This document shows positions 1 to 64,000 of a DNA stretch of 64,000 nt, piece after piece. The position numbers were made by a program, and so were the translations under genes. Source of the stretch: a virus (Duplodnaviria; Caudoviricetes). Numbering within the stretch: the stretch's first letter is position 1; the number at the start of each line of letters is the position of its first letter. Under the pieces are notes generated by a model. The model did no database searches. It had not been told where the DNA came from and saw only the letters and a list, made by a program, of their open reading frames with translations. The stretch lies in the IMG/VR virus record IMGVR_UViG_3300027969_000040; one strand, 5' to 3'.

Positions 1-1693
1 AGTTACCAGTAATTGGTGTACCAGTATAGGTATAGGTAGTAGCATCGGGAGTAACTACAATAGTCACAGGTACTGTTAAACTAATCAAATGTACACGACC
101 CCATCTAAATGGTCCTGGTTCTACTCCCCAGATGCGTCCAAGGTTATCTCTACCCACTGCACTAAATTGAAATGGTAAAGTTGCTGTACGTGTCCAACCA
201 GCGGCTTCGGTGAACGTATAGATATAGAAATTGTTTAAGCAAAACACACCCAATATAGTTAAACTATCGTTTAACCAAACAATATTTTTTGGTGTTGTAG
301 GTACCGGAATACTACTATGGTATGTTAAGATCCTAGGGTCTCCGGCATTTACGCTGTAGCACATAAATGTACATGATTTTGGGGCAGCATCGGCAAGAGC
401 ACCAGTGCCGTTCAATTGCATAAACAATAAATATCGATTTGAGCCTACTGTAAATGTTTCATTGGCCCAGACTGACTGCATGCCATATATAGTAGTGATT
501 GTTGCCGGAGCAGTGCCATCTGGTGCCCAATATGTGCTTAAACTATTGGCGCCATAGCTGAGAGTACAATTGTTAGCATTACGACTAAATGCATCAGTTA
601 CCGTGTTCCATTGATAGTAAAACGGTGCATAGTTACCAGCGGTATCCACATATGGTACATAGAATCCTCGACTGTTTGCTGCCAATGGATCAGTAAACCA
701 ACGACTAGAAAACTTAGATTTATAGCTGCCTTGTGTAGTTGTCCTATTGCCACCTACACTAGATCCGCTAGCAGCAGGACTTGCACTAAAAGCATTTAAC
801 TGTGTGGCTGTATTGGCACCATCGTTATATTTCCAAAATTGTTGATTAATGTCATCTGTGGTACCATTCTGCATGGTAATCATTAAACCATCTACTGCAC
901 TTATTCCAAGAAATTGAGTTGTATAATTTGTAGCGCCGCCGGTTGAAGGCGACGATTGTGTTGCTTGTGCAGTGAATGCTTGGCCCGAATGGAATCCAGC
1001 CGCTGCACTAGGATAAATACCAGTGGCATATAACCCATGGTAGACCATATTACCAGTGCTAGGATTTCTATACATAGGGTATGCATGTGGAAAATAACTA
1101 GTGGTTACAGCACTCATATAGTTATTTTGATTCACTATGGTTCCGCTGGCTATACCTGCACTGGTTCCATTTACCATCACAATATATCTTGTGCTTTCGG
1201 CAGTGGCAGTGTTAGTTGCTGGACTATTTTGCCAATGTGTCCAAATAGCAACACTGCTGGTTCCATCTGTAAAATAAGATGCTGGATACGGTCTACGTGC
1301 AGGATCCATGGAAAAGAAAGGAGCATGATCTAAATTAGTACTATAGGTGTCTTTTGCAATAGTAAAATGTCGAACGTGTGTAACTTCACCGTTAAGTGCC
1401 AGTATACCAGTAAACATATTGAAACTAATGTTATATTGTGCTGTAACAGTACCACTTAAAATAGGGTGACCAAATGTATTGTATGTGATCATAGTGGCAT
1501 TGTCAGCTGCATTAATTATCGTATTAGGCAAAACACCACTGGGGGCAAAGTTATACTCAACATCAAATTGTGGTGTTAAGCTGGTTTTATTAACACCGTC
1601 GGTCTGAAAATACATGTAGGTAGAGCCTGGGATTGGATCTTCAAGTACAGCCGCTGCTTGAAATGCCCGTTTAAATGTTCTTATAATTGCCAC
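1..1693 (-). CDS. Virion accessory/fibre-associated protein, 3'-truncated by window edge (>=564 codons); paralogue of 1975..3810
   Basis: Missing from the ORF track because no stop lies in the window. GTG at 1693 behind AAGGAAAA; frame reads open by eye to base 2 (MAIIRTFKRAFQAAAVLEDPIPGSTYMYFQ...GRDNLGRIWGVEPGP...TYTYTGTPITGN) and aligns motif-for-motif with the 611-aa neighbour. Confidence 0.85.
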   Translation of the reverse strand, partial: MAIIRTFKRAFQAAAVLEDPIPGSTYMYFQTDGVNKTSLTPQFDVEYNFAPSGVLPNTIINAADNATMITYNTFGHPILSGTVTAQYNISFNMFTGILALNGEVTHVRHFTIAKDTYSTNLDHAPFFSMDPARRPYPASYFTDGTSSVAIWTHWQNSPATNTATAESTRYIVMVNGTSAGIASGTIVNQNNYMSAVTTSYFPHAYPMYRNPSTGNMVYHGLYATGIYPSAAAGFHSGQAFTAQATQSSPSTGGATNYTTQFLGISAVDGLMITMQNGTTDDINQQFWKYNDGANTATQLNAFSASPAASGSSVGGNRTTTQGSYKSKFSSRWFTDPLAANSRGFYVPYVDTAGNYAPFYYQWNTVTDAFSRNANNCTLSYGANSLSTYWAPDGTAPATITTIYGMQSVWANETFTVGSNRYLLFMQLNGTGALADAAPKSCTFMCYSVNAGDPRILTYHSSIPVPTTPKNIVWLNDSLTILGVFCLNNFYIYTFTEAAGWTRTATLPFQFSAVGRDNLGRIWGVEPGPFRWGRVHLISLTVPVTIVVTPDATTYTYTGTPITGN

Positions 1694-1703
1694 AATATTT
1701 TCC

Positions 1704-1964
1704 TTAATTTATTAATGTACCGGCGACCAAATCTACCCAAGCAAAAGCATCTGCGGCATCTACAAAATTTTCTCTGCTGCCATCTGGCATGCATTTCCAT
1801 GGCTGACTTAATCCTGGTTGAATTGTTTCATTGCCATCACTATCGATGGTTAGTAATCCAACGGTTAACACGCCGCCTGAAAATTCACATCTGAAAGTTC
1901 TACTAGAAATCACTTGCTCATTGTCATCAAGTTGTTCTACAATTCTATCATATGTATCACTCAT
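1704..1964 (-). CDS. Small acidic protein (86 aa), possible fibre chaperone
   Basis: ATG behind AAGGA, packed between two paralogues; QPW-x-x-x-PDG motif. Function inferred from position only. Confidence 0.7.
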   Translation of the reverse strand: MSDTYDRIVEQLDDNEQVISSRTFRCEFSGGVLTVGLLTIDSDGNETIQPGLSQPWKCMPDGSRENFVDAADAFAWVDLVAGTLIN

Positions 1965-1974
1965 TTACAAATCC

Positions 1975-3810
1975 TTATAAAGTCACAGTAGTGGTAATTG
2001 TACTTACACCAGCACTAATCACAGCAGCGTTCACAGTGGTAGTTGCACTGGCACTGGTAGTAACTGTAATTGCACTGGTAGTTACTAAAATATTACTGGT
2101 GTAGAATACTATACTAGATCCTGTTGAAGTTAACGTTACATTGGCTGTTACTCTTGCACCACTGATATCATATGCATCAACCGTATATGTAGTGGGAATT
2201 GTAGTACCACTGTAGTTGTAACTAGTAGCGGCCGGTGTTACCGTAATAGTAGCCGGCATACTGCCCGACAACAGATGTACACGCCCATAAGCCAACGGAC
2301 CTTGATCTACCGCCCATATACGCCCTAAGCTATCTCTACCTATGCTGTTAAATTGATAGTTGTAACTAGCTGTCAAGTTCCATCCAGTCACTGCACTGTT
2401 GAAACTGTACACATAGGTATAATTGTGTGTGATGATAGCCATTAATGTTCTAGCATCATTTAACCAGCAGATATTCTTTGGTGTTGCCGGAACTGTCATG
2501 GCGCTATGGAATGTAGTCTGTGTGTAGTCGGTGCTACTAACACTGTAAGTCATAAATGTACGCTGTGCAACATTACCATCAAATATACCACCAGCACCAT
2601 GGAACTGCATCAGTGTTAGATATCTGGTACCACTGAAAGTAAACGACTCGTTATAAACGATACGTTGCATACCAGTGGTAACCGATACGCTACTGGCAGT
2701 TACAGTATCTGGATACCAATATGAGTTTTGAGTGGCAATGGTAGTTGTAATAACATTACCAAATCTTGAAAATGTATCGTTTGTTTTATTCCATAAAAAA
2801 TAGAAGGGGTGATATGCACCAGCGGTATCAAAATATGGAACATAGAATCCGGTCTGGCCACTAGTAACACTCGGGCTAGTATTAGGGTCTATAAAAGTTC
2901 TGCTGGCAAATTTTGGTTGGAATGTACCACCGGTCGGGGTTGTTCTTGCGCCGCCTGCACTACCACCTGTCCTACCATCAGCAGACGGGCTAGTATTAAA
3001 TATTCCCGGGTTGGTAGCTGTAGTAGTACCATCATTATACTTGTAGATGTTTTGTGTGTAGTCATTACCAATGTTATTGTTTAAGAACATGGCCAAACCG
3101 TCAACACTACTTACGCCCAAGAATTGCACTGTACTAGTCCCCGACCCTGCGCCTGCGGCTGCAATAGTAGGTGCTGCGGCACTAAACATGTTAGGTAAAT
3201 GCGCACCCTGGGTAAATCCCGGAACATAAGCAGTAACATGGTTATTTGCCACTAGTACCATGTTATTGGTACTGGGATTTCTGTAAACTGGAAATCCTGT
3301 ATAGGCAGCTGTCTGAGTAGCATTTTGCAACGGGAAACCTGTGCTACTATCAGTGTTTGTATTAACACGACGATAATAGGTAAACAAATCACCAGCTGCT
3401 AGCAGCGTCTGCTGATTGTAGCTAATAAGCACCTGATTATTAACACCATCTGTATCATATCTGCTTTGTATAATAGGGCGTGTAGGATCCATACTAGCAA
3501 ACGGTGCTTGGTCTAGGTTATTACTTTGCACTGCTTGAGTATTGAATGTAGCATGGCGAACAAAAGTCACTTCACCTTTGAGTTGCAACATGCCGCCCAA
3601 GGCTTCTGGCGCACCGGTTACTGTACTGTAGCCAAATGTGCCATAACCAGTTCCGGTGGTACTCCAACTAACGGTTCTATCAAAAAACACGCTCAAATTG
3701 GCACTGCTAAAGGCTTCATTTTGGAAATACAATTTTCCAGAACTTGGATATGGATCCTCTGTGAGTGCTGGGACTTGTACCCCGTATTTTGCTGTCCTAA
3801 TTATTGCCAT
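1975..3810 (-). CDS. Virion accessory protein (611 aa), beta-rich, probable propeller-like region plus C-terminal Ig-like domain
   Basis: Long Thr/Ser/Gly-rich ORF with TAGGAG RBS and upstream late promoter; C-terminal alternating V/T strands. Confidence 0.75.
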   Translation of the reverse strand: MAIIRTAKYGVQVPALTEDPYPSSGKLYFQNEAFSSANLSVFFDRTVSWSTTGTGYGTFGYSTVTGAPEALGGMLQLKGEVTFVRHATFNTQAVQSNNLDQAPFASMDPTRPIIQSRYDTDGVNNQVLISYNQQTLLAAGDLFTYYRRVNTNTDSSTGFPLQNATQTAAYTGFPVYRNPSTNNMVLVANNHVTAYVPGFTQGAHLPNMFSAAAPTIAAAGAGSGTSTVQFLGVSSVDGLAMFLNNNIGNDYTQNIYKYNDGTTTATNPGIFNTSPSADGRTGGSAGGARTTPTGGTFQPKFASRTFIDPNTSPSVTSGQTGFYVPYFDTAGAYHPFYFLWNKTNDTFSRFGNVITTTIATQNSYWYPDTVTASSVSVTTGMQRIVYNESFTFSGTRYLTLMQFHGAGGIFDGNVAQRTFMTYSVSSTDYTQTTFHSAMTVPATPKNICWLNDARTLMAIITHNYTYVYSFNSAVTGWNLTASYNYQFNSIGRDSLGRIWAVDQGPLAYGRVHLLSGSMPATITVTPAATSYNYSGTTIPTTYTVDAYDISGARVTANVTLTSTGSSIVFYTSNILVTTSAITVTTSASATTTVNAAVISAGVSTITTTVTL

Positions 3811-3839
3811 ATTGTATAAAACTCCTAGACCTATTACTA

Positions 3840-3846
3840 TATTTAT
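3840..3846 (-). promoter_or_regulatory. T4-type late promoter ATAAATA
   Basis: Intergenic, 30 nt upstream of the ATG at 3810. Confidence 0.7.
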
Positions 3847-3871
3847 GCTTAATTAAGCTAATTATTTATAA

Positions 3872-4405
3872 TTAGATTTGGTTGTACTTGAGTTGTACGT
3901 AAAGTTCACTTCCGGGGCTATTAGTTGATCCTACTTGCAATATACTAATAGTTAAATAATCTCCGCTATTCATAGTAAACGGTGTAGAATACGTAGTCGT
4001 ATATTGACCAGTGCTTATAGTAATAGTTGCTGCCGTAACTCCATTCTTTTTAATACTAAAAATTAAATTACTGTCTGCAGATGTAACCAAATTGGCTACA
4101 ACAGACGAGATTGATAAGTTATACGGAGCGTACCATCTTCTAGATCCATCAAATACATATAAAGTGCCAGAGGTATATATATTAACAAAACTAGGGCCAG
4201 AACTACCAGTATATCCAAATGTTCCAACACTGCCAGTATAACCTAAATTACCAATAGATCCAGCGTATCCGGTTGTGCCTCGGCTTCCGGTATATCCAAC
4301 TATTTGACCCGATGCAACCCAGGCCCTACCGTTATATATCCAGCTTCGATTTCCGTATGTATACGGATCGTTAGTACTTGGACTGTCAGGAAAATTTAAC
4401 GGCAT
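3872..4405 (-). CDS. Short fibre-associated protein (177 aa) with short GYTGS collagen segment
   Basis: N-terminal NFPDSP...YTYGNRSWIYNGRAW motif, Gly-X-Y run, beta-sandwich-like C-terminus. Confidence 0.75.
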   Translation of the reverse strand: MPLNFPDSPSTNDPYTYGNRSWIYNGRAWVASGQIVGYTGSRGTTGYAGSIGNLGYTGSVGTFGYTGSSGPSFVNIYTSGTLYVFDGSRRWYAPYNLSISSVVANLVTSADSNLIFSIKKNGVTAATITISTGQYTTTYSTPFTMNSGDYLTISILQVGSTNSPGSELYVQLKYNQI

Positions 4406-4416
4406 AATTTAATGTG

Positions 4417-4794
4417 TTATTCTATCGGTAACTCTGGAGTTGTATTTTCAGTCCAATTTTGTGTTTCTTCGTTCCATGTATAATATACATTATTCAATTC
4501 TGATGTTGGCATTGGAATTGGAGGATTCCAAAGGCAAGTATTCTCATCTAATATCCAACTTGGAAATGGATTTGGGGGTATAAACGCATCCCTCTCACTA
4601 TCATAAGTGTATCCCAATCCTGCATAGTTTTTACGCAATGGTGTTCCACCTAATCTATGTTCACCGGCATATGTATTGTAACTAGTTTGAATCCAAATTG
4701 AAGGATCTCCGACCAAGCCGGAATTAATAAAATCTTGTTCTGCCACAATAACGTGAGTTACAATACCGTTTTCTACTTTTGCAAAATGACTCAT
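4417..4794 (-). CDS. Small phage protein (125 aa), tail-fibre-assembly-like
   Basis: AAGGA RBS plus late promoter; MSHFAKVENGIVTHVIVAEQDFI start and W-x-P-P-x-P-x-P...Y-x-W-N-E C-terminus resemble fibre assembly chaperones (recognised by eye). Confidence 0.65.
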   Translation of the reverse strand: MSHFAKVENGIVTHVIVAEQDFINSGLVGDPSIWIQTSYNTYAGEHRLGGTPLRKNYAGLGYTYDSERDAFIPPNPFPSWILDENTCLWNPPIPMPTSELNNVYYTWNEETQNWTENTTPELPIE

Positions 4795-4819
4795 GAAAAT
4801 TCCTTAAAATAACTATATA

Positions 4820-4826
4820 TATTTAT
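4820..4826 (-). promoter_or_regulatory. T4-type late promoter ATAAATA
   Basis: Intergenic, upstream of AAGGA and the ATG at 4794. Confidence 0.7.
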
Positions 4827-4853
4827 TTGCCATCGGTGTTGAAATTTGTCAAA

Positions 4854-5567
4854 TTAACCCCATGCACCTGCGCTCATTGAGCCTGCTGCGGACACTGGAT
4901 ATATGCTAAAATAACTGCCAGGTTGTGTACTATAAGCATCTAACGGATCGGCACTCAGTGTGTATCTTGGAATAAATGTACCGCCAGTGGCTACGTTCAC
5001 TGTTCCCTCAATAAAACAAGCTATGTAACTGGTTGCTGATGCTATTGCACCAGTGATTACTGTGCTAGCCGCAGTTGTATTATATATTTGAAATGATTCT
5101 GCAGATGAAATATTAGTAAAACTTGTTGTCCCAACTTTATAATTTACATTATAACCAATGCTGTTTAATGTTGTTGTTCCACCAAAACTTAATGCAACAG
5201 TATGGCTGGTTGCTCCAAGTATTTTAGCAAACGAGTATTGTGCAGTGAATCTATAAGTAGTTTGTGGGTTTAGTGTTATACCCAATCCGTTTCCATCAAC
5301 TCCTACACCAAACACACCTTGCGCTGTTGTAATCCGTCGACCAATATAAGGCACCTGCAATTGATAATAGAACTGTGGCAAGTAACCTGGATAGCCGTAC
5401 GTAGTAGCGCCGGTGAACAGCTCAATCCAGGCGGGACTGGTATTGTTTTGTACCATAAACTTATATAGTTTATTAGTAGTAGGATTGAACCACTCGTCAC
5501 CAATTTGCAACCCGGTTACAGGTTGCGTAGTCAATGTCCAATGTTTAGTATAATTTCTCGAGCTCAA
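4854..5567 (-). CDS. Fibre-associated protein (237 aa)
   Basis: TTG start 7 nt after GGAG; IGDEWFNP motif near N-terminus; beta-rich C-terminal domain. Confidence 0.7.
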   Translation of the reverse strand: MSSRNYTKHWTLTTQPVTGLQIGDEWFNPTTNKLYKFMVQNNTSPAWIELFTGATTYGYPGYLPQFYYQLQVPYIGRRITTAQGVFGVGVDGNGLGITLNPQTTYRFTAQYSFAKILGATSHTVALSFGGTTTLNSIGYNVNYKVGTTSFTNISSAESFQIYNTTAASTVITGAIASATSYIACFIEGTVNVATGGTFIPRYTLSADPLDAYSTQPGSYFSIYPVSAAGSMSAGAWG

Positions 5568-5582
5568 GGGCCATCTCCAAGA

Positions 5583-8500
5583 TTAGGCCTGAGCTTCCGT
5601 CCAGGACATACGTGCAAATATGTTACCCGATGAAGTACCAATGTTCTGGGCCATAACAGTAACCACGTCTGGTCCGTCTGGAAATACGCCCACATTAGCG
5701 GCAGCAACACCGCCACCTAATATACTTGTACCCATATCACGAACCAAATTCAATTCTTGCTGAGTTGTTGTAAATCCCGAACCCGTTGTGTTTAAGAAGA
5801 ATCCAAAAATTGATTCGCCACCGGTAATAGTAGTTGCCGACGTATGGAAAATGTACTGTGCCAAGCTAGAACCACCTACGCTGGACCAGTTTGGTGTTGC
5901 ACTACTAACTGTACCATTCAAGATCATGGTTATAAGGAACTGACCATTGGAGAAAACGTCCAACTGTCGCAAAACCATCTGCATGCGGTTTACAATTTCA
6001 CGTATGCCCAATGCTGATCCAGCAACACCGTTACTGACACTAGGTGCAATACGGAAACTCATAACTGCATTATTAACACCAGTACCAATTGCCAGTGTTG
6101 TTGTCATACCTCTTGTAAACACGTACGATTTGTCATCATCAAATCTACCGTCCATGATAACCGACGTACCCCAGTGACTGATTGTACTAGCAAACAACGG
6201 AGCATGTAGGTCAACTGCAACAGGAGCAGTAGCACTATATGTATAGCTCTGTGCTGCGCCTGCCATAGGAGAAAATATCAACGATGTTGATCCATTAGAC
6301 ATCGGTGCTTGACTCAAAGTCACGCTGGTATTAACTACAAAGCCGACAACATAAGTGTTAGCCGGAACTGCATTGGTTGTAGAAAATACGTATTGACCAA
6401 TTTGCACACCGGTGGTGCTTACACCGGTTATAACCGGAGTTGCAGTGTTAGTAGTAAATGTTAATGTTGCGCCAGCTTGTGCTCTAACAACACCAGTTAA
6501 TGTACTAACTGTGTATTGTCCTGCAATATTTGCAGTACCAACACCAGCAAAATTAACATATTCATATGCTGTTGCATTACGTATTACTGCGGTGCCGCCG
6601 CCACTAGTAGGCCATCCAGCTGGTAATGTATTTACATAGATTATATTATCACTGCTACCAAGTGTTGTAGATCCATTTGCCTGTATGTTAGCTAGCTGTG
6701 TACTCTTGCTAAATGTATTTGTTTCGTATCTGGCAGGCAAGTTACCTGAACGCATATATGCTTGATAGTTTAAGTTGTTGTTAGGACTTTTGTGACAGTA
6801 CATAACGTCGCCGTTTAATCCACGGAATCCCCAACGTATAAAGCCAGCTCCATACCAACTGTAGTCCAAGTACAACATCTGCATTTTGCTTAGATCAAGA
6901 TTAAATCCACTAACACCAGTACCATCTGCACGATCAATATTCCATTGACTTTGTGGTACTTTGTAGTCAATAGTTTTACTAATTACTGCTGCGGTCAAGT
7001 TAACAGTACCACGATATGCCGGTTGAATTGTCAATGCTGCATCACTGGTAATTGTTTCTACTTTGTAACTCATACCTTTAATGACTACAAAATCGCCGGG
7101 TACAAGTTGCTTACTAAAAATAGGGCTCACACCATTAAGGGTAATACCCGACACACTGTTACTACCAGCAGCAACACTTATCCATCCGTTAATTTGATAT
7201 GTACTGCTGCGACGTACTGCATATATAGTCTGACCGTCATATTCAAAAAATACACCATTTTGGTTATCATACATGCCCACTCGAGTGTTGGCTCCATACC
7301 AATTGGTAATACTCAAATAAGGCAAGCCAGTGGCTACAGCTACTGACGGGGTCGAGCCAGCAGCATCAAGTCTGTTGGTGGCTATATAGGTAAATTTGTA
7401 AGGATCTAGTACTGTTGCAACCGTATATATGCCATTATAGGCCGCTTGATCGCATCCGGTCATTGCAATGGTAATACCAGGATTAATGTTGTGCTGTACT
7501 TTAGTAACTACTGTAACCGTTGCACCAACTGCGGCGACAGCGTCTAAATTTAAACTTGGTTTAAGCAAAGTACCAGTACTCATCTGAATGCCTTTACCGC
7601 TCTGGTAACGGAAGTAACGTCGTGTTTGACGTATTAACTGTTGGTTGTGACTGATAGCATTAGTACTAAATGTAACACCACCGTCAAACGAACGATGTAA
7701 GAAGTTACCCTGTGGACGAACGTATAGTGTAGCACTACCATATCCAATTGTACCAGTTGGTGTACTAATTACATTATAGGTAAACACTGTTGGACTTGAC
7801 ACAGTGGCCACAGTCCAAGAACCATTTGGAGGGAATGTAGTGGCTGTCAATCCAATAATACCAATTTCATTACCAAGTAATAAACCATGCGGAACGCTAC
7901 ATGTAACAGTAATTACAGTACCACTGAATGTTACTGTGCTCAAACCAATTGCAGCACCAGTAAACACATAACCACGATAAATGTTAGTGGTATTAGCGTT
8001 GTTGATTGATCCAGTGGTGCCCGGATATGCAATTCTGGCTGTATAAGTAAAAGCACTACCACTGCTAGCATCAACCATGAACAAGCCATCTGCACCAGCC
8101 CAGGTAGTATCTTGCATAAACACCGGAGTACCAACACCGGGGTTGGCAGTCGACGCCACCGAAACTGTACGGCTCAAGTTAGTAGCAGTAATATCAGTGT
8201 AGGCAAGTTGATCATATGTATTATAATATGCAAACGGACGATTATTTATTAGGGAAATACTTTCCCACTTAGTGGTCTGTGTTGAATATTCAAAGTCAGT
8301 GTCAATTAATGCTTGTGGTTGACTTATGCGCAGTTTGTTAACTGGATCCATTAAAATTTCCATAGGTTGGAAAGTTTCGTTGGATTCTTCAACCAGGATA
8401 GCAATCTTATCAGTACTTTGCATAACACTGGTAGTGTCATACTTCAATACAATACTAGTAGTCGGTACGTTATTAGTTATTATGCTAACAAAACTTACCA

Positions 8501-8654
8501 ATGTATAAGTAGGGTCACTGAAATTAAACAGTACGGTATTTCTGGTGGTGTTAGTGATCAGTAGCAGTTGCTCTTGACGCAGGTAACGGTTGATCACGAT
8601 AGTCTTGGTAGACGGGGTGAACGTGTAATATTCTGGTGTTATGTGTTTTGCCAT
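5583..8654 (-). CDS. Large virion structural protein (1023 aa), baseplate/fibre-associated
   Basis: DTDFEY...KWE and LDLSKMQMLYLDYSWYGAGFIRWG motifs recalled from structural proteins of T4-like aquatic phages; repeated TVT...HG...I.G...NG...V.TV...FTY beta modules. Confidence 0.7.
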   Translation of the reverse strand: MAKHITPEYYTFTPSTKTIVINRYLRQEQLLLITNTTRNTVLFNFSDPTYTLVSFVSIITNNVPTTSIVLKYDTTSVMQSTDKIAILVEESNETFQPMEILMDPVNKLRISQPQALIDTDFEYSTQTTKWESISLINNRPFAYYNTYDQLAYTDITATNLSRTVSVASTANPGVGTPVFMQDTTWAGADGLFMVDASSGSAFTYTARIAYPGTTGSINNANTTNIYRGYVFTGAAIGLSTVTFSGTVITVTCSVPHGLLLGNEIGIIGLTATTFPPNGSWTVATVSSPTVFTYNVISTPTGTIGYGSATLYVRPQGNFLHRSFDGGVTFSTNAISHNQQLIRQTRRYFRYQSGKGIQMSTGTLLKPSLNLDAVAAVGATVTVVTKVQHNINPGITIAMTGCDQAAYNGIYTVATVLDPYKFTYIATNRLDAAGSTPSVAVATGLPYLSITNWYGANTRVGMYDNQNGVFFEYDGQTIYAVRRSSTYQINGWISVAAGSNSVSGITLNGVSPIFSKQLVPGDFVVIKGMSYKVETITSDAALTIQPAYRGTVNLTAAVISKTIDYKVPQSQWNIDRADGTGVSGFNLDLSKMQMLYLDYSWYGAGFIRWGFRGLNGDVMYCHKSPNNNLNYQAYMRSGNLPARYETNTFSKSTQLANIQANGSTTLGSSDNIIYVNTLPAGWPTSGGGTAVIRNATAYEYVNFAGVGTANIAGQYTVSTLTGVVRAQAGATLTFTTNTATPVITGVSTTGVQIGQYVFSTTNAVPANTYVVGFVVNTSVTLSQAPMSNGSTSLIFSPMAGAAQSYTYSATAPVAVDLHAPLFASTISHWGTSVIMDGRFDDDKSYVFTRGMTTTLAIGTGVNNAVMSFRIAPSVSNGVAGSALGIREIVNRMQMVLRQLDVFSNGQFLITMILNGTVSSATPNWSSVGGSSLAQYIFHTSATTITGGESIFGFFLNTTGSGFTTTQQELNLVRDMGTSILGGGVAAANVGVFPDGPDVVTVMAQNIGTSSGNIFARMSWTEAQA

Positions 8655-8660
8655 TTTTGT

Positions 8661-9050
8661 TTAATCTCCAAATGCTATCAAGTTGACTGAGTAACTTGCA
8701 GTTCTGCGCTGTACGTATGTGCCAATTGTAACTACAGTAACCATAGCGCGGTCGCCCAATTCTGGTGGGTTATATATGATAAGGTTGCCATCTGTTGTTA
8801 CTCGGTAATCTCCGTTTATATCGTATTCTACGCTCCAAGGCAGGGTACGCTCTGCTATATAAGGACGTAAAATTTGCCCATTTATGCTCACCTGTACTTG
8901 TCTTGAATCTGTCACTGTATTTATGGACACTTCGTCGACACTCAAGGGAAAGATCTGAGTGCTACTGTTAAACGAGCCGCTGATGTCATCGCATATTGCG
9001 GGCAGCGTATATGTTGCTTGTAAATCCGTTAAAACTCTAGTTAGTGCCAT
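8661..9050 (-). CDS. Small virion structural protein (129 aa)
   Basis: DDISGSFN...FPL...VQVSINGQILRPY beta-sandwich motif; own late promoter overlapping the upstream stop. Confidence 0.7.
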   Translation of the reverse strand: MALTRVLTDLQATYTLPAICDDISGSFNSSTQIFPLSVDEVSINTVTDSRQVQVSINGQILRPYIAERTLPWSVEYDINGDYRVTTDGNLIIYNPPELGDRAMVTVVTIGTYVQRRTASYSVNLIAFGD

Positions 9051-9067
9051 TTTTGTTCCATTATTAG

Positions 9068-9074
9068 TATTTAT
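9068..9074 (-). promoter_or_regulatory. T4-type late promoter ATAAATA
   Basis: Overlaps the stop codon of the 3732-aa gene, upstream of the ATG at 9050. Confidence 0.6.
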
Positions 9075-12000
9075 TAAGAAACCATCTTGCTTGGTGGAGT
9101 GAATGCACCGGTGTATCTGGCCACGCTCTTGGTTACACGTAAATCATCAATGTAACCGTTGAAATAGTTGGATATTGTTGCACCGCCGCTGTAGCCGGCT
9201 CCGATATTCACTATGCTTGCACTTATATATGCGGTAGTATCAGCCCATGGGGTTCCAGCTACTACACCATTTATATACAAAGTAGTGGTATTAACATAAC
9301 GAACTAGAGCAATATGATACCATGTATTAATAGCAATTGCGCTGGCTGCGCTGGTAATCCTGTCTGCTGTGCTGACATAATATCTAACAGTTCCATCACT
9401 GCTTAAATAGATAAGATGATACGCCCCGTTAGTTGATGCCGGTCTGGTGTCAAATAACTGTGCAGAAGTACCCGGTAGTGCTGCGGCACGCATCCAAAAT
9501 TCGATAGTAAAATCGGATACAGCACCAAAGTTAAACTTGACATCCGAGTAGGGTACTGTTAGGTAGTTACTAGATCCGTTAAAATAAACAGATCCTGTGC
9601 CATACCGGTAAACTGAGTTGACTACTTGTGCTGCGCCTGCTACACTTCTGATCGCGCTCCTCGACGAGGGATCGTTAATAGCAGAAGTTACAGTATTGCC
9701 AATTAATAATGCAGTATTTGCAACCGTAGTCGGAGGGGCCGCAGGTGGTGTAAATGCACTGGTGTACAGTGCAGTACCGTTGACTAATCGAATACCGCCT
9801 ATATAGCCATTGAAAAATAGTGTATTGCTACCAGTTTGACGACCAATACTGCCGCCTGTGGTGGTACCCGCAACACCAAAACTGTCAGCTATTGTACCTT
9901 GGGCATAGACTGCTCCGTTAACATATATAGTTATTTGGTTTGTGCCGGTCCCGGTACGAACTACAGCCACATGATAAAATTGATTTGGTAATAGTGCAAC
10001 AGTTCCGGTTACATATACTGTGGTACTAACACCGGTAGCATAACCAAATTGTAAAAGTCCAGTTGCACTAAATCCCAGCTGCCATTGCCCAGTTTGGAAT
10101 GCTGCTGCAATACCAATAAAGTTGTCAATTAATTTAGGCTGTGCAGTTAGTAGACCAAAAGAATAAAACCAACATTCTAATGTAAAATTGCTTATGCCCA
10201 ATACCAACGAGCTAGCCGGTAAATTTAAATAATCTGCGGTACCATTTAGTACCACAGTTCCGCCGTATGCAGAATTTGACCAGCTGCCAGCTGGTGGATA
10301 TGGTGAAAAGTTTTCAACAGTGGGTGTACCTGCCCTGGTTAATGTTCTAGCATAAACTGATCGATCCACTGCATAGCTATCTTTTAAAGTTAATAAACTA
10401 GTACCAGCTGCAAACGGACTTGCCGTCGACACTGTAGCCAAATTATTGACCATTGCATATGCATTAACACTAGAATCTACAACAGTAGCATTACCAGCAG
10501 CGAGCAAATTGGTAATACCAGTACCAAACGGATTAACAAGTGCCGTGGTAGTTGGTGGCCCTACATTGGTTAAAGTAAATGCATAAGGTCCAGAATCAGT
10601 GAGAGTGCTAGATCTTGCTGCAAGTAAATTAGTATAACCAAAAGGAACAGATGATCCGCCACTGTTAAAAGCAGGATTGCCAGTGGCAGTTATTGAAATG
10701 GCATTGGTACTATTATCAATTGCAGTAGCTGATTGTGCAGTTAAAAATATAGTATTAGCGATAGCAGTTAATGATGTTGTTGGCGGTAGGAAATTAACTG
10801 TAGTATATAGTGCAACACCACTTAGAATTCTAAGATTACTTATGTAGCCGATAAACGGAAACGGATTAGAATCTGCGTATCTACTACCCAATCGAACAGT
10901 GTCGGACAAATTAGAAAATGTAGAAGTCATTGAGCTGATAAACGTACCATTGACAAAAGCAAATAATCTATTAGATTGCATGGTTAATACAACATGTGTC
11001 CAAGTACTAGTCGGTAATGTCCACGAAATAAAATTTACACCTGCGCTATTTGCATTAGCAATACCGGCACCGTTACGTGCAAGTATAAATCCTGATGTTG
11101 TTTGAGTTGTACTAGTTACAATACCTGCTAGACTATCAGCTGCAGGGTCAACCCATACCCAACACTCTACTGTAAAGTCGCCGGTGCCTATAACAAAACT
11201 ATTACTAGTAGCAGTCAAGTAACTGCTACCATTGAAATATACGCTATAAGGAACAACGGGTTGTGTTATTGTTGTTAGTCCTACAGTAGGAACAGTAAAA
11301 GCAATAGATTGATATATTGCTGCACCTTTTGTTATTCGAAGATTTGTCAAATAACCTGCCCAAGACGATACAGTTGTTGCGCTCCATGAGCCAATTGCCG
11401 TCAATCCAGCTGAATAGTTGTCAAGATTGGCAGCACTTGCCATTGCTTGGCCATTGATATATATTGTTATTATTCCACTAGCTCTTACCGCAGCTACATG
11501 TGCCCATGTATTAATTGTTATAGTATTAGTAGGAGTAGTAATTAATAATATATTATTAACCGAGTAAAATACAACTGCGCCAGTTGCATTGTTAACACCA
11601 ATCCGATATGTACCTGCACCCGACCCAGTTCCAACAAAATAAGTTGGCCCAGTGGTTGTTGTATAATAGATCCATGCTTCAATGGTGAAATCCCCGGTAC
11701 CCATTTGTAATGCTACATTGTCTGGTACTGTTGAATATGCTGGTAAAGAATTAAGTGCTGGCGCTATGTCGGCAGATACAACAAGGTTGGTATTAGTCAC
11801 AGTTAGACTATAGCCCCCGGTATCGGTGATATATCCTGCTGTACCGTTTAATAGCAATGACGTATAACTCAAATTTGGTATTGCCGCAGAAGGATTGCCA
11901 TTCTGATTAGCAATTTGTGTACTAGTCAATTGGCCTGTGGAAACAACAAAATTGCTGGTATATACAGCTAGACCTTTAACAATACGGAAATTAGAAATAT

Positions 12001-15000
12001 AACCTGCAAAGGGAAGAAGATTGCCGTCGGAATTAGCACCAATCGTTAATAAATTATTACCAGTATTACTCATAACGGCAGCCAGAGATACAGGAGTTTG
12101 TGATACCCCATTTACATATGCAGTTATTGTATTTCCGTTACGCACTAATGCAAAATGATACCAAGTAGATATCACAAAGGTGCCAATTATGGTTTGTGCT
12201 GCCGCTGCGCCGGATCCACCGTTGCCCAAGGTCCATGTTCCAGTTCCGGCATTGATATTAAAAATATATGAAGGATTCACGGTGCCAGTTGCGCCACCTT
12301 TTCCAAATATTACACGATTAGATGCAACACTGGTAAGATAAAACCAAGTCTCTATGGTCCAATTTAGAGCACCGGTTGCTAAATCTAAAGCATCGCCTGT
12401 AGTTCCTGTAATAGATATATACTGGGTTGTACCATTGAAACTTAAACTACTTGCTAGCAGTGCAAAATTAGTACTATAATTAGTTGTAACATTGGAAATT
12501 GCTGTAGTTGATGGAGTAAAGTTTGCTGTGTACAGGGCTTGTCCATTTGTTACACGTAGGTTAGAAATATGTCCAGTGAATTTGCCACCTGTGCCTGACC
12601 ACCCACCAATGACTGTAGTATTAGCTGTGGTTCCCCATGTTCCAGTCTGGGCAATAGTACCAACATTATTTCCTGCCAGGTATACTGTTACCGTATTTGA
12701 TCGATTTACAAAAGCTATGTGTGTCCAAGTATTTAAACTTGGTGTTGTTGCTGTTACTGTTTGATAGCTAAGGCCATTTCTTGCTGCTACAATATATCCA
12801 GCATTAGTAATACCCCAAGTTTGATAACTAGTAACTCCCACATTACCACTAATAATATTAACTGAGGTAGCGTATGTAATACCAGTTGCAACAGCGGTCA
12901 TGTAGATCCATGCTTCGACTGTGTAGTCACTAGTTAATGTTGTTACTACTGCCAATGGCGCTGCCAAATAAGAAGTAGTACCATTGAATAATACACTGTA
13001 TGTGCCGGTGCCTGCCACAGTGGTTAGTGGCGCAATTGGTTGTACTGTAGACTGGACACCTTTATCAATTTGTAAATTAGATATGTATCCCGAAAAATAT
13101 GCAGTACCAGCCGGATTTCTACCAATATTTAATGTGTTAGTCGGCGCCGCAGTATTGTACACAAACGATGGTAAGCTACTTGAGCCAGCTGCTAGACCGT
13201 TAATATAAAAACCAACTGTTTTTGTATTAGCTGTAAAAGTAACCGCTATGTAGTTCCACTGGTTTAATACTACTACCGGATTTGAATTAAATGCCGGGTT
13301 GGTAACGGCGCTACCAGTGGCATTAAAGAACACCACGGACATGCTGCCAGTTACACCACCATAGGTGGTATTGTTAAGTTCAATACTGATCCCAGTTTGA
13401 CCGGCCACATTGGTTGTGGCTAGCGGAACCATTAGTGATGAGCTTCTTGGATATATCCAAAATCTCACAGTCCAATCTTCAATACCATTGTGTAAGAATG
13501 CCCACTCGATGGCAGTGCTCGCTGTGTAGTAGTCAGTGGATCCGTTGAATTGATAACTCCAACCAGTTACAAACGGATTCACTGCGCCTTGTGTAGCAGT
13601 ACCTGCTCTAACAATTAAATAGTTATTAAAGCTGTTGTCCGAGAAGAAATTGTTATTATTTGATACGTTGTACTGACTGGTCAATACACTGGTACCGGCA
13701 TAGGCAGTAAATGGATTGTTCACGCTAACGCCGGTTACACCTTGGTTGGTAATAGCAATAGCGCCGCCGCTGGTGTCAACAATAGTTCTAGACTGAGCTA
13801 TTAGCAAGCTGGTGGTACTGGTGAATGGATTAACTGCAATACTGGTTACTGTACCGGTATTGGTGATGGACACTGGCAGTGTACTATTGTCTACAATGGT
13901 TGCCGCTTGCGCAGTTAATACTATTACATAAGCTGGAATTTGTGTGGAGTCGGTAGCAATTGAAATGCCACCAACATTAGTTATTGCTGCTGAATTTGCA
14001 CTATTATCTATAATAGTATTATTTTGCAAAGTTAACAAGCTGGCCTGTGTTCCAGTCACGGCAGCAATATTACTGCTGGCATTTTGTATAGTAGATAATT
14101 GAATGGTAGGTGGTGTAAAGTTGCCAGTGTAGACTGCGACATCTTTTACAATTCTGAAATTACTAATATAGCCATTCCAGAATTGGTCGCCCGATGCACC
14201 ATCTGATTTACCGATATACCCTGGAGCAGTAGTATGTGAAATAGTTCCAGCATAGGTATAGACTGTACCGCCCACACCATTTTGATATATCCTAAATGAA
14301 CTGCCACTTCTAACCAATGCTACATGGTACCAAGTGTTTGTTGTTAGTGCTGGTAAACCAAAATCAAGATTAGAATCAATTGCCCATGATGTACCAGATG
14401 AACTAGCAATTTGCATGACTAATTTATTTGTGGTATTAAGTACACGAAATATTACACCAATGTATTGTAGTAATTCTCTCTTACCAAATATACCGTTTTG
14501 ACCGTTTAATACAGTAGTATATACCCATGCTTCAATAGTAAAATCACCAGTACTAAGATTAATTGCAGTTGAATGTGGTACAGTCAAATACTGTGTACTA
14601 CCATTAAAACTTGCATAGTAATATTTTGGTGGTAAGGTTGGTGTTAGTAAAGATGCTGTTGTGCCGCCAACGTTGGTGATTGTGTTTACATATGCACTTG
14701 CATCTGTTATAGCTGCGCCTTGTAATGTTAACATGCTGGTTTGCAATCCGGTGATAGCTGCTATGTTACTACTAGAACTTTGTGTAGTTGCCAGTGGCAA
14801 GGTTGGTACTGTAAAGTTGCCAGTGTATACTGCTACTCCTTTAACTACACGTAAATTAGTAATATAACCATTAAAAATGTAGCCAGGTGATAATGGAACA
14901 TTACCATCTGTACCAATTATTGGTCTATTAGTGCCGTTTAACCAATTTGTAGTACTGGTGCCGCTAGAGGATTGTACACCATTGATATATGTAGTCTGAG

Positions 15001-18000
15001 TTGTACCACTCCTACAAATCGCAATGTGATACCAAGTGTTAAGAGAAATTGTACCGTTAAAAATTTCACCAGCAGGACCTACACCAAAACATACATGACT
15101 AGCACCGCTACCGGTTCCAGCCGGTCGAGAATCATATAACCATCCATTAGTTGCAGAACGAGCATTTTGATATATCCACATTTCAATTGTGAAATCACCA
15201 GTGCCAAAAGCAAATTGCGAATTGGTTCCTGGTACATATAGATATTGTGTCAAACCATTGAACACTCCACTGTACGCGGCGGCATAGTTGATAGCAGCAG
15301 ATGGTAATCCATTTTGATTGGCTGTTTGTACGTTAGTCAACGAGGCTGTAGCTGGCGTAAACGTAGTAGTGTAAACTGCTATGCTTTTAACAAGCCTGAA
15401 ATTGCTTATATAGCCAGTGAATGGTTGTGTACCTGCGCTGGATGCTCCAATGGATATGGTATTTGTTGCAGCATAAAGACTGGGTGTACCACTTGAATAT
15501 GTCACAACCGAAGTACCATTTAGGTATAGGGTAAATATATCGCCATTTCTGACAAACGCCAGGTGATTCCATTGATTTAACGCTATAACCGAGCTTGATA
15601 CACTATCTGTTAGTACTGTCGACCCGTCAACGGATAACAAAAATCTAGCAAACCCACTGACATTATTACTGGTCATGACAACCCAAGACAGAGTTGTACC
15701 GCCAGTAGATCCAGACCATTGTCCAAAAAATATATTTTGTGCTGTCCAAGCTATAGATCTATAAACCCAAGCTTCGGCAGTAAAATTATCTGTACCAAAT
15801 TGGAATGTTGTACTAGTAGGAATTGTCAAATAGTTACTACCACTAAACGAATAGCTGTAGGATGCTGAGCCGGCACCAACAATGGCCCGTGATGGTACAC
15901 CATTTTGATTAGCTGTCTGTGATGATGTCAATGCTGTAGTAGCGGGCGTAAAGTTGGCTGTGTAAATGGCCACACCTTTTACCAATCTCATGTTGCTAAT
16001 ATAGCCAGGGAAATAGTAAGTAGTACCTTGGCCATCAAGTCCAAAGCCCACCGACAATAGCGCAGTGGACGCTGTGATACTAGCCGGGGCTGCAACCGAA
16101 CTAACCAACGACCCATTGAGATAAACATTAGAGTTTGCAGTTGATTTGACCCATGCTACATGGTACCAGGTATTGGCTGCAATTACACTAGACGGCGATG
16201 ATTGAAATAGTGTAGTGTTATAATCTACACGTATGTTGCCACTCATTGTACGCATCTGGAATGCTTTACCACCGGCAGTGGTCCACAAACTCACAATGCT
16301 TGCATTGGCTCTAGTTATATCTGTAACATATATCCAAGTTTCAACTGTAAACTCAGCTGCGCCAAATACATACCCGGTATTATTTGGCGCAGTCAAATAT
16401 TGGTTAACACCATTCAAATACACACTGTAATTTTTTACCACTGGCTGATCAATTGCAGTAATATTAGTTCCAGATGCTTGTGTTGATGTCAGTGATGACG
16501 TAGACGGCGTAAAATTACCAGTATAGACCGCAATGCCTAATACTTTACGGAAGTTGCTAATATAGCCGGTCCAATATAAACCCGGTGTGGTTCCTGCACC
16601 ACTACCAATTGACAATGGTGCCACATTAGTATGTACATTTCCTGCAACTGTTGCAGTACCGCTTATATTACCATTGACCCATACCGACCACGTATTACTG
16701 GATTTAGTAACTGCTACGTGATTCCATAGTCCGGCCTTAATAGACGCATTTGATGTAATCGCCACCGTCCAAGTTGCACCATCTGTACTGGCATTGAATA
16801 CTGGTGCCAGTGTACTTGCAAATGCCAATTGGTAACCAGAAAATAATGCTGTTGTGCCACGCTTGGCAAATACAGCTCCAGTAGGAGTAGTCAGCGTAGT
16901 CCATATCCAAGCTTCTAGTGTAGTATTCAATACTCCAATATTAAACTCAGGTGCATCTGCAATGGTAAAGTAATCTGTAGTACCGTTAAAATAAGTTGAA
17001 CCCAGTGTAGCATTATCGCCAGACAATGTTAACGCACTAGCAAACGGCGCACGAGCTTGAGTGGGTCTGATGGCAGCATTGGTATTTGTTAAAGTTAAAT
17101 TATTTCCAGAATTGTCAACAAACGTGCTATTCTGCAATGCTAATAATTTAGTTTGACCGGCTGTGATTGCAGCTGACGGAAATCCGTTTACGTTTAAATC
17201 TTGTACGGCTGTCAACGGCACAGTTGATGGTGTAAAGTTGCCAGTGACAATTACCAGCGTGCCTTTAACTACACGAATGTTGGTAATGTATCCAACGAAT
17301 GGTCTGCTGGGTCCATTTATCCAAGCACCTATATAGGTTTGGAAGCTGGCAGACCAGTTGACTGATACAGTTGACACTGCTACCGAACCGCTGAGTCCGG
17401 CGGTCCTATACAACGACAATGTGGTACCTGTGCGTATTAATCGATAATAGTACCAAATATTTGGTGATAGTACACCTGCAGATTCTGTGATAGTATAAGC
17501 AGTAACTCCTGAATATATGGTTGCAGTCATTGCAGCATTATTCATTTCAAGTACGATGCCTTCGTCTGCATTGCTAGCGATTGTGCTATTTGAAATGGAG
17601 AATACTCGCTGTAGTCCAACTACGGTAGTTGGATATATCCAAAGATCTACTGCAAAGTCGCCAGCACCGACTTGGAAGGCAGCGTTATTTGCCACCTGTA
17701 GATACTGTATGTTTAGACTTTGATCTGTGGTCAGCGTATTAGGAAAACTTCTGCCTGGTCCCCATATTATACGTACTGCGCCTTGGCCTCCATAACCACC
17801 TATAGGTGCTTGGCCGCTGTTATCACTGCCACCACCACCGCCACCACCAAAATCGCCGCCAGGATTATATCCCAGTGTAGTTATGCCGCCGGGTGCTCCT
17901 ACTGCCCAACCACGGGCGCCGCCACCATTGCCAGTACCGAATGGTGTTGTTAATCTATAGATAACTCCGGTATTGGTTATGGTGTTAGGTGTTGTGCTCA

Positions 18001-20272
18001 AATCAGTTATGTATGCCGCACTGTTTGCAGACAACAATAATAGCGATGTTGCACTGGCACTGGCAATTGCTTGAATGTTAAGTATTGGGTTACCAGTCTG
18101 GGTAGCAGTCAGTGGCGCAGTGGGTGGTGTGAAGTTGCCTGTATAGACTGCAACACCTTTGACTATACGTGCATTAGTTATGTATCCAGAAAAGACGTTA
18201 CTAGAATCATTTGTTTGTCTACCAATTGATATTCCACCAGTGGTACCAAAGGCTTGGGTCAATGCTCCTGGGCTGGTTGCTGCAAGCACGCCGTTTACAT
18301 AAATTTTTAAGTTTCCAACGGCAGAGCCCGAACGAACCACAGCAATATGATACCAAGAGTTTATAGTCACTGCCGATGCTGCTGTGCCAAAAAAGGTAGC
18401 AGCGGAGGCGGCAGTGGCATAACCAAGAGCAACTGCTCCAGTAGTTAACAATTGAAGTTGGCATTGGCCAACGATGTATGATCCGGATGCATTGCTAAAT
18501 AGATCAATAGTTTGTTGAGTAGCAGCCAAACTTCTTGTATATATCCAACATTCTATGGTGAAATCACCAGTTCCAAAACTAAATGCTGCATTGGCAGGCA
18601 CAGTCAAATAACTACTAGAACCATTGAAAAATAGGGCGCCACCAGGTGCATAGTCGGCCGATCCACCAAAAGTTTCTTGGTTTAGCCCAGGTGCTGCATT
18701 ACCACTGGTTCCTTGCCCAAGTACGCCAACACCGCCGCCACCGGTGCCGATGGGGTAAGGTGCATTGCCAGCATAATACCCCAAGCCGCCGCCAGCGCCT
18801 CCGCCTGTACCTGCTGTAGTAACGTTACCAGTTGGCCCAAACATGCCGTTACCGCCTGCACCAGTGTATCCACCACCTCCGCCCCCGCCGGCAGTAGCGA
18901 ATGTGGCTCCAGTGGCTGTTGTTCCGCCAGTACCACCGAGGCCGCCGCCATCACCGAGAAATGATCCGCCAGCGCCGCCGGTGTTATTAATGGCGCCGCT
19001 GCCGCCAACACCTAAAACAGTTGTTCTATTAATGAAGTAACTGTCGCCGCCGGCACCACCTATGCTCACACCACCGCTGCCTAATGAACTTGGGCCACCA
19101 ATCCCTCTTGAACCAACAACAACAGTATAACTGGTTCCTGGTGTTACTGAGATGTTATTTCGCCATCCCAGGCCACCCCCGCCACCGCCCTCGCCACCAG
19201 AGTAGCCATTGTGTCCACTCCAGCCTGAGTTGCCACCGCCACCTGCACCAACGGCTACCGCCGACACACTGGTAACACCCGCAGGGCATACCCAAGTTGC
19301 ATTGCTGGTAAACAATTGTTGATAAACCAAATTGGCAGTTACTAGACTACCACCAGCGTCCACAGGTGTTAGTGTGCTGTAGGTGATTGGATACGTTGCT
19401 GGGTTGAGCACTGTAAATGCATTGGCACTGGAATCTGTGATATAGGTTGGCGCAGAAGTTACATTTAGTAATAGCGATGTTCCTGTTACATTGGCAGCCA
19501 GGGTAGTTGGCACTGATGCTCCATATAGTGCAACACCGTTGACAAATCTAAAGTTATTAATGTATCCATTAAAGAATTGACCAGTGTTGCTATTTCCAAT
19601 CATTAGCACGTTGTCTGTCCAGCTGACTGTTTGAGTTGCACTATTTGTTAATGTGCCATTCATCCAACAGGCATGTACATTTGCACGTCTGGTATAAGCG
19701 ACATGCATCCAACTGTTAGTTGGTATGCTTCCAGCCGACCCCGGAAGTCCAGCACTTGGTGGTACTACCCAATTACTACTGTTACTACGTATACCCATGC
19801 CATTAGCGTTACTGATAAACCAGTGCCACCCAGCATTACTACCACCTGCGGTTGTGCTGGCAATTGCTTCAGTTGCCGTACCGGGTGTGCTAATATATAT
19901 CCAGCATTCTGCTGTAAAATCTCCCACTCCGGTGGCAAAAGCAGCAGAGTTTGCGGCTGTTGTTAATTGAGCAGCACCACCAAAATAGACTGGATAGTTA
20001 AGACCAGTAGTTGGCAAGAATGGATTGTTTAAATCTGGGCGAGCAGAGCCAGCTGGGACAACGGTTAGTGCGTTTGAACTAGCATCGGTATTGTATACTG
20101 GTGCTGTGGTATCAGCTTGTATTTCTAAAATAACACTTTTTCTATAGGGATCATTTGTGGTCCAAGTATCTGCACCTGTATATTTGGCAGTGTCGGCCGT
20201 GGACCAAACTCCACCATCTGCTGGATATATTGTAGTTGAAGTTATTAGTCCACCTGGGAATTTTTTTGCCAT
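9074..20272 (-). CDS. Giant multi-LamG (concanavalin A-like) putative receptor-binding protein (3732 aa) with one glycine-rich domain
   Basis: 15 copies of the core (D/N)(F/W/Y)T(I/V)E-x-W...GYISN(F/L)R-x-x-KG-x-A-x-YT-x-NFTP counted in the translation; GGGGG-rich domain at about aa 320-860. Confidence 0.9.
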   Translation of the reverse strand: MAKKFPGGLITSTTIYPADGGVWSTADTAKYTGADTWTTNDPYRKSVILEIQADTTAPVYNTDASSNALTVVPAGSARPDLNNPFLPTTGLNYPVYFGGAAQLTTAANSAAFATGVGDFTAECWIYISTPGTATEAIASTTAGGSNAGWHWFISNANGMGIRSNSSNWVVPPSAGLPGSAGSIPTNSWMHVAYTRRANVHACWMNGTLTNSATQTVSWTDNVLMIGNSNTGQFFNGYINNFRFVNGVALYGASVPTTLAANVTGTSLLLNVTSAPTYITDSSANAFTVLNPATYPITYSTLTPVDAGGSLVTANLVYQQLFTSNATWVCPAGVTSVSAVAVGAGGGGNSGWSGHNGYSGGEGGGGGGLGWRNNISVTPGTSYTVVVGSRGIGGPSSLGSGGVSIGGAGGDSYFINRTTVLGVGGSGAINNTGGAGGSFLGDGGGLGGTGGTTATGATFATAGGGGGGGYTGAGGNGMFGPTGNVTTAGTGGGAGGGLGYYAGNAPYPIGTGGGGVGVLGQGTSGNAAPGLNQETFGGSADYAPGGALFFNGSSSYLTVPANAAFSFGTGDFTIECWIYTRSLAATQQTIDLFSNASGSYIVGQCQLQLLTTGAVALGYATAASAATFFGTAASAVTINSWYHIAVVRSGSAVGNLKIYVNGVLAATSPGALTQAFGTTGGISIGRQTNDSSNVFSGYITNARIVKGVAVYTGNFTPPTAPLTATQTGNPILNIQAIASASATSLLLLSANSAAYITDLSTTPNTITNTGVIYRLTTPFGTGNGGGARGWAVGAPGGITTLGYNPGGDFGGGGGGGSDNSGQAPIGGYGGQGAVRIIWGPGRSFPNTLTTDQSLNIQYLQVANNAAFQVGAGDFAVDLWIYPTTVVGLQRVFSISNSTIASNADEGIVLEMNNAAMTATIYSGVTAYTITESAGVLSPNIWYYYRLIRTGTTLSLYRTAGLSGSVAVSTVSVNWSASFQTYIGAWINGPSRPFVGYITNIRVVKGTLVIVTGNFTPSTVPLTAVQDLNVNGFPSAAITAGQTKLLALQNSTFVDNSGNNLTLTNTNAAIRPTQARAPFASALTLSGDNATLGSTYFNGTTDYFTIADAPEFNIGVLNTTLEAWIWTTLTTPTGAVFAKRGTTALFSGYQLAFASTLAPVFNASTDGATWTVAITSNASIKAGLWNHVAVTKSSNTWSVWVNGNISGTATVAGNVHTNVAPLSIGSGAGTTPGLYWTGYISNFRKVLGIAVYTGNFTPSTSSLTSTQASGTNITAIDQPVVKNYSVYLNGVNQYLTAPNNTGYVFGAAEFTVETWIYVTDITRANASIVSLWTTAGGKAFQMRTMSGNIRVDYNTTLFQSSPSSVIAANTWYHVAWVKSTANSNVYLNGSLVSSVAAPASITASTALLSVGFGLDGQGTTYYFPGYISNMRLVKGVAIYTANFTPATTALTSSQTANQNGVPSRAIVGAGSASYSYSFSGSNYLTIPTSTTFQFGTDNFTAEAWVYRSIAWTAQNIFFGQWSGSTGGTTLSWVVMTSNNVSGFARFLLSVDGSTVLTDSVSSSVIALNQWNHLAFVRNGDIFTLYLNGTSVVTYSSGTPSLYAATNTISIGASSAGTQPFTGYISNFRLVKSIAVYTTTFTPATASLTNVQTANQNGLPSAAINYAAAYSGVFNGLTQYLYVPGTNSQFAFGTGDFTIEMWIYQNARSATNGWLYDSRPAGTGSGASHVCFGVGPAGEIFNGTISLNTWYHIAICRSGTTQTTYINGVQSSSGTSTTNWLNGTNRPIIGTDGNVPLSPGYIFNGYITNLRVVKGVAVYTGNFTVPTLPLATTQSSSSNIAAITGLQTSMLTLQGAAITDASAYVNTITNVGGTTASLLTPTLPPKYYYASFNGSTQYLTVPHSTAINLSTGDFTIEAWVYTTVLNGQNGIFGKRELLQYIGVIFRVLNTTNKLVMQIASSSGTSWAIDSNLDFGLPALTTNTWYHVALVRSGSSFRIYQNGVGGTVYTYAGTISHTTAPGYIGKSDGASGDQFWNGYISNFRIVKDVAVYTGNFTPPTIQLSTIQNASSNIAAVTGTQASLLTLQNNTIIDNSANSAAITNVGGISIATDSTQIPAYVIVLTAQAATIVDNSTLPVSITNTGTVTSIAVNPFTSTTSLLIAQSRTIVDTSGGAIAITNQGVTGVSVNNPFTAYAGTSVLTSQYNVSNNNNFFSDNSFNNYLIVRAGTATQGAVNPFVTGWSYQFNGSTDYYTASTAIEWAFLHNGIEDWTVRFWIYPRSSSLMVPLATTNVAGQTGISIELNNTTYGGVTGSMSVVFFNATGSAVTNPAFNSNPVVVLNQWNYIAVTFTANTKTVGFYINGLAAGSSSLPSFVYNTAAPTNTLNIGRNPAGTAYFSGYISNLQIDKGVQSTVQPIAPLTTVAGTGTYSVLFNGTTSYLAAPLAVVTTLTSDYTVEAWIYMTAVATGITYATSVNIISGNVGVTSYQTWGITNAGYIVAARNGLSYQTVTATTPSLNTWTHIAFVNRSNTVTVYLAGNNVGTIAQTGTWGTTANTTVIGGWSGTGGKFTGHISNLRVTNGQALYTANFTPSTTAISNVTTNYSTNFALLASSLSFNGTTQYISITGTTGDALDLATGALNWTIETWFYLTSVASNRVIFGKGGATGTVNPSYIFNINAGTGTWTLGNGGSGAAAAQTIIGTFVISTWYHFALVRNGNTITAYVNGVSQTPVSLAAVMSNTGNNLLTIGANSDGNLLPFAGYISNFRIVKGLAVYTSNFVVSTGQLTSTQIANQNGNPSAAIPNLSYTSLLLNGTAGYITDTGGYSLTVTNTNLVVSADIAPALNSLPAYSTVPDNVALQMGTGDFTIEAWIYYTTTTGPTYFVGTGSGAGTYRIGVNNATGAVVFYSVNNILLITTPTNTITINTWAHVAAVRASGIITIYINGQAMASAANLDNYSAGLTAIGSWSATTVSSWAGYLTNLRITKGAAIYQSIAFTVPTVGLTTITQPVVPYSVYFNGSSYLTATSNSFVIGTGDFTVECWVWVDPAADSLAGIVTSTTQTTSGFILARNGAGIANANSAGVNFISWTLPTSTWTHVVLTMQSNRLFAFVNGTFISSMTSTFSNLSDTVRLGSRYADSNPFPFIGYISNLRILSGVALYTTVNFLPPTTSLTAIANTIFLTAQSATAIDNSTNAISITATGNPAFNSGGSSVPFGYTNLLAARSSTLTDSGPYAFTLTNVGPPTTTALVNPFGTGITNLLAAGNATVVDSSVNAYAMVNNLATVSTASPFAAGTSLLTLKDSYAVDRSVYARTLTRAGTPTVENFSPYPPAGSWSNSAYGGTVVLNGTADYLNLPASSLVLGISNFTLECWFYSFGLLTAQPKLIDNFIGIAAAFQTGQWQLGFSATGLLQFGYATGVSTTVYVTGTVALLPNQFYHVAVVRTGTGTNQITIYVNGAVYAQGTIADSFGVAGTTTGGSIGRQTGSNTLFFNGYIGGIRLVNGTALYTSAFTPPAAPPTTVANTALLIGNTVTSAINDPSSRSAIRSVAGAAQVVNSVYRYGTGSVYFNGSSNYLTVPYSDVKFNFGAVSDFTIEFWMRAAALPGTSAQLFDTRPASTNGAYHLIYLSSDGTVRYYVSTADRITSAASAIAINTWYHIALVRYVNTTTLYINGVVAGTPWADTTAYISASIVNIGAGYSGGATISNYFNGYIDDLRVTKSVARYTGAFTPPSKMVS

Positions 20273-20284
20273 TATTGATCCATT

Positions 20285-21952
20285 TTACACAACAAACGCC
20301 GCGCTGGTAGTAAATGCATGATAAACATAACCGCCACTAATACTTATATTTCCTCCAGTGGCCGCGGCCGCAGAACCAGGATATCTGACAACAACTAGTC
20401 CACTACCGCCTGCACCTGGAACATTATCATAGTAGCTACCGCCACCGCCCCCTCCCGAATTTGCAATACCATTTGTTGCTGCCACAGCATTGAGAACACT
20501 ACCACCGCGGCCGCCGCCGCCAAGACCAGCGGCTGTAATTGGGGATAATGTAGAGTATGTGACAGAACCAACGTTGGTTATAGTATATCCAAAGGCACCA
20601 GTATCAGTAAATGCAGCAGCCGATGATGAGGCTGTTAATAATACAGAAGTAGTGCCACTTGTAACTGCGGCAACATTACTGCCACCAAAAGGATTAGCAG
20701 CTTGCACCGCAGTCAATGGGCCCGCCGGCGGGGTAAAATCGCCAGTGTATACTGCTATACCATTTACCATTCTAAAATTGGTAATGTAACCATAGAACGG
20801 ATATGTGTAACTTGATGTAGCACCACGTCCAATCTGTAATATAGTCCGAGATGTCCAAGCCGGTACTGTTCCAGTGGCAATCTGTACACCATTAACAAAT
20901 AATCGAGCAGTAGTACCCGATCTTGAAAATGCCACGTGATACCAAGTCAATGTTGAGAAAGTGTATCCAGCAGAGACAAAATATAGTGTATTGTTAACTG
21001 CTTTATAAACAACAGTTAACCCACCGGGTTGAAAGTAAAATTGCCACGTGGCACTACTAGCACCATCGCCTTCGGCTGCAATTGCAGATGCCCGGATGTA
21101 CTGATTTGCGTTTGCTGGGTCTGGCATTGTAGTTATATACATCCAAGCTTCAACTGTATGGTCACTGCTGACCCAGCCTCCTGCATTGGTTGCACTTAGA
21201 TAGTTGCTGCCATTGAATAATAGTGCTCCAGACTGGCCCCCACCTAATCCATTAGTAACTGTGGCTCCAGCAGCACCACCACCGCCACCACTGGCATATG
21301 TATTTCCATCAAACCAAGTATATCCAACTCCGCCCTGACCTGATGCAGTTGTAATTCCAAGCCCGCCAACTCCGCCGGCGCCGCCGCCGCCACTGGAATA
21401 TGTAGCTGCACCACCGGCGCCGCCTGCAAAGCCTAGTCCGCCGCTGGCAGATGATGGTTGATTAGCGGCACCTGCGCCAATGCCCGACATGCCTCCACCA
21501 GACCCTCCAGCCAGTAATGCTTGCGGAACTCCAGTGCCCGTGGTGTAACTGCCGCCGCCTTGTCCTCCACCTAATGCAGTAAATCCATTAAATGTTGAAC
21601 TTAATCCAGTGGATAGCGCAGCAGTACTATTACCACTGTTTAAAACAATTGCCGGCCCGCCTGCACCTATAGTAACTGTATATGATCCGGTTGATGTAAT
21701 GAATCCAGTTTTGACCACAACACCGCCGGCACCGCCACCACCGCCTTGCCAAGCTAGAGCAGCATCACCTGTACCCCCTCCGCCACCGCCACCAACTATA
21801 ATATAGTCAATTGACAATTGTCCCGGACCTGGCCAGACACCTGCTTGTTTATTTTGCATCTGCTGCGACAATGTCCAAAATCCGCTACCATTGATATTGG
21901 TAGGATTATAATTCGATCCTGAAATTATTCCGCCAGGATATCTCTTGCTCAT
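20285..21952 (-). CDS. Glycine-rich domain plus single LamG putative receptor-binding protein (555 aa)
   Basis: IDYIIVGGGGGGG...GAGGSGLVVVRYP glycine-rich domain enclosing a DHTVEAW...YITNFRMVNG LamG core. Confidence 0.85.
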   Translation of the reverse strand: MSKRYPGGIISGSNYNPTNINGSGFWTLSQQMQNKQAGVWPGPGQLSIDYIIVGGGGGGGTGDAALAWQGGGGGAGGVVVKTGFITSTGSYTVTIGAGGPAIVLNSGNSTAALSTGLSSTFNGFTALGGGQGGGSYTTGTGVPQALLAGGSGGGMSGIGAGAANQPSSASGGLGFAGGAGGAATYSSGGGGAGGVGGLGITTASGQGGVGYTWFDGNTYASGGGGGAAGATVTNGLGGGQSGALLFNGSNYLSATNAGGWVSSDHTVEAWMYITTMPDPANANQYIRASAIAAEGDGASSATWQFYFQPGGLTVVYKAVNNTLYFVSAGYTFSTLTWYHVAFSRSGTTARLFVNGVQIATGTVPAWTSRTILQIGRGATSSYTYPFYGYITNFRMVNGIAVYTGDFTPPAGPLTAVQAANPFGGSNVAAVTSGTTSVLLTASSSAAAFTDTGAFGYTITNVGSVTYSTLSPITAAGLGGGGRGGSVLNAVAATNGIANSGGGGGGSYYDNVPGAGGSGLVVVRYPGSAAAATGGNISISGGYVYHAFTTSAAFVV

Positions 21953-21953
21953 A

Positions 21954-22316
21954 CTAGCTGATTTCCTCGTAGCTAACTGTGACTACTAGTGCGCTGGCTG
22001 TTGGGGTTACCGCAGTAATGCTAGTATTTTCTTCTAAATAGTATTGGCTACTTTTATCAATAACGTTTAGTGTACTCTTAGACGGTACACTCACGTTTGC
22101 CACAATAGGAAAAGCTGTCGATCCGTTATAGTAACTTACTGTAACTTCCGCTGCTGTTGAAGTGTTAGTGTTAGCTACGTTGAGTACGTTTATTTTAAAA
22201 ACTTTTCCTGAACTAGCACCATTGGTTAATACTGTTGTTACTGTTGTACTAGTAAGTGATGTTCCGGTTGTTTTTCCTGTAATTGTTGCTACATTAATTA
22301 TATTTGGTGCTGCCAT
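21954..22316 (-). CDS. Small beta-sandwich adaptor-like virion protein (120 aa)
   Basis: MAAPNI start; paralogue of 33081..33437; TAG stop. Confidence 0.8.
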   Translation of the reverse strand: MAAPNIINVATITGKTTGTSLTSTTVTTVLTNGASSGKVFKINVLNVANTNTSTAAEVTVSYYNGSTAFPIVANVSVPSKSTLNVIDKSSQYYLEENTSITAVTPTASALVVTVSYEEIS

Positions 22317-22320
22317 ATTG

Positions 22321-27480
<5,160 letters not shown>

Positions 27481-27509
27481 AGTTCATTTTCCCTATAGGC
27501 TTGTATTGT

Positions 27510-27516
27510 TATTTAT
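27510..27516 (-). promoter_or_regulatory. T4-type late promoter ATAAATA at apex of RBS-occluding hairpin
   Basis: Intergenic, upstream of the GTG at 27480; flanked by inverted repeats. Confidence 0.75.
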
Positions 27517-27544
27517 GCAGAATAACGAAAGCCTAGCTTGGGGA

Positions 27545-28138
27545 TTAATTTTGCATTACATATCCCAATGCAGTACCTGATCCTAGCGTAGTGCGCTGAT
27601 AAGTGATAGTAACATTGGCACTATCCCCGGATGCTAACAAATCAATATTGCCAGTTGTAATGTCTGATGCATAATTAGCTACTTCAAAATCTGAATGGCT
27701 CAATAATACTGCATATTCAGTAAAAAATGCAGTAGTTCCATTATTGATACAATCAATTGTGCTAAATTTGTATCTATTATTGATATTATCTTTGGCTGTT
27801 AGCACCCATCTAACAGAAGTAGTGCCAGATAAGGATACATAGTCAGCTACATCCAACTCATCACTAATAGTAATTCTACCGTTATAAATGTTACTTTGCA
27901 CAAAATACGGCGACCCATCAGTTTTTAAAATATTACCAGTGGTAACACTAGAAGTAGTAATATTACTAGTCCATACACGTTGTCCAGATGTAGTTGTAGT
28001 TAATATGCTATTGTTCGCCGATGTTCCTAAATTAGGCTCAGCTTCATTTAATGCCAGGAATTGATATCTATCATCACTTACTTCTGCAGGAGGTGTTACC
28101 GGAATACGCCCGCTAGTGAGAATACGATTTGTTTTCAT
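27545..28138 (-). CDS. Virion structural protein (197 aa)
   Basis: Clean ORF packed in the operon; beta-rich C-terminal domain (NNGTTAFFTEYAVL). Confidence 0.75.
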   Translation of the reverse strand: MKTNRILTSGRIPVTPPAEVSDDRYQFLALNEAEPNLGTSANNSILTTTTSGQRVWTSNITTSSVTTGNILKTDGSPYFVQSNIYNGRITISDELDVADYVSLSGTTSVRWVLTAKDNINNRYKFSTIDCINNGTTAFFTEYAVLLSHSDFEVANYASDITTGNIDLLASGDSANVTITYQRTTLGSGTALGYVMQN

Positions 28139-28139
28139 A

Positions 28140-28472
28140 TTATGGATTTATACTTTCAATAATACTAATAATCATCTGACTTGCATTTGAAATTGATGCA
28201 TTAGCTTTTAAAGAATCCCCAGTTTGCAAAATTAATTTGCCGCCGATAATATTAATTGCGTCACGTTTTGGGACTAATCCATTTTTAATTAAATTAGTTG
28301 GCACCGAACTTCTGATAAAATCAGATGTAACCGAAATAGTCGATTCGCTAGTATTACTAATTTGTGCCAACAATACAATACTAGTATATCCGCTAGGTGT
28401 TGTATATACAGTGGTACTAGTTGGTGTTAAGTTTGCTGTGTATGTTTTAAAAACATTAATTGGGGTTGTCAT
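28140..28472 (-). CDS. Small adaptor-like virion protein (110 aa)
   Basis: ISNT...VP...KLILQTGD pattern shared with the 118/120-aa proteins and the 440-aa N-terminus. Confidence 0.75.
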   Translation of the reverse strand: MTTPINVFKTYTANLTPTSTTVYTTPSGYTSIVLLAQISNTSESTISVTSDFIRSSVPTNLIKNGLVPKRDAINIIGGKLILQTGDSLKANASISNASQMIISIIESINP

Positions 28473-28474
28473 AA

Positions 28475-29803
28475 TTATCCTTCAAGAGCTAATATATATG
28501 GTGTCATCATAGCAAACATACTGCGTGTAAAGCTATCACCAGTGATAGAACCCGTTGTTTGGTTAATAGTTAAATTTGTTCCAATTTTAAAATTACCTTT
28601 ATGATCGGTTCCAGTAAATGTAACCCGGCCGCCATTGATTGCTGTTACTTCATTGGCCTCAATTGGTATTCCGCCATATTGTGGTAATGCTGTTAGTGGA
28701 TTTGTGCCGGCGCCAACGTATTCAAACGTATGTGCGCTGGCAATAATAGCACTGCGTTGATAGAATCTCACTGTGGTATTATCGTCCAGGATGTTTATAT
28801 AGTTTTCTTGTACAGTAACTTCGTATGTTAATCCGTCAACTTGTCTGACTGTATCAATACTATAATAATTACCGTCGCCATCAATGGTCATTGTTTGATT
28901 GACTTTTGGTTGTGCTGCTAGGCCTCTGATTTGAAATACACCATTGGTGCTAGCACCAAATGTAGTTCCCAACAATGCTTCTGGGCCCTTGCCATCTGCT
29001 ACCAATCCGTAATTACCAATACTAGAATCGCTTCCATTTAATGTACAAAATGCACCAGACTCACAATGTATACCAATGTCGCAAGCAATTGTATATATGT
29101 TAACCAATTGACTGTATCCCAAATTGGTAATGTGTACACCTTTTCCACCTTTGTTGATTATTGTAAAGAACCCTAAAATCATTGCTTTGGTACTACTAGC
29201 ACTGGTCAAACTACCATCAATTTTAACAGCGGTACCAGTTGTAGTGCTACTGGTAATGTTCTGTATGTATGGACTTACATAGACGTTTTGTGTTGGGGTT
29301 GAGGGATTGTAGCTGAATCCGTTGGCTAGATAATCTTTAATAGTTAGCCCCCATACATAGCAGCCAGCTTTTAAATAGAATAAATCAGAACTTGCTGTTT
29401 GTGGTATTACTGTTACTGTGCGCAAATCGTTTCCAACTAAGCTAACTCCAGCAGGGACCGTAACAGGATTATCTTCAGTATAGATGCCGGGTGCTACATG
29501 TACACTAGTCCCTGATGTAGCTGCTGCCAGTCCTGCTTTAATAGTTAATTTGGGTGTAGTAAGACCACCCCGGCTAGTGTCATCGCCATTTTTAGCTACA
29601 TAAATTATGTTACTACTGGCATCTAAACTAATGTTACCTGTAATTATTGTTGCATTTCCAATTGATTTAATGGAATTATCTGAATGTTTAACATAAAAAA
29701 CGCCATCGGCTGTATTAACAGCCACTTCGCCAATTTCAAGATCCGCAGCGTCTGGTATTTTTCCAGCTACCGCTGAGCGTTTTAATTTAATTTTATTTGC
29801 CAT
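28475..29803 (-). CDS. Tailspike-like protein (442 aa): Mtd-N-like N-terminus plus right-handed beta-helix
   Basis: IKLKRS...P...LEIGEVAVNTADG N-terminal motif; IYVAKNGDD...TIKAG...VAPGIYTE...VSLVG pectate-lyase-like entry motif. Confidence 0.75.
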   Translation of the reverse strand: MANKIKLKRSAVAGKIPDAADLEIGEVAVNTADGVFYVKHSDNSIKSIGNATIITGNISLDASSNIIYVAKNGDDTSRGGLTTPKLTIKAGLAAATSGTSVHVAPGIYTEDNPVTVPAGVSLVGNDLRTVTVIPQTASSDLFYLKAGCYVWGLTIKDYLANGFSYNPSTPTQNVYVSPYIQNITSSTTTGTAVKIDGSLTSASSTKAMILGFFTIINKGGKGVHITNLGYSQLVNIYTIACDIGIHCESGAFCTLNGSDSSIGNYGLVADGKGPEALLGTTFGASTNGVFQIRGLAAQPKVNQTMTIDGDGNYYSIDTVRQVDGLTYEVTVQENYINILDDNTTVRFYQRSAIIASAHTFEYVGAGTNPLTALPQYGGIPIEANEVTAINGGRVTFTGTDHKGNFKIGTNLTINQTTGSITGDSFTRSMFAMMTPYILALEG

Positions 29804-29840
29804 AATTATGGTCTGTCCTAAGTGCTATATAGCCAACGTA

Positions 29841-29871
29841 TAAAATAAAACCGGGGTATCGAAGCCCCGGC
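29841..29871 (-). terminator. Rho-independent terminator-like hairpin
   Basis: Minus strand GCCGGGG-cttcgata-CCCCGGT followed by TTTATTTT. Confidence 0.75.
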
Positions 29872-29889
29872 TATTATACTTCAATAAAG

Positions 29890-29896
29890 TATTTAT
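29890..29896 (-). promoter_or_regulatory. T4-type late promoter ATAAATA
   Basis: Just after the stop at 29900, upstream of a terminator-like hairpin. Confidence 0.6.
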
Positions 29897-29899
29897 TCT

Positions 29900-32800
29900 T
29901 TAATACTCGCCACCGTCAATTGTATCTGTATTAGTTAACACAGAATTTCCATTCTTTTTTATGTCTGTTGTTACTGATATATTACCTGCAGATAGTGTTC
30001 TAGTAGCAATTGCATAGCTAAGGTATTGGTTATCTGTTATTAACCCAGATGCTCCTGCTATCAATACTCTATTCTCAATTAAATGTGCATCTTTAAACCC
30101 ATCGGCAGTAACTGCGGCAGTGAATGTACCGGTGCCCTCTACCCTGAGCGGTCTTCCAATTGACCATGCATCGTGCCCGTAATCATACAGTATTGTTGCA
30201 GTACCATCTACGCCTAAATTAAGAGTTAAGCCGCCATTGGCCGATTCGGCCGCTGTAGTTGAATTTTTACCTAATTCAATGTTTAAATCGCCAACCGCAA
30301 CAGTAGTAGAATTTACAATAGTTGTATTGCCGCGTACAGTTAAATTGCCGCCAACAGTCAGATTGCCGCCTATTCCAACACCACCATATACTATAAATGC
30401 CCCTGTGTTTGTTTCGTCGGATTCTGTTAAATTTGTAATAATTACTTGAGAACTAGTAGTGCCGTCAAACCCGCCTCTACTGCCAACATATCCATTGATA
30501 CCCTGACTGCCAGTATATCCATATCCTGTTGCACCAACAGGCCCCGACGACCCTTTTGAACCAACATATCCTTGAGCCCCAGTAACCGATGCGCCTTGAC
30601 TACCTGTATATCCAATTCTAGTACTTGCAGATCCGGTATACCCAATACCGCCAATTGGGCCGGTTGGGCCGGTTATACCTTTGGCGCCAGATAAATCTGT
30701 TATATAAATGTAGCTAATGCCGTTCCATAGGTAAAGCATTGCATCTTCGGGATTTTCAACATTAGTGTCAACAATAGCAAACTGCCCGGCTACAATGCCA
30801 ACTGGCTCAGTATCATCTGTTAGCTCTATTAGAGTTGCATATCTCTTAGCTATAGTAAATCCTAAACCGGTATCCCCTTTACTACCAACATATCCTAATA
30901 TTCCAGTTGCACCAATTGGCCCAGTATCACCTGTATAGCCTCTGCTGCCAACATATCCATTAACACCGCCACTGCCAGTGTATCCGGTTGGGCCTGTTGC
31001 GCCAGCTGGACCTCTTACGCCGGTTGCACCGGTTGCTCCACCAGGGTCACCGGGAGCACCAGTTGGGCCTGTTGCTCCTATTCCGGTTGCGCCCCTTGGT
31101 CCAGTTGCGCCAGTATCACCGTTTGTTCCTTGTAATCCAGTTGCACCGATTGGTCCTGCTAAACCTGGTATTCCAAATCCAGTTGCACCGATTGGTCCAG
31201 TTGCGCCAGTATCGCCGTTTGTTCCTTGCAATCCAGTTGCACCGATTGGTCCTGATGCACCGGTATCGCCCCTGGCACCAGATAATCCAGTTGAGCCGCG
31301 GGCACCAGCCGGGCCGGTTAACCCAAATCCAGTTGCACCAATTGGTCCAGTTGCACCAGTATCCCCGTCTACTCCTTGTAATCCAGTTGCACCAATTGGG
31401 CCTGACGCACCAGTATCCCCGTCTACTCCTTGTAATCCAGTTGCACCAATTGGACCTGCCAAACCCGGTATTCCTATTCCAGTTGCGCCCCTTGGGCCAG
31501 TTGCACCAGTATCACCATCTGCTCCTTGCAATCCAGTTGCACCAATTGCTCCTATACCAGTTGCTCCTCTTGGTCCTACTACACCAGTTGCTCCAATTTG
31601 GCCAGATGTACCTTGAGTTCCTTGTAATCCGGTTGCACCAATTGGGCCTGTCGCGCCGGCATTGCCTTGTACCCCTTGTAGACCAGTTGCACCGATTGCG
31701 CCTGGTGTCCCGTCTATACCCGAGAATCCAGTTGCACCAATTGGTCCAGTTGCACCGGTATCGCCGTTTGTTCCTTGTGATCCAGTTGCGCCCTGAGAAC
31801 CATCTAATCCGTTTATACCCGCAACACCAGTTGCTCCTTTTGGTCCTGCTGCACCAGATGCTCCAGTAATTCCCGACAATCCAGTTGCGCCAATTGTTCC
31901 AGTTGCGCCGGCAACGCCTTGAATTCCTTGCAGACCAGTTGCACCATGGGTGCCTGCCGGCCCTTCTACTCCTTGTAATCCGGTCGCGCCAATTGGTCCA
32001 GTTGCACCAGCAACACCTTGAATTCCTTGTAGACCAGTTGCTCCTCGAGCACCAGCTGCGCCGGCTGCTCCTGCAAGACCAGTTGCACCTTGACTACCAT
32101 TAGTACCATTGGCGCCTGCTAATCCAGTGGCACCCGTAGCACCTGCGCCTGTAGCACCAGTGATACCTTGAACACCGGCTGTACCCCTCGATCCAGTGTA
32201 CCCAATGGCTCCTGCGGGCCCGGCCGCGCCTATTCCGTTTGCGCCCCTAGATCCAGCATATCCTCTTGCACCAGCTGATCCCGATGGACCGGTTGCCCCT
32301 ATGTCTCCACTAGGCCCGGTATCCCCTTTTGGTCCTTGAAATCCAGTGGCACCAATTTCGCCATATGGTATGCCATTAGCATGATAAAGTTGATCTGTGT
32401 AGATTGATCCTGCATATACATTGCCGGATATCCCAGCACCACCTGCAACTACTAATGCACCCGAGGTAGTTCCAACACTTGTTGTTGTATTTGTTAAATT
32501 TAATGCTCCGGCATCAACAATTCCAGCTGTGCCAGATATTACACCACCGAGGCTAACAGACCCGTTTGATATAAATTTTAAGTGTCCAGTTACATTGTCC
32601 CAAGCAACAAATGCGGATTGTTGAGATCCAACAGCAGATTTAAAGTAATTAAATTTAAATCCAATGTCAGAGCCGTCGTCAACTGTTAATGTAGTACCGC
32701 TTGTATGTAGAGTAATTAACGAATCGCTTACTGAAGTATTTACAGAACTAACTGTAGTAGGAGTACCTGTTAAAACTAAATTTCCAGTTATAGTAACGTC

Positions 32801-33073
32801 TACTGCTGTAAAAACTGGTTGTACGCCAATTTGCGTAATATTAGGTTGCGATGATGTTGTAATTAACCCATTGACTTGAGTAGCAAAAACTTTATCGGCA
32901 TATATATTGCCTGTTACACCAACCCCACCAGATACAATTACTGCACCTGTTGACGTACTAGTACTTTGCGTTGCATTAGATACACTAAATGGTGTACCAA
33001 TTACAGTTGAAGTTACATTGCTTGCTGTTCCTAAATTTCTTAGTACAGCTGGTTGTCGTAAATATCTGATCAT
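29900..33073 (-). CDS. Collagen-like fibre protein (1057 aa)
   Basis: About 600 aa of Gly-X-Y dominated by GATG(P/L) between two similar shaft domains (GxLVLTGxPTTV / [12 protein letters not shown]). Confidence 0.9.
30470..32362 (-). repeat. Gly-X-Y collagen repeat region
   Basis: Recurring plus-strand CCAGTTGCACC (GATG); interrupted once by a ~60-aa globular segment at about 30680-30865. Confidence 0.9.
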
Positions 33074-33080
33074 TTATATA

Positions 33081-33437
33081 TTAGCTCATAATTTCATAGG
33101 ACAATACATACTGTAATACCCCTGCTATGTCAGCTGATATTCGTAATGCATCACCTTCTTCAAGGTATATACTTGTATCCTTAGCAATAGCAACCAAAGA
33201 ATCACCAACTGGTACTGGTATTGCACTGCCAATTTTATAACTAACAGAATTTCTATATATATCAATAGTAACAGTGGTATCGCTTGCACTTAAATTTGTA
33301 ACGTATAGCACATTTATACGGTAAGATTCCGAACTATTCACTGAATTTTCTAAAACTACATCAAGGGTGTCTGCTACCCAGTCGGCTTTAGTTTTTCCAA
33401 TAATGGAACTTGTAGTAATTAAATTAGGAGCAGCCAT
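33081..33437 (-). CDS. Small beta-sandwich adaptor-like virion protein (118 aa)
   Basis: MAAPNL start; paralogue of 21954..22316; own late promoter. Confidence 0.8.
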   Translation of the reverse strand: MAAPNLITTSSIIGKTKADWVADTLDVVLENSVNSSESYRINVLYVTNLSASDTTVTIDIYRNSVSYKIGSAIPVPVGDSLVAIAKDTSIYLEEGDALRISADIAGVLQYVLSYEIMS

Positions 33438-33480
33438 TTAAAATCCAATCTATTAGCGTGAGTTTAATTCTCAATTTATG

Positions 33481-33487
33481 TATTTAT
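33481..33487 (-). promoter_or_regulatory. T4-type late promoter ATAAATA
   Basis: Intergenic, upstream of the ATG at 33437. Confidence 0.7.
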
Positions 33488-33529
33488 GCGCTGTTATAAA
33501 CCGTACTGCTCTAAGGATTACAATTAATA

Positions 33530-36500
33530 TTAGCTAATAATTGTTAAACTTTCGGGTAATGTAATAGTTGAATCAAAATAATCACCATTTAGATAAAGAG
33601 CACTGATTTTTATAATAGTATTTTTTGAACAAAATCCTGTAACAGATCCAGATGAAGGATCAATTGCTATAGTGTCTAAGGGTAAATTAGCCGAAGATAC
33701 AATAACTAATTTATATACAACAGTATTTCCCGGCTTATTTAAATTCTGTATAAACATGTTGGTTGCAATCATTGAATTATATACTGCTCCTGCTCTTAAA
33801 TTCTGTGTTATAGAGTCTGTTGCAATAGGTAATTGGCCGTAGTATCCGTATACACTAGCCAATTGGTCACCAAATATTGATGTCCATAATATGGCCCATC
33901 TTCCTTGTGGTTGAGACGAATCATTAATTAATATTGTAGCCGATGTAGCAACAATAGGGCCCGCATCTCCTTGGGTGCGAATGTTTATTTTTATTGTCTC
34001 AGTACCGTCCCTGAATTGATCATTTGCCAATGATACAGTAAATGACGCTTGATTGTTTTGTATTAAAAAGTTACCCGAGTTGATCTGATTAGAGAAATCT
34101 CCAGAATTAGTTGTTCCATCATTTGTCCAATACAATATTGTATTGTTGGGCACATTTATTGTTTTAATAACATATGTTACACTATCACCTTCGTTGATTG
34201 TTGAAATTAATGCACCCCCATTACGTTCAGCTAAATTCATAATCATGCCATGGCTTTGAGAAAACATACCAACCGGATTTTCTATGACTTGTCCCGACTC
34301 GAGTATGCTTATAATATCTCCAGAGTGATAAGCTATTGGAATTGCGCGACCTAACATATTAACATCAATATAGTATCCCCCGTTATATGATTGATGGTAT
34401 CCGCCTCTGATGCTTGGTGTTAATTTTGTTTTACTTTCGTTATCAAATATACTAGTTGAGTTGTTTCCTTCTCCTAAAAATATACTTAAACTTCCCAATC
34501 CTATTTCGTATTTAAATTTTTGTTGTGGAGTTCCAGTACCAGTATTAGACTTTGGTTGTGACTTATAATAAGAAGGATCCCATCTGCCTGGTATTGCTAT
34601 ACTAGCTGCTATCATACCCAAGTGAAACTTTTTATTTTTATCCCAATCTGCCCAGCGCCATGACGCAAATGACTCATTCGGCGGATTTGCTCCTATTACA
34701 TGATTTATTTTTAATATATGGCCGGGTGATTCGTAAGTCTTTTCGTAATCTTGTGTGTCAAATCTAGGTTCGACTACCCAGGCTGGCAAATCAAATGCGG
34801 TATGCGAAGTGACCCAGGTTACTACTGTCCAAACATTTATATTGTTATCTATCAATGTTTGATCCGTTGCATATCCTTGTTCAAATTCAAATGTAGCAGA
34901 ATGAATTATAGGCGAGTTATCAAATTTATCGTAATTTACAACTTGATAATCATCTCCTGGATAATATTTGGCAATTGCATGTGCGTGAATATCATTTTGA
35001 TTAAATAAATCGGTTGTACTTGTGCTCCTTACTAATCCATTTCTATTAGTCCACCACCATTTTAATAAATTACTACCTCTGTCGGATGCAACCGGAAAGA
35101 TCGAATAAATTGGTGGTTGCATAACAGCATTGTCAAAAATTGTTACAGATTTTGATACTGCAACAATAAGACCATTGGTGTTATTATCAGTTCTTAATTT
35201 TAAAAGTACAGTCCTACTAGGTTTATAATTTTTAGATATAGTTTTAGTAAAAGCAGCAACATTATTTAATATAACCACTACCCCAGCATTTTCAGAGTCG
35301 GTAAAATCGTCACTTGTTGCCGTGCCATAGTTACGCCAGTATAAAACAGTACCGTTTGGTACATTGAATGTATTAATTCTATAATCTATAAAATCACCCT
35401 CAGCAACATAACTAACACTCGGAGTAATAGAATATGTTTTTACTGTCTTAGATTTATCATATACTATAACCCTGTTTGCAGTTGCAACCACTGGTCCATT
35501 TACCGATTTAGTTCTAACTTCCATTGTTAATGTTTCTGCGCCTTCTGTTAATTTATCAGCAGTTGCAGTTCTTATAAAAGTTGCTAAATTATTTACTATA
35601 GTAATACTATCTTGATTTGGATTAGGAACCGTCCATTTAAACTGGAACGATCCGGAGCCACCTGCACCAAATTCATTTGTGTTTCCGATGCTGCTATATG
35701 ACACAGGGGTATTAATATTATAGTCAACAATTCCGTTATTATTATTTTTGTTTATATTAAAATTGTTAATACTTGAATCCAATGTATATAACAAACTAGT
35801 TTGAGATATTAACAATAAAGAGGTAGATGTTGATAATGGTATTGCTTGTGTATTAATCCCGCCATATGGATTTGCACCTTGCGTTGAAGTTAGCGGCCCG
35901 GTTGGTTTTTCAAAATCACCAATATATACTGCAACACCTTTAACTATACGAAGATTAGAAATATGAGAATTTTGTACATAATATCCCCAATAAGATGCAT
36001 AACCAATGTACATATCAGGTTTCTGACCATTGGATGCAGCCTCAGAAATTATGTTAGTGTTTACATTAGTATAGGTACCGCAGTTAACACCGTTACAATA
36101 CCAAGATAATGTAGTACCATCTCTAACCACTGCCCAGTGTTCCCAGGCATTACTAGTTGGAGACACTGTTGCGTGATAGTCAGTTATTAGACCCAATCTT
36201 ATTGTTAACTTATCTGGGTTATTCAATGGGTCCCTATATATTACCCATCCATTTTTAGTATTATCAACTTTTTGTCCTATGCCTGGGCCGCTAGCAGAAT
36301 CAAACGGTTCTAATAGATACCACCACCACTCAATGGTAAAATTGTCTTCATCAAACTCAAACGCCGTACTATACGGCATATTTAAATAATTACTATGATT
36401 ATTAAAACTTAAACTGCCGCCAGGAATTGCTGTAGATAGGCCGCCTGCCCGACCACCGTTGTCGCTGTAACTTGTTAGAAAATTTAATGCAGTGGCAGGT

Positions 36501-37831
36501 ATTAGATTTATACCATTACTTCCACTATACGCACCTTGGTTAGCATCACCAGGGGCTCCGCCGCGTCCTCCAAATAAACCGCCACCACCGCCGCCGCCGC
36601 CTGCACCTACATATTGACTAGTATACCCGTCGCCACCGTTATTGCTAGACGACATGACCCACCCGTCCTGTTCTTTTCCTGCGCCTAATCCTTCATTGCC
36701 GCCACCGCCGCCGCCTGCACCACCAGAGGCAATTAATTTAACTGTGTTATTAATTAATAAAACTGATGCCCCACCCCCACCACCACCAGTACCGGCAACT
36801 GTTTGAGGTCCGCTGCCGCCACCTGTGCCGCCAGCCAGTCCAGATATTGGAACAAATAAATTATATGACATAACATACAAATTATCATCTCCATTTAATA
36901 CCCCTTTATATTGCCCGGGAAGGAATAGTCCTCGACTAGGCGCAATAGAATCCATGTATCTTACAATTCCATTTATTACAATTATCCATAGAATAGCATT
37001 ATACGGGTCCTGGCTTGATACGGCATTTTTAACAAACCAGCCGTTGCCGTCTGTCAATGATTCTGGACTACTAGTTATAGTTGCTAACAAATTTGAAAAA
37101 TAACTAGCACCAGTTCCGAGCCCACCCGGGCCACCAATTCTGTTTATACCAGTACTTCCTTCTTTGCCACCACCGCCTATATAAACTTTTAACATGTCTC
37201 CGGGAGTCACAGGCAACATGCCAGATACAATTTGTCCAGGATACCCAATATATCCAGGATACAACCCGTCGCCGCCTTTGCCACCGCCAGCACCTGTGAT
37301 TGTAACTTCCAATTGATAAATTCCAGCTGGCACTGTCCAATCATAGCTACCTGCACCTGTTCTATATAATGAATCTGCTAGTCCAAAATCTGAAGTTTGT
37401 GTAGTTCCTCTATTCGTCAAGTACAAGATTGTTCCGTCTTTAACTCTAGTAGTGGTCACAGTATAGGTAATTGTATCTCCTTCATCGACTACAATTTTAT
37501 CTGGTGCAATAGCATACGTAGGAGGATCAATTATTTCAATTATTTTAGTAACCGCTGGAGAAACTCCTGTTAATGTTACTGTTAACGGTTCGGTTGATTC
37601 TGGTAAAAAATCATTTCTAATCTTTATTACCAATTGTAAATAGCCAGGTTCGTTTGGCCCAACAATAAAATTACCAGTTAAACTAGTAGGAGTTTTTCCA
37701 TTTATAGAATTTATGTCATTTAATGTTATGCCTGCGCCAGAAATTACATATGGTATAACCGACCCGTCGGGTTTATTAGTTTTCAATGTAACTATTACAT
37801 TTTTTCCATTTTCAAAAATTTGGTAAACCAA
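33530..37831 (-). CDS. Multidomain virion protein (~1433 aa): Calx-beta/Ig-like repeats, glycine-rich domain, LamG
   Basis: Three Y-x-I-x-P...EGD-x-I-x-Y...T...GT-x-LY repeats; DNFTIEWW LamG core. TTG at 37831, 6 nt after GGAG, is preferred over the track start 37843. Confidence 0.8.
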   Translation of the reverse strand: MVYQIFENGKNVIVTLKTNKPDGSVIPYVISGAGITLNDINSINGKTPTSLTGNFIVGPNEPGYLQLVIKIRNDFLPESTEPLTVTLTGVSPAVTKIIEIIDPPTYAIAPDKIVVDEGDTITYTVTTTRVKDGTILYLTNRGTTQTSDFGLADSLYRTGAGSYDWTVPAGIYQLEVTITGAGGGKGGDGLYPGYIGYPGQIVSGMLPVTPGDMLKVYIGGGGKEGSTGINRIGGPGGLGTGASYFSNLLATITSSPESLTDGNGWFVKNAVSSQDPYNAILWIIVINGIVRYMDSIAPSRGLFLPGQYKGVLNGDDNLYVMSYNLFVPISGLAGGTGGGSGPQTVAGTGGGGGGASVLLINNTVKLIASGGAGGGGGGNEGLGAGKEQDGWVMSSSNNGGDGYTSQYVGAGGGGGGGGLFGGRGGAPGDANQGAYSGSNGINLIPATALNFLTSYSDNGGRAGGLSTAIPGGSLSFNNHSNYLNMPYSTAFEFDEDNFTIEWWWYLLEPFDSASGPGIGQKVDNTKNGWVIYRDPLNNPDKLTIRLGLITDYHATVSPTSNAWEHWAVVRDGTTLSWYCNGVNCGTYTNVNTNIISEAASNGQKPDMYIGYASYWGYYVQNSHISNLRIVKGVAVYIGDFEKPTGPLTSTQGANPYGGINTQAIPLSTSTSLLLISQTSLLYTLDSSINNFNINKNNNNGIVDYNINTPVSYSSIGNTNEFGAGGSGSFQFKWTVPNPNQDSITIVNNLATFIRTATADKLTEGAETLTMEVRTKSVNGPVVATANRVIVYDKSKTVKTYSITPSVSYVAEGDFIDYRINTFNVPNGTVLYWRNYGTATSDDFTDSENAGVVVILNNVAAFTKTISKNYKPSRTVLLKLRTDNNTNGLIVAVSKSVTIFDNAVMQPPIYSIFPVASDRGSNLLKWWWTNRNGLVRSTSTTDLFNQNDIHAHAIAKYYPGDDYQVVNYDKFDNSPIIHSATFEFEQGYATDQTLIDNNINVWTVVTWVTSHTAFDLPAWVVEPRFDTQDYEKTYESPGHILKINHVIGANPPNESFASWRWADWDKNKKFHLGMIAASIAIPGRWDPSYYKSQPKSNTGTGTPQQKFKYEIGLGSLSIFLGEGNNSTSIFDNESKTKLTPSIRGGYHQSYNGGYYIDVNMLGRAIPIAYHSGDIISILESGQVIENPVGMFSQSHGMIMNLAERNGGALISTINEGDSVTYVIKTINVPNNTILYWTNDGTTNSGDFSNQINSGNFLIQNNQASFTVSLANDQFRDGTETIKINIRTQGDAGPIVATSATILINDSSQPQGRWAILWTSIFGDQLASVYGYYGQLPIATDSITQNLRAGAVYNSMIATNMFIQNLNKPGNTVVYKLVIVSSANLPLDTIAIDPSSGSVTGFCSKNTIIKISALYLNGDYFDSTITLPESLTIIS

Positions 37832-37846
37832 TTTTAACTCCAATTC

Positions 37847-40800
37847 TTATGTTATATTGCCAGCGATTATATTAACTTCTAGTTCATATACATAACTTAT
37901 TGATCCAATTACATTTATATAAACACTCTTAGGTGGTCCCATTTGCCCAGTCTGGGTTAATAATGTATAAGTAAAGGTATCTAACCCTTCATAGTCAGGA
38001 AATGGTACGTATGCAAAGTTTCTTCTATTATCAGTTATTCTGACATACCCATGCTGTGGTTGAGATAGCACTATAGGTTCTGAATACTTTCCAGGCCCTA
38101 CTCGTTGCATAATATGAGTATTATACAATTTTAAATTATTAGTATCTGTTGCCGTCTTTACTACCGGAGTTGCAAGGGGCCCACCGCTTTTAACAGGAAT
38201 AGGCGCACTGCCAGGAGTTGGTGTCATCCAAGACACGGGGGCATTAGGACCGCCTTGCGACCACCTGCCATGAGTAAAAGTCTTTTTAAAAGTTTGGTAA
38301 CTTTGTATATTTTGTATTGGTATAGTTAATGCATTGACCGAAACATCTGATGTTGTATCAGAAATAACAGTTATCATGCCTGACATAGCTTTACTAAAAA
38401 CAATTGTGTTTTTATTTACAAAATTATAACTATCAAAAGAATATTCATGCTTATCTGTATTGTAACTTGCATTTATCATTCTTGTACCATTAACAGGTGG
38501 CACATTTTTTATCATGTCATAAAATGGTGCTTTAATAGGTAAGACAACACCATTTGAATCTATTCTATTAGGACTTGGTGGATATATGTCAACTACAAAC
38601 GGTGTGCCATTTTGAGCAATATCAAAGTTTATCTCGCAATATGTATCATACATATCACACAATTTCTCTTTACCATGCTCATCTATGTTTTTAAGATTGT
38701 TAGCTGTCCTGGTGTTCCATATAGTCGAGCCTGCTACAGTTCTAACAGATGCTGCAAGCCCTTTTGCTATTATGTCCGTTGGGTTTTTAACATTAGCAGA
38801 ACTCCATATTACATCATTATGGTAATCGGTTAAACTTGCTGCTACTGCGGCAGAACTACCGGTTGTATCTGCTATAATTTTAATTATGTAGTCTCCCTCA
38901 TTGAGTAATTTTTCTGCTGTAAATATATTTGTAAAATTCTCTGTTTTTGATGTTTGATTGGTTTCCACTACTAATTCAAACTCAGCATTAAACTCAGTTC
39001 TTGACAAATATAAACTTCCTATATCATCTGCTGATAAATTAAAAGTATATTTTCCAGAATTTAATATAGTAATATACCACTTATACTCGCCAGGGCCGTC
39101 CCATACTCCAAAGTTATTAATTAATGTAGACCACTGGCCATTTACGGTTGTCGGCGACGAATAATATTCCGGAGCTCTAATTAATGTATTAGCAGTTTCT
39201 GCATAAATTTTTATATCATACCAACCGGGATCGTTTATAACATATGTAGTAGTTTCAATATTTTTATATTGGTACGATGGGGACCCACTGGTTTTTAATA
39301 CTTCTGTGATATCAGCATCAGACTGAATTCCAATATTTGATTTTAATTGCAAATTAGCAGATGTATCAGCAGACAAAGAAAATATATACTCATCTGCTTT
39401 AGGAAAAAATACTTGCCAATTGTAATATTTGTTTGACCAAGTTAAACTTGTAACAGGTTGATCAATAGTAAATGTAACATCATTCATTCCTTGCATTGAA
39501 TCGCCCACTCCAAACACTATAATAGAAGTACTAGTAAAAGAGTCAGGCACTGTAAATAATCCAGATTGTTCGTCATAATTACGATTAGTAACTATATTAT
39601 CTTCTAACAGGGCAACAATCATGGGTTCTGTACCATCACATAAATCTACTCTAGGACGATAAAATTGTAATCGTGTCGCATTATCATTACAGTAATACAG
39701 ATAAGTTCTATGTATACCTTGGGTGGAATTGAGTCCCCATTTTATATCACCGGTGCCAATAGTTCCGCCATTATTATCGCCAACTTTTCCTGTTGTAGTG
39801 TAATATCCAGAGTCTGGATGTTTACCAGTTGCTGTAGTTGTAGCAGGATAAACATGTCCCACAAAAAGATACCATTGATTTTGTGTTAATTGTGAAGTTA
39901 ATCGATAATCCCAATAAGGGTTAGGCTCTGCATCCCCTGTATCCATGCGACATGCACCACCATTATTGCCATACATGCCTAAATAAAAATAACCCCCAGC
40001 AGCAGTAGAAGTGCGCCGGACCCATACAGAAAACCTATATGTTTTAGTATTATCAATGTCAAACCACGGTGTCTCCCATCCCCCGTCTGCAAAGCCATCA
40101 GCCGACGGTCTTGTCTCCCATACTACATCAGTGTTGGCCCACGGATTGGCGCCAAGTACCCGCTCATTTTCATTTGTATTGCCGTTTTGATTATATCCTG
40201 GTATTGACCCGGAGCCAACTATCCATTCATTATAATTTATAATTGAGGTAGTGCCCCTACCTGGATAATTATTATGGTATAATACACCAGCCAATGGGAT
40301 AGTGGGAAGTTCCGATACAGTCCATATCCAATATCCAATTGTATAATTAAATTCTACTGTAAACTTACTTGACCATGTTATAATATCTCCGTATTCAACT
40401 TTTCTTATATTATTAATTGATGTTTGTATTCCAAAATTTACAAGGTCGTCTGCTGACACGTCATACCCAATTAATATCATATCCTCAGTTGATGTAGCAC
40501 CAATATCTATTGTAAAGTTTTTAAGTAATGGCACTACCCCTATATCATAGTAGACTGATGGTACAGATCCAATGGTATTGGCTAAATTCATATTTGAAAA
40601 AATCTGAGATGCAGTTCTGGCTTCATCCCAAATTCTAACATCAAAAATATAAGCATATAGTTGATTGGCTGCGGTTGCTGCACCTTCTCTGTTACCCAGT
40701 GTAACTGGATTGGCACTAGGTTGAGAAGTTCTATTTAAATATTGAGTTAAATTATTTTGTTGTACATCAATTACCCCATCTAAATATAATAAAAGTTCTG

Positions 40801-42739
40801 TTCCGTTAACTACCAATGCTACATGTGTTAATGTAGATAAAGGAATTGTTGCTGTAGTATATATTAGTCCTTTGCCGCCAGGAAGTGTCAAGTCCGACCC
40901 TTGATTCCAATCTAATGCAATTGATAGTTTCCCATCAGTTTCAATAAAAATTTCGTATTCGGTGTTTTTGCATATTACCACGCCGCCGCGTTTATCAACG
41001 GTACGATTTATCCAAAATTCAATAGTATAGTTGCTCGATGCATAAAATGCTAAATTTAATTTAGGCATACTATCAATTGATATATATCCTATTTTATCAT
41101 TATCGCCAAATAACATTGCAGGTGTTGCTTGTCCAACTGTTGTAAGTACAACCGATCCTATAATAGTCGGCGTTGATGCAGGTGATATTGTATCTAATAC
41201 GCTAGTAACCAGTGAGTCGACAATAAATCTTGCTAATAATTTTGGCATATTGGGTTGCAAAATTAATGTACCTGTTGCTATTCCTGCATTTGTTTTTGAA
41301 CCTTCTAATATTGTTGTCTTATAAGCAGGTGTATTTGTTATCTGCGCAGATATTGCATCATCCCATACGCCGTAAGCATTTAATAAAGAAGACCATTTAA
41401 ATTTTGGATTAGTAAATGGATATGCAAACGAAAACTCAGTTGTCCTTAAACCTAGTTGTGGGCTAGTAGATGCTGGGCGGCCATCGATGCATCCGTTATA
41501 AGCTTCAATACCATTGCCCTGGCCACATCCCGGGATTCCAACTAATGCATATGCTGATCGAAATTTAAATAAGGTAGAACTAAAAATGTTTTCACTTGCT
41601 CCACATCTATACATTGCTTCAGTTAATTCGGTAGTAAGTCTATTTGTTTTTGGTTCGTCTGAGGTTGTTATTACTATAATATAATCGCTAGAGGTTGCGT
41701 TTAATGCCTTAGCAAGATTTTTCGCTTCAGCTGGATTTCCATATATATCAAAATTTTTATTAAAAACCACTTTACCATCAGTGCGTCTGATACGTGATAA
41801 ATTATAACTACGGTGTGTATATACAAACGCTACATCTTTTTTTGAATCCCATAACCCAGCATCTAATTTTCCGTATATGTCCAATGCGCCGCGGGACACT
41901 GCTCTGAAAGACAGATTATCCCTATGATACACTTCTACCCATCTCTGAGAGTGTGGCACAAATGGTAATTCAATTAATTTTTCATTATCCAATAAAAATT
42001 TTTCTTGGTGTTCTTTTCTATACCATTTATAAGGTAAGTGTGGTTGACCGTATAATTTTATAATTGCAGAATTTATTTTACTCGTTAAACACAAATCTAC
42101 TAATTTGTAATAACCTAATTGTCTGGGATGTATGCCGTCAGGAAGTTCATTTAACCAATTTGGTATTCTATTAGCATCTGCAACCATATCTTTATACTTT
42201 GCTGCAACTTCGCGCATAACCTCTGCATAAGGATTAGTATCCCAAAATTTGCTAACAGTTGGTGTTTGCCAAATCATTATTTGATCCGACGTTAACCCTC
42301 TTCTTAAAGAAATTAAATTATTTCTATATTCGGTTAATGACACATTTTGTTTAGCATCATTAAGTCCATGATTTATTACTACAATATTTGCTTGTATGGC
42401 ATCAGGCCATGGCTCATTTACTCCATCTTTTCCTTGCAATAATTCTCCACTGGTACTATTTCCTTGGGATCTAGTGGTGACTATAAGTTTATGCTGTGGC
42501 ATTAACAAAGTTAATAATCTGGCCGGTGGCTCCGGCACTCTTGCAGTAATTTGATCATTTTTACTACAGACACCCATAGCTGGAACAAGTTCGTCGGGAT
42601 CTCTTCCGCACATAATACTATCACCAAATAACTCTATGTGTATGTAATCTCTAACCGTTGACGACACCGACGTAGTATTCATTGCTATGTCGTTAGTTTC
42701 AGGAACAATTACAAGATGATTTGATATCAGAGCAGCCAT
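37847..42739 (-). CDS. Multidomain virion protein (1630 aa): SGNH/GDSL esterase, ILEI-like, PA14-like x2, LamG/pentraxin-like, CBM-like
   Basis: GDS (block I), GxND (block III) and DGIHP (block V) motifs; FDIYG...NLAKAL...TSDEP...FRSAYALVG ILEI pattern; NYTIEFW...DVRIWDEART LamG pattern. Confidence 0.85.
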   Translation of the reverse strand: MAALISNHLVIVPETNDIAMNTTSVSSTVRDYIHIELFGDSIMCGRDPDELVPAMGVCSKNDQITARVPEPPARLLTLLMPQHKLIVTTRSQGNSTSGELLQGKDGVNEPWPDAIQANIVVINHGLNDAKQNVSLTEYRNNLISLRRGLTSDQIMIWQTPTVSKFWDTNPYAEVMREVAAKYKDMVADANRIPNWLNELPDGIHPRQLGYYKLVDLCLTSKINSAIIKLYGQPHLPYKWYRKEHQEKFLLDNEKLIELPFVPHSQRWVEVYHRDNLSFRAVSRGALDIYGKLDAGLWDSKKDVAFVYTHRSYNLSRIRRTDGKVVFNKNFDIYGNPAEAKNLAKALNATSSDYIIVITTSDEPKTNRLTTELTEAMYRCGASENIFSSTLFKFRSAYALVGIPGCGQGNGIEAYNGCIDGRPASTSPQLGLRTTEFSFAYPFTNPKFKWSSLLNAYGVWDDAISAQITNTPAYKTTILEGSKTNAGIATGTLILQPNMPKLLARFIVDSLVTSVLDTISPASTPTIIGSVVLTTVGQATPAMLFGDNDKIGYISIDSMPKLNLAFYASSNYTIEFWINRTVDKRGGVVICKNTEYEIFIETDGKLSIALDWNQGSDLTLPGGKGLIYTTATIPLSTLTHVALVVNGTELLLYLDGVIDVQQNNLTQYLNRTSQPSANPVTLGNREGAATAANQLYAYIFDVRIWDEARTASQIFSNMNLANTIGSVPSVYYDIGVVPLLKNFTIDIGATSTEDMILIGYDVSADDLVNFGIQTSINNIRKVEYGDIITWSSKFTVEFNYTIGYWIWTVSELPTIPLAGVLYHNNYPGRGTTSIINYNEWIVGSGSIPGYNQNGNTNENERVLGANPWANTDVVWETRPSADGFADGGWETPWFDIDNTKTYRFSVWVRRTSTAAGGYFYLGMYGNNGGACRMDTGDAEPNPYWDYRLTSQLTQNQWYLFVGHVYPATTTATGKHPDSGYYTTTGKVGDNNGGTIGTGDIKWGLNSTQGIHRTYLYYCNDNATRLQFYRPRVDLCDGTEPMIVALLEDNIVTNRNYDEQSGLFTVPDSFTSTSIIVFGVGDSMQGMNDVTFTIDQPVTSLTWSNKYYNWQVFFPKADEYIFSLSADTSANLQLKSNIGIQSDADITEVLKTSGSPSYQYKNIETTTYVINDPGWYDIKIYAETANTLIRAPEYYSSPTTVNGQWSTLINNFGVWDGPGEYKWYITILNSGKYTFNLSADDIGSLYLSRTEFNAEFELVVETNQTSKTENFTNIFTAEKLLNEGDYIIKIIADTTGSSAAVAASLTDYHNDVIWSSANVKNPTDIIAKGLAASVRTVAGSTIWNTRTANNLKNIDEHGKEKLCDMYDTYCEINFDIAQNGTPFVVDIYPPSPNRIDSNGVVLPIKAPFYDMIKNVPPVNGTRMINASYNTDKHEYSFDSYNFVNKNTIVFSKAMSGMITVISDTTSDVSVNALTIPIQNIQSYQTFKKTFTHGRWSQGGPNAPVSWMTPTPGSAPIPVKSGGPLATPVVKTATDTNNLKLYNTHIMQRVGPGKYSEPIVLSQPQHGYVRITDNRRNFAYVPFPDYEGLDTFTYTLLTQTGQMGPPKSVYINVIGSISYVYELEVNIIAGNIT

Positions 42740-42740
42740 G

Positions 42741-45700
42741 TTATCCCCCGCTTATATACCATGATGTTGGGAACAATCTTCCTTTTTTAGGTATACAGAA
42801 ATGACGTGTGTTAAAGTATATACGATAATTCCAATAATCGGTTCCAACTTTTACTACATCGGCACCTTTGTATTTACCCGCTTCTACAGATGCATCATAA
42901 CGTGTGCGGTAGGCAGCTGACACATAATTGTATTCCATGCTAAATGGTTTACCCAATGGACTAGTAGTCGGATCAACATATGTTGCCGTGTCACCTAGAT
43001 TTCCAAGAGCATATATTTTTATATAAGTAGAAAATGCACTAACTTCATCTAGCTCTTTAGTAGTATACATTATTTGTGTTTGGAATTCGGATATTAATGG
43101 TATTAATGATCGACGTTCAATATCAATCTCTGGTGTTATTTTTGGTAATAAAATTGTTTCAACATCAAGTCGATTTATTATTTTCGCATCCACTAATGGA
43201 TTTATTCTGATATCTATCTCTGGTATTATTTCTGTTAATATATTTGTTTCAATATCAAGTTGTGGTATTATTTCTGTTAATATATTTGTTTCTATGTCCA
43301 GTTGAGATGCCAATTCATCAGACGCAATAGTTTCCGAATTGTAAATTGGTGCTAAGTACTCAGCTGGTTGATTTTCAATATCATAATATGCCGTTAGGTC
43401 AACGATTGTTCCATAATTTTTAGTAGTCTGATATGGTAACAAGTCGGTGGTTGTTTGATTTTTCGAGTCGTGTGTTGATGTCAATGGTGTTAATAGTTTA
43501 AACGGATCTTCAATTTCCATTAACACATCCATACGTGGAATTAATTCAGTTGGTATATTTTCATTGTACGGTGGTAAATCAGTATGAGATATAGCTACTT
43601 TAGCTTCTGCTAGTGAATAAATTGCGTCTTTTAATACACTTTCCTTAGGATCGGCAGCCGATTTAAGAGTATCAAATAAATAGGTTTTGTTGTGCCTAAT
43701 AGGATCAATATATGTATATAACTCAACTTCTTTAGGGTCAGCATTGGCTACAATACTAGCATACAGTTCTGACTTATTTTTCATCACCGGCGAAATATCG
43801 CCTGTCATAATATCTCTATGTATAGTAATTGGAGTCAAATAGATAGATAAATTTGTAGCGTTTATTTTACTCGGCGGGAAAATTGCCCCAAATTGTGTTG
43901 TTGGATTTATAGTATTTGCATCATTTCTATAATGATTTTCGTTAATGTCTATTTCACGTTTAAACGGCATTCTATAATCCGGCAACTGGAAATCATTTTC
44001 GCGGTTATACGGCATTCTATAATCCGGCAACTGGAAATCATTTTCGCGGTTATACGGCATATTATAATTTGGCAATTGGAAATCATTTTCGCGGTTATAC
44101 GGCATATTATAATTTGGCAATTGGAAATCATTTTCGCGGTTATACGGCATATTATAATTCATTAATGTAACATTAGTTGGTAAATTTGAGACTGACCCTG
44201 AATGAAATTGTTGGCCACCTGGTAGCAAATTAATGTCGAATTTATCCGGACTAAAATCGTTTCCGCCACCGTCGCGGTTGATGTCAAATTGATCACTAAT
44301 GTTGTAAGTTGAAATAGTGTCAGCTTTTGCTTCAAACTCTGTGCTTGTATAATAAGTTATCGCAGCATCAGATTCGGTGAAAAAAGTATCATTTATATAA
44401 TAAGTTGCTATAGTACTAATTGTGTCCTTAAATCTTTGATTTTTATAATAAGTTGCTGTATTATCAATCTCTGGCTTAAATGTTTCACTTAAATTATAAC
44501 TAATATTGTAAGGTAACAATGGCTCGAAACTACCCAATTTAAGATAGCTAATATTGTAAGGTAACAATGGCTCGAAACTACCCAATTTAAGATAGCTAAT
44601 ATTGTAAGGTAACAATGGCTCGAAACCACCCAATTTAAGATAGCTAATATTGTAAGGTAACAATGGCTCGAAACCACCCAATTTAAGATAGCTAATATTG
44701 TAAGGTAACAATGGCATATAAGACCCTACACTCATATAACTAATACTATGAGGCAATACAAGATTTCCTTGTGTTAATTTTATATAACTAGAAGTTTTAG
44801 ATAATTCTGGAAAAACGTTTGCTGTCAGACGAGAACTAATACTATATAATTTAGTTGGAAAAACTTCAGAGAGACTCAGACTCAGTCTAGGCAATTTTGA
44901 AAAAGTCATTTGACCCATCCCAATGCTAGTATTTTGAAATTTAACATTATCAATTTTTGGTACATTAAGATAATTTAATGTTGCTAAGTGCTGTGGGGTT
45001 GACTTAATTTTAATATTTGTTGAACTTTCGGCCTCAAATTGTGTATCCATTTTGAATAATGGCGAAGAGTCAGAAACCAAGGTTGGCGCAATGTTACCTG
45101 TAACTAATTTTTCAGTAGGGGCAAGCCCTTCATTTACAATAACTTTATTTTGAAGACCCCAATTACCAATTGGTATATAAACTTTGCTTAATATTGTAGT
45201 GTCGGTTTTAACCTGATATAAAGTAACGTTACTTTCTACATAGTTTACTATTGTTCTTCTTAAAGAAATAATATCACCGGTTGACACATTAGTTGCATAT
45301 CTTCCTTTATCAACATTATTAATTATAATATTGGCATACGCTGTGTCTATATACAGGCCGCCGCCTGAAATAGCAGTAGTTGCTGTTAAAGTTATGTTTG
45401 ATGTAGAAAACAAGTCTCCTACATAACCCACTGAGCTATACAATGGGTCAATTGTGTATGTTAGTCCTCTAGCATATGGTTCAACTAATGTTCCAAAATC
45501 AATATAATTAAAAACTGGTCCGGAACCAGTTCTGACACTAATCCTGATTGCTCTGCTAGCAGTAGAAACTAGTATGTCATAAACATCGTATATACTAGAA
45601 GGAGTTAATATATTTTCAATTGTAATAATATCACCAGCACGTAAATTATAATAAGTTCCAGCAGGCAGTACTTGTCGAGTAATAGTAGGGGTTCTTGTTA

Positions 45701-48700
45701 ATAGAAATAGTTGATTATAATAATCCGGTATATAATAAGTATCTGTCAGAGGAATAGTAAATGTGGTGGTTATATAAGTTTTAATCAATTGATTATCTAA
45801 TATGATTACTGTTTCTTTTACTTGATACCCGTAGTACGGTCCAACTGTACGATTATTCGGAAAAAATACAGAATCTGATATCATTGGTACTGCAAATTTA
45901 TAATTTCCAATACTAATTAAAGGAGTAACTAGCCGTTGAGATGTATTAAATGGCACAGTTAAAGAAATTATATCATTTTCTTTTATTTTTACATTGTCGG
46001 TATATTCCGACCCATTTATAGCTAAAAATCCAAACTCGGCCGATATGTATATATCTTTATTATTTGGTATAGTCTGAGTCATTAAAATTTCAATTTTAGT
46101 TTCATTTTTTCGAGGAACTGTCACCGGTCTAATTATTTGAAATTTATTATAAGGGCAAAATCCCCGATCTATATAATCAAAACTGCCAATGCCTGCTACG
46201 CTCCATGCTCCTACACCAACATCACTGTAAAATACAACACTCTGATTAGCAGCTACGGTAGTATAAGTTAAACTTGCTGTACTACCCATTCCGACATTTG
46301 CTGTACTTAAATGATTAGAATTATCGTAAAAATATTCAATGAATTGCATTAATTTACCAACAGAAATTCCAACCTCATAGGTAAGCTCTTTAACTGGTAA
46401 TATTGTTTTGAATAGCAAATCGGTATCCATGGATATGCTCGCCGGTTGACTTAACTCAACACTTTTTCGTTGTATAGATAAAATTGAACCAGACGTCAAA
46501 TACGTTGTACTATCAACTTCAAAACCGAGTCTATGAAATTTAACTGGCGTTGCAGCCGGCCCAGTAGGCCCAGTGCTATAGTTCTCAACGTTTGCGTAAT
46601 ATATTGAATATCCGTCGGTAGCTGTTAAACCCGACATTTGGATTTTTGTACTGTTTATTGTATATGCAGTACCAACCGATATACTATTAGTCATAACAGT
46701 AGTAATTATGTATGCACCATCAAACCTTTTACTTATAATAGTTCCATTTGTGACATTAGTAATAACCAAATTAATATATATTTTATTATAATCTGCTTGA
46801 CTTACATAAAATTCAGACACTATGCTAGTAATGGGCCCACCACCTACGTGTCCTATACAAGTAATCGAAATAGTTAGTCTATCTATAGTTTGAATCCCAT
46901 CTAAGTATGCTGATAGACCACTTGGTTTTTTTGTAAAAACTACATAATATGAGTCGTCAACATCAGAATCGACATGTCCATCGAACACAAGTAAGTTAGT
47001 AAACGAATCAATTAAAATCAATTTGACACTAGCCGACGAAGTTATTATATTACTTGGCGCCGATAATACAAACGTATTGTGATAGCCAACAGTATTATTG
47101 TAAGCATAATTTATTAACGGATTTCCTACTAATTGGAGATTTAAAGAATTATTAAAGTGAATTAGAGCAACCGCATCATAATTAATTTTTATAAATTTAG
47201 AAATAGTGTTAACACTAGCGGCAACGAAATTAAGATCTATTAGATCAGTAATTGATACTACAGTAGTAGAAAGCGTAATTCCTGTGCCACTAACATAATC
47301 TCCCACATTTACATCAGTAACCGATGCAAGAGGAACTTTAGTTGAGTTGATCGTTGTGGCTCTACAGGTAACAAGATTTCCCAATGGGTACGGTTGAGCT
47401 TCTGTTCCCACCCAACGAATTCTAATGGTCTGAAACTCTTCTATAATTCCCGACTTATAATACAAACCCGGTGTATTACCACTATTTAATGTTGCCGGAT
47501 GTACATTTAAAGGATCTCTATTATCGATCGGGGCACCAAGATACAGATCACGTGCAGTCTCAATATACAATGCATCTTTATGTAGACTACCAAATTCCAC
47601 ATTGCCAGTTAGTACAGTGCTGCCAAACGTTATATATCCGTCGGTTGCTACATTTATATTTGAATAATTAGTACCGTACATAGTTAAATTGAACGGCAAC
47701 GATATACCAATATTTGCACCAGTATCTATATTACCAAAATTAACAGTGCTCGAATATCGAATTGGAGTTAGTGATAATGAACTATACCTGTTTAGTGCTA
47801 CTGTATTAGGTACAAAAAAATCTAAATTACTAGTTGACGATTTTACAGTAAAATTACAATCAATTGCTGTTTCGCCTATAACAATTGTACGTCTATAGTC
47901 TCCATTGGCATATGCTCTGAAACTAACACCTAAATAATCACCGGTATTAAATTTAGTATTTGTTGCTGCTTTTGCACCATTGACCCAATAGCTTAAATCT
48001 CTACTGGTATTAGCTGCAATGGATTCAATTCCTAACATTTTCACGCGAACTGGTCTGGTGCCAATGTGACTCAATGGCCCAATTTTATCATCAAATTTAA
48101 ATGGAATTATTTTTTTAATGCTGGCACCAGTGGGCGCCACTAAATTTAGTGTAGAAAATTCTTGCAAATAATGTACTGCAAGATAACTATTGCCTACTAC
48201 TGATATTAGTGTAATTTTATTATCAAAACGATATTCTTTTATTTGATTAGTTGAATCAATTGATAATGCAGTATTGTTGTCGTGTCCTGTTACCCATAGT
48301 GTGTGTTTAAATTGCCTTGCATATGCCGGTGCCATATTTGGGGTAGGAATGTAATACAAACTGCTTGCGTCAGAATTTGTAACTATTATTCGACAATTGT
48401 TCGGATCGGGTATTCCTACAAAATCACTGTCGGGCATAGTTGATGGTGTGCCAACTGAATTAACATCTTGCCCTAGTGTCTGCATTTGTGAAAACTCGCC
48501 AGAATTACTTACATAGTATATTATTCCCAACGTTGTAACAACAATTGCACCGGTACCAATGCAGGCTATTGAAGAAAATTTATCTAACGCACTATTAAAT
48601 GTTGAAATCAATTCAAATTGATTATTTAAATAATATATACTTCCTTGTCCAACTACCCATATATATGTATTATTTTGATTTATATCAAACGACGTTACTA

Positions 48701-49460
48701 TAGGATTTATTTTTGATCTATAATACGCTCGTCTTGCATCTGTATACGACTGTCCACTGGGAAGATCGGCTTCAAATGGCAAATTATTATTAAATGATCC
48801 AATTGGTGTTACAATTGGATCAAATGAATTAGTATTAAAAGATTGCGACCTAAGGGTAATCCTGTACATTTTTTTGTCTGCACATAGTACCACTGCCTCG
48901 GTTTCTAATTTATTAGTAGCAGGATTGATCTTTGATAGTTTTCGATATTCAATTGGACCAGCCGGTAAGTATACTTTAGAAATTAACTCTTCGGTGTCTG
49001 CGTAAAAACATACTGTATCATTTATATGATCTAATACAATGTGATATGCTAAAATATTAGGCGTTAGATTATAATTAAATCCCAATCGCCGTTGATTGTT
49101 TATTGCACTTTTATAGAAACTAATTAAAAATACCTGTGGTGCATAATTGAACCATTTTTTTCTAGCATCTGTAGTTTTAACAGACGGTCTATAATCATTT
49201 TTATTAACAATTGCAAATGTTTGCGTTAGACTATCAAGTTGATATTCGTAAATTTGATAACCTAAATACGAATTAGGCGTAGTTACAGTAACTTGTACAT
49301 GATCTAACGGAAGTAAATCAACCGGGCGCGTGGAAATTATACTATCATTAACTGATAATATAACCCCCACTGTTGAGATATTAAATGTTTGAGATTTACT
49401 TGAATAAAAATCTACAGTAATAACACTATTGGGGGTGCATGCCGAAACACTGTTGAACAT
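42741..49460 (-). CDS. Very large virion protein (~2239 aa) with propeller-like N-terminal region, nidogen(NIDO)-like domain and tandem-repeat C-terminal third
   Basis: ISLPFNLTMYGTNYSNINVATDGYITFG NIDO-like motif; 48-, 45- and 42-nt in-frame repeats. ATG at 49460, 4-5 nt after GGAGG(G), is preferred over the track start 49472. Confidence 0.8.
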   Translation of the reverse strand: MFNSVSACTPNSVITVDFYSSKSQTFNISTVGVILSVNDSIISTRPVDLLPLDHVQVTVTTPNSYLGYQIYEYQLDSLTQTFAIVNKNDYRPSVKTTDARKKWFNYAPQVFLISFYKSAINNQRRLGFNYNLTPNILAYHIVLDHINDTVCFYADTEELISKVYLPAGPIEYRKLSKINPATNKLETEAVVLCADKKMYRITLRSQSFNTNSFDPIVTPIGSFNNNLPFEADLPSGQSYTDARRAYYRSKINPIVTSFDINQNNTYIWVVGQGSIYYLNNQFELISTFNSALDKFSSIACIGTGAIVVTTLGIIYYVSNSGEFSQMQTLGQDVNSVGTPSTMPDSDFVGIPDPNNCRIIVTNSDASSLYYIPTPNMAPAYARQFKHTLWVTGHDNNTALSIDSTNQIKEYRFDNKITLISVVGNSYLAVHYLQEFSTLNLVAPTGASIKKIIPFKFDDKIGPLSHIGTRPVRVKMLGIESIAANTSRDLSYWVNGAKAATNTKFNTGDYLGVSFRAYANGDYRRTIVIGETAIDCNFTVKSSTSNLDFFVPNTVALNRYSSLSLTPIRYSSTVNFGNIDTGANIGISLPFNLTMYGTNYSNINVATDGYITFGSTVLTGNVEFGSLHKDALYIETARDLYLGAPIDNRDPLNVHPATLNSGNTPGLYYKSGIIEEFQTIRIRWVGTEAQPYPLGNLVTCRATTINSTKVPLASVTDVNVGDYVSGTGITLSTTVVSITDLIDLNFVAASVNTISKFIKINYDAVALIHFNNSLNLQLVGNPLINYAYNNTVGYHNTFVLSAPSNIITSSASVKLILIDSFTNLLVFDGHVDSDVDDSYYVVFTKKPSGLSAYLDGIQTIDRLTISITCIGHVGGGPITSIVSEFYVSQADYNKIYINLVITNVTNGTIISKRFDGAYIITTVMTNSISVGTAYTINSTKIQMSGLTATDGYSIYYANVENYSTGPTGPAATPVKFHRLGFEVDSTTYLTSGSILSIQRKSVELSQPASISMDTDLLFKTILPVKELTYEVGISVGKLMQFIEYFYDNSNHLSTANVGMGSTASLTYTTVAANQSVVFYSDVGVGAWSVAGIGSFDYIDRGFCPYNKFQIIRPVTVPRKNETKIEILMTQTIPNNKDIYISAEFGFLAINGSEYTDNVKIKENDIISLTVPFNTSQRLVTPLISIGNYKFAVPMISDSVFFPNNRTVGPYYGYQVKETVIILDNQLIKTYITTTFTIPLTDTYYIPDYYNQLFLLTRTPTITRQVLPAGTYYNLRAGDIITIENILTPSSIYDVYDILVSTASRAIRISVRTGSGPVFNYIDFGTLVEPYARGLTYTIDPLYSSVGYVGDLFSTSNITLTATTAISGGGLYIDTAYANIIINNVDKGRYATNVSTGDIISLRRTIVNYVESNVTLYQVKTDTTILSKVYIPIGNWGLQNKVIVNEGLAPTEKLVTGNIAPTLVSDSSPLFKMDTQFEAESSTNIKIKSTPQHLATLNYLNVPKIDNVKFQNTSIGMGQMTFSKLPRLSLSLSEVFPTKLYSISSRLTANVFPELSKTSSYIKLTQGNLVLPHSISYMSVGSYMPLLPYNISYLKLGGFEPLLPYNISYLKLGGFEPLLPYNISYLKLGSFEPLLPYNISYLKLGSFEPLLPYNISYNLSETFKPEIDNTATYYKNQRFKDTISTIATYYINDTFFTESDAAITYYTSTEFEAKADTISTYNISDQFDINRDGGGNDFSPDKFDINLLPGGQQFHSGSVSNLPTNVTLMNYNMPYNRENDFQLPNYNMPYNRENDFQLPNYNMPYNRENDFQLPDYRMPYNRENDFQLPDYRMPFKREIDINENHYRNDANTINPTTQFGAIFPPSKINATNLSIYLTPITIHRDIMTGDISPVMKNKSELYASIVANADPKEVELYTYIDPIRHNKTYLFDTLKSAADPKESVLKDAIYSLAEAKVAISHTDLPPYNENIPTELIPRMDVLMEIEDPFKLLTPLTSTHDSKNQTTTDLLPYQTTKNYGTIVDLTAYYDIENQPAEYLAPIYNSETIASDELASQLDIETNILTEIIPQLDIETNILTEIIPEIDIRINPLVDAKIINRLDVETILLPKITPEIDIERRSLIPLISEFQTQIMYTTKELDEVSAFSTYIKIYALGNLGDTATYVDPTTSPLGKPFSMEYNYVSAAYRTRYDASVEAGKYKGADVVKVGTDYWNYRIYFNTRHFCIPKKGRLFPTSWYISGG
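43221..43304 (-). repeat. 42-nt in-frame tandem repeat (LDIETNILTEIIPQ)
   Basis: Two near-identical copies starting at 43221 and 43263. Confidence 0.85.
43964..44159 (-). repeat. 45-nt in-frame tandem repeat (MPYNRENDFQLPNYN/DYR)
   Basis: Units at 43964, 44009, 44054 and 44099, partial at 44144. Confidence 0.95.
44501..44715 (-). repeat. 48-nt in-frame tandem repeat (LLPYNISYLKLG(G/S)FEP)
   Basis: Units at 44501, 44549, 44597 and 44645, partial at 44693. Confidence 0.95.
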
Positions 49461-49519
49461 CATGCCCTCCAATTGGGTGTAACATAGTCAATTATTTTTT
49501 CCTTTAATATAAAGGAGAT

Positions 49520-51301
49520 TTAAATATGACTGTCTTCGGCAGCATTACTAGCGGCTCGTTGCAGATCAACATCGTCTAGGTCGGCAAAATACCCCATTTT
49601 AGTTAATACCATTAATCGCATACCAGTACCAAATCTTTCAGTTCCGTACAATGCCTGATATACTCTTTTACCCAGCGATGGGGTAGTGGATGCACGTTTT
49701 ACGCCACGTTCATCGTACCCACCATGGCCTTCATTATATACATCAACTTCAATTACCGATCCTGGTCCGACCACTTCAGACGACACAGTACCTAACATAT
49801 CTAATTCATCTGCATAACGGAATCTAGGAGTACTTAAATTATTTAAAAATGTAACTACAAAGTCCCCATTTTCAGTCAATGACTGTTGCGGATATGGATT
49901 TAATAACGGCGGATTATCCTCAGTTTGTATAGTAGCTGATTTTTTAATGCTTGGTGCCGATACATCTACTTCTCGAAGAATAAACTTTGTAAAACTCTGT
50001 GGAGCACCCATTCCGGTTACCACAAATACAGGGCATCGGCTAGTTTCGTATGAAATAGCAGGATTGTAAGGGAATCGTTGATTACGCATTTTTCCTCCGC
50101 CCCTTACATGCCCGGTTATTCGATCAACTGATCGTTGACATAAGACCCAGCGGAATGGACTGTTACCAATATTGTTAGCAAGTAATGGATTTGGGTTATT
50201 GCCTATATCAAACGTACCTTCGGGTACTTCTTCTTGACTACCTTCCCATACTGCAAAAAACCAACCTCTATTAGTCATTGTTATACAATAGCTCATTGGG
50301 TACGCACCCTCAGACCCTATGTCGGGATCTCTGTTGAGCCAAATTTGAGACAATGCTTTTGCTGGATCTGGTGCCGCACTTGTCCAGTCTTGACCAAACG
50401 AACTTAAATTACCTGCTGGTTCTGTTTTTGTAGGAGCTGTCGAATAGGCTCGATTGTTTAATTGTGCAATATTTCCAGTATTTGGTAATTGTAATTCTGT
50501 AGCACAATGTATTGCCATTTTTGTGTCAGATATTGCATTAAAACAAACTCTCCAATTTGAACTATTACCGGCTGCCGATCTAAATGCACCAACTTGAACT
50601 TGATCAGCTAAAGGATCAACCAATGGAGTCGATTCTAAAATCCAAACTCCCCAACTTGCTCCAGCAGAACTATCAGTTGGAATTGGATTAGTTGACGCAG
50701 GATCTGGAGACCAAGGAACATTTCTTGTATTGTCGTCAGCATCTGCTGGTGTTGTTGGTACAAGTGGATTCAATATGTCTGGTCCAACATAGCCGCCTGC
50801 TCCACCCCATGGAGTATGTGGCGGAGGTACACTTTTTACATATGGCATTGTAAAACTGTATCCAGTTCCGGCGCCAACAGTGGTTACTGGGTTAACTATT
50901 CCTGGAGTATTTCCGCCAGATACAGTAACTGGTTCTGTGACTAATTTCAATACCACGCTTGCTCCATCAGGCACGGCTGGGTCAATGCTGGGCTCATAAA
51001 CTCCGGAAGTGGTATACGATCTATAAACATAATAATTACCTGGTGCTATAGTACCCGCCGTCCCAGCGCCAGTGCCAGCAGTAACAGTAATTTTAGTTCC
51101 ATGTGGAACCTTATAGGGTATGCCTACAATTGAAATATTTCCTGCCGCAGCAATTCCCCCAACTTGTAACGATACACTAGGATATACAATTCTAAAAAAC
51201 GGAACACGATTCATACCTTGTCCGGTCATTTCTTTCATTACATCAGTCACAAGGTCCAGAATGCTAGTGAACCCGTATTTTGTAGTATTAAAACATGCCA
51301 T
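49520..51301 (-). CDS. Virion structural protein (593 aa), paralogue of 51319..54108
   Basis: AGGAG RBS; shares YP-x-x-Y-x-x-T-x-TNRG-x-F-x-x-VWEG, QR-x-VDR-x-x-G and NL-x-TPRFRY-x-x-ELDM-x-G with its neighbour. Confidence 0.8.
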   Translation of the reverse strand: MACFNTTKYGFTSILDLVTDVMKEMTGQGMNRVPFFRIVYPSVSLQVGGIAAAGNISIVGIPYKVPHGTKITVTAGTGAGTAGTIAPGNYYVYRSYTTSGVYEPSIDPAVPDGASVVLKLVTEPVTVSGGNTPGIVNPVTTVGAGTGYSFTMPYVKSVPPPHTPWGGAGGYVGPDILNPLVPTTPADADDNTRNVPWSPDPASTNPIPTDSSAGASWGVWILESTPLVDPLADQVQVGAFRSAAGNSSNWRVCFNAISDTKMAIHCATELQLPNTGNIAQLNNRAYSTAPTKTEPAGNLSSFGQDWTSAAPDPAKALSQIWLNRDPDIGSEGAYPMSYCITMTNRGWFFAVWEGSQEEVPEGTFDIGNNPNPLLANNIGNSPFRWVLCQRSVDRITGHVRGGGKMRNQRFPYNPAISYETSRCPVFVVTGMGAPQSFTKFILREVDVSAPSIKKSATIQTEDNPPLLNPYPQQSLTENGDFVVTFLNNLSTPRFRYADELDMLGTVSSEVVGPGSVIEVDVYNEGHGGYDERGVKRASTTPSLGKRVYQALYGTERFGTGMRLMVLTKMGYFADLDDVDLQRAASNAAEDSHI

Positions 51302-51318
51302 TATTATTAAACTCCTAA

Positions 51319-54108
51319 TTAATGTGGAATATCTCTTATAACACAGATCCTCAGACCTGTATTATATGGTAAGTTTGAAGGCATAGCCCTATATGTCCTA
51401 GGTGATGGTTCGCCGTATACTCCAGCGCCGTTTGGAGCAGTTAACACCACATCATTACCCGACATACAAACATCAGCAGATGCTTGCCCAATCATGTCTA
51501 ACTCTTCTGAGTATCTGAATCTAGGAGTAGTCAAATTATGTAAGAATGATATAAGATATGTATTATACTCAGTCAATGATATTTGATTAGTTGTATTCAT
51601 TATTGCATAACTATCCTGCGTATGTGTATCAGCTGGTATTCTATATTTAGACTCAATTTCTCGAAGTATGGCTGTTTTTCCAACTGTACTAGCGGTGGCT
51701 GTAAGAGATTGTACAGCATTTGCAGCACCAATACCTGCCGATCCAGTGTAACCTATTCCAGACCTAGGATCTATAAAGTCTCTTACATTCCACGGATCGC
51801 CTTGCTGCGGATGTGTAATATCTTCTTCTCTAACTATAAATTTCCAATATCTATACCCAACACTATTAACACAAAACACAGGTGCTCGACCTTTGCAATA
51901 TGTTCTGCCATTTTCTCTGTCAACTGGGCGTTGTATTAAAAACCAATTAAAGAAGCTATCTTTATCAATTATGCTAATTGATGCAGCTTTTTGCATGTTG
52001 CTCCAATTCCCTTCCCAAACGCCAAAGAATAAACCGCGATTGGTTATAGTCATTGTATAATTCAACGGATATGCTTCAGGGCTCAGAGCGACTCTGACTT
52101 CTCTGTTAACAAATCCTTCGGTTGGTTTTGCAGGATCTGGCCCAATATTAGTGGTAATACCAGGTGCGCCGCCATGGGATGCATACCCCTGTTGCTTGTC
52201 GATATAAGTTGAAGCAAGACCTGGTTTTTCGCCCATCATTCCTGCTCTATCAACTATCGTTCCGTCGGCTTTGGTAACATTTGCAACCGTGCCTGCGTCT
52301 GTTAATTGCATTGGTGTTCCTGCATATACATTCATTGCCTGTGCCCCGGCAAGCGGCTTGAGTTTATTTCGTAATACCTCAAATGTAACTCTCCATGGTT
52401 GCATTTCAGGGAAAAGACAATTTACATATAAACCCGAATGCTGAGCATATTGTTTATTCAATCGAACATTGGCAAACCAAGTTTGGTTAGGTATATCGTA
52501 GAATTCCTCCATTACCTCAACAATTTTTAGATCTAAATCAGGCTCCAGATAAACTGATGTATCGCCACGTGGCATTCTAACTGACATGCCGGCATGCATC
52601 TTAGGTGTTTTTACCGTGTCTGCATATTTTTGATCTGTTACACCATTTAATTCTAGATACTGTGATATACTAGTATCGCCATCTCTATCTAATTTTATAT
52701 TTCCAAAAAGTCCTGTAGGATCATTTATTGGATCAACATCGCCAGTGGCTTCTAATGTTGCTAAAAATCCAGCTGGATTTCTGACATTATCGTTAATAGT
52801 TAAACCCGAACCTCTAAAAAGTAAAGTATCACCTACATTTATATTTACTAATTCTGAGTTTCCGGGTGCCGCTTCAAGTTCAATATAGGTATACAGTGTT
52901 ACTGCTTCTGAACTATAAGTTCTATCAACAGGCGCGCCCGTGCCGCCTATCACTTTATGCGTTAACTCGGGGCGAGTTCTTATACCTGTTACAACTTCAA
53001 AAGATTTAACACTTTTTACTTTTGTACCTGGTGGAATATAACTTTGAACATCTCTTTTGCCGACCTCGGTACTTAATATAATTTCTTGCCCTGGCATTAT
53101 CATTGTATAAGCAGTAGTGTGTAATACCGAAAACCATATACCGGCCGAAGTTGATTCGTAAGTAACCCCGAAGCCGGTTGCATCAGGGTCCATTTCAATA
53201 CCTCTGGGCCAGAGACGCTCACCATTTGTGCCGTATCCATACTGCGCCTGCCAGGGTTCGCGAGGACGAGGATTTGACCCCGAACCAAACGGTGATATTG
53301 TTGGCGCTACGTCCGCAGGGTTGCCGGTTGTCGCTGCACCAGCTGCCCAGCCAACCTTTGCAAATGAGGTATTCGGTATGGCGGCTGAACCAAACGGGGT
53401 ATCGTCGCCTTTATGTGCAGATGGTTTACCTGCAGCACCTGGTGCACCTCTATATGTACCTTGGCAAACGTAGGTAACTCCCGTTGCACCTTGAGCTGGG
53501 GATGTCCCCGGTGGCCCGAGGTATGTCAATGGTGTAGCCTGTCTTTGATCCATCCTATACCAGTCGTTGACTTCTCCGACTTTAACAGCCAATGAAGTAA
53601 CAGCACCAACTGGATTAACTGCCTTAACTTCAAGTTTTGGACCTTTTAAATCCAATGGTTGCGCAGTTCCTGTTCCAGTTCCTGTACGGTCATTATATTT
53701 TGCGTATGGAACAAACGCTGTAAAAATTGTACCAATTGTATTTGTACTTGCCCCAAAATCAATGAAATCAGTTGTACCAAGTGATAAAATTTTATAATTA
53801 TGTCCAACTAGCAAGTTTTGATCTACATCAATTTCGTCTGGAATTGCTAGTTCAAGGGTATCACCCACCTTGTATCCTAATCCTCCAGATTCAATTTCGC
53901 AATATCTTTCACTTGGTACGCCAGCATCGCCAACTTCGTTACCAACTTCGTCGATAATAGTTACATTGGCTTTTTGAAATCCGTTGCCTACTAAAATTCC
54001 ATATGCATCGACCATTAAATCGCTCATATTAGTAAATCCAATTTTTTCAACTGAATAAAAGTTTAGTTCGGGATAAACTGTTTCGTATACTGTTCTTGGT
54101 TGTATCAT
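51319..54108 (-). CDS. Virion structural protein (~929 aa), paralogue of 49520..51301
   Basis: ATG at 54108 behind AAGGAG and a late promoter (track start 54129 lies in the UTR); shared C-terminal core motifs. Confidence 0.8.
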   Translation of the reverse strand: MIQPRTVYETVYPELNFYSVEKIGFTNMSDLMVDAYGILVGNGFQKANVTIIDEVGNEVGDAGVPSERYCEIESGGLGYKVGDTLELAIPDEIDVDQNLLVGHNYKILSLGTTDFIDFGASTNTIGTIFTAFVPYAKYNDRTGTGTGTAQPLDLKGPKLEVKAVNPVGAVTSLAVKVGEVNDWYRMDQRQATPLTYLGPPGTSPAQGATGVTYVCQGTYRGAPGAAGKPSAHKGDDTPFGSAAIPNTSFAKVGWAAGAATTGNPADVAPTISPFGSGSNPRPREPWQAQYGYGTNGERLWPRGIEMDPDATGFGVTYESTSAGIWFSVLHTTAYTMIMPGQEIILSTEVGKRDVQSYIPPGTKVKSVKSFEVVTGIRTRPELTHKVIGGTGAPVDRTYSSEAVTLYTYIELEAAPGNSELVNINVGDTLLFRGSGLTINDNVRNPAGFLATLEATGDVDPINDPTGLFGNIKLDRDGDTSISQYLELNGVTDQKYADTVKTPKMHAGMSVRMPRGDTSVYLEPDLDLKIVEVMEEFYDIPNQTWFANVRLNKQYAQHSGLYVNCLFPEMQPWRVTFEVLRNKLKPLAGAQAMNVYAGTPMQLTDAGTVANVTKADGTIVDRAGMMGEKPGLASTYIDKQQGYASHGGAPGITTNIGPDPAKPTEGFVNREVRVALSPEAYPLNYTMTITNRGLFFGVWEGNWSNMQKAASISIIDKDSFFNWFLIQRPVDRENGRTYCKGRAPVFCVNSVGYRYWKFIVREEDITHPQQGDPWNVRDFIDPRSGIGYTGSAGIGAANAVQSLTATASTVGKTAILREIESKYRIPADTHTQDSYAIMNTTNQISLTEYNTYLISFLHNLTTPRFRYSEELDMIGQASADVCMSGNDVVLTAPNGAGVYGEPSPRTYRAMPSNLPYNTGLRICVIRDIPH

Positions 54109-54129
54109 TGTTTTTCGCTCCTTGCCCAA

Positions 54130-54136
54130 TATTTAT
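54130..54136 (-). promoter_or_regulatory. T4-type late promoter ATAAATA (proximal of a tandem pair)
   Basis: Lies in the loop of CCCAAT/ATTGGG, upstream of AAGGAG. Confidence 0.7.
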
Positions 54137-54163
54137 CCAATTGGGATTTTAGAATTATAAAGT

Positions 54164-54170
54164 TATTTAT
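54164..54170 (-). promoter_or_regulatory. T4-type late promoter ATAAATA (distal of a tandem pair)
   Basis: Same intergenic region; flanked by direct repeats AACTTT. Confidence 0.6.
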
Positions 54171-54194
54171 CAAAGTTAACACAGTTATTAATCA

Positions 54195-55031
54195 TTAAAC
54201 GGCCGATACCCACGCATTATTAACAAATACATGTAACTTGGTTGTCGGCACAACAAACACTGTTCTTCCATTATAGTTACCAGTTGTCGGTAGGCTTTGA
54301 AGAATTTCTGTTCCAGGTCTACTATCAGTAACCGATGGAAAATAATATACACTAAATGTTATAGGGGTAGATGCCAAATACGGTGACAAACTAGTAAGTG
54401 TTACATATACATTAGAATCCGGAGGTGTCTCCATATTTGAAAATATACTGTATTGTCTGCTTTGAAAACTACTACCATCATTTAAAATTACTGTTCCATC
54501 GTCAACTAAATGATCAGGGGTAGCAATAAATGTATACGGGTTATCTTCATCTTTTGCCGCTGTTCCAAAAACTTCAACTTTAACTGGTCTACTAACACTT
54601 ACCGAGTACACTATTGCACTAACACCTAAATTTAATTTAAATTCGGCTGTTCCAAATCCTAATAAATTAGTGATTGTTGTTTCATATTTGTGTCTTCTTA
54701 TTGCAGAATCTGGCAGGCCAGGGGCCCAATAGGTGCCAGGATCGCCGCCACCAATTGACGTAATTACTTGCCCGTATCCCGGAGTAGTAATTGGCAAAGA
54801 ATATCTTGTTCCGACTGTAATTGTATCATCCGGGCCAGTTCCAACAGTTAAATTGGCACTTATTTTAGCATTACCAACTACATCAAGTTCCGTAGTAGGA
54901 GTAAAAGTATTAATACCGACTCGTTTGCGCCCAACATCAAAATATATAAGGTCCCCATCAACTGCTAAATCAATTCCTTGACGTTCCAGATTTGGAACAA
55001 GCATTGGGCCCGAAATGCGTCCTATTGCCAT
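54195..55031 (-). CDS. Virion structural protein (278 aa)
   Basis: MAIGRISGPML start; RVGINTFTPTTELDV fibre-shaft motif; TAATG coupling to the upstream gene. Confidence 0.8.
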   Translation of the reverse strand: MAIGRISGPMLVPNLERQGIDLAVDGDLIYFDVGRKRVGINTFTPTTELDVVGNAKISANLTVGTGPDDTITVGTRYSLPITTPGYGQVITSIGGGDPGTYWAPGLPDSAIRRHKYETTITNLLGFGTAEFKLNLGVSAIVYSVSVSRPVKVEVFGTAAKDEDNPYTFIATPDHLVDDGTVILNDGSSFQSRQYSIFSNMETPPDSNVYVTLTSLSPYLASTPITFSVYYFPSVTDSRPGTEILQSLPTTGNYNGRTVFVVPTTKLHVFVNNAWVSAV

Positions 55032-55459
55032 TATGCTGCGTATCCGTGTAAAATTATAATAGTTTGCCCCAAAGGTGGCACACTAGTAAAGGTTATCTGA
55101 CTGCCATCAACTGTAAATGCTACCCCAGGATTTTGAAAAACATTACCAACATAAACTAAAAGATAATTTTCATCACCTTTTCTATAATTACTTTTCATTG
55201 GCCCAAAAATTACTTGAGCGCCTGTTCCTAAAAATGTATCTTTTCCTACAATTGCGGATCCTACTCTAGTAACTAAAGTTCTCCAAGCACCAGTGACTTC
55301 ACTGGCTGTTTTTATAAAAATTTCAGGGGCAATTGTATTTTTATTATATCTAATCAATCCAGGGACAGGAGCATTTGGTCCCACTGAACTATAACCCATT
55401 GGCAATCGTATGCTGTAACTGCCACTTTTTAATTCAGTATTTTTAAGGTATCGTCCCAT
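55031..55459 (-). CDS. Virion structural protein (~142 aa) with baseplate-wedge-type beta-sandwich repeat
   Basis: DTFLGTG...LVYVGNVFQNP...FTVDGSQITFTSVPP motif, also present near the C-terminus of the 1719-aa fibre. ATG at 55459 preferred. Confidence 0.75.
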   Translation of the reverse strand: MGRYLKNTELKSGSYSIRLPMGYSSVGPNAPVPGLIRYNKNTIAPEIFIKTASEVTGAWRTLVTRVGSAIVGKDTFLGTGAQVIFGPMKSNYRKGDENYLLVYVGNVFQNPGVAFTVDGSQITFTSVPPLGQTIIILHGYAA

Positions 55460-55460
55460 T

Positions 55461-56783
55461 TTATATACCAATAGTAGAAACAGTTGCTACAACATCGGGT
55501 AAAGATATTCCGGTTACAATACCATCGGTATAATAGTTCCAGTCTTCACCATTGCTACTAGTAGCAACTCTTGCACCATATCCAACTGCCATAAATTCAG
55601 ACCTGGCATTGTTCCATATTAAGCAAGAGCCTGCAACAGAATTCCAAGGTAAATTATTTAATGTATGCGATACCGTCCATTGAGTACCATCGTATACAAA
55701 TATATCCGAGCTGCTACCAATAACATAGAATCCGTATCCAACTCTGAATGTCGCGCCACCAGATCCTAATATTGATAAACTTCCTGCTTGAGCCAAACCA
55801 GGATTATAATTCCACGTAACAGCATCGTAACTAGTAGCTGCTTTATTGTTATCCAACGATAATGCTAGATAACCAGTTGCCAACGATCCTGAAAAAACTA
55901 TTGTTGTTACTCTGGTAGATTGTCCCCATGCAACATTATTTTGTAAATCGTCAATAATAGTCCAGGTAGCACCGTCGGTTGTTTTTGCCATTATGCCGCC
56001 TTCGCCACCTATTATAAAAGTTGTGCCATCCCACATAACAGTTGTTACATCTGTTTGTTGCCAGGTTGTACCTGACAGGCTTGGCTGATAATCCCAACTC
56101 TGTCCGTCAATACTAGTGGCAATACGAGCACTGTTTCCCACTGCTATAGCAATTGAATTATTTGTTGCAATTGCGTTTATGTCGTTGGAACCCCAGTCTG
56201 GTAAACTAGAAATACCTGTAGCATTAGTCCAAGCTATGCCATCTGTACTAATACCCATCCAGCCCTGTTGGCCTACTACTATATATTTTTTTCCTATCAT
56301 TCTGACTACGCCAGTAGCATCTACTGAATCCGGCCAAGTGATGTTAATTAACCCTGGCTGATAAGTCCAACTTTCACCTGTAGGGCTAGTAGCAACTTTA
56401 CCACTTTTACCTACTATTAAATATTCGTTTCTGTCAGGTGCCCATATAGCTGCACTAATTTTATCAATTGCACCCCATAGAGTCTGAGCTAATCCAATAC
56501 TTGCAATCGATGATGGATCAACAATACTGGCACATATAGTATCTCCGTCGTCTAAAATTAATTTTTCAGATTCTACTACATAAGTATCATGCGACGTTAA
56601 TGGTACATTATAATAAATTAATGTTTGGATTCCAGGTTGATAATTTTTTGGTACAGCATACACATTAAATAAAATTGGTATGCTGCCGGTGTTGCAGAAA
56701 TACATAGTAGTAACTGCATTACTGCCGTTACTAACGTAGATATTAGCTATAGTTGGTGTTATAATTGTACTTGTTAATGCCAT
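55461..56783 (-). CDS. Adaptor-like domain with inserted seven-bladed beta-propeller (440 aa)
   Basis: Seven VG...ATS-x-DG-x-x-W (Asp-box/BNR-like) repeats counted. Confidence 0.8.
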   Translation of the reverse strand: MALTSTIITPTIANIYVSNGSNAVTTMYFCNTGSIPILFNVYAVPKNYQPGIQTLIYYNVPLTSHDTYVVESEKLILDDGDTICASIVDPSSIASIGLAQTLWGAIDKISAAIWAPDRNEYLIVGKSGKVATSPTGESWTYQPGLINITWPDSVDATGVVRMIGKKYIVVGQQGWMGISTDGIAWTNATGISSLPDWGSNDINAIATNNSIAIAVGNSARIATSIDGQSWDYQPSLSGTTWQQTDVTTVMWDGTTFIIGGEGGIMAKTTDGATWTIIDDLQNNVAWGQSTRVTTIVFSGSLATGYLALSLDNNKAATSYDAVTWNYNPGLAQAGSLSILGSGGATFRVGYGFYVIGSSSDIFVYDGTQWTVSHTLNNLPWNSVAGSCLIWNNARSEFMAVGYGARVATSSNGEDWNYYTDGIVTGISLPDVVATVSTIGI

Positions 56784-56791
56784 AAAATATC

Positions 56792-57424
56792 CTATAACAC
56801 TAATGAAAATATTAGTGCTTTTCTTTTTGTAATTAATTCTGCGTTTAAAACTGACGAATTTGATACATATAAACCTGCTGCACCTGCTTCTGGTGCTTTA
56901 CTATATATCACAGTAGCATCATTGACTGCTGGTAATACATTTGTAACTGTACTGCTGATTTGTATGCCAGCATTTGGTCCAGTTGGTGCATTTCCTGGCA
57001 CTAATACTATGTTCTCTCCCGGCGACGATCTAATTTCGTATCCAGCTAAATTTAAATGCCCACCTAATGTTGGAGTTGGGTCGTCTGCAACCATTGACAT
57101 AATGTCTCTGTATAAGAAACTATCATATGTCATTTGCCATTTATTTAATTGTTCAGTCCATTGTATTGCTGCCTTAGGACTATCACCACGACTGACTTCT
57201 ATACCAGCATTTAGTATTGGTATTCCTGTTGTTACATTAGCAGCTAAAGTAATAAAATTATCAGATATTAGTGTTTCAACCGACCCAATATTAGTTTGGT
57301 TGCCAACTACTACTAAATTGCCAAAAATACTCACTGAGCCGCGGCCGCCTAAAGCGTCAATGTAGATATTACCGCCTAAAGCGGTTAAATACCAATCGCC
57401 AGATGTACGATCAACCGTAGCCAT
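56792..57424 (-). CDS. Fibre-shaft-like virion protein (210 aa) with hydrophobic C-terminus
   Basis: GNLVVVGNQT...DNFITL...AGIEV-x-RG shaft motif; ends LITKRKALIFSLVL; TAG stop. Confidence 0.8.
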   Translation of the reverse strand: MATVDRTSGDWYLTALGGNIYIDALGGRGSVSIFGNLVVVGNQTNIGSVETLISDNFITLAANVTTGIPILNAGIEVSRGDSPKAAIQWTEQLNKWQMTYDSFLYRDIMSMVADDPTPTLGGHLNLAGYEIRSSPGENIVLVPGNAPTGPNAGIQISSTVTNVLPAVNDATVIYSKAPEAGAAGLYVSNSSVLNAELITKRKALIFSLVL

Positions 57425-57443
57425 GAATTATTCCTATTTTAGA

Positions 57444-57450
57444 TATTTAT
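57444..57450 (-). promoter_or_regulatory. T4-type late promoter ATAAATA in hairpin loop
   Basis: Between the terminator and the RBS of the 210-aa gene. Confidence 0.75.
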
Positions 57451-57465
57451 CATCTAAGATAAGTT

Positions 57466-57495
57466 AAAAAAATAGCTGCCACAGCAGCTATTTTT
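57466..57495. terminator. Rho-independent terminator, symmetric/bidirectional
   Basis: AAAAATAGCTGC-caca-GCAGCTATTTTT, 12-bp inverted repeat with A/T tracts on both sides. Confidence 0.85.
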
Positions 57496-57509
57496 ATTTA
57501 AAAACGAAT

Positions 57510-58520
57510 TTAAGCGTTTGATATTTTGATGTTAACATCGGCTGCAAAGTATGGTTGATTGTCATATACTTTAGTACCGCTAGTACCATTTGCAGTCCAT
57601 GCTACTGAACTATCACTTGCAAATTGATGACTAGCACCGGTACCACGAGTTACTCGTGCTCGATGATTTGATAACTTTGTAATGTAATATTGATTGCCAG
57701 CAGTGTCGGTCGCTGTGATAGAAGCTTCGCCGGCTGCATTTACAGCTGAATCTTTCAACTTGACAATACCAGTTCTTGTACCATCTGTTACTTTATAACG
57801 ACGACCAGAAACTTGTCTAATTACATCAACTGCGGTTGCTGAACCACCAGTTAAGTATGCTGTCATAGTAATTGCATTCTCGTTTTGACCAACTACAGCC
57901 GATGATCCCATTACTGCATCACCAGTAACCGATTGGCTAAATGATACAGCCGCATCGGTTGGATCGGTATATCCAGAACCGTTGTTAATCATCAACACTG
58001 ATTTGGCACGATAACGCAATGTCAATGTTGCGCCAGTGGCTGTACTTGCTGAGCCGTCGGCGTGTGTTACTGTGGTTGCTTGTGCCCCAGTTGCTAAAGC
58101 ACCCGATGCATACAAGAATGTGCCACGGCTCAATGGTGTTACAGCAGTAACATCGTCGCCGCCGGTTCCACCAATTGTATTAACTGTAAAAGTTGCTGTG
58201 CCGGCGGAAGTAGTAACTGTTAGAATATCACCGGCTACGTATCCAGCCATTGTACCGCCAATGGCAGTTGCACTTTCAACTTCAGATGTAATACTACCAG
58301 TTGCACGTACAGCACCTAGTGCTAACTTGTCTGGATCACTGAATGTAGTCGATGGTCGTACTGTATACGCACCCAGGGCAGTTAATGTTACACTAGCAAT
58401 CTGATTACCACCAAGACCGTCATCGCCTTGATTTGCAGAATTATGTGCGTTTGTACTTTCGGCACCATTAGCGCCGATGTTGCGATTACCAAAATATTTT
58501 TTATTTAAAGGACGTCCCAT
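57510..58520 (-). CDS. Conserved-looking virion protein immediately after capsid gene (336 aa)
   Basis: MGRPLNKKYFGN start; strong AAGGAG RBS; own late promoter and terminator, suggesting high expression. Function unknown. Confidence 0.8.
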   Translation of the reverse strand: MGRPLNKKYFGNRNIGANGAESTNAHNSANQGDDGLGGNQIASVTLTALGAYTVRPSTTFSDPDKLALGAVRATGSITSEVESATAIGGTMAGYVAGDILTVTTSAGTATFTVNTIGGTGGDDVTAVTPLSRGTFLYASGALATGAQATTVTHADGSASTATGATLTLRYRAKSVLMINNGSGYTDPTDAAVSFSQSVTGDAVMGSSAVVGQNENAITMTAYLTGGSATAVDVIRQVSGRRYKVTDGTRTGIVKLKDSAVNAAGEASITATDTAGNQYYITKLSNHRARVTRGTGASHQFASDSSVAWTANGTSGTKVYDNQPYFAADVNIKISNA

Positions 58521-58541
58521 TTTATTTTCTCCTTAAGAATT

Positions 58542-58599
58542 TATGGCGTTCTATGCCATACGCGGTTGGATTTCCGCATAAAACTTGCCCTATGCAAGT
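58542..58599 (-). ncRNA. Candidate structured 5' leader (three tandem hairpins)
   Basis: ACTTGC/GCAAGT, ATGCGG/CCGCGT and TATGGC/GCCATA stems in series between the late promoter and RBS. Confidence 0.5.
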
Positions 58600-58608
58600 C
58601 GTACTGTC

Positions 58609-58615
58609 TATTTAT
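58609..58615 (-). promoter_or_regulatory. T4-type late promoter ATAAATA
   Basis: Downstream of the capsid terminator, upstream of the structured leader. Confidence 0.75.
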
Positions 58616-58648
58616 CAAACCTTAATAATTTATTATTAATTAGCCAAC

Positions 58649-58671
58649 AAAAAAGGCTCCGAAGAGCCTTT
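58649..58671 (-). terminator. Capsid-gene terminator with cUUCGg tetraloop
   Basis: Minus strand AAAGGCTC-TTCG-GAGCCTTTTTT; C(UUCG)G loops are typical of T4-like terminators. Confidence 0.9.
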
Positions 58672-58714
58672 AATGTAACTTCCCATCCCAAGGGTAAAAA
58701 GTTTGGTTCCGTTT

Positions 58715-59884
58715 TTATTGGAACGATAGATTTTGTACAGCGATCTCAGATACGTAGTCACCTGCGTTGCCTAAAGAACTTGCTGTGTTTGTTAATTCAA
58801 CATATCCATAACGTGTCATGAAACCAACTACTGGCTCAAACGTTTGTGGATCAAGAACAACACCACTGCTCATCAATGGAACATATGGGCAATAGAATGC
58901 TGCTGCGTCAGCTTCGCTGGAACCTTTGTATCCAACTAGAACTGGCTTTTGGTCGTCAGCATAGCTGTCAACGAAAATACGCATTGCGCCATTCAATGTA
59001 CCAACAAACTTAGTGTTTGTAGGTGCTTCAAATGTACCTTCTGTAGTGCGAGCAAAAGCACTAGTTGTAGCAGACTGTAGCACAGTTAGTGCAGCAGATG
59101 AAACAACAGCCCAGTTTGCAGCGCCACGACGTGTACGTTGTGCAATTGAGTTAGCTGCGCGGTTAATTAAAACAGCTAGAGCAGCATGCTCGTCACCAAC
59201 GAATGTTGCGGTTCCGGATACAGCAGCCTGATTGTAATAGAATTCAGTTGCAGCTAGTGAGCGCAATGATGCTAAAACTTCTTGGTCAATTTCAACTGTA
59301 ATTTCTTGTGCTAGAGCAGCCATGATTTCTGCCTCAACATCCAAACCGTGCATAGCTTGTGCGTCTTGAGCAGCTTCAAATGTCCAACGAGCAGATAGCT
59401 TACGAGTACGAGCCTCAACTACTTGCTTCAAGATTTGAACATTGATACGATTTCCTGGTACACCTTCTAATGCACTTGTTGAATATGCTCTTGATGTTGC
59501 TGGGTTACCAGAATATGCTGTAGCAATTTTGAATGGGCTTAGTGCTTCGTCGCCAACGCTAGCGCCATCGTTTCCTGCGGAAACATTATCAGCATAACGA
59601 ACACGTAGAGTGTGGATCTGTGCAACAGGTCCGGTCATTGGTTGTACACCAACGATTTCGTTAGCAATAACGGTAGGCATTACACGACGAATAACTGGAA
59701 GAATTACACGGTTAAGTGTAGACATATTTCCAGATGTTGTTGCACCAGTGCTTGCTGTCTCAGCTAGATTTCTGCGAGTATTTTCTAGGATAATACTCAT
59801 TGTTGTGCGGCGTGATCCTTGTAGACCTTCTAGCAGGGCATCTTTAGTTTCGCCCCAACGGCCTTCTAATAGTTCTTGTGTCAT
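58715..59884 (-). CDS. gp23: Major capsid protein, T4 gp23-like (389 aa)
   Basis: VGVQPMTGPVAQIHTLRVRY, TRKLSARWTFEAAQD, IMAALAQEITVEIDQE, AAFYCPYVPL and GFMTRYG are gp23-family motifs. Confidence 0.97.
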   Translation of the reverse strand: MTQELLEGRWGETKDALLEGLQGSRRTTMSIILENTRRNLAETASTGATTSGNMSTLNRVILPVIRRVMPTVIANEIVGVQPMTGPVAQIHTLRVRYADNVSAGNDGASVGDEALSPFKIATAYSGNPATSRAYSTSALEGVPGNRINVQILKQVVEARTRKLSARWTFEAAQDAQAMHGLDVEAEIMAALAQEITVEIDQEVLASLRSLAATEFYYNQAAVSGTATFVGDEHAALAVLINRAANSIAQRTRRGAANWAVVSSAALTVLQSATTSAFARTTEGTFEAPTNTKFVGTLNGAMRIFVDSYADDQKPVLVGYKGSSEADAAAFYCPYVPLMSSGVVLDPQTFEPVVGFMTRYGYVELTNTASSLGNAGDYVSEIAVQNLSFQ

Positions 59885-59910
59885 TTTCTTTCCTTTAAGG
59901 TTTAACTATA

Positions 59911-61005
59911 TTATTTTAACCCTGCTAATCGACGTAACTCAACAACATTAGTGTTGGATTGAGTTGTCACTTTAGCAGTCTTATCTCCAGTTACTGCAAC
60001 ATGTCCTTCATTTAGAGTAGTCGTAGACTTCTCTTTTGTAGAACTTGATGTTAGTACTGCTGGAAGATACTTATCAAATGCCGACTTTAATTTATCAGTC
60101 TGCACGTTTTCAAGAAGTTCGCGCATTACCACTTGCTTCTCGCGGGTAAGAGTACCCAATAATCCAGAAATTACTTCCTTACGATTAATACTCTCAGTAA
60201 TCACGCGAATTTCGCGATCTTTCGATTCAACAAGCTGACGTGTATCAACTGCGGCTTTAGAAGCCTCATTGATTTGTGCTTGTTGTTGATTAATAACTTG
60301 TTTTAGTTTTTGCAATTCGCGATTTTCATTAAGATGAGTCAATGAAAATTCACCAGCAAAAGCTTCGAATATACGACGGCCAAACATGTTCTCACGAGCA
60401 AGTTGAATGTCTTCTTTGAGTTGTGATAGTTCAGCACCTAGTTTTGTAGTCACTGATTCTTTAACAAGTTGTGCGCTGCTAGCAATGAAACGTTTTTGTA
60501 ATTCGCTAATTTTTTCTCTAGCTTCTGCAACTAGTTTAACTTTAGTTTCGATTACGGCTTGTTTGTCTTGCGCAAATTCTCTAATTTCTCCCGCCAATGA
60601 GCGAACAATGAATTGTTCCAGACGACGATAGTTTTCAGTTTGAATTTTGCGGTCTTTGTGCAACTCTTTAATTTCTTCAGCTAGTTTAGTAGCCATGAAA
60701 TTATTGAATCTGCCAGCACTTTCCATCATGTGGTTTTTAACACGCACACGATCTTCTACTACAGCTTGTTTTTCGCCAACAAATTCTTCAATTTCTTTAG
60801 CGAGACTTTCAGTAACCATTTTGTCTAGGGCTTCTACCATTACTTGTTTGTCATGATTGTAGCGACTAGCCATTTCTTCGCGCAATTCGGCACGAATACT
60901 TTCACGAGCTTCGTTCAACTTGGTTTCCCAAGCTTCGCTGATAGCTGTACGAGTTTCCTCGTTAACAATGCCACTATCTAATAATGGTTTGATAGCATCA
61001 AACAT
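59911..61005 (-). CDS. gp22: Prohead core scaffold protein, T4 gp22-like (364 aa)
   Basis: Position between protease and capsid genes; Glu/Lys/Arg-rich coiled-coil composition. Confidence 0.85.
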   Translation of the reverse strand: MFDAIKPLLDSGIVNEETRTAISEAWETKLNEARESIRAELREEMASRYNHDKQVMVEALDKMVTESLAKEIEEFVGEKQAVVEDRVRVKNHMMESAGRFNNFMATKLAEEIKELHKDRKIQTENYRRLEQFIVRSLAGEIREFAQDKQAVIETKVKLVAEAREKISELQKRFIASSAQLVKESVTTKLGAELSQLKEDIQLARENMFGRRIFEAFAGEFSLTHLNENRELQKLKQVINQQQAQINEASKAAVDTRQLVESKDREIRVITESINRKEVISGLLGTLTREKQVVMRELLENVQTDKLKSAFDKYLPAVLTSSSTKEKSTTTLNEGHVAVTGDKTAKVTTQSNTNVVELRRLAGLK

Positions 61006-61017
61006 AATAGCTTTCTC

Positions 61018-61653
61018 CTATAATTTTAAGTCTTTGATCAAGCGAGTTACCTGCTCTTTCAAATACTTTTGCACTTTTTTGTCGTCCTGAGCATCACGAG
61101 CTATTTCTAGCGCCTTGTGCCCATGCTTCATATTAAACAAACCTTCATAGATGGCTGTTGGATATGCATGTGGCGCACTAGGTTGTGCTACAATGTCAAC
61201 TGTGACTATCTCGAATTCACTGACGTGCCCAGTGCCTTCGCTGACGTTACCGCTACCGCGGCTTGAAACACCTAATTTAACACCACTTTCTAACATGGTT
61301 CGGACTAACTGTCCCATAGGTGTTGGTAGAATCTTTAACTTGCCGCAGCCTGCAGGACCATCCATCCACATTTGTTCAATCATGTGGCTGACACGGTCCA
61401 AATTAATTTTTAAATCATCTGGGTGATCTACTTCGCCTAGGACGCTGTAGCCACCTTTGATTTGCTCATTAATCTCTGACACTGCTTTGGTAATTTCATT
61501 AACAGGGTAAATACGCTCGTTTAGATTTCTTACGCCGCCTTCAATGAAAATACCTTTCATGTAGCACTCTTTGACTGAGCCAGACTTGCTATCCTCGTAG
61601 AGGACTTCCATGCCAGCACGGTCAAAGGTAAGATTTTCTTTTAAATAAGCCAT
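61018..61653 (-). CDS. gp21: Prohead core protease, T4 gp21-like (211 aa)
   Basis: KGIFI...NLNERIYP, LGEVDHP (His), LGVSSRGSG (Ser) and VDIVAQPS motifs. Confidence 0.95.
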   Translation of the reverse strand: MAYLKENLTFDRAGMEVLYEDSKSGSVKECYMKGIFIEGGVRNLNERIYPVNEITKAVSEINEQIKGGYSVLGEVDHPDDLKINLDRVSHMIEQMWMDGPAGCGKLKILPTPMGQLVRTMLESGVKLGVSSRGSGNVSEGTGHVSEFEIVTVDIVAQPSAPHAYPTAIYEGLFNMKHGHKALEIARDAQDDKKVQKYLKEQVTRLIKDLKL

Positions 61654-61662
61654 TATAACTAA

Positions 61663-62598
61663 TTAACGAGTGGTTTTACGTGCTACTTTACGTGACTCAG
61701 CTACTACGCTGCCTTTAGCAACCGGAACTGAACCATCGGTAGTTTGTCCTTCTTTGCCATGATTCTTTTCATAGCTAGTTTCATTCTTGTTGAAGAACTT
61801 GTTAGCACCATTGCCGCCAGGAATATTAACATTGCGTTTAGCGATGTCATTTTCTGTAGCACCTTTGCTATATGCATTGTTTGGCTTAGTATAAGCCTTA
61901 CCTTCAGGTGCCGCTTCCGATCCACCTTGGGCAATATTTTTGTTAGTTCCACCCATGTTGTTCTTAGGTTGATTTAGGCTTTTAGAATTAACAGGGGTAC
62001 TACCACCACTACTGCCAATTAGTTTGCCTTCAGATCCGCCCTTTTTTTCAGCGCCATGACCGTCTTTAACCGGAATAACATATTCCATCAATTCTGAATC
62101 ATCTGGCCCATGCATGCTGTGCATACTTACATCACCATGTACGCCTGGCTCGCCGTCTTCTTCATTTTCTTCGCCAGCAATGATTTTATCAAACTTTGCT
62201 TGCAATTCGTCTAATTCTGCTTCTAGACCCATAACACGATTGGACAAATCTTCTTCGCCTTCTTCGCCGCCGAATGGGTTTTCTTCGCCGCCTTCGCTGC
62301 CTTCTTCGCCGCCTTCTTCGTCGCCAAATGGGTTTTCTTCACCAGAGTCAGAATCTGACGATGGCATTTCCATTTCGCCTTCCTCTTCATCTTGTTCTTC
62401 GCTCATACCAAGGTGATCATTGGAAATTTCGTCTACTAGATCGTCTACACCGTTTGATTCGCCATGTGGGCTAACTTCATCGATTAGATTTTCATAAATT
62501 GATCTTGATTTTTCAACAACGATTTGGTGAAAAAGTTCACGTGCTTTGTCTTCTTGCTCATTGATGATATATTCAATTAGCTTTTCAAATTGGTTCAT
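61663..62598 (-). CDS. Highly acidic prohead core/internal protein (~311 aa)
   Basis: ATG at 62598 behind AAGGAG; EEGGEE/ENPFG repeats and basic C-terminus; occupies the position of T4 core genes 67/68. Confidence 0.75.
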   Translation of the reverse strand: MNQFEKLIEYIINEQEDKARELFHQIVVEKSRSIYENLIDEVSPHGESNGVDDLVDEISNDHLGMSEEQDEEEGEMEMPSSDSDSGEENPFGDEEGGEEGSEGGEENPFGGEEGEEDLSNRVMGLEAELDELQAKFDKIIAGEENEEDGEPGVHGDVSMHSMHGPDDSELMEYVIPVKDGHGAEKKGGSEGKLIGSSGGSTPVNSKSLNQPKNNMGGTNKNIAQGGSEAAPEGKAYTKPNNAYSKGATENDIAKRNVNIPGGNGANKFFNKNETSYEKNHGKEGQTTDGSVPVAKGSVVAESRKVARKTTR

Positions 62599-62651
62599 AG
62601 GAGGCTCCTTGTAATTATGTGAGTTAACCACATTATGTGGTCGCTTAATGA

Positions 62652-62658
62652 TATTTAC
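62652..62658 (-). promoter_or_regulatory. Probable late promoter variant GTAAATA
   Basis: Only TAAATA in the intergenic region upstream of the core/protease/scaffold/capsid genes. Confidence 0.55.
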
Positions 62659-62709
62659 ATAATATCGTAATATTATGCGTTAAATGGCGGTTTTTTGACG
62701 GTTTTTAAA

Positions 62710-62940
62710 TTAAAGACCAGGCATTCCAGCTGCTGCTGGAGGCTTGTACTGCTTTGCTACGTCTTCAACTTCTTGTTGACGTTCAAATGTACGTAGGTCA
62801 TTCATAACTCTCAGGCGTTTAATTTGTAGTAGAGTTAATCGGCTTTTACGAGAATCTGTCATTTTTTTAACAGATTGGTCATCATTTTCAGAGCTGTAGC
62901 CTTCAGCTGAATTAGTACTAAAAAATTCGGTTATAAACAT
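62710..62940 (-). CDS. Small protein downstream of portal (76 aa)
   Basis: RKSRLTLLQIKRLR basic helix; fills the gap between portal and core gene; no recognisable RBS. Confidence 0.7.
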   Translation of the reverse strand: MFITEFFSTNSAEGYSSENDDQSVKKMTDSRKSRLTLLQIKRLRVMNDLRTFERQQEVEDVAKQYKPPAAAGMPGL

Positions 62941-62968
62941 ATATGATATTTATCAAACGAATTAAAAA

Positions 62969-64000
62969 TTATACCACACCCGGCATCGGAGCATTTGCCC
63001 CGCCTCCAATTGGGGTCGCACCACCACCTGCGCCCACTCCAGCAGCACCGGGCATACCGCCGGGCATACCGCCGGGCATACCGAGATCGCCGCCAGGCAT
63101 ACTGCCATCTAATCCGGGTAATGCTTCGGCATTAGTCATATCACCGCTGATTGCACCCGGTGTTATGCCTACACTACGTAAACCAACATCATTTGCATCA
63201 CCGGCAGTTTTTGTTTCCCCTTGCTCTTCGAGCCATGCTTCTTCGTTTTCGGACATCTCTTGTTCGTTTAGTCCCAAATAACGTTTCATTAAGAATCTCT
63301 TAGAGAAATACGGATATTGCTCTAGCTGCGTATATGTATTGATACGTGCTGCATCAACTTCTGTTTGCCGATATTGTGCAAAATTCTGCGGTTCGTTAAG
63401 ATCTAATGTAAACAATTGACTGTCTATATTAATACCTCTCCAACGCATAAACATCTTAAATTCGTTGTCTAGTTTACCAACAATCATGTTTTGTAATCTG
63501 ACACAATAACGATTAAAACGCCACTCTTGAATTAAAGCAGTACCCACTCTACCGTCAGTAATTGATGCTGTTCCGTCATCTGCACCAGTTGGTAAGTAGC
63601 TGCTAGGAATACGCAAGCCACGGAATAACTTGTTAGTAAAGAAGCGCAAGTCGGTGATTTCACCTAAATTCTGCCCACCTTGCAATACTTCAACTTTGCT
63701 ACCACGGCCTTCGGCTGTTTGTGGAAAGAAAAAGTCTTCGTTAGTGGATATAGGATTGTATGTAGCATCCATCATATTTGCGCCGCCTCCAGTCTGGCTA
63801 GGGATTCTACGTTGTTGAATTTCGTTTTTAACACGCTCAACAAATGCCATGGCCATATGACTTGGCATATTACCAACGTCTACATAAAATGCTCTACGCT
63901 CTGGCGCACGTTGCACACGATAAATGATAATAGCATCTTCGATAAGTTCTTTTTGTTTAAACACTTTAAAAATGTTTTCTAATACGCTATTACCAAAAGG
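62969..64000 (-). CDS. gp20: Portal protein, T4 gp20-like, 5'-truncated by window edge
   Basis: LIEDAIIIYRVQRAPERRAFYVDVGNMP, EDFFFPQ..EGRGSKVE-x-L-x-GGQNLGEI and LFRGLRIPSS are gp20 motifs; frame stays open to base 64000 (PFGNSVLENIFKV). Confidence 0.96.
   Translation of the reverse strand, partial: PFGNSVLENIFKVFKQKELIEDAIIIYRVQRAPERRAFYVDVGNMPSHMAMAFVERVKNEIQQRRIPSQTGGGANMMDATYNPISTNEDFFFPQTAEGRGSKVEVLQGGQNLGEITDLRFFTNKLFRGLRIPSSYLPTGADDGTASITDGRVGTALIQEWRFNRYCVRLQNMIVGKLDNEFKMFMRWRGINIDSQLFTLDLNEPQNFAQYRQTEVDAARINTYTQLEQYPYFSKRFLMKRYLGLNEQEMSENEEAWLEEQGETKTAGDANDVGLRSVGITPGAISGDMTNAEALPGLDGSMPGGDLGMPGGMPGGMPGAAGVGAGGGATPIGGGANAPMPGVV

Follow-up and report, generated by a model that had tools for sequence, protein, structure and literature searches.

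Gene Context and Repeat Units

The window, a stretch of viral DNA of 64,000 nucleotides, carries on its minus strand a reading frame (9074..20272) that stays open over 11.2 kb and encodes a protein of 3732 aa, here called P0001. Pfam Laminin_G_3 (PF13385) matches P0001 in 15 stretches (E 3.9e-234; 767.6 bits, cut-off 27.6). Gly_rich_2 (PF21722) reaches 21.7 bits, short of its cut-off (24.3), the domain being interrupted by one of the LamG units (B2-A2), and the neighboring 555-aa protein scores 62.3 bits with the same profile. Five PHROG profiles (phrog_3545, 24074, 13163, 8510, and 701) match in 12-15 stretches each, and these families are labeled virion structural or baseplate wedge. It is the LamG repeats that produce these matches, which are therefore of little help in placing P0001 within the virion. 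The neighbors of P0001 share 44-46% identity with virion proteins of cyanophage S-PM2 and relatives, and a collagen-repeat fibre gene is encoded close by. This gene context supports a virion association for P0001 in a T4-like cyanophage, where it is probably an adhesin of a fibre or of the distal baseplate. Its lectin function is putative, being taken from membership in the Laminin_G_3 family alone.

The repeats consist of two elements, a Laminin_G_3 core of ~165 aa (B) and a segment of ~40 aa (A). Using HMMs seeded from P0001's own repeats and iterated over 121 homologues, we found 15 B cores and 13 strong A segments. In addition, A0 scored 20 bits, with a match confined to the second half of the profile, and A14 scored 0.7 bits and was recognized only on visual inspection, through its pattern T-x-LL ... 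I-N-D-x-S ... I-R-S-V-x-G. The first-pass annotation had counted 15 of each element; the 15 cores stand, and the 15 A segments are better described as 14 supported by HMM plus one degenerate copy. The order is A0 B1 A1 [Gly] B2 A2 [Gly] B3 A3 B4 B5 B6 B7 A4 B8 A5 A6 A7 A8 B9 B10 B11 A9 B12 B13 A10 A11 A12 A13 B14 A14 B15, exactly as first read from the sequence, and the two stacks of four A segments (nt 14044-13556 and nt 10753-10283) also lie where they had been placed. The features, with their basis in parentheses, are as follows.

9074..20272, minus strand: whole gene P0001, giant LamG-repeat virion structural protein (ORF, Pfam, PHROG)
20006..20137, minus: A0 (aa ~46-89), leading A with no preceding core (A HMM, 20 bits)
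19496..19984, minus: B1 core (aa 97-259) (HMM)
19346..19480, minus: A1 (aa 265-309), proposed partner of B1 (HMM; B1+A1 collinear with the cassette of the 555-aa neighbor)
18638..19303, minus: glycine-rich domain, N-terminal part (aa ~324-545) (Gly_rich_2, below cut-off)
17927..18628, minus: B2 (aa 549-720) and A2 (aa 742-782), cassette within the glycine-rich domain (HMM)
17753..17926, minus: glycine-rich domain, closing part (aa ~783-840) (sequence)
17027..17713, minus: B3 (aa 854-1019) and A3 (aa 1041-1082) (HMM)
16493..16990, minus: B4 (aa 1095-1260), outermost core of block 1, proposed partner A8 (parse only)
15932..16417, minus: B5 (aa 1286-1447), proposed partner A7 (parse)
15341..15847, minus: B6 (aa 1476-1644), predicted partner A6 (alignment ranges of model 2)
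14624..15262, minus: B7 (aa 1671-1826) and A4 (aa 1845-1883) (model 2, assigned by elimination)
13925..14608, minus: B8 (aa 1889-2058) and A5 (aa 2077-2116), predicted contiguous LG domain (models 1 and 2)
13556..13924, minus: A6, A7, and A8 (aa 2117-2239), remainder of the first four-A stack (HMM)
11930..13549, minus: B9, B10, and B11 (aa 2242-2781) (HMM)
11744..11863, minus: A9 (aa 2804-2843), proposed partner of B11 (orthologue P0005 lacks exactly B11+A9)
10772..11743, minus: B12 and B13 (aa 2844-3167) (HMM)
10283..10753, minus: A10-A13 (aa 3174-3330), second stack, proposed partners B13, B12, B10, and B9 (P0005 divergence; complex test, weak)
9605..10249, minus: B14 (aa 3342-3513) and degenerate A14 (aa ~3519-3556) (B14 by HMM; A14 0.7 bits)
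9083..9583, minus: B15 (aa 3564-3730), terminal core of the 'IDDLR' subtype with no following A (HMM)
20285..21952, minus: 555-aa neighbor, Gly_rich_2 plus one B-A cassette with no A before the core (profile, alignment)

Repeat Order across the Family

The order of A and B in P0001 is not chance, as orthologues share it and the strings of giant homologues, read as brackets, leave far fewer unmatched elements than shuffled strings do. Four orthologues from independent assemblies (89-93% identity) have the same order or differ only by whole units. It could be argued that the odd order stems from mis-assembled repeats, given a highly repetitive gene whose relatives are metagenomic. However, the orthologues come from different sources, the repeats are only ~30-40% identical to one another and thus too divergent for collapse, and the frame is open across the gene; we regard an assembly artefact as extremely improbable.

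When the strings are read as brackets, with each A closing the most recent open core (last in, first out), 101 of the 102 distinct architectures collected from giant homologues contain no unmatched A apart from one leading A, and the single exception is an N-terminally truncated protein; in shuffled strings, ~75 violations are expected. Nesting reaches a depth of up to 8, and 510 elements remain unmatched, compared with 707 +/- 26 in shuffles. A different register, in which each A directly before a core belongs to that core, leaves 424 unmatched (572 +/- 22 in shuffles), near the theoretical minimum of 422 over the 102 architectures. This A-first register, whose topology is that found in solved LamG_3 and clostridial Hc-N domains, would pair A0-B1, A1-B2, A2-B3, A3-B4, A4-B8, B7-A5, B6-A6, B5-A7, A8-B9, and so on, so that only left-over cores and A segments pair over long range, none is unpaired, and a ring is unnecessary. 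The short linkers from A to the following B in P0001 (0-12 aa) and the 42 of 102 architectures that begin with A and finish with B also fit it. The glycine-rich cassettes speak against it. B2-A2 is placed in a glycine-rich domain as is the lone B-A cassette of the 555-aa neighbor, with which B1+A1 also aligns collinearly; the core of that neighbor has an A after it and none upstream, and A-first pairing would make the glycine-rich domain of P0001 and its two LamG neighbors cross rather than nest.

The family also contains 422 surplus cores over the 102 architectures, including proteins with 8-11 cores and 0-1 A, so that some cores apparently do without this kind of A. This is what would be expected if the cores were self-sufficient LamG domains strung like beads, with A segments as optional spacers or small stacking beta units and equal run lengths as a by-product of repeat duplication history. 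The rule that no A occurs without an earlier free core speaks against separate beads. One unequal cross-over would be enough to produce unbalanced B-B or A-A junctions, suggesting that the balance is maintained by selection.

Predicted Structures

Model 2 (AlphaFold2; aa 1448-2155, B6 B7 A4 B8 A5 A6; alignment of 18 collinear rows) is of moderate confidence (mean pLDDT 70, pTM 0.45), with A4, A5, and A6 all ordered at ~70-80. Contacts were deduced indirectly, from the ranges of VIA-align structural alignments. Single LG/pentraxin domains cover model residues 22..698-708, including those of PAPP-A (LG; 212 aligned, Z 21.6, rmsd 3.3), PTX3 (187/215 aligned), SAP (187/204), neurexin (LNS; ~170/178), and laminin LG5 (169/183). 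Given this span, A6 (670-706) must pack in the model on B6 (29-197), 470 residues upstream. B8+A5 aligns as a single domain (range 436/445..663-668), and the ordered A4 was assigned to B7 by elimination. Model 2 thus predicts B6...A6 as one discontinuous domain enclosing B7-A4 and B8-A5, and its geometry at A6-B6 and B8+A5 indicates that A would supply the C-terminal strands of a standard LG fold. Overall, the predicted models superpose on solved LG/pentraxin domains with Z 15-21.6 and rmsd 2.6-3.4 over 169-212 residues. Clean modeling covered the inner two levels, B6(B7 A4)(B8 A5)A6.

Long-range closure is seen in model 1 (aa 1041-2240) as well, with B8+A5 over 842..1074 and B6 plus a distal A over 430..1150-1160. 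Three distal A segments are ordered, and A4 and A8 are disordered. B6 is closed by A7 rather than A6, that is, the nesting is last-in-first-out with the register shifted by one; an after-the-fact explanation is that the alignment was biased, consisting mostly of BBBBBAAAA rows without A4. Both models thus nest last-in-first-out, model 2 over the inner levels of block 1 and with the A6-B6 and B8-A5 pairs as proposed, whereas the register of model 1 departs from the proposal.

Both alternatives find some footing here. In the solved LamG_3 domain 4qvs, A-like strands come ahead of the core, and in model 1, A3 is docked on B4 in this A-first topology, the pair (1..220) aligning to AbnA domain 4 and toxin Hc-N at Z ~20; model 2, however, joins A5 to B8, not B7. 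Likewise, B5 in model 1 is a pentraxin-like core without any A (239..411, Z 19), as separate beads would allow; it has the lowest pLDDT among the cores. Yet A6 is modeled within the B6 sandwich, and an A stack has a pLDDT of 26 when set beside an unrelated protein and is ordered only beside cores.

For block 2, an ESMFold2 complex in which A10-A12 were given in trans to cores B10-B13 scored 0.47 against 0.00 for the best control, with contact agreement between runs of at least 91% and partner pLDDT of at least 69. Of 80 solved complexes, 58 attain the pass mark, as do 2 of 110 mismatched pairs; passing scores no higher than 0.60 count as weak. The complex, which resembles the halves of a split domain, weakly backs the placement of A10-A12 on block 2 cores.

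Covariation and Orthologue Divergence

Covariation (top-10 MI-APC, gaps excluded) is stronger between an A and its preceding core (0.106) than its following core (0.074) or non-adjacent cores of the same protein (~0.06), which argues against the A-first register; the top pairs link the second A strand with the core's first strand. In 82 B^nA^n blocks, last-in-first-out pairing beats permutations at z ~3 when scored on the 6-10 best column pairs and drops to z 0.4-1.1 on 20-30 pairs, whereas first-in-first-out pairing gives z ~-0.6. For the last A of a stack, the fit is +0.8 to +1.5 with its last-in-first-out core and lower, +0.05 to +0.44, with the next core, again contrary to A-first pairing. 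It is worth noting that the covariation signal rests on few subtype-defining columns and that the blocks are mutually non-independent.

Comparison of relatives for whole-unit gains and losses, which the first-pass annotation had put forward, showed that the orthologue P0005 is missing exactly B11+A9. The divergence of its remaining units (B12 70%/A11 42%, B10 82%/A12 70%, B13 88%/A10 90%, B9 97%/A13 98%) is rank-perfect under last-in-first-out pairing. Pooled over orthologues, the Spearman correlation is 0.40 for this pairing, a value reached by 0.5% of random pairings, and 0.28 for the A-first register. Taken with the permutation scores and model 2, these ranks agree with the pairing order that had been proposed from the sequence. 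The specificity of core for A is loose, since the B2 and B8 cores are swapped among orthologues (41-44% identity) and A2 is unchanged (98%) and A5 mildly changed (85-90%). Such near-intact A segments would also suit independent beads.

Proposed Nested Architecture

We consider it likely that P0001 consists of 15 LamG sandwiches nested by last-in-first-out B...A pairing. Each sandwich, of the ConA-like, LG/pentraxin fold, would be built from a B core and an A that gives the last two or three strands, and whole B-A units or blocks would have entered other units at the point where the core ends and the closing strands follow, so that the chain goes out through successive cores and comes back through the A stack. 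The pairs would be B1-A1, B2-A2 within the glycine-rich domain, B3-A3, and B14-A14, with A0 and B15 unpaired; block 1 would read B4(B5(B6(B7-A4)(B8-A5)A6)A7)A8, and block 2 B9(B10(B11-A9)(B12(B13-A10)A11)A12)A13. Both ends of every nested block would then be adjacent and adjoining domains linked by two chain crossings, giving a braced, branched, multivalent array instead of a flexible string.

The pairs B6-A6 and B8-A5 are shown by prediction. We infer the outer levels of block 1 and all pairings of block 2, and the depth of four would follow from the parse, covariation, and orthologues together with the register-shifted model 1. That the domains are nested rather than strung, as the first-pass annotation had it, agrees with model 2, covariation, orthologues, the glycine-rich cassette, and the family grammar. 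Against this evidence, the A-first register seems unlikely, and beads on a string slightly more so.

The two unpaired elements may complement each other. We tentatively suggest, at somewhat below even chances, that the leading A0 and the A-less B15 close a ring or join chains into a head-to-tail polymer or swapped oligomer; for ring closure, the statistics give no more than hints. If A0 and B15 pair within one chain, the 3732 residues would form a topological ring; if between chains, donor-strand complementation would yield the polymer or swapped oligomer. Equal numbers of A and B would then become a family-wide conservation rule, and phages could build closed or self-assembling lectin arrays from a single gene.

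Comparison with Known Architectures

P0001 resembles standard LamG/LNS/pentraxin domains (laminin LG5, neurexin LNS, SAP/CRP, PTX3, and PAPP-A) in fold and strand order, as a B core plus its A matches an entire single domain in sequential alignment. These, however, are continuous stretches, whereas in P0001 up to ~1100 residues, with at most four other LamG domains, are proposed to lie between core and closing strands. Circularly permuted ConA-like lectins and the A-first LamG_3/toxin Hc-N domains (4qvs, AbnA domain 4) show that the strand pair may stand before or after the core; for P0001, the evidence favors core-first throughout, although model 1 used A3 in the A-first manner.

In chaperone-usher pili, an incomplete beta-sandwich is completed by a strand of the next subunit (donor-strand complementation). 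P0001 would similarly complete its sandwiches with strands supplied from elsewhere, but from the same chain, except possibly where A0 meets B15.

A close parallel is the Si3 insertion in the beta' subunit (RpoC2) of cyanobacterial RNA polymerase, with eight hybrid-motif domains and six-level recursive insertion (PMC13114784). There, as proposed for P0001, a small beta domain is recursively inserted in its own copies, leaving domains discontinuous several levels deep. Si3 is made of sandwich-barrel hybrid motifs in a cellular enzyme, whereas P0001 is made of LamG domains in a phage structural protein, and the Si3 architecture is fixed and conserved, whereas the LamG relatives vary in depth from 1 to 8, gaining and losing whole units. 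The literature yielded no description of recursive self-insertion of LamG domains in phage proteins; the claim that the architecture lacked any known description holds to that extent, but the principle itself has been described for Si3 (PMC13114784). Ordinary one-level insertion (A1-B-A2) occurs in ~20% of multidomain proteins (PMC13114784). There, too, the host is interrupted yet folds as a unit and the ends of the guest are close together; in P0001, host and guest would belong to the same family, repeated to depth 4 and in a relative to 8.

Marine phage genomes commonly encode giant LamG-repeat proteins, which are usually annotated as beads on a string. Real nesting would give these proteins a shape, stiffness, and valency other than those assumed, with branched, double-braced arrays whose block ends lie together; this is relevant to how cyanophages locate their hosts and hold on to them, and domain callers that expect continuous domains would mis-describe such proteins. 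Next to Si3, to which it is structurally unrelated, P0001 would be a second case of homotypic recursive insertion. The family would also offer a natural series of depths 1-8, with unit gains and losses and single-core swaps, suited to studying the evolution of recursive insertion and the folding of discontinuous sandwiches. Many giant marine phage proteins obey the same A/B grammar as P0001.

A giant LamG protein among virion genes

The giant phage protein P0001 is probably a nested array of LamG domains, in which each short A segment closes the latest LamG core (B) still open, that is, in last-in-first-out order. The features that bear on this reading are as follows.

9074-20272 (-): P0001, 11,199 bases open, 3732 residues
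20285-21952 (-): 555-aa protein adjoining P0001
18113-18628 (-): core B2 of P0001
14099-14608 (-): core B8 of P0001
14044-13556 and 10753-10283 (-): the two stacks of four A segments in P0001

In Pfam, Laminin_G_3 matches 15 stretches of P0001 (E 3.9e-234) and Gly_rich_2 gives a sub-threshold match, while the PHROG matches, all carried by the LamG repeats, fall in families annotated "virion structural protein" or "baseplate wedge subunit". The surrounding genes are virion genes of T4-like cyanophages, including one downstream for a 1023-aa protein with 44-46% identity to virion proteins of S-PM2, S-RIM32 and relatives, and a collagen-repeat fibre gene upstream. We infer lectin-type host adhesion by P0001 solely from its family and this neighbourhood. 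Megablast found no close DNA match to the P0001 gene among 50,697 phage records, and the phage is without a close sequenced relative in that set.

Order of cores and A segments

Profile HMMs for B and A were seeded from P0001's own repeats and refined on 121 homologues. They identified 15 cores, each about 165 aa long, and 13 strongly matching A segments, each about 40 aa, in the order A0 B1 A1 (Gly) B2 A2 (Gly) B3 A3 B4 B5 B6 B7 A4 B8 A5 A6 A7 A8 B9 B10 B11 A9 B12 B13 A10 A11 A12 A13 B14 A14 B15. This order, with its two four-A stacks, agrees exactly with that of the first-pass annotation, which had also counted 15 A segments: A0 is a real yet partial match (20 bits), and A14 is degenerate (0.7 bits) and recognisable by pattern alone. 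The junctions are 0-1 aa between A segments, 0-12 aa from A to B and 9-28 aa between cores, and a conserved linker, mostly of 18-22 aa, leads from B to A.

The 121 homologous proteins (2052-6531 aa) reduce to 102 distinct A/B strings, among which runs like B4A4, B7A6 and B8A8 (here numbered by run length) recur. Apart from a single leading A, every A has an earlier free core in 101 of these strings, the sole exception being N-terminally truncated, compared with about 75 violations expected in shuffled strings. The parse gives a nesting depth of 4 in P0001 and up to 8 in the homologue P0020. Over the 102 strings together there are 422 more cores than A segments, and therefore some cores lack an A of this type. 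Nesting is not seen in gp173 of the cultured Synechococcus phage S-H9-1, which reads only B A B B.

Core-A units in glycine-rich domains and in structure models

The 555-aa protein contains a single core, with one A after it and none before, and this cassette, collinear with B1 and A1 of P0001 in alignment, lies within a Gly_rich_2 domain (62 bits), close to the end of that domain. B2-A2 sits likewise inside the glycine-rich domain of P0001. If units are read as core-then-A, all the glycine-rich cassettes are nested; if they are read as A-then-core, the glycine-rich domain and the LamG units beside it must cross. The first ~40 residues of the 555-aa protein also weakly resemble the P0001 N-terminus (E 0.003), sharing M-x-K-[KR]-[FY]-P-G-G-x-I, which may be a common attachment peptide.

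Two folds of the region around block 1 (B4 to A8) were examined, with geometry read indirectly from VIA-align ranges against PDB; Foldseek against PDB gives no ranges. Model 2 (aa 1448-2155, B6 B7 A4 B8 A5 A6) was built on an alignment of 18 rows, all of which read B B A B A A locally; its mean pLDDT is 70, and all three A segments are ordered (about 70-80). Complete single domains match its span 22..698-708 over 169-212 aligned residues at rmsd 2.6-3.4, among them the PAPP-A LG domain (Z 21.6), PTX3, SAP, CRP, neurexin LNS, laminin LG5 and perlecan LG3. Since B6 occupies positions 29-197 and A6 positions 670-706, A6 must in this model pack on B6 as closing strands 470 residues downstream. B8 and A5 form one contiguous domain (436/445..663-668), and these two pairings make A, as modelled, the C-terminal strand set of an ordinary LG or pentraxin topology. 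The structural search returned no row for isolated B7+A4; the ordered A4 is assigned to B7 by elimination and from two-domain matches that span 216..656-663 at high rmsd. The resulting pattern, B6(B7 A4)(B8 A5)A6, reproduces the inner part of the nested brackets proposed at first pass.

Model 1 (aa 1041-2240) was built on 28 rows, most of them B5A4-type (BBBBBAAAA) blocks without an A4 equivalent. It also shows long-range closure, with B8+A5 over 842..1074 and B6 plus a distal A over 430..1150-1160; A4 and A8 are disordered, and A3 docks on B4 in A-first fashion over 1..220. The model nests last-in-first-out with the register shifted by one, probably because most rows of the alignment lack A4. 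Its register is treated as unreliable, and the model shows that the predictor takes whichever free A lies nearby.

Block 2 (B9 to A13) was modelled in trans with ESMFold2, with cores B10-B13 (and A9) as one chain and A10-A12 as partner. The complex scored 0.47 against 0.00 for the best control, which is weak support on a scale that rates any pass up to 0.60 as weak. Of the reference cases, 58 of 80 solved complexes attained the mark, against 2 of 110 mismatched pairs. The design is akin to split-domain halves, which tend to pass. At least 91% of contacts were common to the runs and partner pLDDT was at least 69, falling to 26 in the A stack when an unrelated protein replaced the cores. The main value of this test is that the A stack, so modelled, does not seem to form an independent fold.

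Covariation and divergence

An early coupling of +14.7 between leading A and last core proved to be a gap-gap artefact (-3.7 with gaps zeroed) and was discarded; all covariation was then recomputed without gap states. In 786 B-A-B triples, the top-10 MI-APC of A is 0.106 with the preceding core, 0.074 with the following core and about 0.06 with non-adjacent cores of the same protein, and the strongest pairs connect columns 23-27, in the second A strand, with columns 2-6, in the first core strand. Coupling tables from these simple triples were then applied to 82 separate BnAn blocks. Against all permutations, last-in-first-out pairing reached z about 3.0 when the 6-10 best column pairs were used, dropping to 0.4-1.1 with 20-30 pairs, and first-in-first-out order gave -0.6; the last A of a stack matched its last-in-first-out core better than the next core. 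Because the signal is carried by few subtype columns and by related proteins, the covariation is supportive, not decisive.

Four orthologues share 89-93% overall identity with P0001. One of them, P0005, lacks exactly B11 and A9, and the cores of its block 2 diverge in step with their last-in-first-out partners.

Identity to P0001 of block 2 cores and their last-in-first-out partners in the orthologue P0005
B12 70%; A11 42%
B10 82%; A12 70%
B13 88%; A10 90%
B9 97%; A13 98%

Pooled over the orthologues, core and partner divergence correlate with rho 0.40 under last-in-first-out pairing, a value reached by 0.5% of random pairings, versus 0.28 in the A-then-core register. That register takes A to be the canonical N-terminal strand pair belonging to the core after it, an arrangement known from the solved LamG_3 domain 4qvs. 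Model 2, the covariation and the glycine-rich cassettes oppose it, and we retain it as a rival.

B8 is replaced by a 41-43% identical core in all four orthologues and B2 by a 44% identical core in two. The swap boundaries are sharp, from the core start to the GYISNxR motif; the rest of the orthologues is 90-99% identical, and the flanking A segments are still 85-98% identical. These swaps count against strict core-A specificity, and look like cassette exchange at candidate host-range determinants. The orthologue P0004 (3168 aa, on a 77-kb contig) begins inside a core and lacks the first ~560 residues (A0, B1, A1, the N-terminal glycine-rich part and the start of B2), which could be explained by an alternative start, a frameshift or a gene split in two.

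Chain ends

The nested parse leaves A0 and B15 over. All 42 strings that open with A end with a core, compared with 38 of the 60 that open with a core, the other 22 ending with A (Fisher p 1.3e-6). The terminal core, at the extreme C-terminus, is of a conserved "IDDLR" subtype, and leading A segments resemble internal A segments after IDDLR-type cores (1.415 BLOSUM units per column) more than those before IDDLR-type cores (1.086) or after ordinary cores (1.134). This pattern fits complementation of the two ends, either within one chain or between chains; the A-then-core register, in which nothing is left over, also fits. Six homologues (P0006, P0007, P0009, P0010, P0014 and P0017) are the mirror image of this leading-A, trailing-core type: a core comes first, at residue ~26, and 3-6 A segments stack near the end, followed by a conserved C-terminal domain of ~240-280 aa ending in W-Y-Q-T.

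Architecture and precedents

In a last-in-first-out array, the chain of each block would run out through the cores and back through the zero-linker A segments, and this return would staple neighbouring domains and set the block ends side by side. Single-level domain insertion is common, and recursive self-insertion is itself already known: Si3 of cyanobacterial RpoC2 has one domain type recursively inserted into itself, giving eight hybrid-motif domains at six levels of insertion (PMC13114784). One jumbo-phage review describes Laminin G3 lectin domains on tail fibres without mentioning nesting (PMC7824862), and in our literature searches neither nested LamG domains nor an A-B grammar turned up for phage structural proteins.

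Other genes in the window encode the following proteins.

22321-27480 (-): fibre protein of 1719 aa that has five collagen triple-helix stretches and matches Reelin subrepeat-B at 28.5 bits (cut-off 27)
33530-37843 (-): protein of 1437 aa that has Gly_rich_2 and a single LamG core, in which the A HMM found no A segment
37847-42739 (-): 1630-aa protein with a GDSL lipase/acylhydrolase domain, an ILEI domain and a LamG core

The last of these could serve as an esterase, carried on the virion, against a polymer of the host surface. GC content is 0.44-0.50 at 16001-22000 and 30001-32000 of the window, compared with 0.33-0.42 elsewhere, and this rise coincides with glycine-rich coding stretches.

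Follow-up and report, generated by a model that had tools for sequence, protein, structure and literature searches.

The window, a 64,000-nucleotide stretch of viral DNA, is best explained as the virion module of a freshwater jumbo myovirus, so far uncultured, whose head is of the T4 type. The sequence-only reading had proposed that virion proteins of this phage grow by nested, in-frame insertion of domains, and we found this growth mode to be real and recurrent among them: a domain interrupted by another domain was present in all seven tail and fibre genes concerned, each encoded on the minus strand (Table 1). The evidence is uneven: the 440-, 555-, and 1437-aa proteins offer the strongest cases, the 2243-aa protein and the two sheaths good ones, and the 1630-aa protein a moderate one. 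For the 3732-aa protein, the placement of a LamG within a glycine-rich domain holds, and nesting of LamG inside LamG is unproven. BLASTP self-comparison detected no internal repeats in five of the proteins (1630, 2243, 440, 936, and 593 aa), and profile methods were needed. Single fragments searched against Pfam (the putative NIDO halves, the pieces of the PA14 unit, and the propeller insert) gave no match, and PDB searches with phmmer of a LamG unit and with profiles of the glycine-rich and 107-aa families gave no useful ones. AF2 models were computed for the 555-aa protein and for residues 570-1080 of the 2243-aa protein, both of moderate confidence (pLDDT 68 and 73).

Table 1. Insert-bearing genes of the window and the features within them (positions in the window; residues refer to the encoded protein)
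Feature	Position	Strand	Description
3732-aa giant fibre protein	9074..20272	-	N-terminal motif, LamG 1, glycine-rich adhesin-type domain split by LamG 2, 13 more LamG cores with 38-aa segments
LamG unit C11	11716..12500	-	Core and segment, ~239 aa; shared with L018, missing from L001 and L027
LamG core C8 cassette	14149..14595	-	Residues ~1893-2041; three alleles (28-44% identical) in four assembled genomes
Extra-unit site	16521..16527	-	Inside the GIAVY/TGNFTP motif of LamG C4 (slash marks the site); X2 and X10 contigs with ~635-641 extra bases (~213 aa)
LamG unit C2	17930..18631	-	Residues ~548-781, between two parts of the glycine-rich domain; core allele in L018 only 24-30% identical
555-aa fibre protein	20285..21952	-	Pam3 gp24-type TNF-like/glycine-rich domain with inserted LamG
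Inserted LamG and segment of 555-aa protein	20528..21226	-	Residues 243-475, GLGGG motifs on both sides
1437-aa protein	33530..37843	-	~105-aa beta-sandwich repeats, one split
Insert in split repeat of 1437-aa protein	35609..37384	-	~590 aa, residues 154-745; glycine-rich domain and LamG
1630-aa protein	37847..42739	-	SGNH/GDSL esterase, ILEI-like domain, LamG, two PA14/GLEYA-like units, one apparently in three pieces
Intact PA14/GLEYA-like copy	38804..39172	-	Residues 1190-1312; follows piece 2 of the split unit and precedes its piece 3 (1328-1341)
Insert 1 of 1630-aa protein	39425..41359	-	Residues 461-1105, including LamG; between piece 1 (448-460) and piece 2 (1106-1185), by hhalign
2243-aa protein	42741..49472	-	Split NIDO-like domain, C-terminal tandem repeats
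Two-level insert of 2243-aa protein	46389..47390	-	Residues ~695-1028 in the NIDO-like outer domain; barrel split by ~250 aa holding a second barrel
593-aa sheath paralogue	49520..51301	-	Shorter middle region
936-aa tail sheath	51319..54129	-	Variable, probably outer domains (residues ~50-575, nt 52405-53982) between conserved N-terminus and C-terminal sheath core
440-aa protein	55461..56783	-	Small domain of the 107-aa family and repeat (propeller-like) insert
Insert in 440-aa protein	55494..56495	-	~333 aa, residues 97-430, ahead of the last strand VVATVSTIGI

Ten homologues of 102-107 aa (50-56% identical) align to residues 1-96 and 431-440 of the 440-aa protein, and the stretch that they lack carries six clear [ST]-x-DG-x-x-W repeats. 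For the 1437-aa protein, an HMM built from two intact ~105-aa repeats matched the split copy on both sides of the insert, at residues 112-154 (profile 4-47, 3e-10) and in a second match ending at residue 798 (profile to 107, 4e-9). The insert itself contains a Gly_rich_2 domain at 164-241 (26.7 bits against a cutoff of 24.3) and a LamG at 485-634; closure of the glycine-rich domain after the LamG was not significant (z 1.7).

The match of the 555-aa protein to Gly_rich_2 (PF21722) is well above threshold (62.3 bits against a cutoff of 24.3), and five insert-free Gly_rich_2 proteins of 324-387 aa align straight across residues ~243-475, the skipped stretch consisting of a LamG and a segment of ~38 aa. 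A sequence-level PDB match for the glycine-rich domain was not found. In the AF2 model, the two halves together fit a single uninterrupted domain of the Pam3 fibre (7ypx_A; Z 12.1, rmsd 3.0, 27% identity over 174 aligned residues in the range 46..530), in line with their being parts of one domain. The pLDDT was 65-96 in the parts matching 7ypx_A and below 50 in the 38-aa segment, and the fold of the insert matched LamG, pentraxin, CBM40, and neurotoxin Hcn domains with Z scores of 12-14.5. In the wider Gly_rich_2 family, we mapped 95 proteins and found an internal LamG in about 18 of some 80 LamG-bearing ones, at about three profile positions (~65, ~104, and ~155-190), terminal fusion being commoner. 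Alignments A2 and A3, which mixed LamG-only with glycine-only rows, were misaligned and discarded, and A4 took their place. In Pam3 gp24, glycine-rich motifs are paired in six loops whose distal tips are hypervariable (PMC9608196), and in published structures, the variable, receptor-contacting loop tips of Pam3-gp24/gp38-type domains sit between glycine-rich motifs. As the LamG lies where those structures place the variable tips, the lectin would be displayed at the tip of the fibre and may serve in receptor binding. By analogy with Pam3 (PMC9608196), the protein would form a trimeric receptor-binding fibre tip with a dedicated chaperone; no chaperone gene for the glycine-rich adhesin was recognisable.

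The two-level insert of the 2243-aa protein was read from its AF2 model with VIA and Atlas ranges. A beta-barrel of ~70 residues extends over model residues 128..457, and a contiguous 169-aa Atlas protein matches model residues 1-499; among 28 homologues, the middle varies. The NIDO-like label comes from the nearest language-model cluster, in which 31% of the members have NIDO (score 0.93, 185/256 features shared), with no NIDO match in Pfam and no named NIDO structure in the fold search. Both sheath proteins match PHROG 12249 "tail sheath" (936 aa, E 2.5e-47; 593 aa, E 1.7e-35), and tblastn matched residues 577-932 to proteins annotated as sheaths in Lu11, PaBG, and jumbo phages of Erwinia. 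The PHROG profile could not show the split because it covers the C-terminal part only. With hhalign, the two paralogues align at 99.8% probability: residues 3-30 of the shorter align to 24-50 of the longer, followed by the C-terminal ~340 aa. The ~30 N-terminal and ~340 C-terminal residues are thus common to both, and the middle of the 936-aa protein is ~340 residues longer. Compared with a relative, identity is 30-60% in the middle of the sheath and 85-100% in the C-terminal core, good evidence that the termini are conserved together and that variable domains were probably inserted between them. The claim that terminal motifs are preserved was accurate for both termini of the sheaths and of the 440- and 2243-aa proteins, but not for the C-terminus of the 3732-aa protein, which is an array of 13 LamG units.

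For the 1630-aa protein, the three pieces of the PA14/GLEYA-like unit are collinear with the intact copy, covering its columns 13-25, 30-106, and 110-123, with hhalign E values of 2.5e-6, 3.8e-5, and 0.036, the last piece being weak. Residues 1190-1345 matched GLEYA at E 0.012 (16.3 bits against a threshold of 26.2) and PA14 at E 0.053. An internal split of this unit, for which hhalign is the source, is moderately supported.

The giant fibre shares its N-terminal motif with the 555-aa protein (z 9.1). Pfam Laminin_G_3 matched it in 15 stretches (767.6 bits), and a purpose-built LamG HMM likewise identified 15 cores; Laminin_G_3 matches were also present in the 555-, 1437-, and 1630-aa proteins. 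Gly_rich_2 is present too, scoring 21.7 bits over the full length and 31.4 bits when residues 300-560 are searched by themselves (cutoff 24.3); our purpose-built glycine-domain HMMs barely detected the 1437- and 3732-aa proteins. Within the array, two groups of five cores (C) and five 38-aa segments (S) follow the orders C C C C S C S S S S and C C C S C C S S S S. This stacked order suggests cores lodged inside one another, but part of the apparent nesting may be a parsing artefact: the cores would then stand in plain tandem, the 38-aa segments would be linker or stalk modules, and the array would grow by gain and loss of tandem units. We give this account a substantial chance, though under even odds. 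It agrees with the X2 and X10 contigs, which carry one extra ~213-aa unit in a gene of otherwise unchanged length, a unit count that does not simply leave the brackets balanced, with the low pLDDT of the 38-aa segment in the 555-aa model, and with tandem terminal LamG being the commoner layout across the family. The indel of unit C11 fits it as well: its flanks are locally diverged, so that an insertion after strand 1 of C12 is indistinguishable from one between C10 and C12. Besides the stacked order of the two groups, what speaks for nesting is that LamG/pentraxin fold matches in the 555-aa protein reach model residue 444 and include the first strand of the segment, and that the extra 213 aa could equal a short core plus a segment.

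Searches of viral contigs with the 555- and 936-aa queries retrieved one close relative each, and a metagenome scan retrieved two close relatives and many distant ones. Polymorphism was analysed between samples, using four assembled genomes (L018, L001, and L027 among them) and contigs, not reads, from four further studies; short-sided joints in glycine-rich or repeat regions of the contig output, probably artefacts of the repeats, were set aside. Natural populations exchange, gain, and lose LamG units of the 3732-aa protein, and the predicted presence/absence polymorphism of whole inserts among relatives was seen for these units. The C2, C8, and C11 cores are replaced whole: the alleles show 24-44% identity, with several indels and more than 55% of residues different, between flanks that are 95-100% identical also at the DNA level, and they reassort among the four assembled genomes. 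Contigs of runs X2 and X5 likewise show a replaced C8 cassette, and the C11 core has diverged in L018 and in run X10. A relative without the 239-aa C11 unit is ~95% identical to the 3732-aa protein. The length of the variant lacking C11 is 3492 aa. The extra unit of the X2 and X10 contigs is probably a LamG, to judge by its size and by a LamG motif matched over 41 nt. The same expectation was not borne out for the 1437-, 1630-, 2243-, 936-, 593-, and 440-aa genes: in one relative, with tail genes 56-90% identical, no insert had been gained or lost and insert lengths were equal. Most inserts in the seven genes are best explained as old and fixed, unlike the LamG units of the giant fibre.

Preferred junctions, another element of the sequence-only reading, were found. 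Two conserved LamG motifs, FNG..YL and GxAVYTGNFTPP, are repeatedly the place of the breakpoints, the corresponding DNA breakpoints being FNGSSS/YYYASFNG and GVAVYTGNFTPP, and contigs from four other studies have the same boundaries, 14149/14595 and 16521-16527. The supposed Gly/Pro-rich character of the junctions failed as a general rule, as proline made up ~5% of 360 junction residues and enrichment of glycine was confined to host domains that are glycine-rich themselves. The junction motif differs at synonymous sites between LamG units and is therefore not a DNA signal; no letter-perfect DNA signal was found, and repeats at the boundary motifs are only 60-80% identical. Because the boundary between a divergent patch and conserved flanks always looks placed at a conserved motif, the recurrent breakpoints may mark the edges of old alleles instead of crossover sites.

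DGRs consist of a reverse transcriptase and a near-identical pair of template and variable repeats with adenine-specific differences, and invertase switching (Gin/Cin/Min, shufflon) uses inverted crossover sites around alternative segments and a recombinase gene. The outcome here resembles that of both, namely variation in receptor-binding parts of fibres, but the window differs from these systems in its contents: its proteins include no reverse transcriptase and no recombinase or invertase domain, it has no template/variable repeat pair, its only long near-identical direct repeats are collagen-type and tandem repeats, and positions 8500-22500 contain only five short, imperfect inverted repeats as candidate crossover sites. 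No silent donor cassettes were found in the window, the closest paralogues being 35-55% identical. The search for donors of the alternative LamG alleles was equally negative (best matches 35-55% identical), and we therefore infer the recombination route from the pattern alone.

The explanation that we favor, with a probability of about 0.7 for the whole, combines in-frame insertion into loops with LamG exchange by general recombination. Autonomous domains (LamG lectins, a propeller-like repeat, beta-barrels, and PA14-like units) would have been inserted in frame into surface loops of scaffolds whose N- and C-terminal parts would belong together. LamG exchange would likely proceed by general homologous or short-homology recombination, ending at the two best-conserved LamG motifs and using no dedicated element. 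The split domains, the polymorphism, and the positions of the breakpoints are direct observations, and the recombination pathway is a reconstruction. A dedicated and undescribed system, with targeted recombination at the LamG boundary motifs and high-frequency cassette traffic like that of antigenic-variation cassettes, would account for independent samples sharing breakpoints at two motifs and for several alleles at three positions. We nevertheless regard it as unlikely, given that synonymous sites of the motif vary, that silent donors, recombinases, reverse transcriptases, and crossover repeats are lacking in the window, and that the six other insert-bearing genes keep their insert lengths in one relative. 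Still more improbable, to the point of being nearly discounted, is that the divergent LamG patches evolved in place by fast point mutation, driven by diversifying selection and perhaps aided by a mutator such as a DGR. As such evolution would have it, the units that vary are the ones likely to be exposed, and segments and flanks remain conserved; yet 24-44% identity with several indels directly beside near-identical flanking DNA, and the reassortment of alleles between genomes, speak for exchange, as does the lack of the DGR components in the window.

Both elements of the favored explanation are already known. In T4 gp18, domain I lies within II, II within III, and III between the termini forming IV (PMC3004832), and exchange in gp38 occurs within or near conserved motifs (PMC3157838). 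With these precedents, the proposal of an undescribed system was an overstatement; LamG units are swapped, gained, and lost with no retroelement or invertase in the window, and the process looks like ordinary recombination, not a new machine. The general principle that new modules enter loops, because the termini are needed for assembly, is also established. Like T4 gp18, the sheaths have termini that form the conserved part, variable domains between them, and divergence centred in the middle; unlike gp18, they match the Lu11/PaBG-type PHROG 12249 and not gp18 by sequence, they occur as two paralogues with different middle regions, and their putative nesting is read from sequence. The glycine-rich proteins resemble Pam3 gp24 and S16/T-even gp38 in the Gly_rich_2 domain, the fold match to 7ypx_A, and variable elements between paired glycine-rich motifs, but they carry a whole LamG lectin of ~230 aa in place of a short hypervariable segment, and the host domain is itself inserted in another domain (1437-aa protein) or trailed by 13 more LamG (3732-aa protein). 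We found no description of these layouts in the literature. In-frame carbohydrate-binding modules are also known from "evolved" Dit/Tal and CBM decorations of virion proteins in lactococcal and streptococcal siphophages (PMC6669499, PMC7533335). There too, the presence of modules varies among related phages, but those systems have one nesting level only, occur in Gram-positive siphophages, and decorate baseplate Dit/Tal proteins with another module family, in contrast to the sheath, fibres, and 107-aa protein that act as hosts here.

These results call for no new molecular mechanism. A bolder and rather doubtful picture of the giant fibre is that of a combinatorial lectin display, in which C2 (at the tip of the glycine-rich domain), C8, and C11 would be cassettes interchangeable across the population between two fixed motifs and the number of units would vary, all by recombination without retroelement or invertase, on a scaffold of domains within domains and possibly of LamG within LamG. 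A gp38/Pam3-type scaffold can carry a complete lectin domain, where previously only short variable loops were known, which is of use for reading the fibres of uncultured phages and for engineering receptor-binding proteins. The locus provides a sequence-defined natural case of fibre diversification by whole-domain exchange in an abundant group of freshwater jumbo phages, with LamG breakpoints and alleles that can be traced in metagenomes.

Seven genes proved to encode a domain interrupted by an insert (440, 555, 1437, 1630, 2243, 936/593 and 3732 aa; proteins are named by length), confirming the starting claim of the sequence-only reading. The 440-aa protein is the cleanest case: its first 100 residues retrieved eleven proteins of 102–107 aa at 50–56% identity, and its residues 431–440 (VVATVSTIGI) match the last ten residues of these homologues, leaving a clean gap in the alignment at 97–430, an insert with six clear [ST]-x-DG-x-x-W motifs. 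The sheath paralogues of 593 and 936 aa align (hhalign probability 99.8%) over the N-terminal ~30 and C-terminal ~340 aa, the middle of the 936-aa sheath being longer by ~340 residues.

Every large ORF is encoded on the minus strand. Pfam and PHROG matches mark out a head module of T4 type, with the gp20 portal, the S77 prohead protease and the gp23 capsid protein, which is followed by small neck or tail genes, the sheath paralogues (PHROG 12249) and then very large proteins of 2243, 1630, 1437, 1057, 1719, 555 and 3732 aa, with LamG, Gly_rich_2, collagen and GDSL among their domains. We found no close cultured phage, the sole nucleotide match in the phage collection being the capsid gene at 75% identity, and the sheath is 24–30% identical to those of the Lu11, PaBG and Erwinia jumbo phages. 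Going by run metadata, this is an uncultured freshwater jumbo phage.

Coordinates of the genes and features discussed
Feature	Coordinates	Strand
Neighbouring paralogous genes, 564+ and 611 aa (39% identical, no family match)	2-3810	
3732-aa giant fibre protein	9074..20272	-
LamG core C8	14149-14595	
Site of extra bases in C4	16521-16527	
555 aa	20285..21952	-
1719 aa, collagen-like fibre	22321-27480	
36-nt tandem array in 1719 aa	24022-24524	
442 aa	28475-29803	
1437 aa	33530..37843	-
1630 aa	37847..42739	-
GDSL/SGNH domain of 1630 aa	42060-42650	
2243 aa	42741..49472	-
C-terminal third of 2243 aa	42741-45200	
Exact 45-nt tandem repeats	43907-44176	
Exact 48-nt tandem repeats	44448-44804	
593-aa sheath	49520..51301	-
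936-aa sheath	51319..54129	-
440 aa	55461..56783	-
Stretch of the head/tail comparison with IMGVR_UViG_3300027749_000060	49520-64000	

In the 1437-aa protein, an HMM made from two intact ~105-aa beta-sandwich repeats (803–906 and 1205–1311) matched a split repeat in halves, at 112–154 (profile 4–47, 3e-10) and in a match ending at 798 (profile to 107, 4e-9). The ~590 aa between them hold the start of a Gly_rich_2 domain (164–241) and a LamG (485–634); closure of the glycine-rich domain past this LamG was not demonstrable from sequence (z 1.7). For the 1630-aa protein, we aligned profiles of two sequences each (window and orthologue) to a copy at 1190–1312 with a weak PA14/GLEYA-like match. Three collinear pieces, 448–460, 1106–1185 and 1328–1341, fell on its columns 13–25 (E 2.5e-6), 30–106 (E 3.8e-5, 33% identity) and 110–123 (E 0.036), and we hold with moderate confidence that a PA14-like unit is split twice, by ~645 aa including a LamG and by the intact copy. 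At the N terminus, Pfam (Lipase_GDSL_2, 2.9e-11) places an esterase domain of the GDSL/SGNH type, which may be a virion-borne deacetylase.

By language-model features (score 0.93), residues 585–700 of the 2243-aa protein are similar to clusters that carry NIDO domains, with no match in Pfam. Across twenty-eight homologues, the N and C parts of region 570–1080 are conserved and the middle differs in length and content. In an AF2 model of this region (29 sequences, pLDDT 73), ~70-residue beta-barrel domains, among them 9n71_B (Z 8.6, rmsd 2.1) and the P22 I-domain, match across residues 128..457; residues 298..371 hold a second barrel, and larger sandwich matches cover 1..511. An Atlas protein of 169 contiguous residues can be aligned to query 1–499 over 142 residues (TM 0.71 on the Atlas side). 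These spanning matches support a predicted two-level insert. The C-terminal third contains exact tandem repeats and is 7–45% identical to a relative's orthologue, with a 48-aa indel; the last 120 aa are 80–100% identical.

Residues ~243–475 of the 555-aa protein form a single gap against five LamG-free Gly_rich_2 proteins of 324–387 aa, and the Pfam profile is matched over positions 8–187 ahead of the LamG and 132–225 behind it. The LamG is bordered by ...GGGGGAAGATVTNGLGGGQSG on one side and GLGGGGRGG... on the other; relatives lacking the insert carry a short variable stretch at this place. In the AF2 model (50 aligned sequences, pLDDT 68), the glycine-rich parts score 65–96, the LamG 60–90 and the 38-aa segment behind it <50. 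The model matches the cyanophage Pam3 fibre 7ypx_A over 46..530 (Z 12.1, 174 residues aligned, 27% identity), so that both halves superpose on a domain contiguous in Pam3; for its middle, the fold matches are to LamG, pentraxin and CBM40 (Z 12–14.5). In the published account (PMC9608196), Pam3 gp24 has a TNF-like domain with strands extended into six loops, each with two lattice-packed glycine-rich motifs and a hypervariable distal tip proposed to bind receptors, and S16 gp38 is named as related to this domain. We infer that the 555-aa lectin occupies such a loop tip.

Among 95 members of the glycine-rich family, tandem fusion of LamG at the N or C terminus is the commonest layout. LamG lies inside the domain in 18, at some three points of the profile (~65, ~104 and ~155–190), which indicates that insertion is recurrent with preferred places and is not the family's main LamG route. 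In the 3732-aa protein, LamG 2 (549–746 plus segment) is flanked by a Gly_rich_2 match (324–529) and a glycine-rich stretch that modestly resembles the 555-aa C part (z 2.9; score equalled or exceeded in 4 of 500 shuffles). The two N termini are alike (M-[SA]-K-[RK]-[YF]-P-G-G-[IL]-I; z 9.1 against shuffles), probably as a common attachment motif; the orthologue in the assembled relative L027 starts differently (…KRHPGGWIVS). In another relative, L018, the alternative allele of LamG core C2 (residues 555–698 of the giant protein, 11684-21671) has its nearest match, at 55%, in the inserted LamG of that phage's own 556-aa protein, and both glycine-rich domains may have received guests of one LamG subtype. 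Carbohydrate-binding modules inserted in Dit/Tal proteins of lactic-acid-bacteria phages are well described; in the open-access literature we found no description of LamG within a gp38/Pam3-type domain, nor of LamG arrays with several levels and interchangeable cores.

With a LamG HMM made for this analysis, we located 15 cores (C1–C15) in the 3732-aa protein, in the order C1 S, [Gly: C2 S], C3 S, C4 C5 C6 C7 S C8 S S S S, C9 C10 C11 S C12 C13 S S S S, C14 C15, where S is the 38-aa segment. The two groups of five cores and five segments agree with LamG nested in LamG, as do fold matches in the 555-aa model that reach residue 444 and take in the segment's first strand. Growth without such nesting gains from a natural variant whose extra ~213-aa unit is not offset by another change in its gene; the segment is also poorly modelled, and the flanks of C11 are too diverged to locate its insertion point. 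We put nesting at roughly 50–65%.

The same protein is 95–100% identical over most of its length to those of three assembled relatives (L001/L016, 3492 aa; L018, 3713 aa; L027, ~3480 aa), deviating at three positions. The L018 allele of C2 is 24–30% identical, C8 has three alleles mutually 28–44% identical, and the 239-aa C11 unit (core and segment) is missing in L001 and L027. Allele combinations differ among the four genomes, and the alleles thus reassort; segments behind swapped cores remain conserved. DNA identity stops at FNGSSS or YYYASFNG and restarts at GVAVYTGNFTPP, and identical boundaries recur in contigs of four other studies. Contigs of two sequencing runs (X5, X2) have 464–471 unrelated bases in place of C8, one (X10) has an equal-length diverged sequence in place of the C11 core, and X2 and X10 carry ~635–641 extra bases within the GIAVY|TGNFTP motif of C4. 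The 1719-aa gene varies widely in length among close relatives, with 524 aa in L001 and 2165 aa in L018, and shares DNA with L001 only over the last ~400 aa.

The expected presence/absence polymorphism of inserts was seen for C11 and the extra unit, and not in the tail genes of IMGVR_UViG_3300027749_000060 (L024/L025), which showed no insert-removing indel. This relative and the window form a sharp head/tail mosaic: capsid, scaffold-region, 364-aa, 336-aa and protease proteins are 99–100% identical, against 60% for the sheath, 70% for 593 aa, 56% for 2243 aa, 81% for 1630 aa and 77% for 1437 aa. Its lengths are 440, 920, 573, 2233, 1636 and 1441 aa, against 440, 936, 593, 2243, 1630 and 1437 aa. 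Sheath divergence concentrates mid-protein (30–60% identity, against 85–100% in the C-terminal core), and the 442-aa gene is again 99.8% identical.

Overall, the interpretation of insertion as a diversification system is partly supported: LamG units are swapped, gained and lost in the 3732-aa gene, and no dedicated mechanism was found in the window, which lacks inverted crossover sites, a reverse transcriptase and a recombinase. Shared junctions stand as boundaries recurring at LamG protein motifs, and not as DNA, synonymous sites varying among units and repeats there being only 60–80% identical. The proposed Gly/Pro-rich junctions did not hold, with ~5% proline in junction windows and glycine enriched only within glycine-rich host domains. 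No donor copies of the alternative alleles were found, the best matches being 35–55% identical. The edge of a divergent patch always seems to fall on a conserved motif. Together, these observations make general recombination the simplest reading: recombination among co-circulating phages would exchange LamG cassettes, and occasional short-homology events would gain or lose one unit.

Follow-up and report, generated by a model that had tools for sequence, protein, structure and literature searches.

A freshwater-2 leader RNA of Rak2/PA5oct-like jumbo phages and its probable pairing with the start of a putative virion protein gene

The locus and its leader RNA

The DNA analysed here (the window) is a 64,000-nt stretch of the viral record IMGVR_UViG_3300027969_000040 (Caudoviricetes) and carries a T4-like phage head module, including a Gp23 capsid protein and a prohead protease. 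Portal-like, acidic head and scaffold-like genes (62969-63964, 61663-62631 and 59911-61005) upstream of the capsid gene complete a head module of the Rak2/PA5oct type. The capsid protein is 68% identical to the head protein of PA5oct, and its identity to the counterparts in PA5oct, Sinorhizobium phage Phosso and the Eneladusvirus jumbo phages is 65-68%; complete relatives in IMG/VR have genomes of 318-374 kb. The source of the window is a Rak2/PA5oct-like aquatic jumbo phage. The features of the region between the capsid gene and the end of the next gene are, in 5' to 3' order:

58715-59884, minus: gene for the 389-aa major capsid protein of the Gp23 family (Pfam PF07068, E 7e-97), the upstream neighbour, outside the element
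58649-58671, minus: terminator-like hairpin and U-run closing the capsid transcript
58609-58615, minus: ATAAATA, a putative late-promoter-like box of the T4 type
58599-58583, minus: P1 hairpin, placed by the Rfam alignment; optional and variable in sequence
58580-58559, minus: P2 hairpin, 7 bp with conserved pairs, proposed as stem 1 of a pseudoknot
58566-58570, minus: UCCAA, the 3' portion of loop 2 and candidate 5' strand of the pseudoknot stem, from covariation with codon 2
58558-58544, minus: P3 hairpin, 4 bp with free stem covariation and a near-invariant 7-nt loop, N-UAGAAC
58535-58529, minus: Shine-Dalgarno sequence, read from the sequence, covered by the Rfam model and lying within the long connecting loop of the proposed pseudoknot
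58521-58528, minus: A-rich spacer, AA-NN-AA before the AUG; candidate minor-groove strand on P2
58515-58520, minus: AUG GGA, start codon (AUG at 58520) and codon 2, 3' strand of the proposed pseudoknot stem
57510-58520, minus: 336-aa MGRP-family gene, probable virion protein, with an N-terminal MGRP motif, a variable beta-rich insert and a C-terminal core
57466-57495, minus: terminator-like hairpin and U-run 3' of the 336-aa gene, read from the sequence

Because ATAAATA is under-represented in the window (17 copies against 34 expected) and most copies lie directly upstream of genes, we read it as a likely late promoter of the T4 type, in which a TAAATA box precedes late transcripts by a few bases. 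TAAATA also stands upstream of 387 of the 395 homologous leaders described below and of most cultured homologues. No sigma-70 promoter could be placed upstream of the leader, the count of candidates being at chance level. The 5' end of the leader, and hence the transcription start, is a predicted rather than a mapped position. As the 336-aa gene is followed by a terminator-like hairpin, and the next ATAAATA box (57450-57444) comes after that hairpin, the leader probably heads a monocistronic late transcript. One 978-nt metatranscriptome contig covers 57504-58481 with 15 differences, such contigs revealing no start, strand or level.

A sequence-only reading of the window had described three abutting hairpins after ATAAATA as the entire leader of the gene and had been unable to assign them to a known family. 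Three stem-loops are indeed found on the minus strand at that place, between ATAAATA and the Shine-Dalgarno sequence and AUG, and, as was claimed, none of their stems bears a U-tract. They fill most of the leader rather than all of it, since a short segment at the 5' end and a tail of 23 nt, which holds the Shine-Dalgarno sequence, lie outside them. Their stems had each been given 6 bp; P2 has 7 and P3 has 4, since in the family the intervening UA is part of P2 and additional P3 pairs can form in only 32 of 395 leaders. Loops 1 and 3 do both start with AUAG in the window, but this is a coincidence family-wide (AUAG opens loop 1 in 21 of 333 leaders; the usual first base of loop 3 is C, in 297 of 395), so that the unconserved repeat gives no support to AUAG as a recognition element.

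The failure to name a family turned out to be wrong, because scanning the entire window against Rfam gave exactly one gathering-level match, to freshwater-2 (RF02980), at 58518-58599 on the minus strand, with 74.3 bits against a gathering cut-off of 49.9 (E 1.7e-9) and over the full-length model, positions 1-84. P1, P2 and P3 fall on the three hairpins of the model, all consensus pairs are formed with no non-standard pair marked, and the conserved P2 arms, the UAGAAC loop, the Shine-Dalgarno sequence and the AUG are all present. The window element is a full-length member of freshwater-2, located directly 5' of the Shine-Dalgarno sequence and start codon, i.e. in a cis-regulatory position; the Rfam type is Cis-reg. 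The model stops at the AUG, and the codon-2 side of the pseudoknot proposed below therefore lies outside it. The model also differs from the leaders gathered here in that P1 is optional in them and in that 8 of 16 deliberately diverse loci score below the cut-off. The freshwater-2 motif reportedly comes from a survey of 224 motifs. The main text of the 224-motif survey (PMC5737381) does not name it, and our literature search found no paper naming freshwater-2 RNA; the family is already catalogued in Rfam, though unexplained.

Conservation of the leader and its linkage to MGRP genes

Single-sequence folding of the 141-nt region is only modestly better than that of shuffled sequences (z -2.1, with 5 of 200 shuffles equally good). 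The comparative signal for the hairpins, in contrast, is strong. Our family statistics refer mainly to 395 motif copies. In P2, 99.8% of cells are paired and three pairs show two-sided changes (pair 5: CG 228, GC 19, UA 4; pair 6: GC 127, AU 75, UA 52). P3 is paired in 98.2% of cells and covaries freely, with two-sided changes, while its loop reads UAGAAC in 368 of 395. There is no room for P1 in 53 of 387 leaders, and in 333 of the other 334 it is present as a hairpin of free sequence, with 135 different loops. On this comparative evidence, P2 and P3 represent the covarying core of freshwater-2 and P1 is optional. Structural conservation among homologous leaders, on which the sequence-only reading had made its suggestion of a cis-regulatory RNA depend, is decisively present (395 leaders, with P2 and P3 covarying), and the comparison of homologous upstream regions supports a conserved cis-regulatory leader.

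Several further features of the leaders were considered. The third pair of P2 is C-G instead of U-G in 16 of 47 Met-Ala leaders against 3 of 348 Met-Gly leaders, a bias that may reflect shared ancestry or a structural link. In the window, loop 3 could pair with the P1/P2 junction, but such pairing was rejected as a feature of the family, as the full 6-nt match occurs in only 72 of 395 leaders and does not covary with loop variants; elsewhere, 4-nt complements of loop 3 are scattered over the 5' end, the tail and the coding region, with no fixed place. An upstream reading frame from the AUG inside P2 was likewise discarded (three frames about equally used, and 19 leaders without that AUG). Pairing between the 5' end and the 5' arm of P3 averages 3.35 nt against 3.18 nt for shuffled partners, a small difference that comes from one subgroup.

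The proteins encoded downstream of the leaders comprise 117-512 aa and have in common the MGRP motif at the N-terminus and a core of roughly 110 residues, between which the window protein carries its beta-rich insert; identity within the family is only about 20-50%. The 336-aa protein has no Pfam or PHROG match and no sequence relative in the PDB. A profile search finds MGRP homologues in PA5oct, Atu_ph07, fHe-Yen9-04 and Phosso, in agreement with a structure search. Because the PA5oct homologue, gp102, was detected by mass spectrometry (it is annotated as "structural protein, ESI-MS/MS"), the MGRP family is most likely a virion component. Fold searches with the MGRP core gave a weak SH3/Tudor-like likeness (best Z 4.9, rmsd 3.6, 52 residues aligned), which shows no RNA binding.

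The leader and this protein family are closely linked. Among 80 loci gathered by protein similarity alone, the motif lies directly before the gene in 73, one match is offset and six have none; five of these six motif-less genes come second in their unit, behind a first gene that bears the leader. Searches with patterns of the protein start yielded 345 distinct upstream regions, 321 with the motif, 8 with divergent forms and 16 without, this set overlapping the loci originally found by RNA pattern. Conversely, for 380 of the 395 motif copies the protein downstream matches the MGRP profile. The rest are mostly truncated, apart from five unrelated genes, of which three are inserted ahead of an MGRP gene and two (in L585 and L659) have no MGRP gene next to them. 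A second, unrelated protein family (158-239 aa, with a common GD-x-FYD motif) occupies the first place under the leader in L052 (2492-2977), L322, L470, L585 and L659, and loop 2 of those leaders is mostly unadjusted to their Ala codon. Five genomes that are 91-100% complete have one strong freshwater-2 copy each; three of the five were checked for MGRP genes, and each has a single strongly matching one, located at the leader. MGRP paralogues with a promoter of their own each carry a leader.

Cultured homologues have a short leader, mostly with TAAATA 15-25 nt before the AUG, in which the motif is absent; control by the leader is dispensable, as these relatives encode the MGRP family without the RNA. 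In 185,579 prokaryote genomes, 4 of 34 pattern matches are real, all of them in metagenome bins and before an MGRP gene. The bins (L252, L255, L264 and L265) are assigned to two Bacteroidota, a Vampirovibrionales and a Rickettsiales, and they probably include co-binned phage contigs, giving a weak hint of the host at most. The coupling to the capsid gene that had been suggested from the position of the leader finds no support, since in only 165 of 335 cases is a capsid gene present in the 900 nt upstream. In two strains with a 98-99% identical protein, two genes stand between the capsid gene and an unchanged leader. Such extra genes, absent from the window, are seen in L001 (1799-2906) and also L002, and comprise a 128-aa ORF and a 217-aa ORF, pirin/cupin-like by eye.

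Pairing of loop 2 with the start of the gene

Loop 2 ends nearly always in a run of C, and the few Met-Ala genes had G there; further Met-Ala cases were gathered with a pattern that left loop 2 unconstrained. Of 348 loops before an AUGGG start, 334 contain CCC or WCC, and most of those before AUGGC contain GCC, GC or GUC. The window's own subfamily comprises three versions of loop and codon, UCC:GGA, UGC:GCA and AGC:GCU. On a tree of 352 core domains, inferred with the N-terminal columns left out, codon 2 changes 13 times, and the loop partner agrees with codon 2 in 338 of 346 scored rows (306 Gly/G-matching and 32 Ala/C-matching, with 8 discordant). Eight independent supported tree pairs gave, on average, 7.4 changes in the same direction and 0 in the opposite one (median p 0.016), and an Ala start without a compensating loop occurs in 4 of 36 cases. 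A pair counter applied to a plain MAFFT alignment found 82.7% of cells paired and 5 two-sided changes, against 0.9 in shuffled data (0 of 500). The stem in question is short and only one of its pairs covaries well; in the window, UCC of loop 2 faces GGA of codon 2 in 3 contiguous Watson-Crick pairs only. The covariation nevertheless places the structure across the initiation region, and from these comparisons loop 2 very probably pairs with the AUG and codon 2 to form a pseudoknot, a pairing that the sequence-only reading had overlooked.

In three leaders that have lost the C-run of loop 2, a CCCAU in the tail pairs with AUGGG instead. Four leaders (L369, L374, L410 and L432) are divergent forms of freshwater-2 that keep P3 and its loop, have a rewritten P2 and can cover AUGGG a second way by the CCCAU of the tail. 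Two short leaders without the motif, those of Phosso (L206:5960-6010) and Atu_ph07 (L234:1855-1900), can still pair with AUGGG, which may be chance. A different conserved leader replaces freshwater-2 upstream of MGRP genes in L458, L474, L514 and L686 (in the last at 2171-2204, minus strand). The four copies found consist of TAAATA followed by three hairpins, the internal loop of the middle one being flanked by CAGUAAGUC and GACGACCACU, and the three copies scanned have no gathering-level Rfam match.

The spacer before the AUG is also distinctive. Of 291 unbiased leaders with the motif, 249 show the pattern AA-NN-AA, against 1 of 22 homologues that lack the motif; in other genes of these loci, about 53% of the bases at this place are A. 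The conservation of the spacer may stem partly from shared ancestry. By analogy with H-type pseudoknots, the A-rich spacer may lie in the minor groove of P2 and form A-minor contacts there.

These data bear on the possibility that the leader is a 5' stabiliser, as the sequence-only reading had also suggested, or a ribosome standby element, and raises the output of a high-copy virion protein, with a loop 2 : start pairing that is transient or helps to deliver the start codon. The stems do occupy the 5' end, P1 persists as a hairpin of freely varying sequence and the Shine-Dalgarno sequence is strong and unpaired, but P1, the obvious 5' cap, is absent from 53 of 387 leaders. Nor would stabilisation by itself lead one to expect loop 2 to follow codon 2, and as a pure stabiliser the RNA would leave that covariation unexplained. 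We give this explanation little credence.

A candidate translational operator

We propose that the freshwater-2 leader at the 5' end of the late transcript folds into P2 and P3, whereupon the 3' end of loop 2 would pair with the last two bases (UG) of the start codon and with codon 2. The result would be an H-type-like pseudoknot with P3, the Shine-Dalgarno sequence and the A-rich spacer in its long loop. As the start codon would be tied up and the Shine-Dalgarno sequence left unpaired, translation of the virion protein would be lowered. A bound protein is probably needed, because the pseudoknot stem has 3-5 bp only, and it might hold the pseudoknot shut by reading the invariant P3 loop and the P2 base. 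The likeliest binder would be the gene's own unassembled product, acting in feedback as S15 does on rpsO; this is a guess, for which we see somewhat less than an even chance, and another protein is a distinctly weaker candidate. A gene-specific protein operator is favoured by the single copy per genome, the linkage to one protein family wherever it is located and the invariant unpaired bases. Altogether, a protein-stabilised translational operator with a pseudoknot occluding the start codon seems to us a rather probable interpretation of the leader. Of the operator coupled to capsid assembly that had been imagined before, the operator itself is the best reading, resting on the pseudoknot covariation, and the position-based link to the capsid gene finds no support.

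Two well-studied operators offer a comparison. The autogenous rpsO/S15 operator of Escherichia coli acts by entrapment, a hairpin loop pairing downstream across the initiation region (PMC3985624). The Shine-Dalgarno sequence stays in a long pseudoknot loop in both systems, although there is no sequence relation and no Rfam match between them, the partner here is the AUG with codon 2, and the product is a virion protein. The translational operator of T4 gene 32 is a pseudoknot in a phage 5' leader upstream of the gene, self-regulated by gp32 (PMC10690425). It is similarly tied to one gene, but its pseudoknot lies upstream of that gene, whose product is an ssDNA-binding protein, whereas the pseudoknot proposed here takes in the start codon.

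The pseudoknot could, alternatively, act alone as an intrinsic (or temperature- or Mg-sensitive) brake on an abundant late mRNA, with the P3 loop and the P2 base engaged in tertiary contacts within the RNA. A 7-nt loop of the form N-U-A-R-A-A-C fits a U-turn or T-loop-type pattern, and the P3 loop has no conserved base-pairing partner; moreover, the divergent leaders would cover AUGGG by a plain hairpin, and the two short cultured leaders can pair with it as well. However, a simple hairpin or a weaker Shine-Dalgarno sequence would suffice as a constitutive brake, and unpaired bases that are near-invariant despite protein identities of about 20-50% suggest recognition by something. We therefore regard the intrinsic brake as unlikely.

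A compact pseudoknot with invariant nucleotides and an A-rich strand by the start codon also recalls riboswitches such as preQ1-I, a small H-type pseudoknot in which a hairpin and an A-rich 3' strand close a second, short stem within the initiation region. The same arrangement is proposed here, and a minimal form without P1 of about 60 nt exists, so that a small molecule might bind in a pocket of the P2/P3/pseudoknot core and close the pseudoknot over the start codon. The freshwater-2 leader differs in having no Rfam match to preQ1-I, in the extra hairpin in its long loop and in preceding a structural rather than a metabolic gene. It is attached to essentially one structural-protein family, with one copy per genome and no metabolic regulon, and the few real matches in prokaryote genomes all precede an MGRP gene; an association with genes sharing a metabolite, the usual mark of a riboswitch, was not found. 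A small-molecule riboswitch is accordingly improbable in our view, and it is equally doubtful that the core, at about 60 nt, represents a new class of riboswitch, a sensor RNA specific to phages that tunes a surface protein of the virion in aquatic jumbo phages.

Our analysis adds to a catalogued family its phage context, its link to a virion protein, the optional nature of P1 and the probable start-codon pseudoknot, and it implies that the Rfam model ought to reach past the AUG and to treat P1 as optional. An unexplained RNA is thereby placed in Rak2/PA5oct-like jumbo phages, tied to one virion-protein family and given a testable mechanism. The structure of the RNA appears to constrain the second residue of the protein, since Gly-to-Ala changes at codon 2 are accompanied by changes in the loop. 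If the virion protein does bind the RNA, the leader would represent a rare case of a phage structural gene under the control of a feedback operator.
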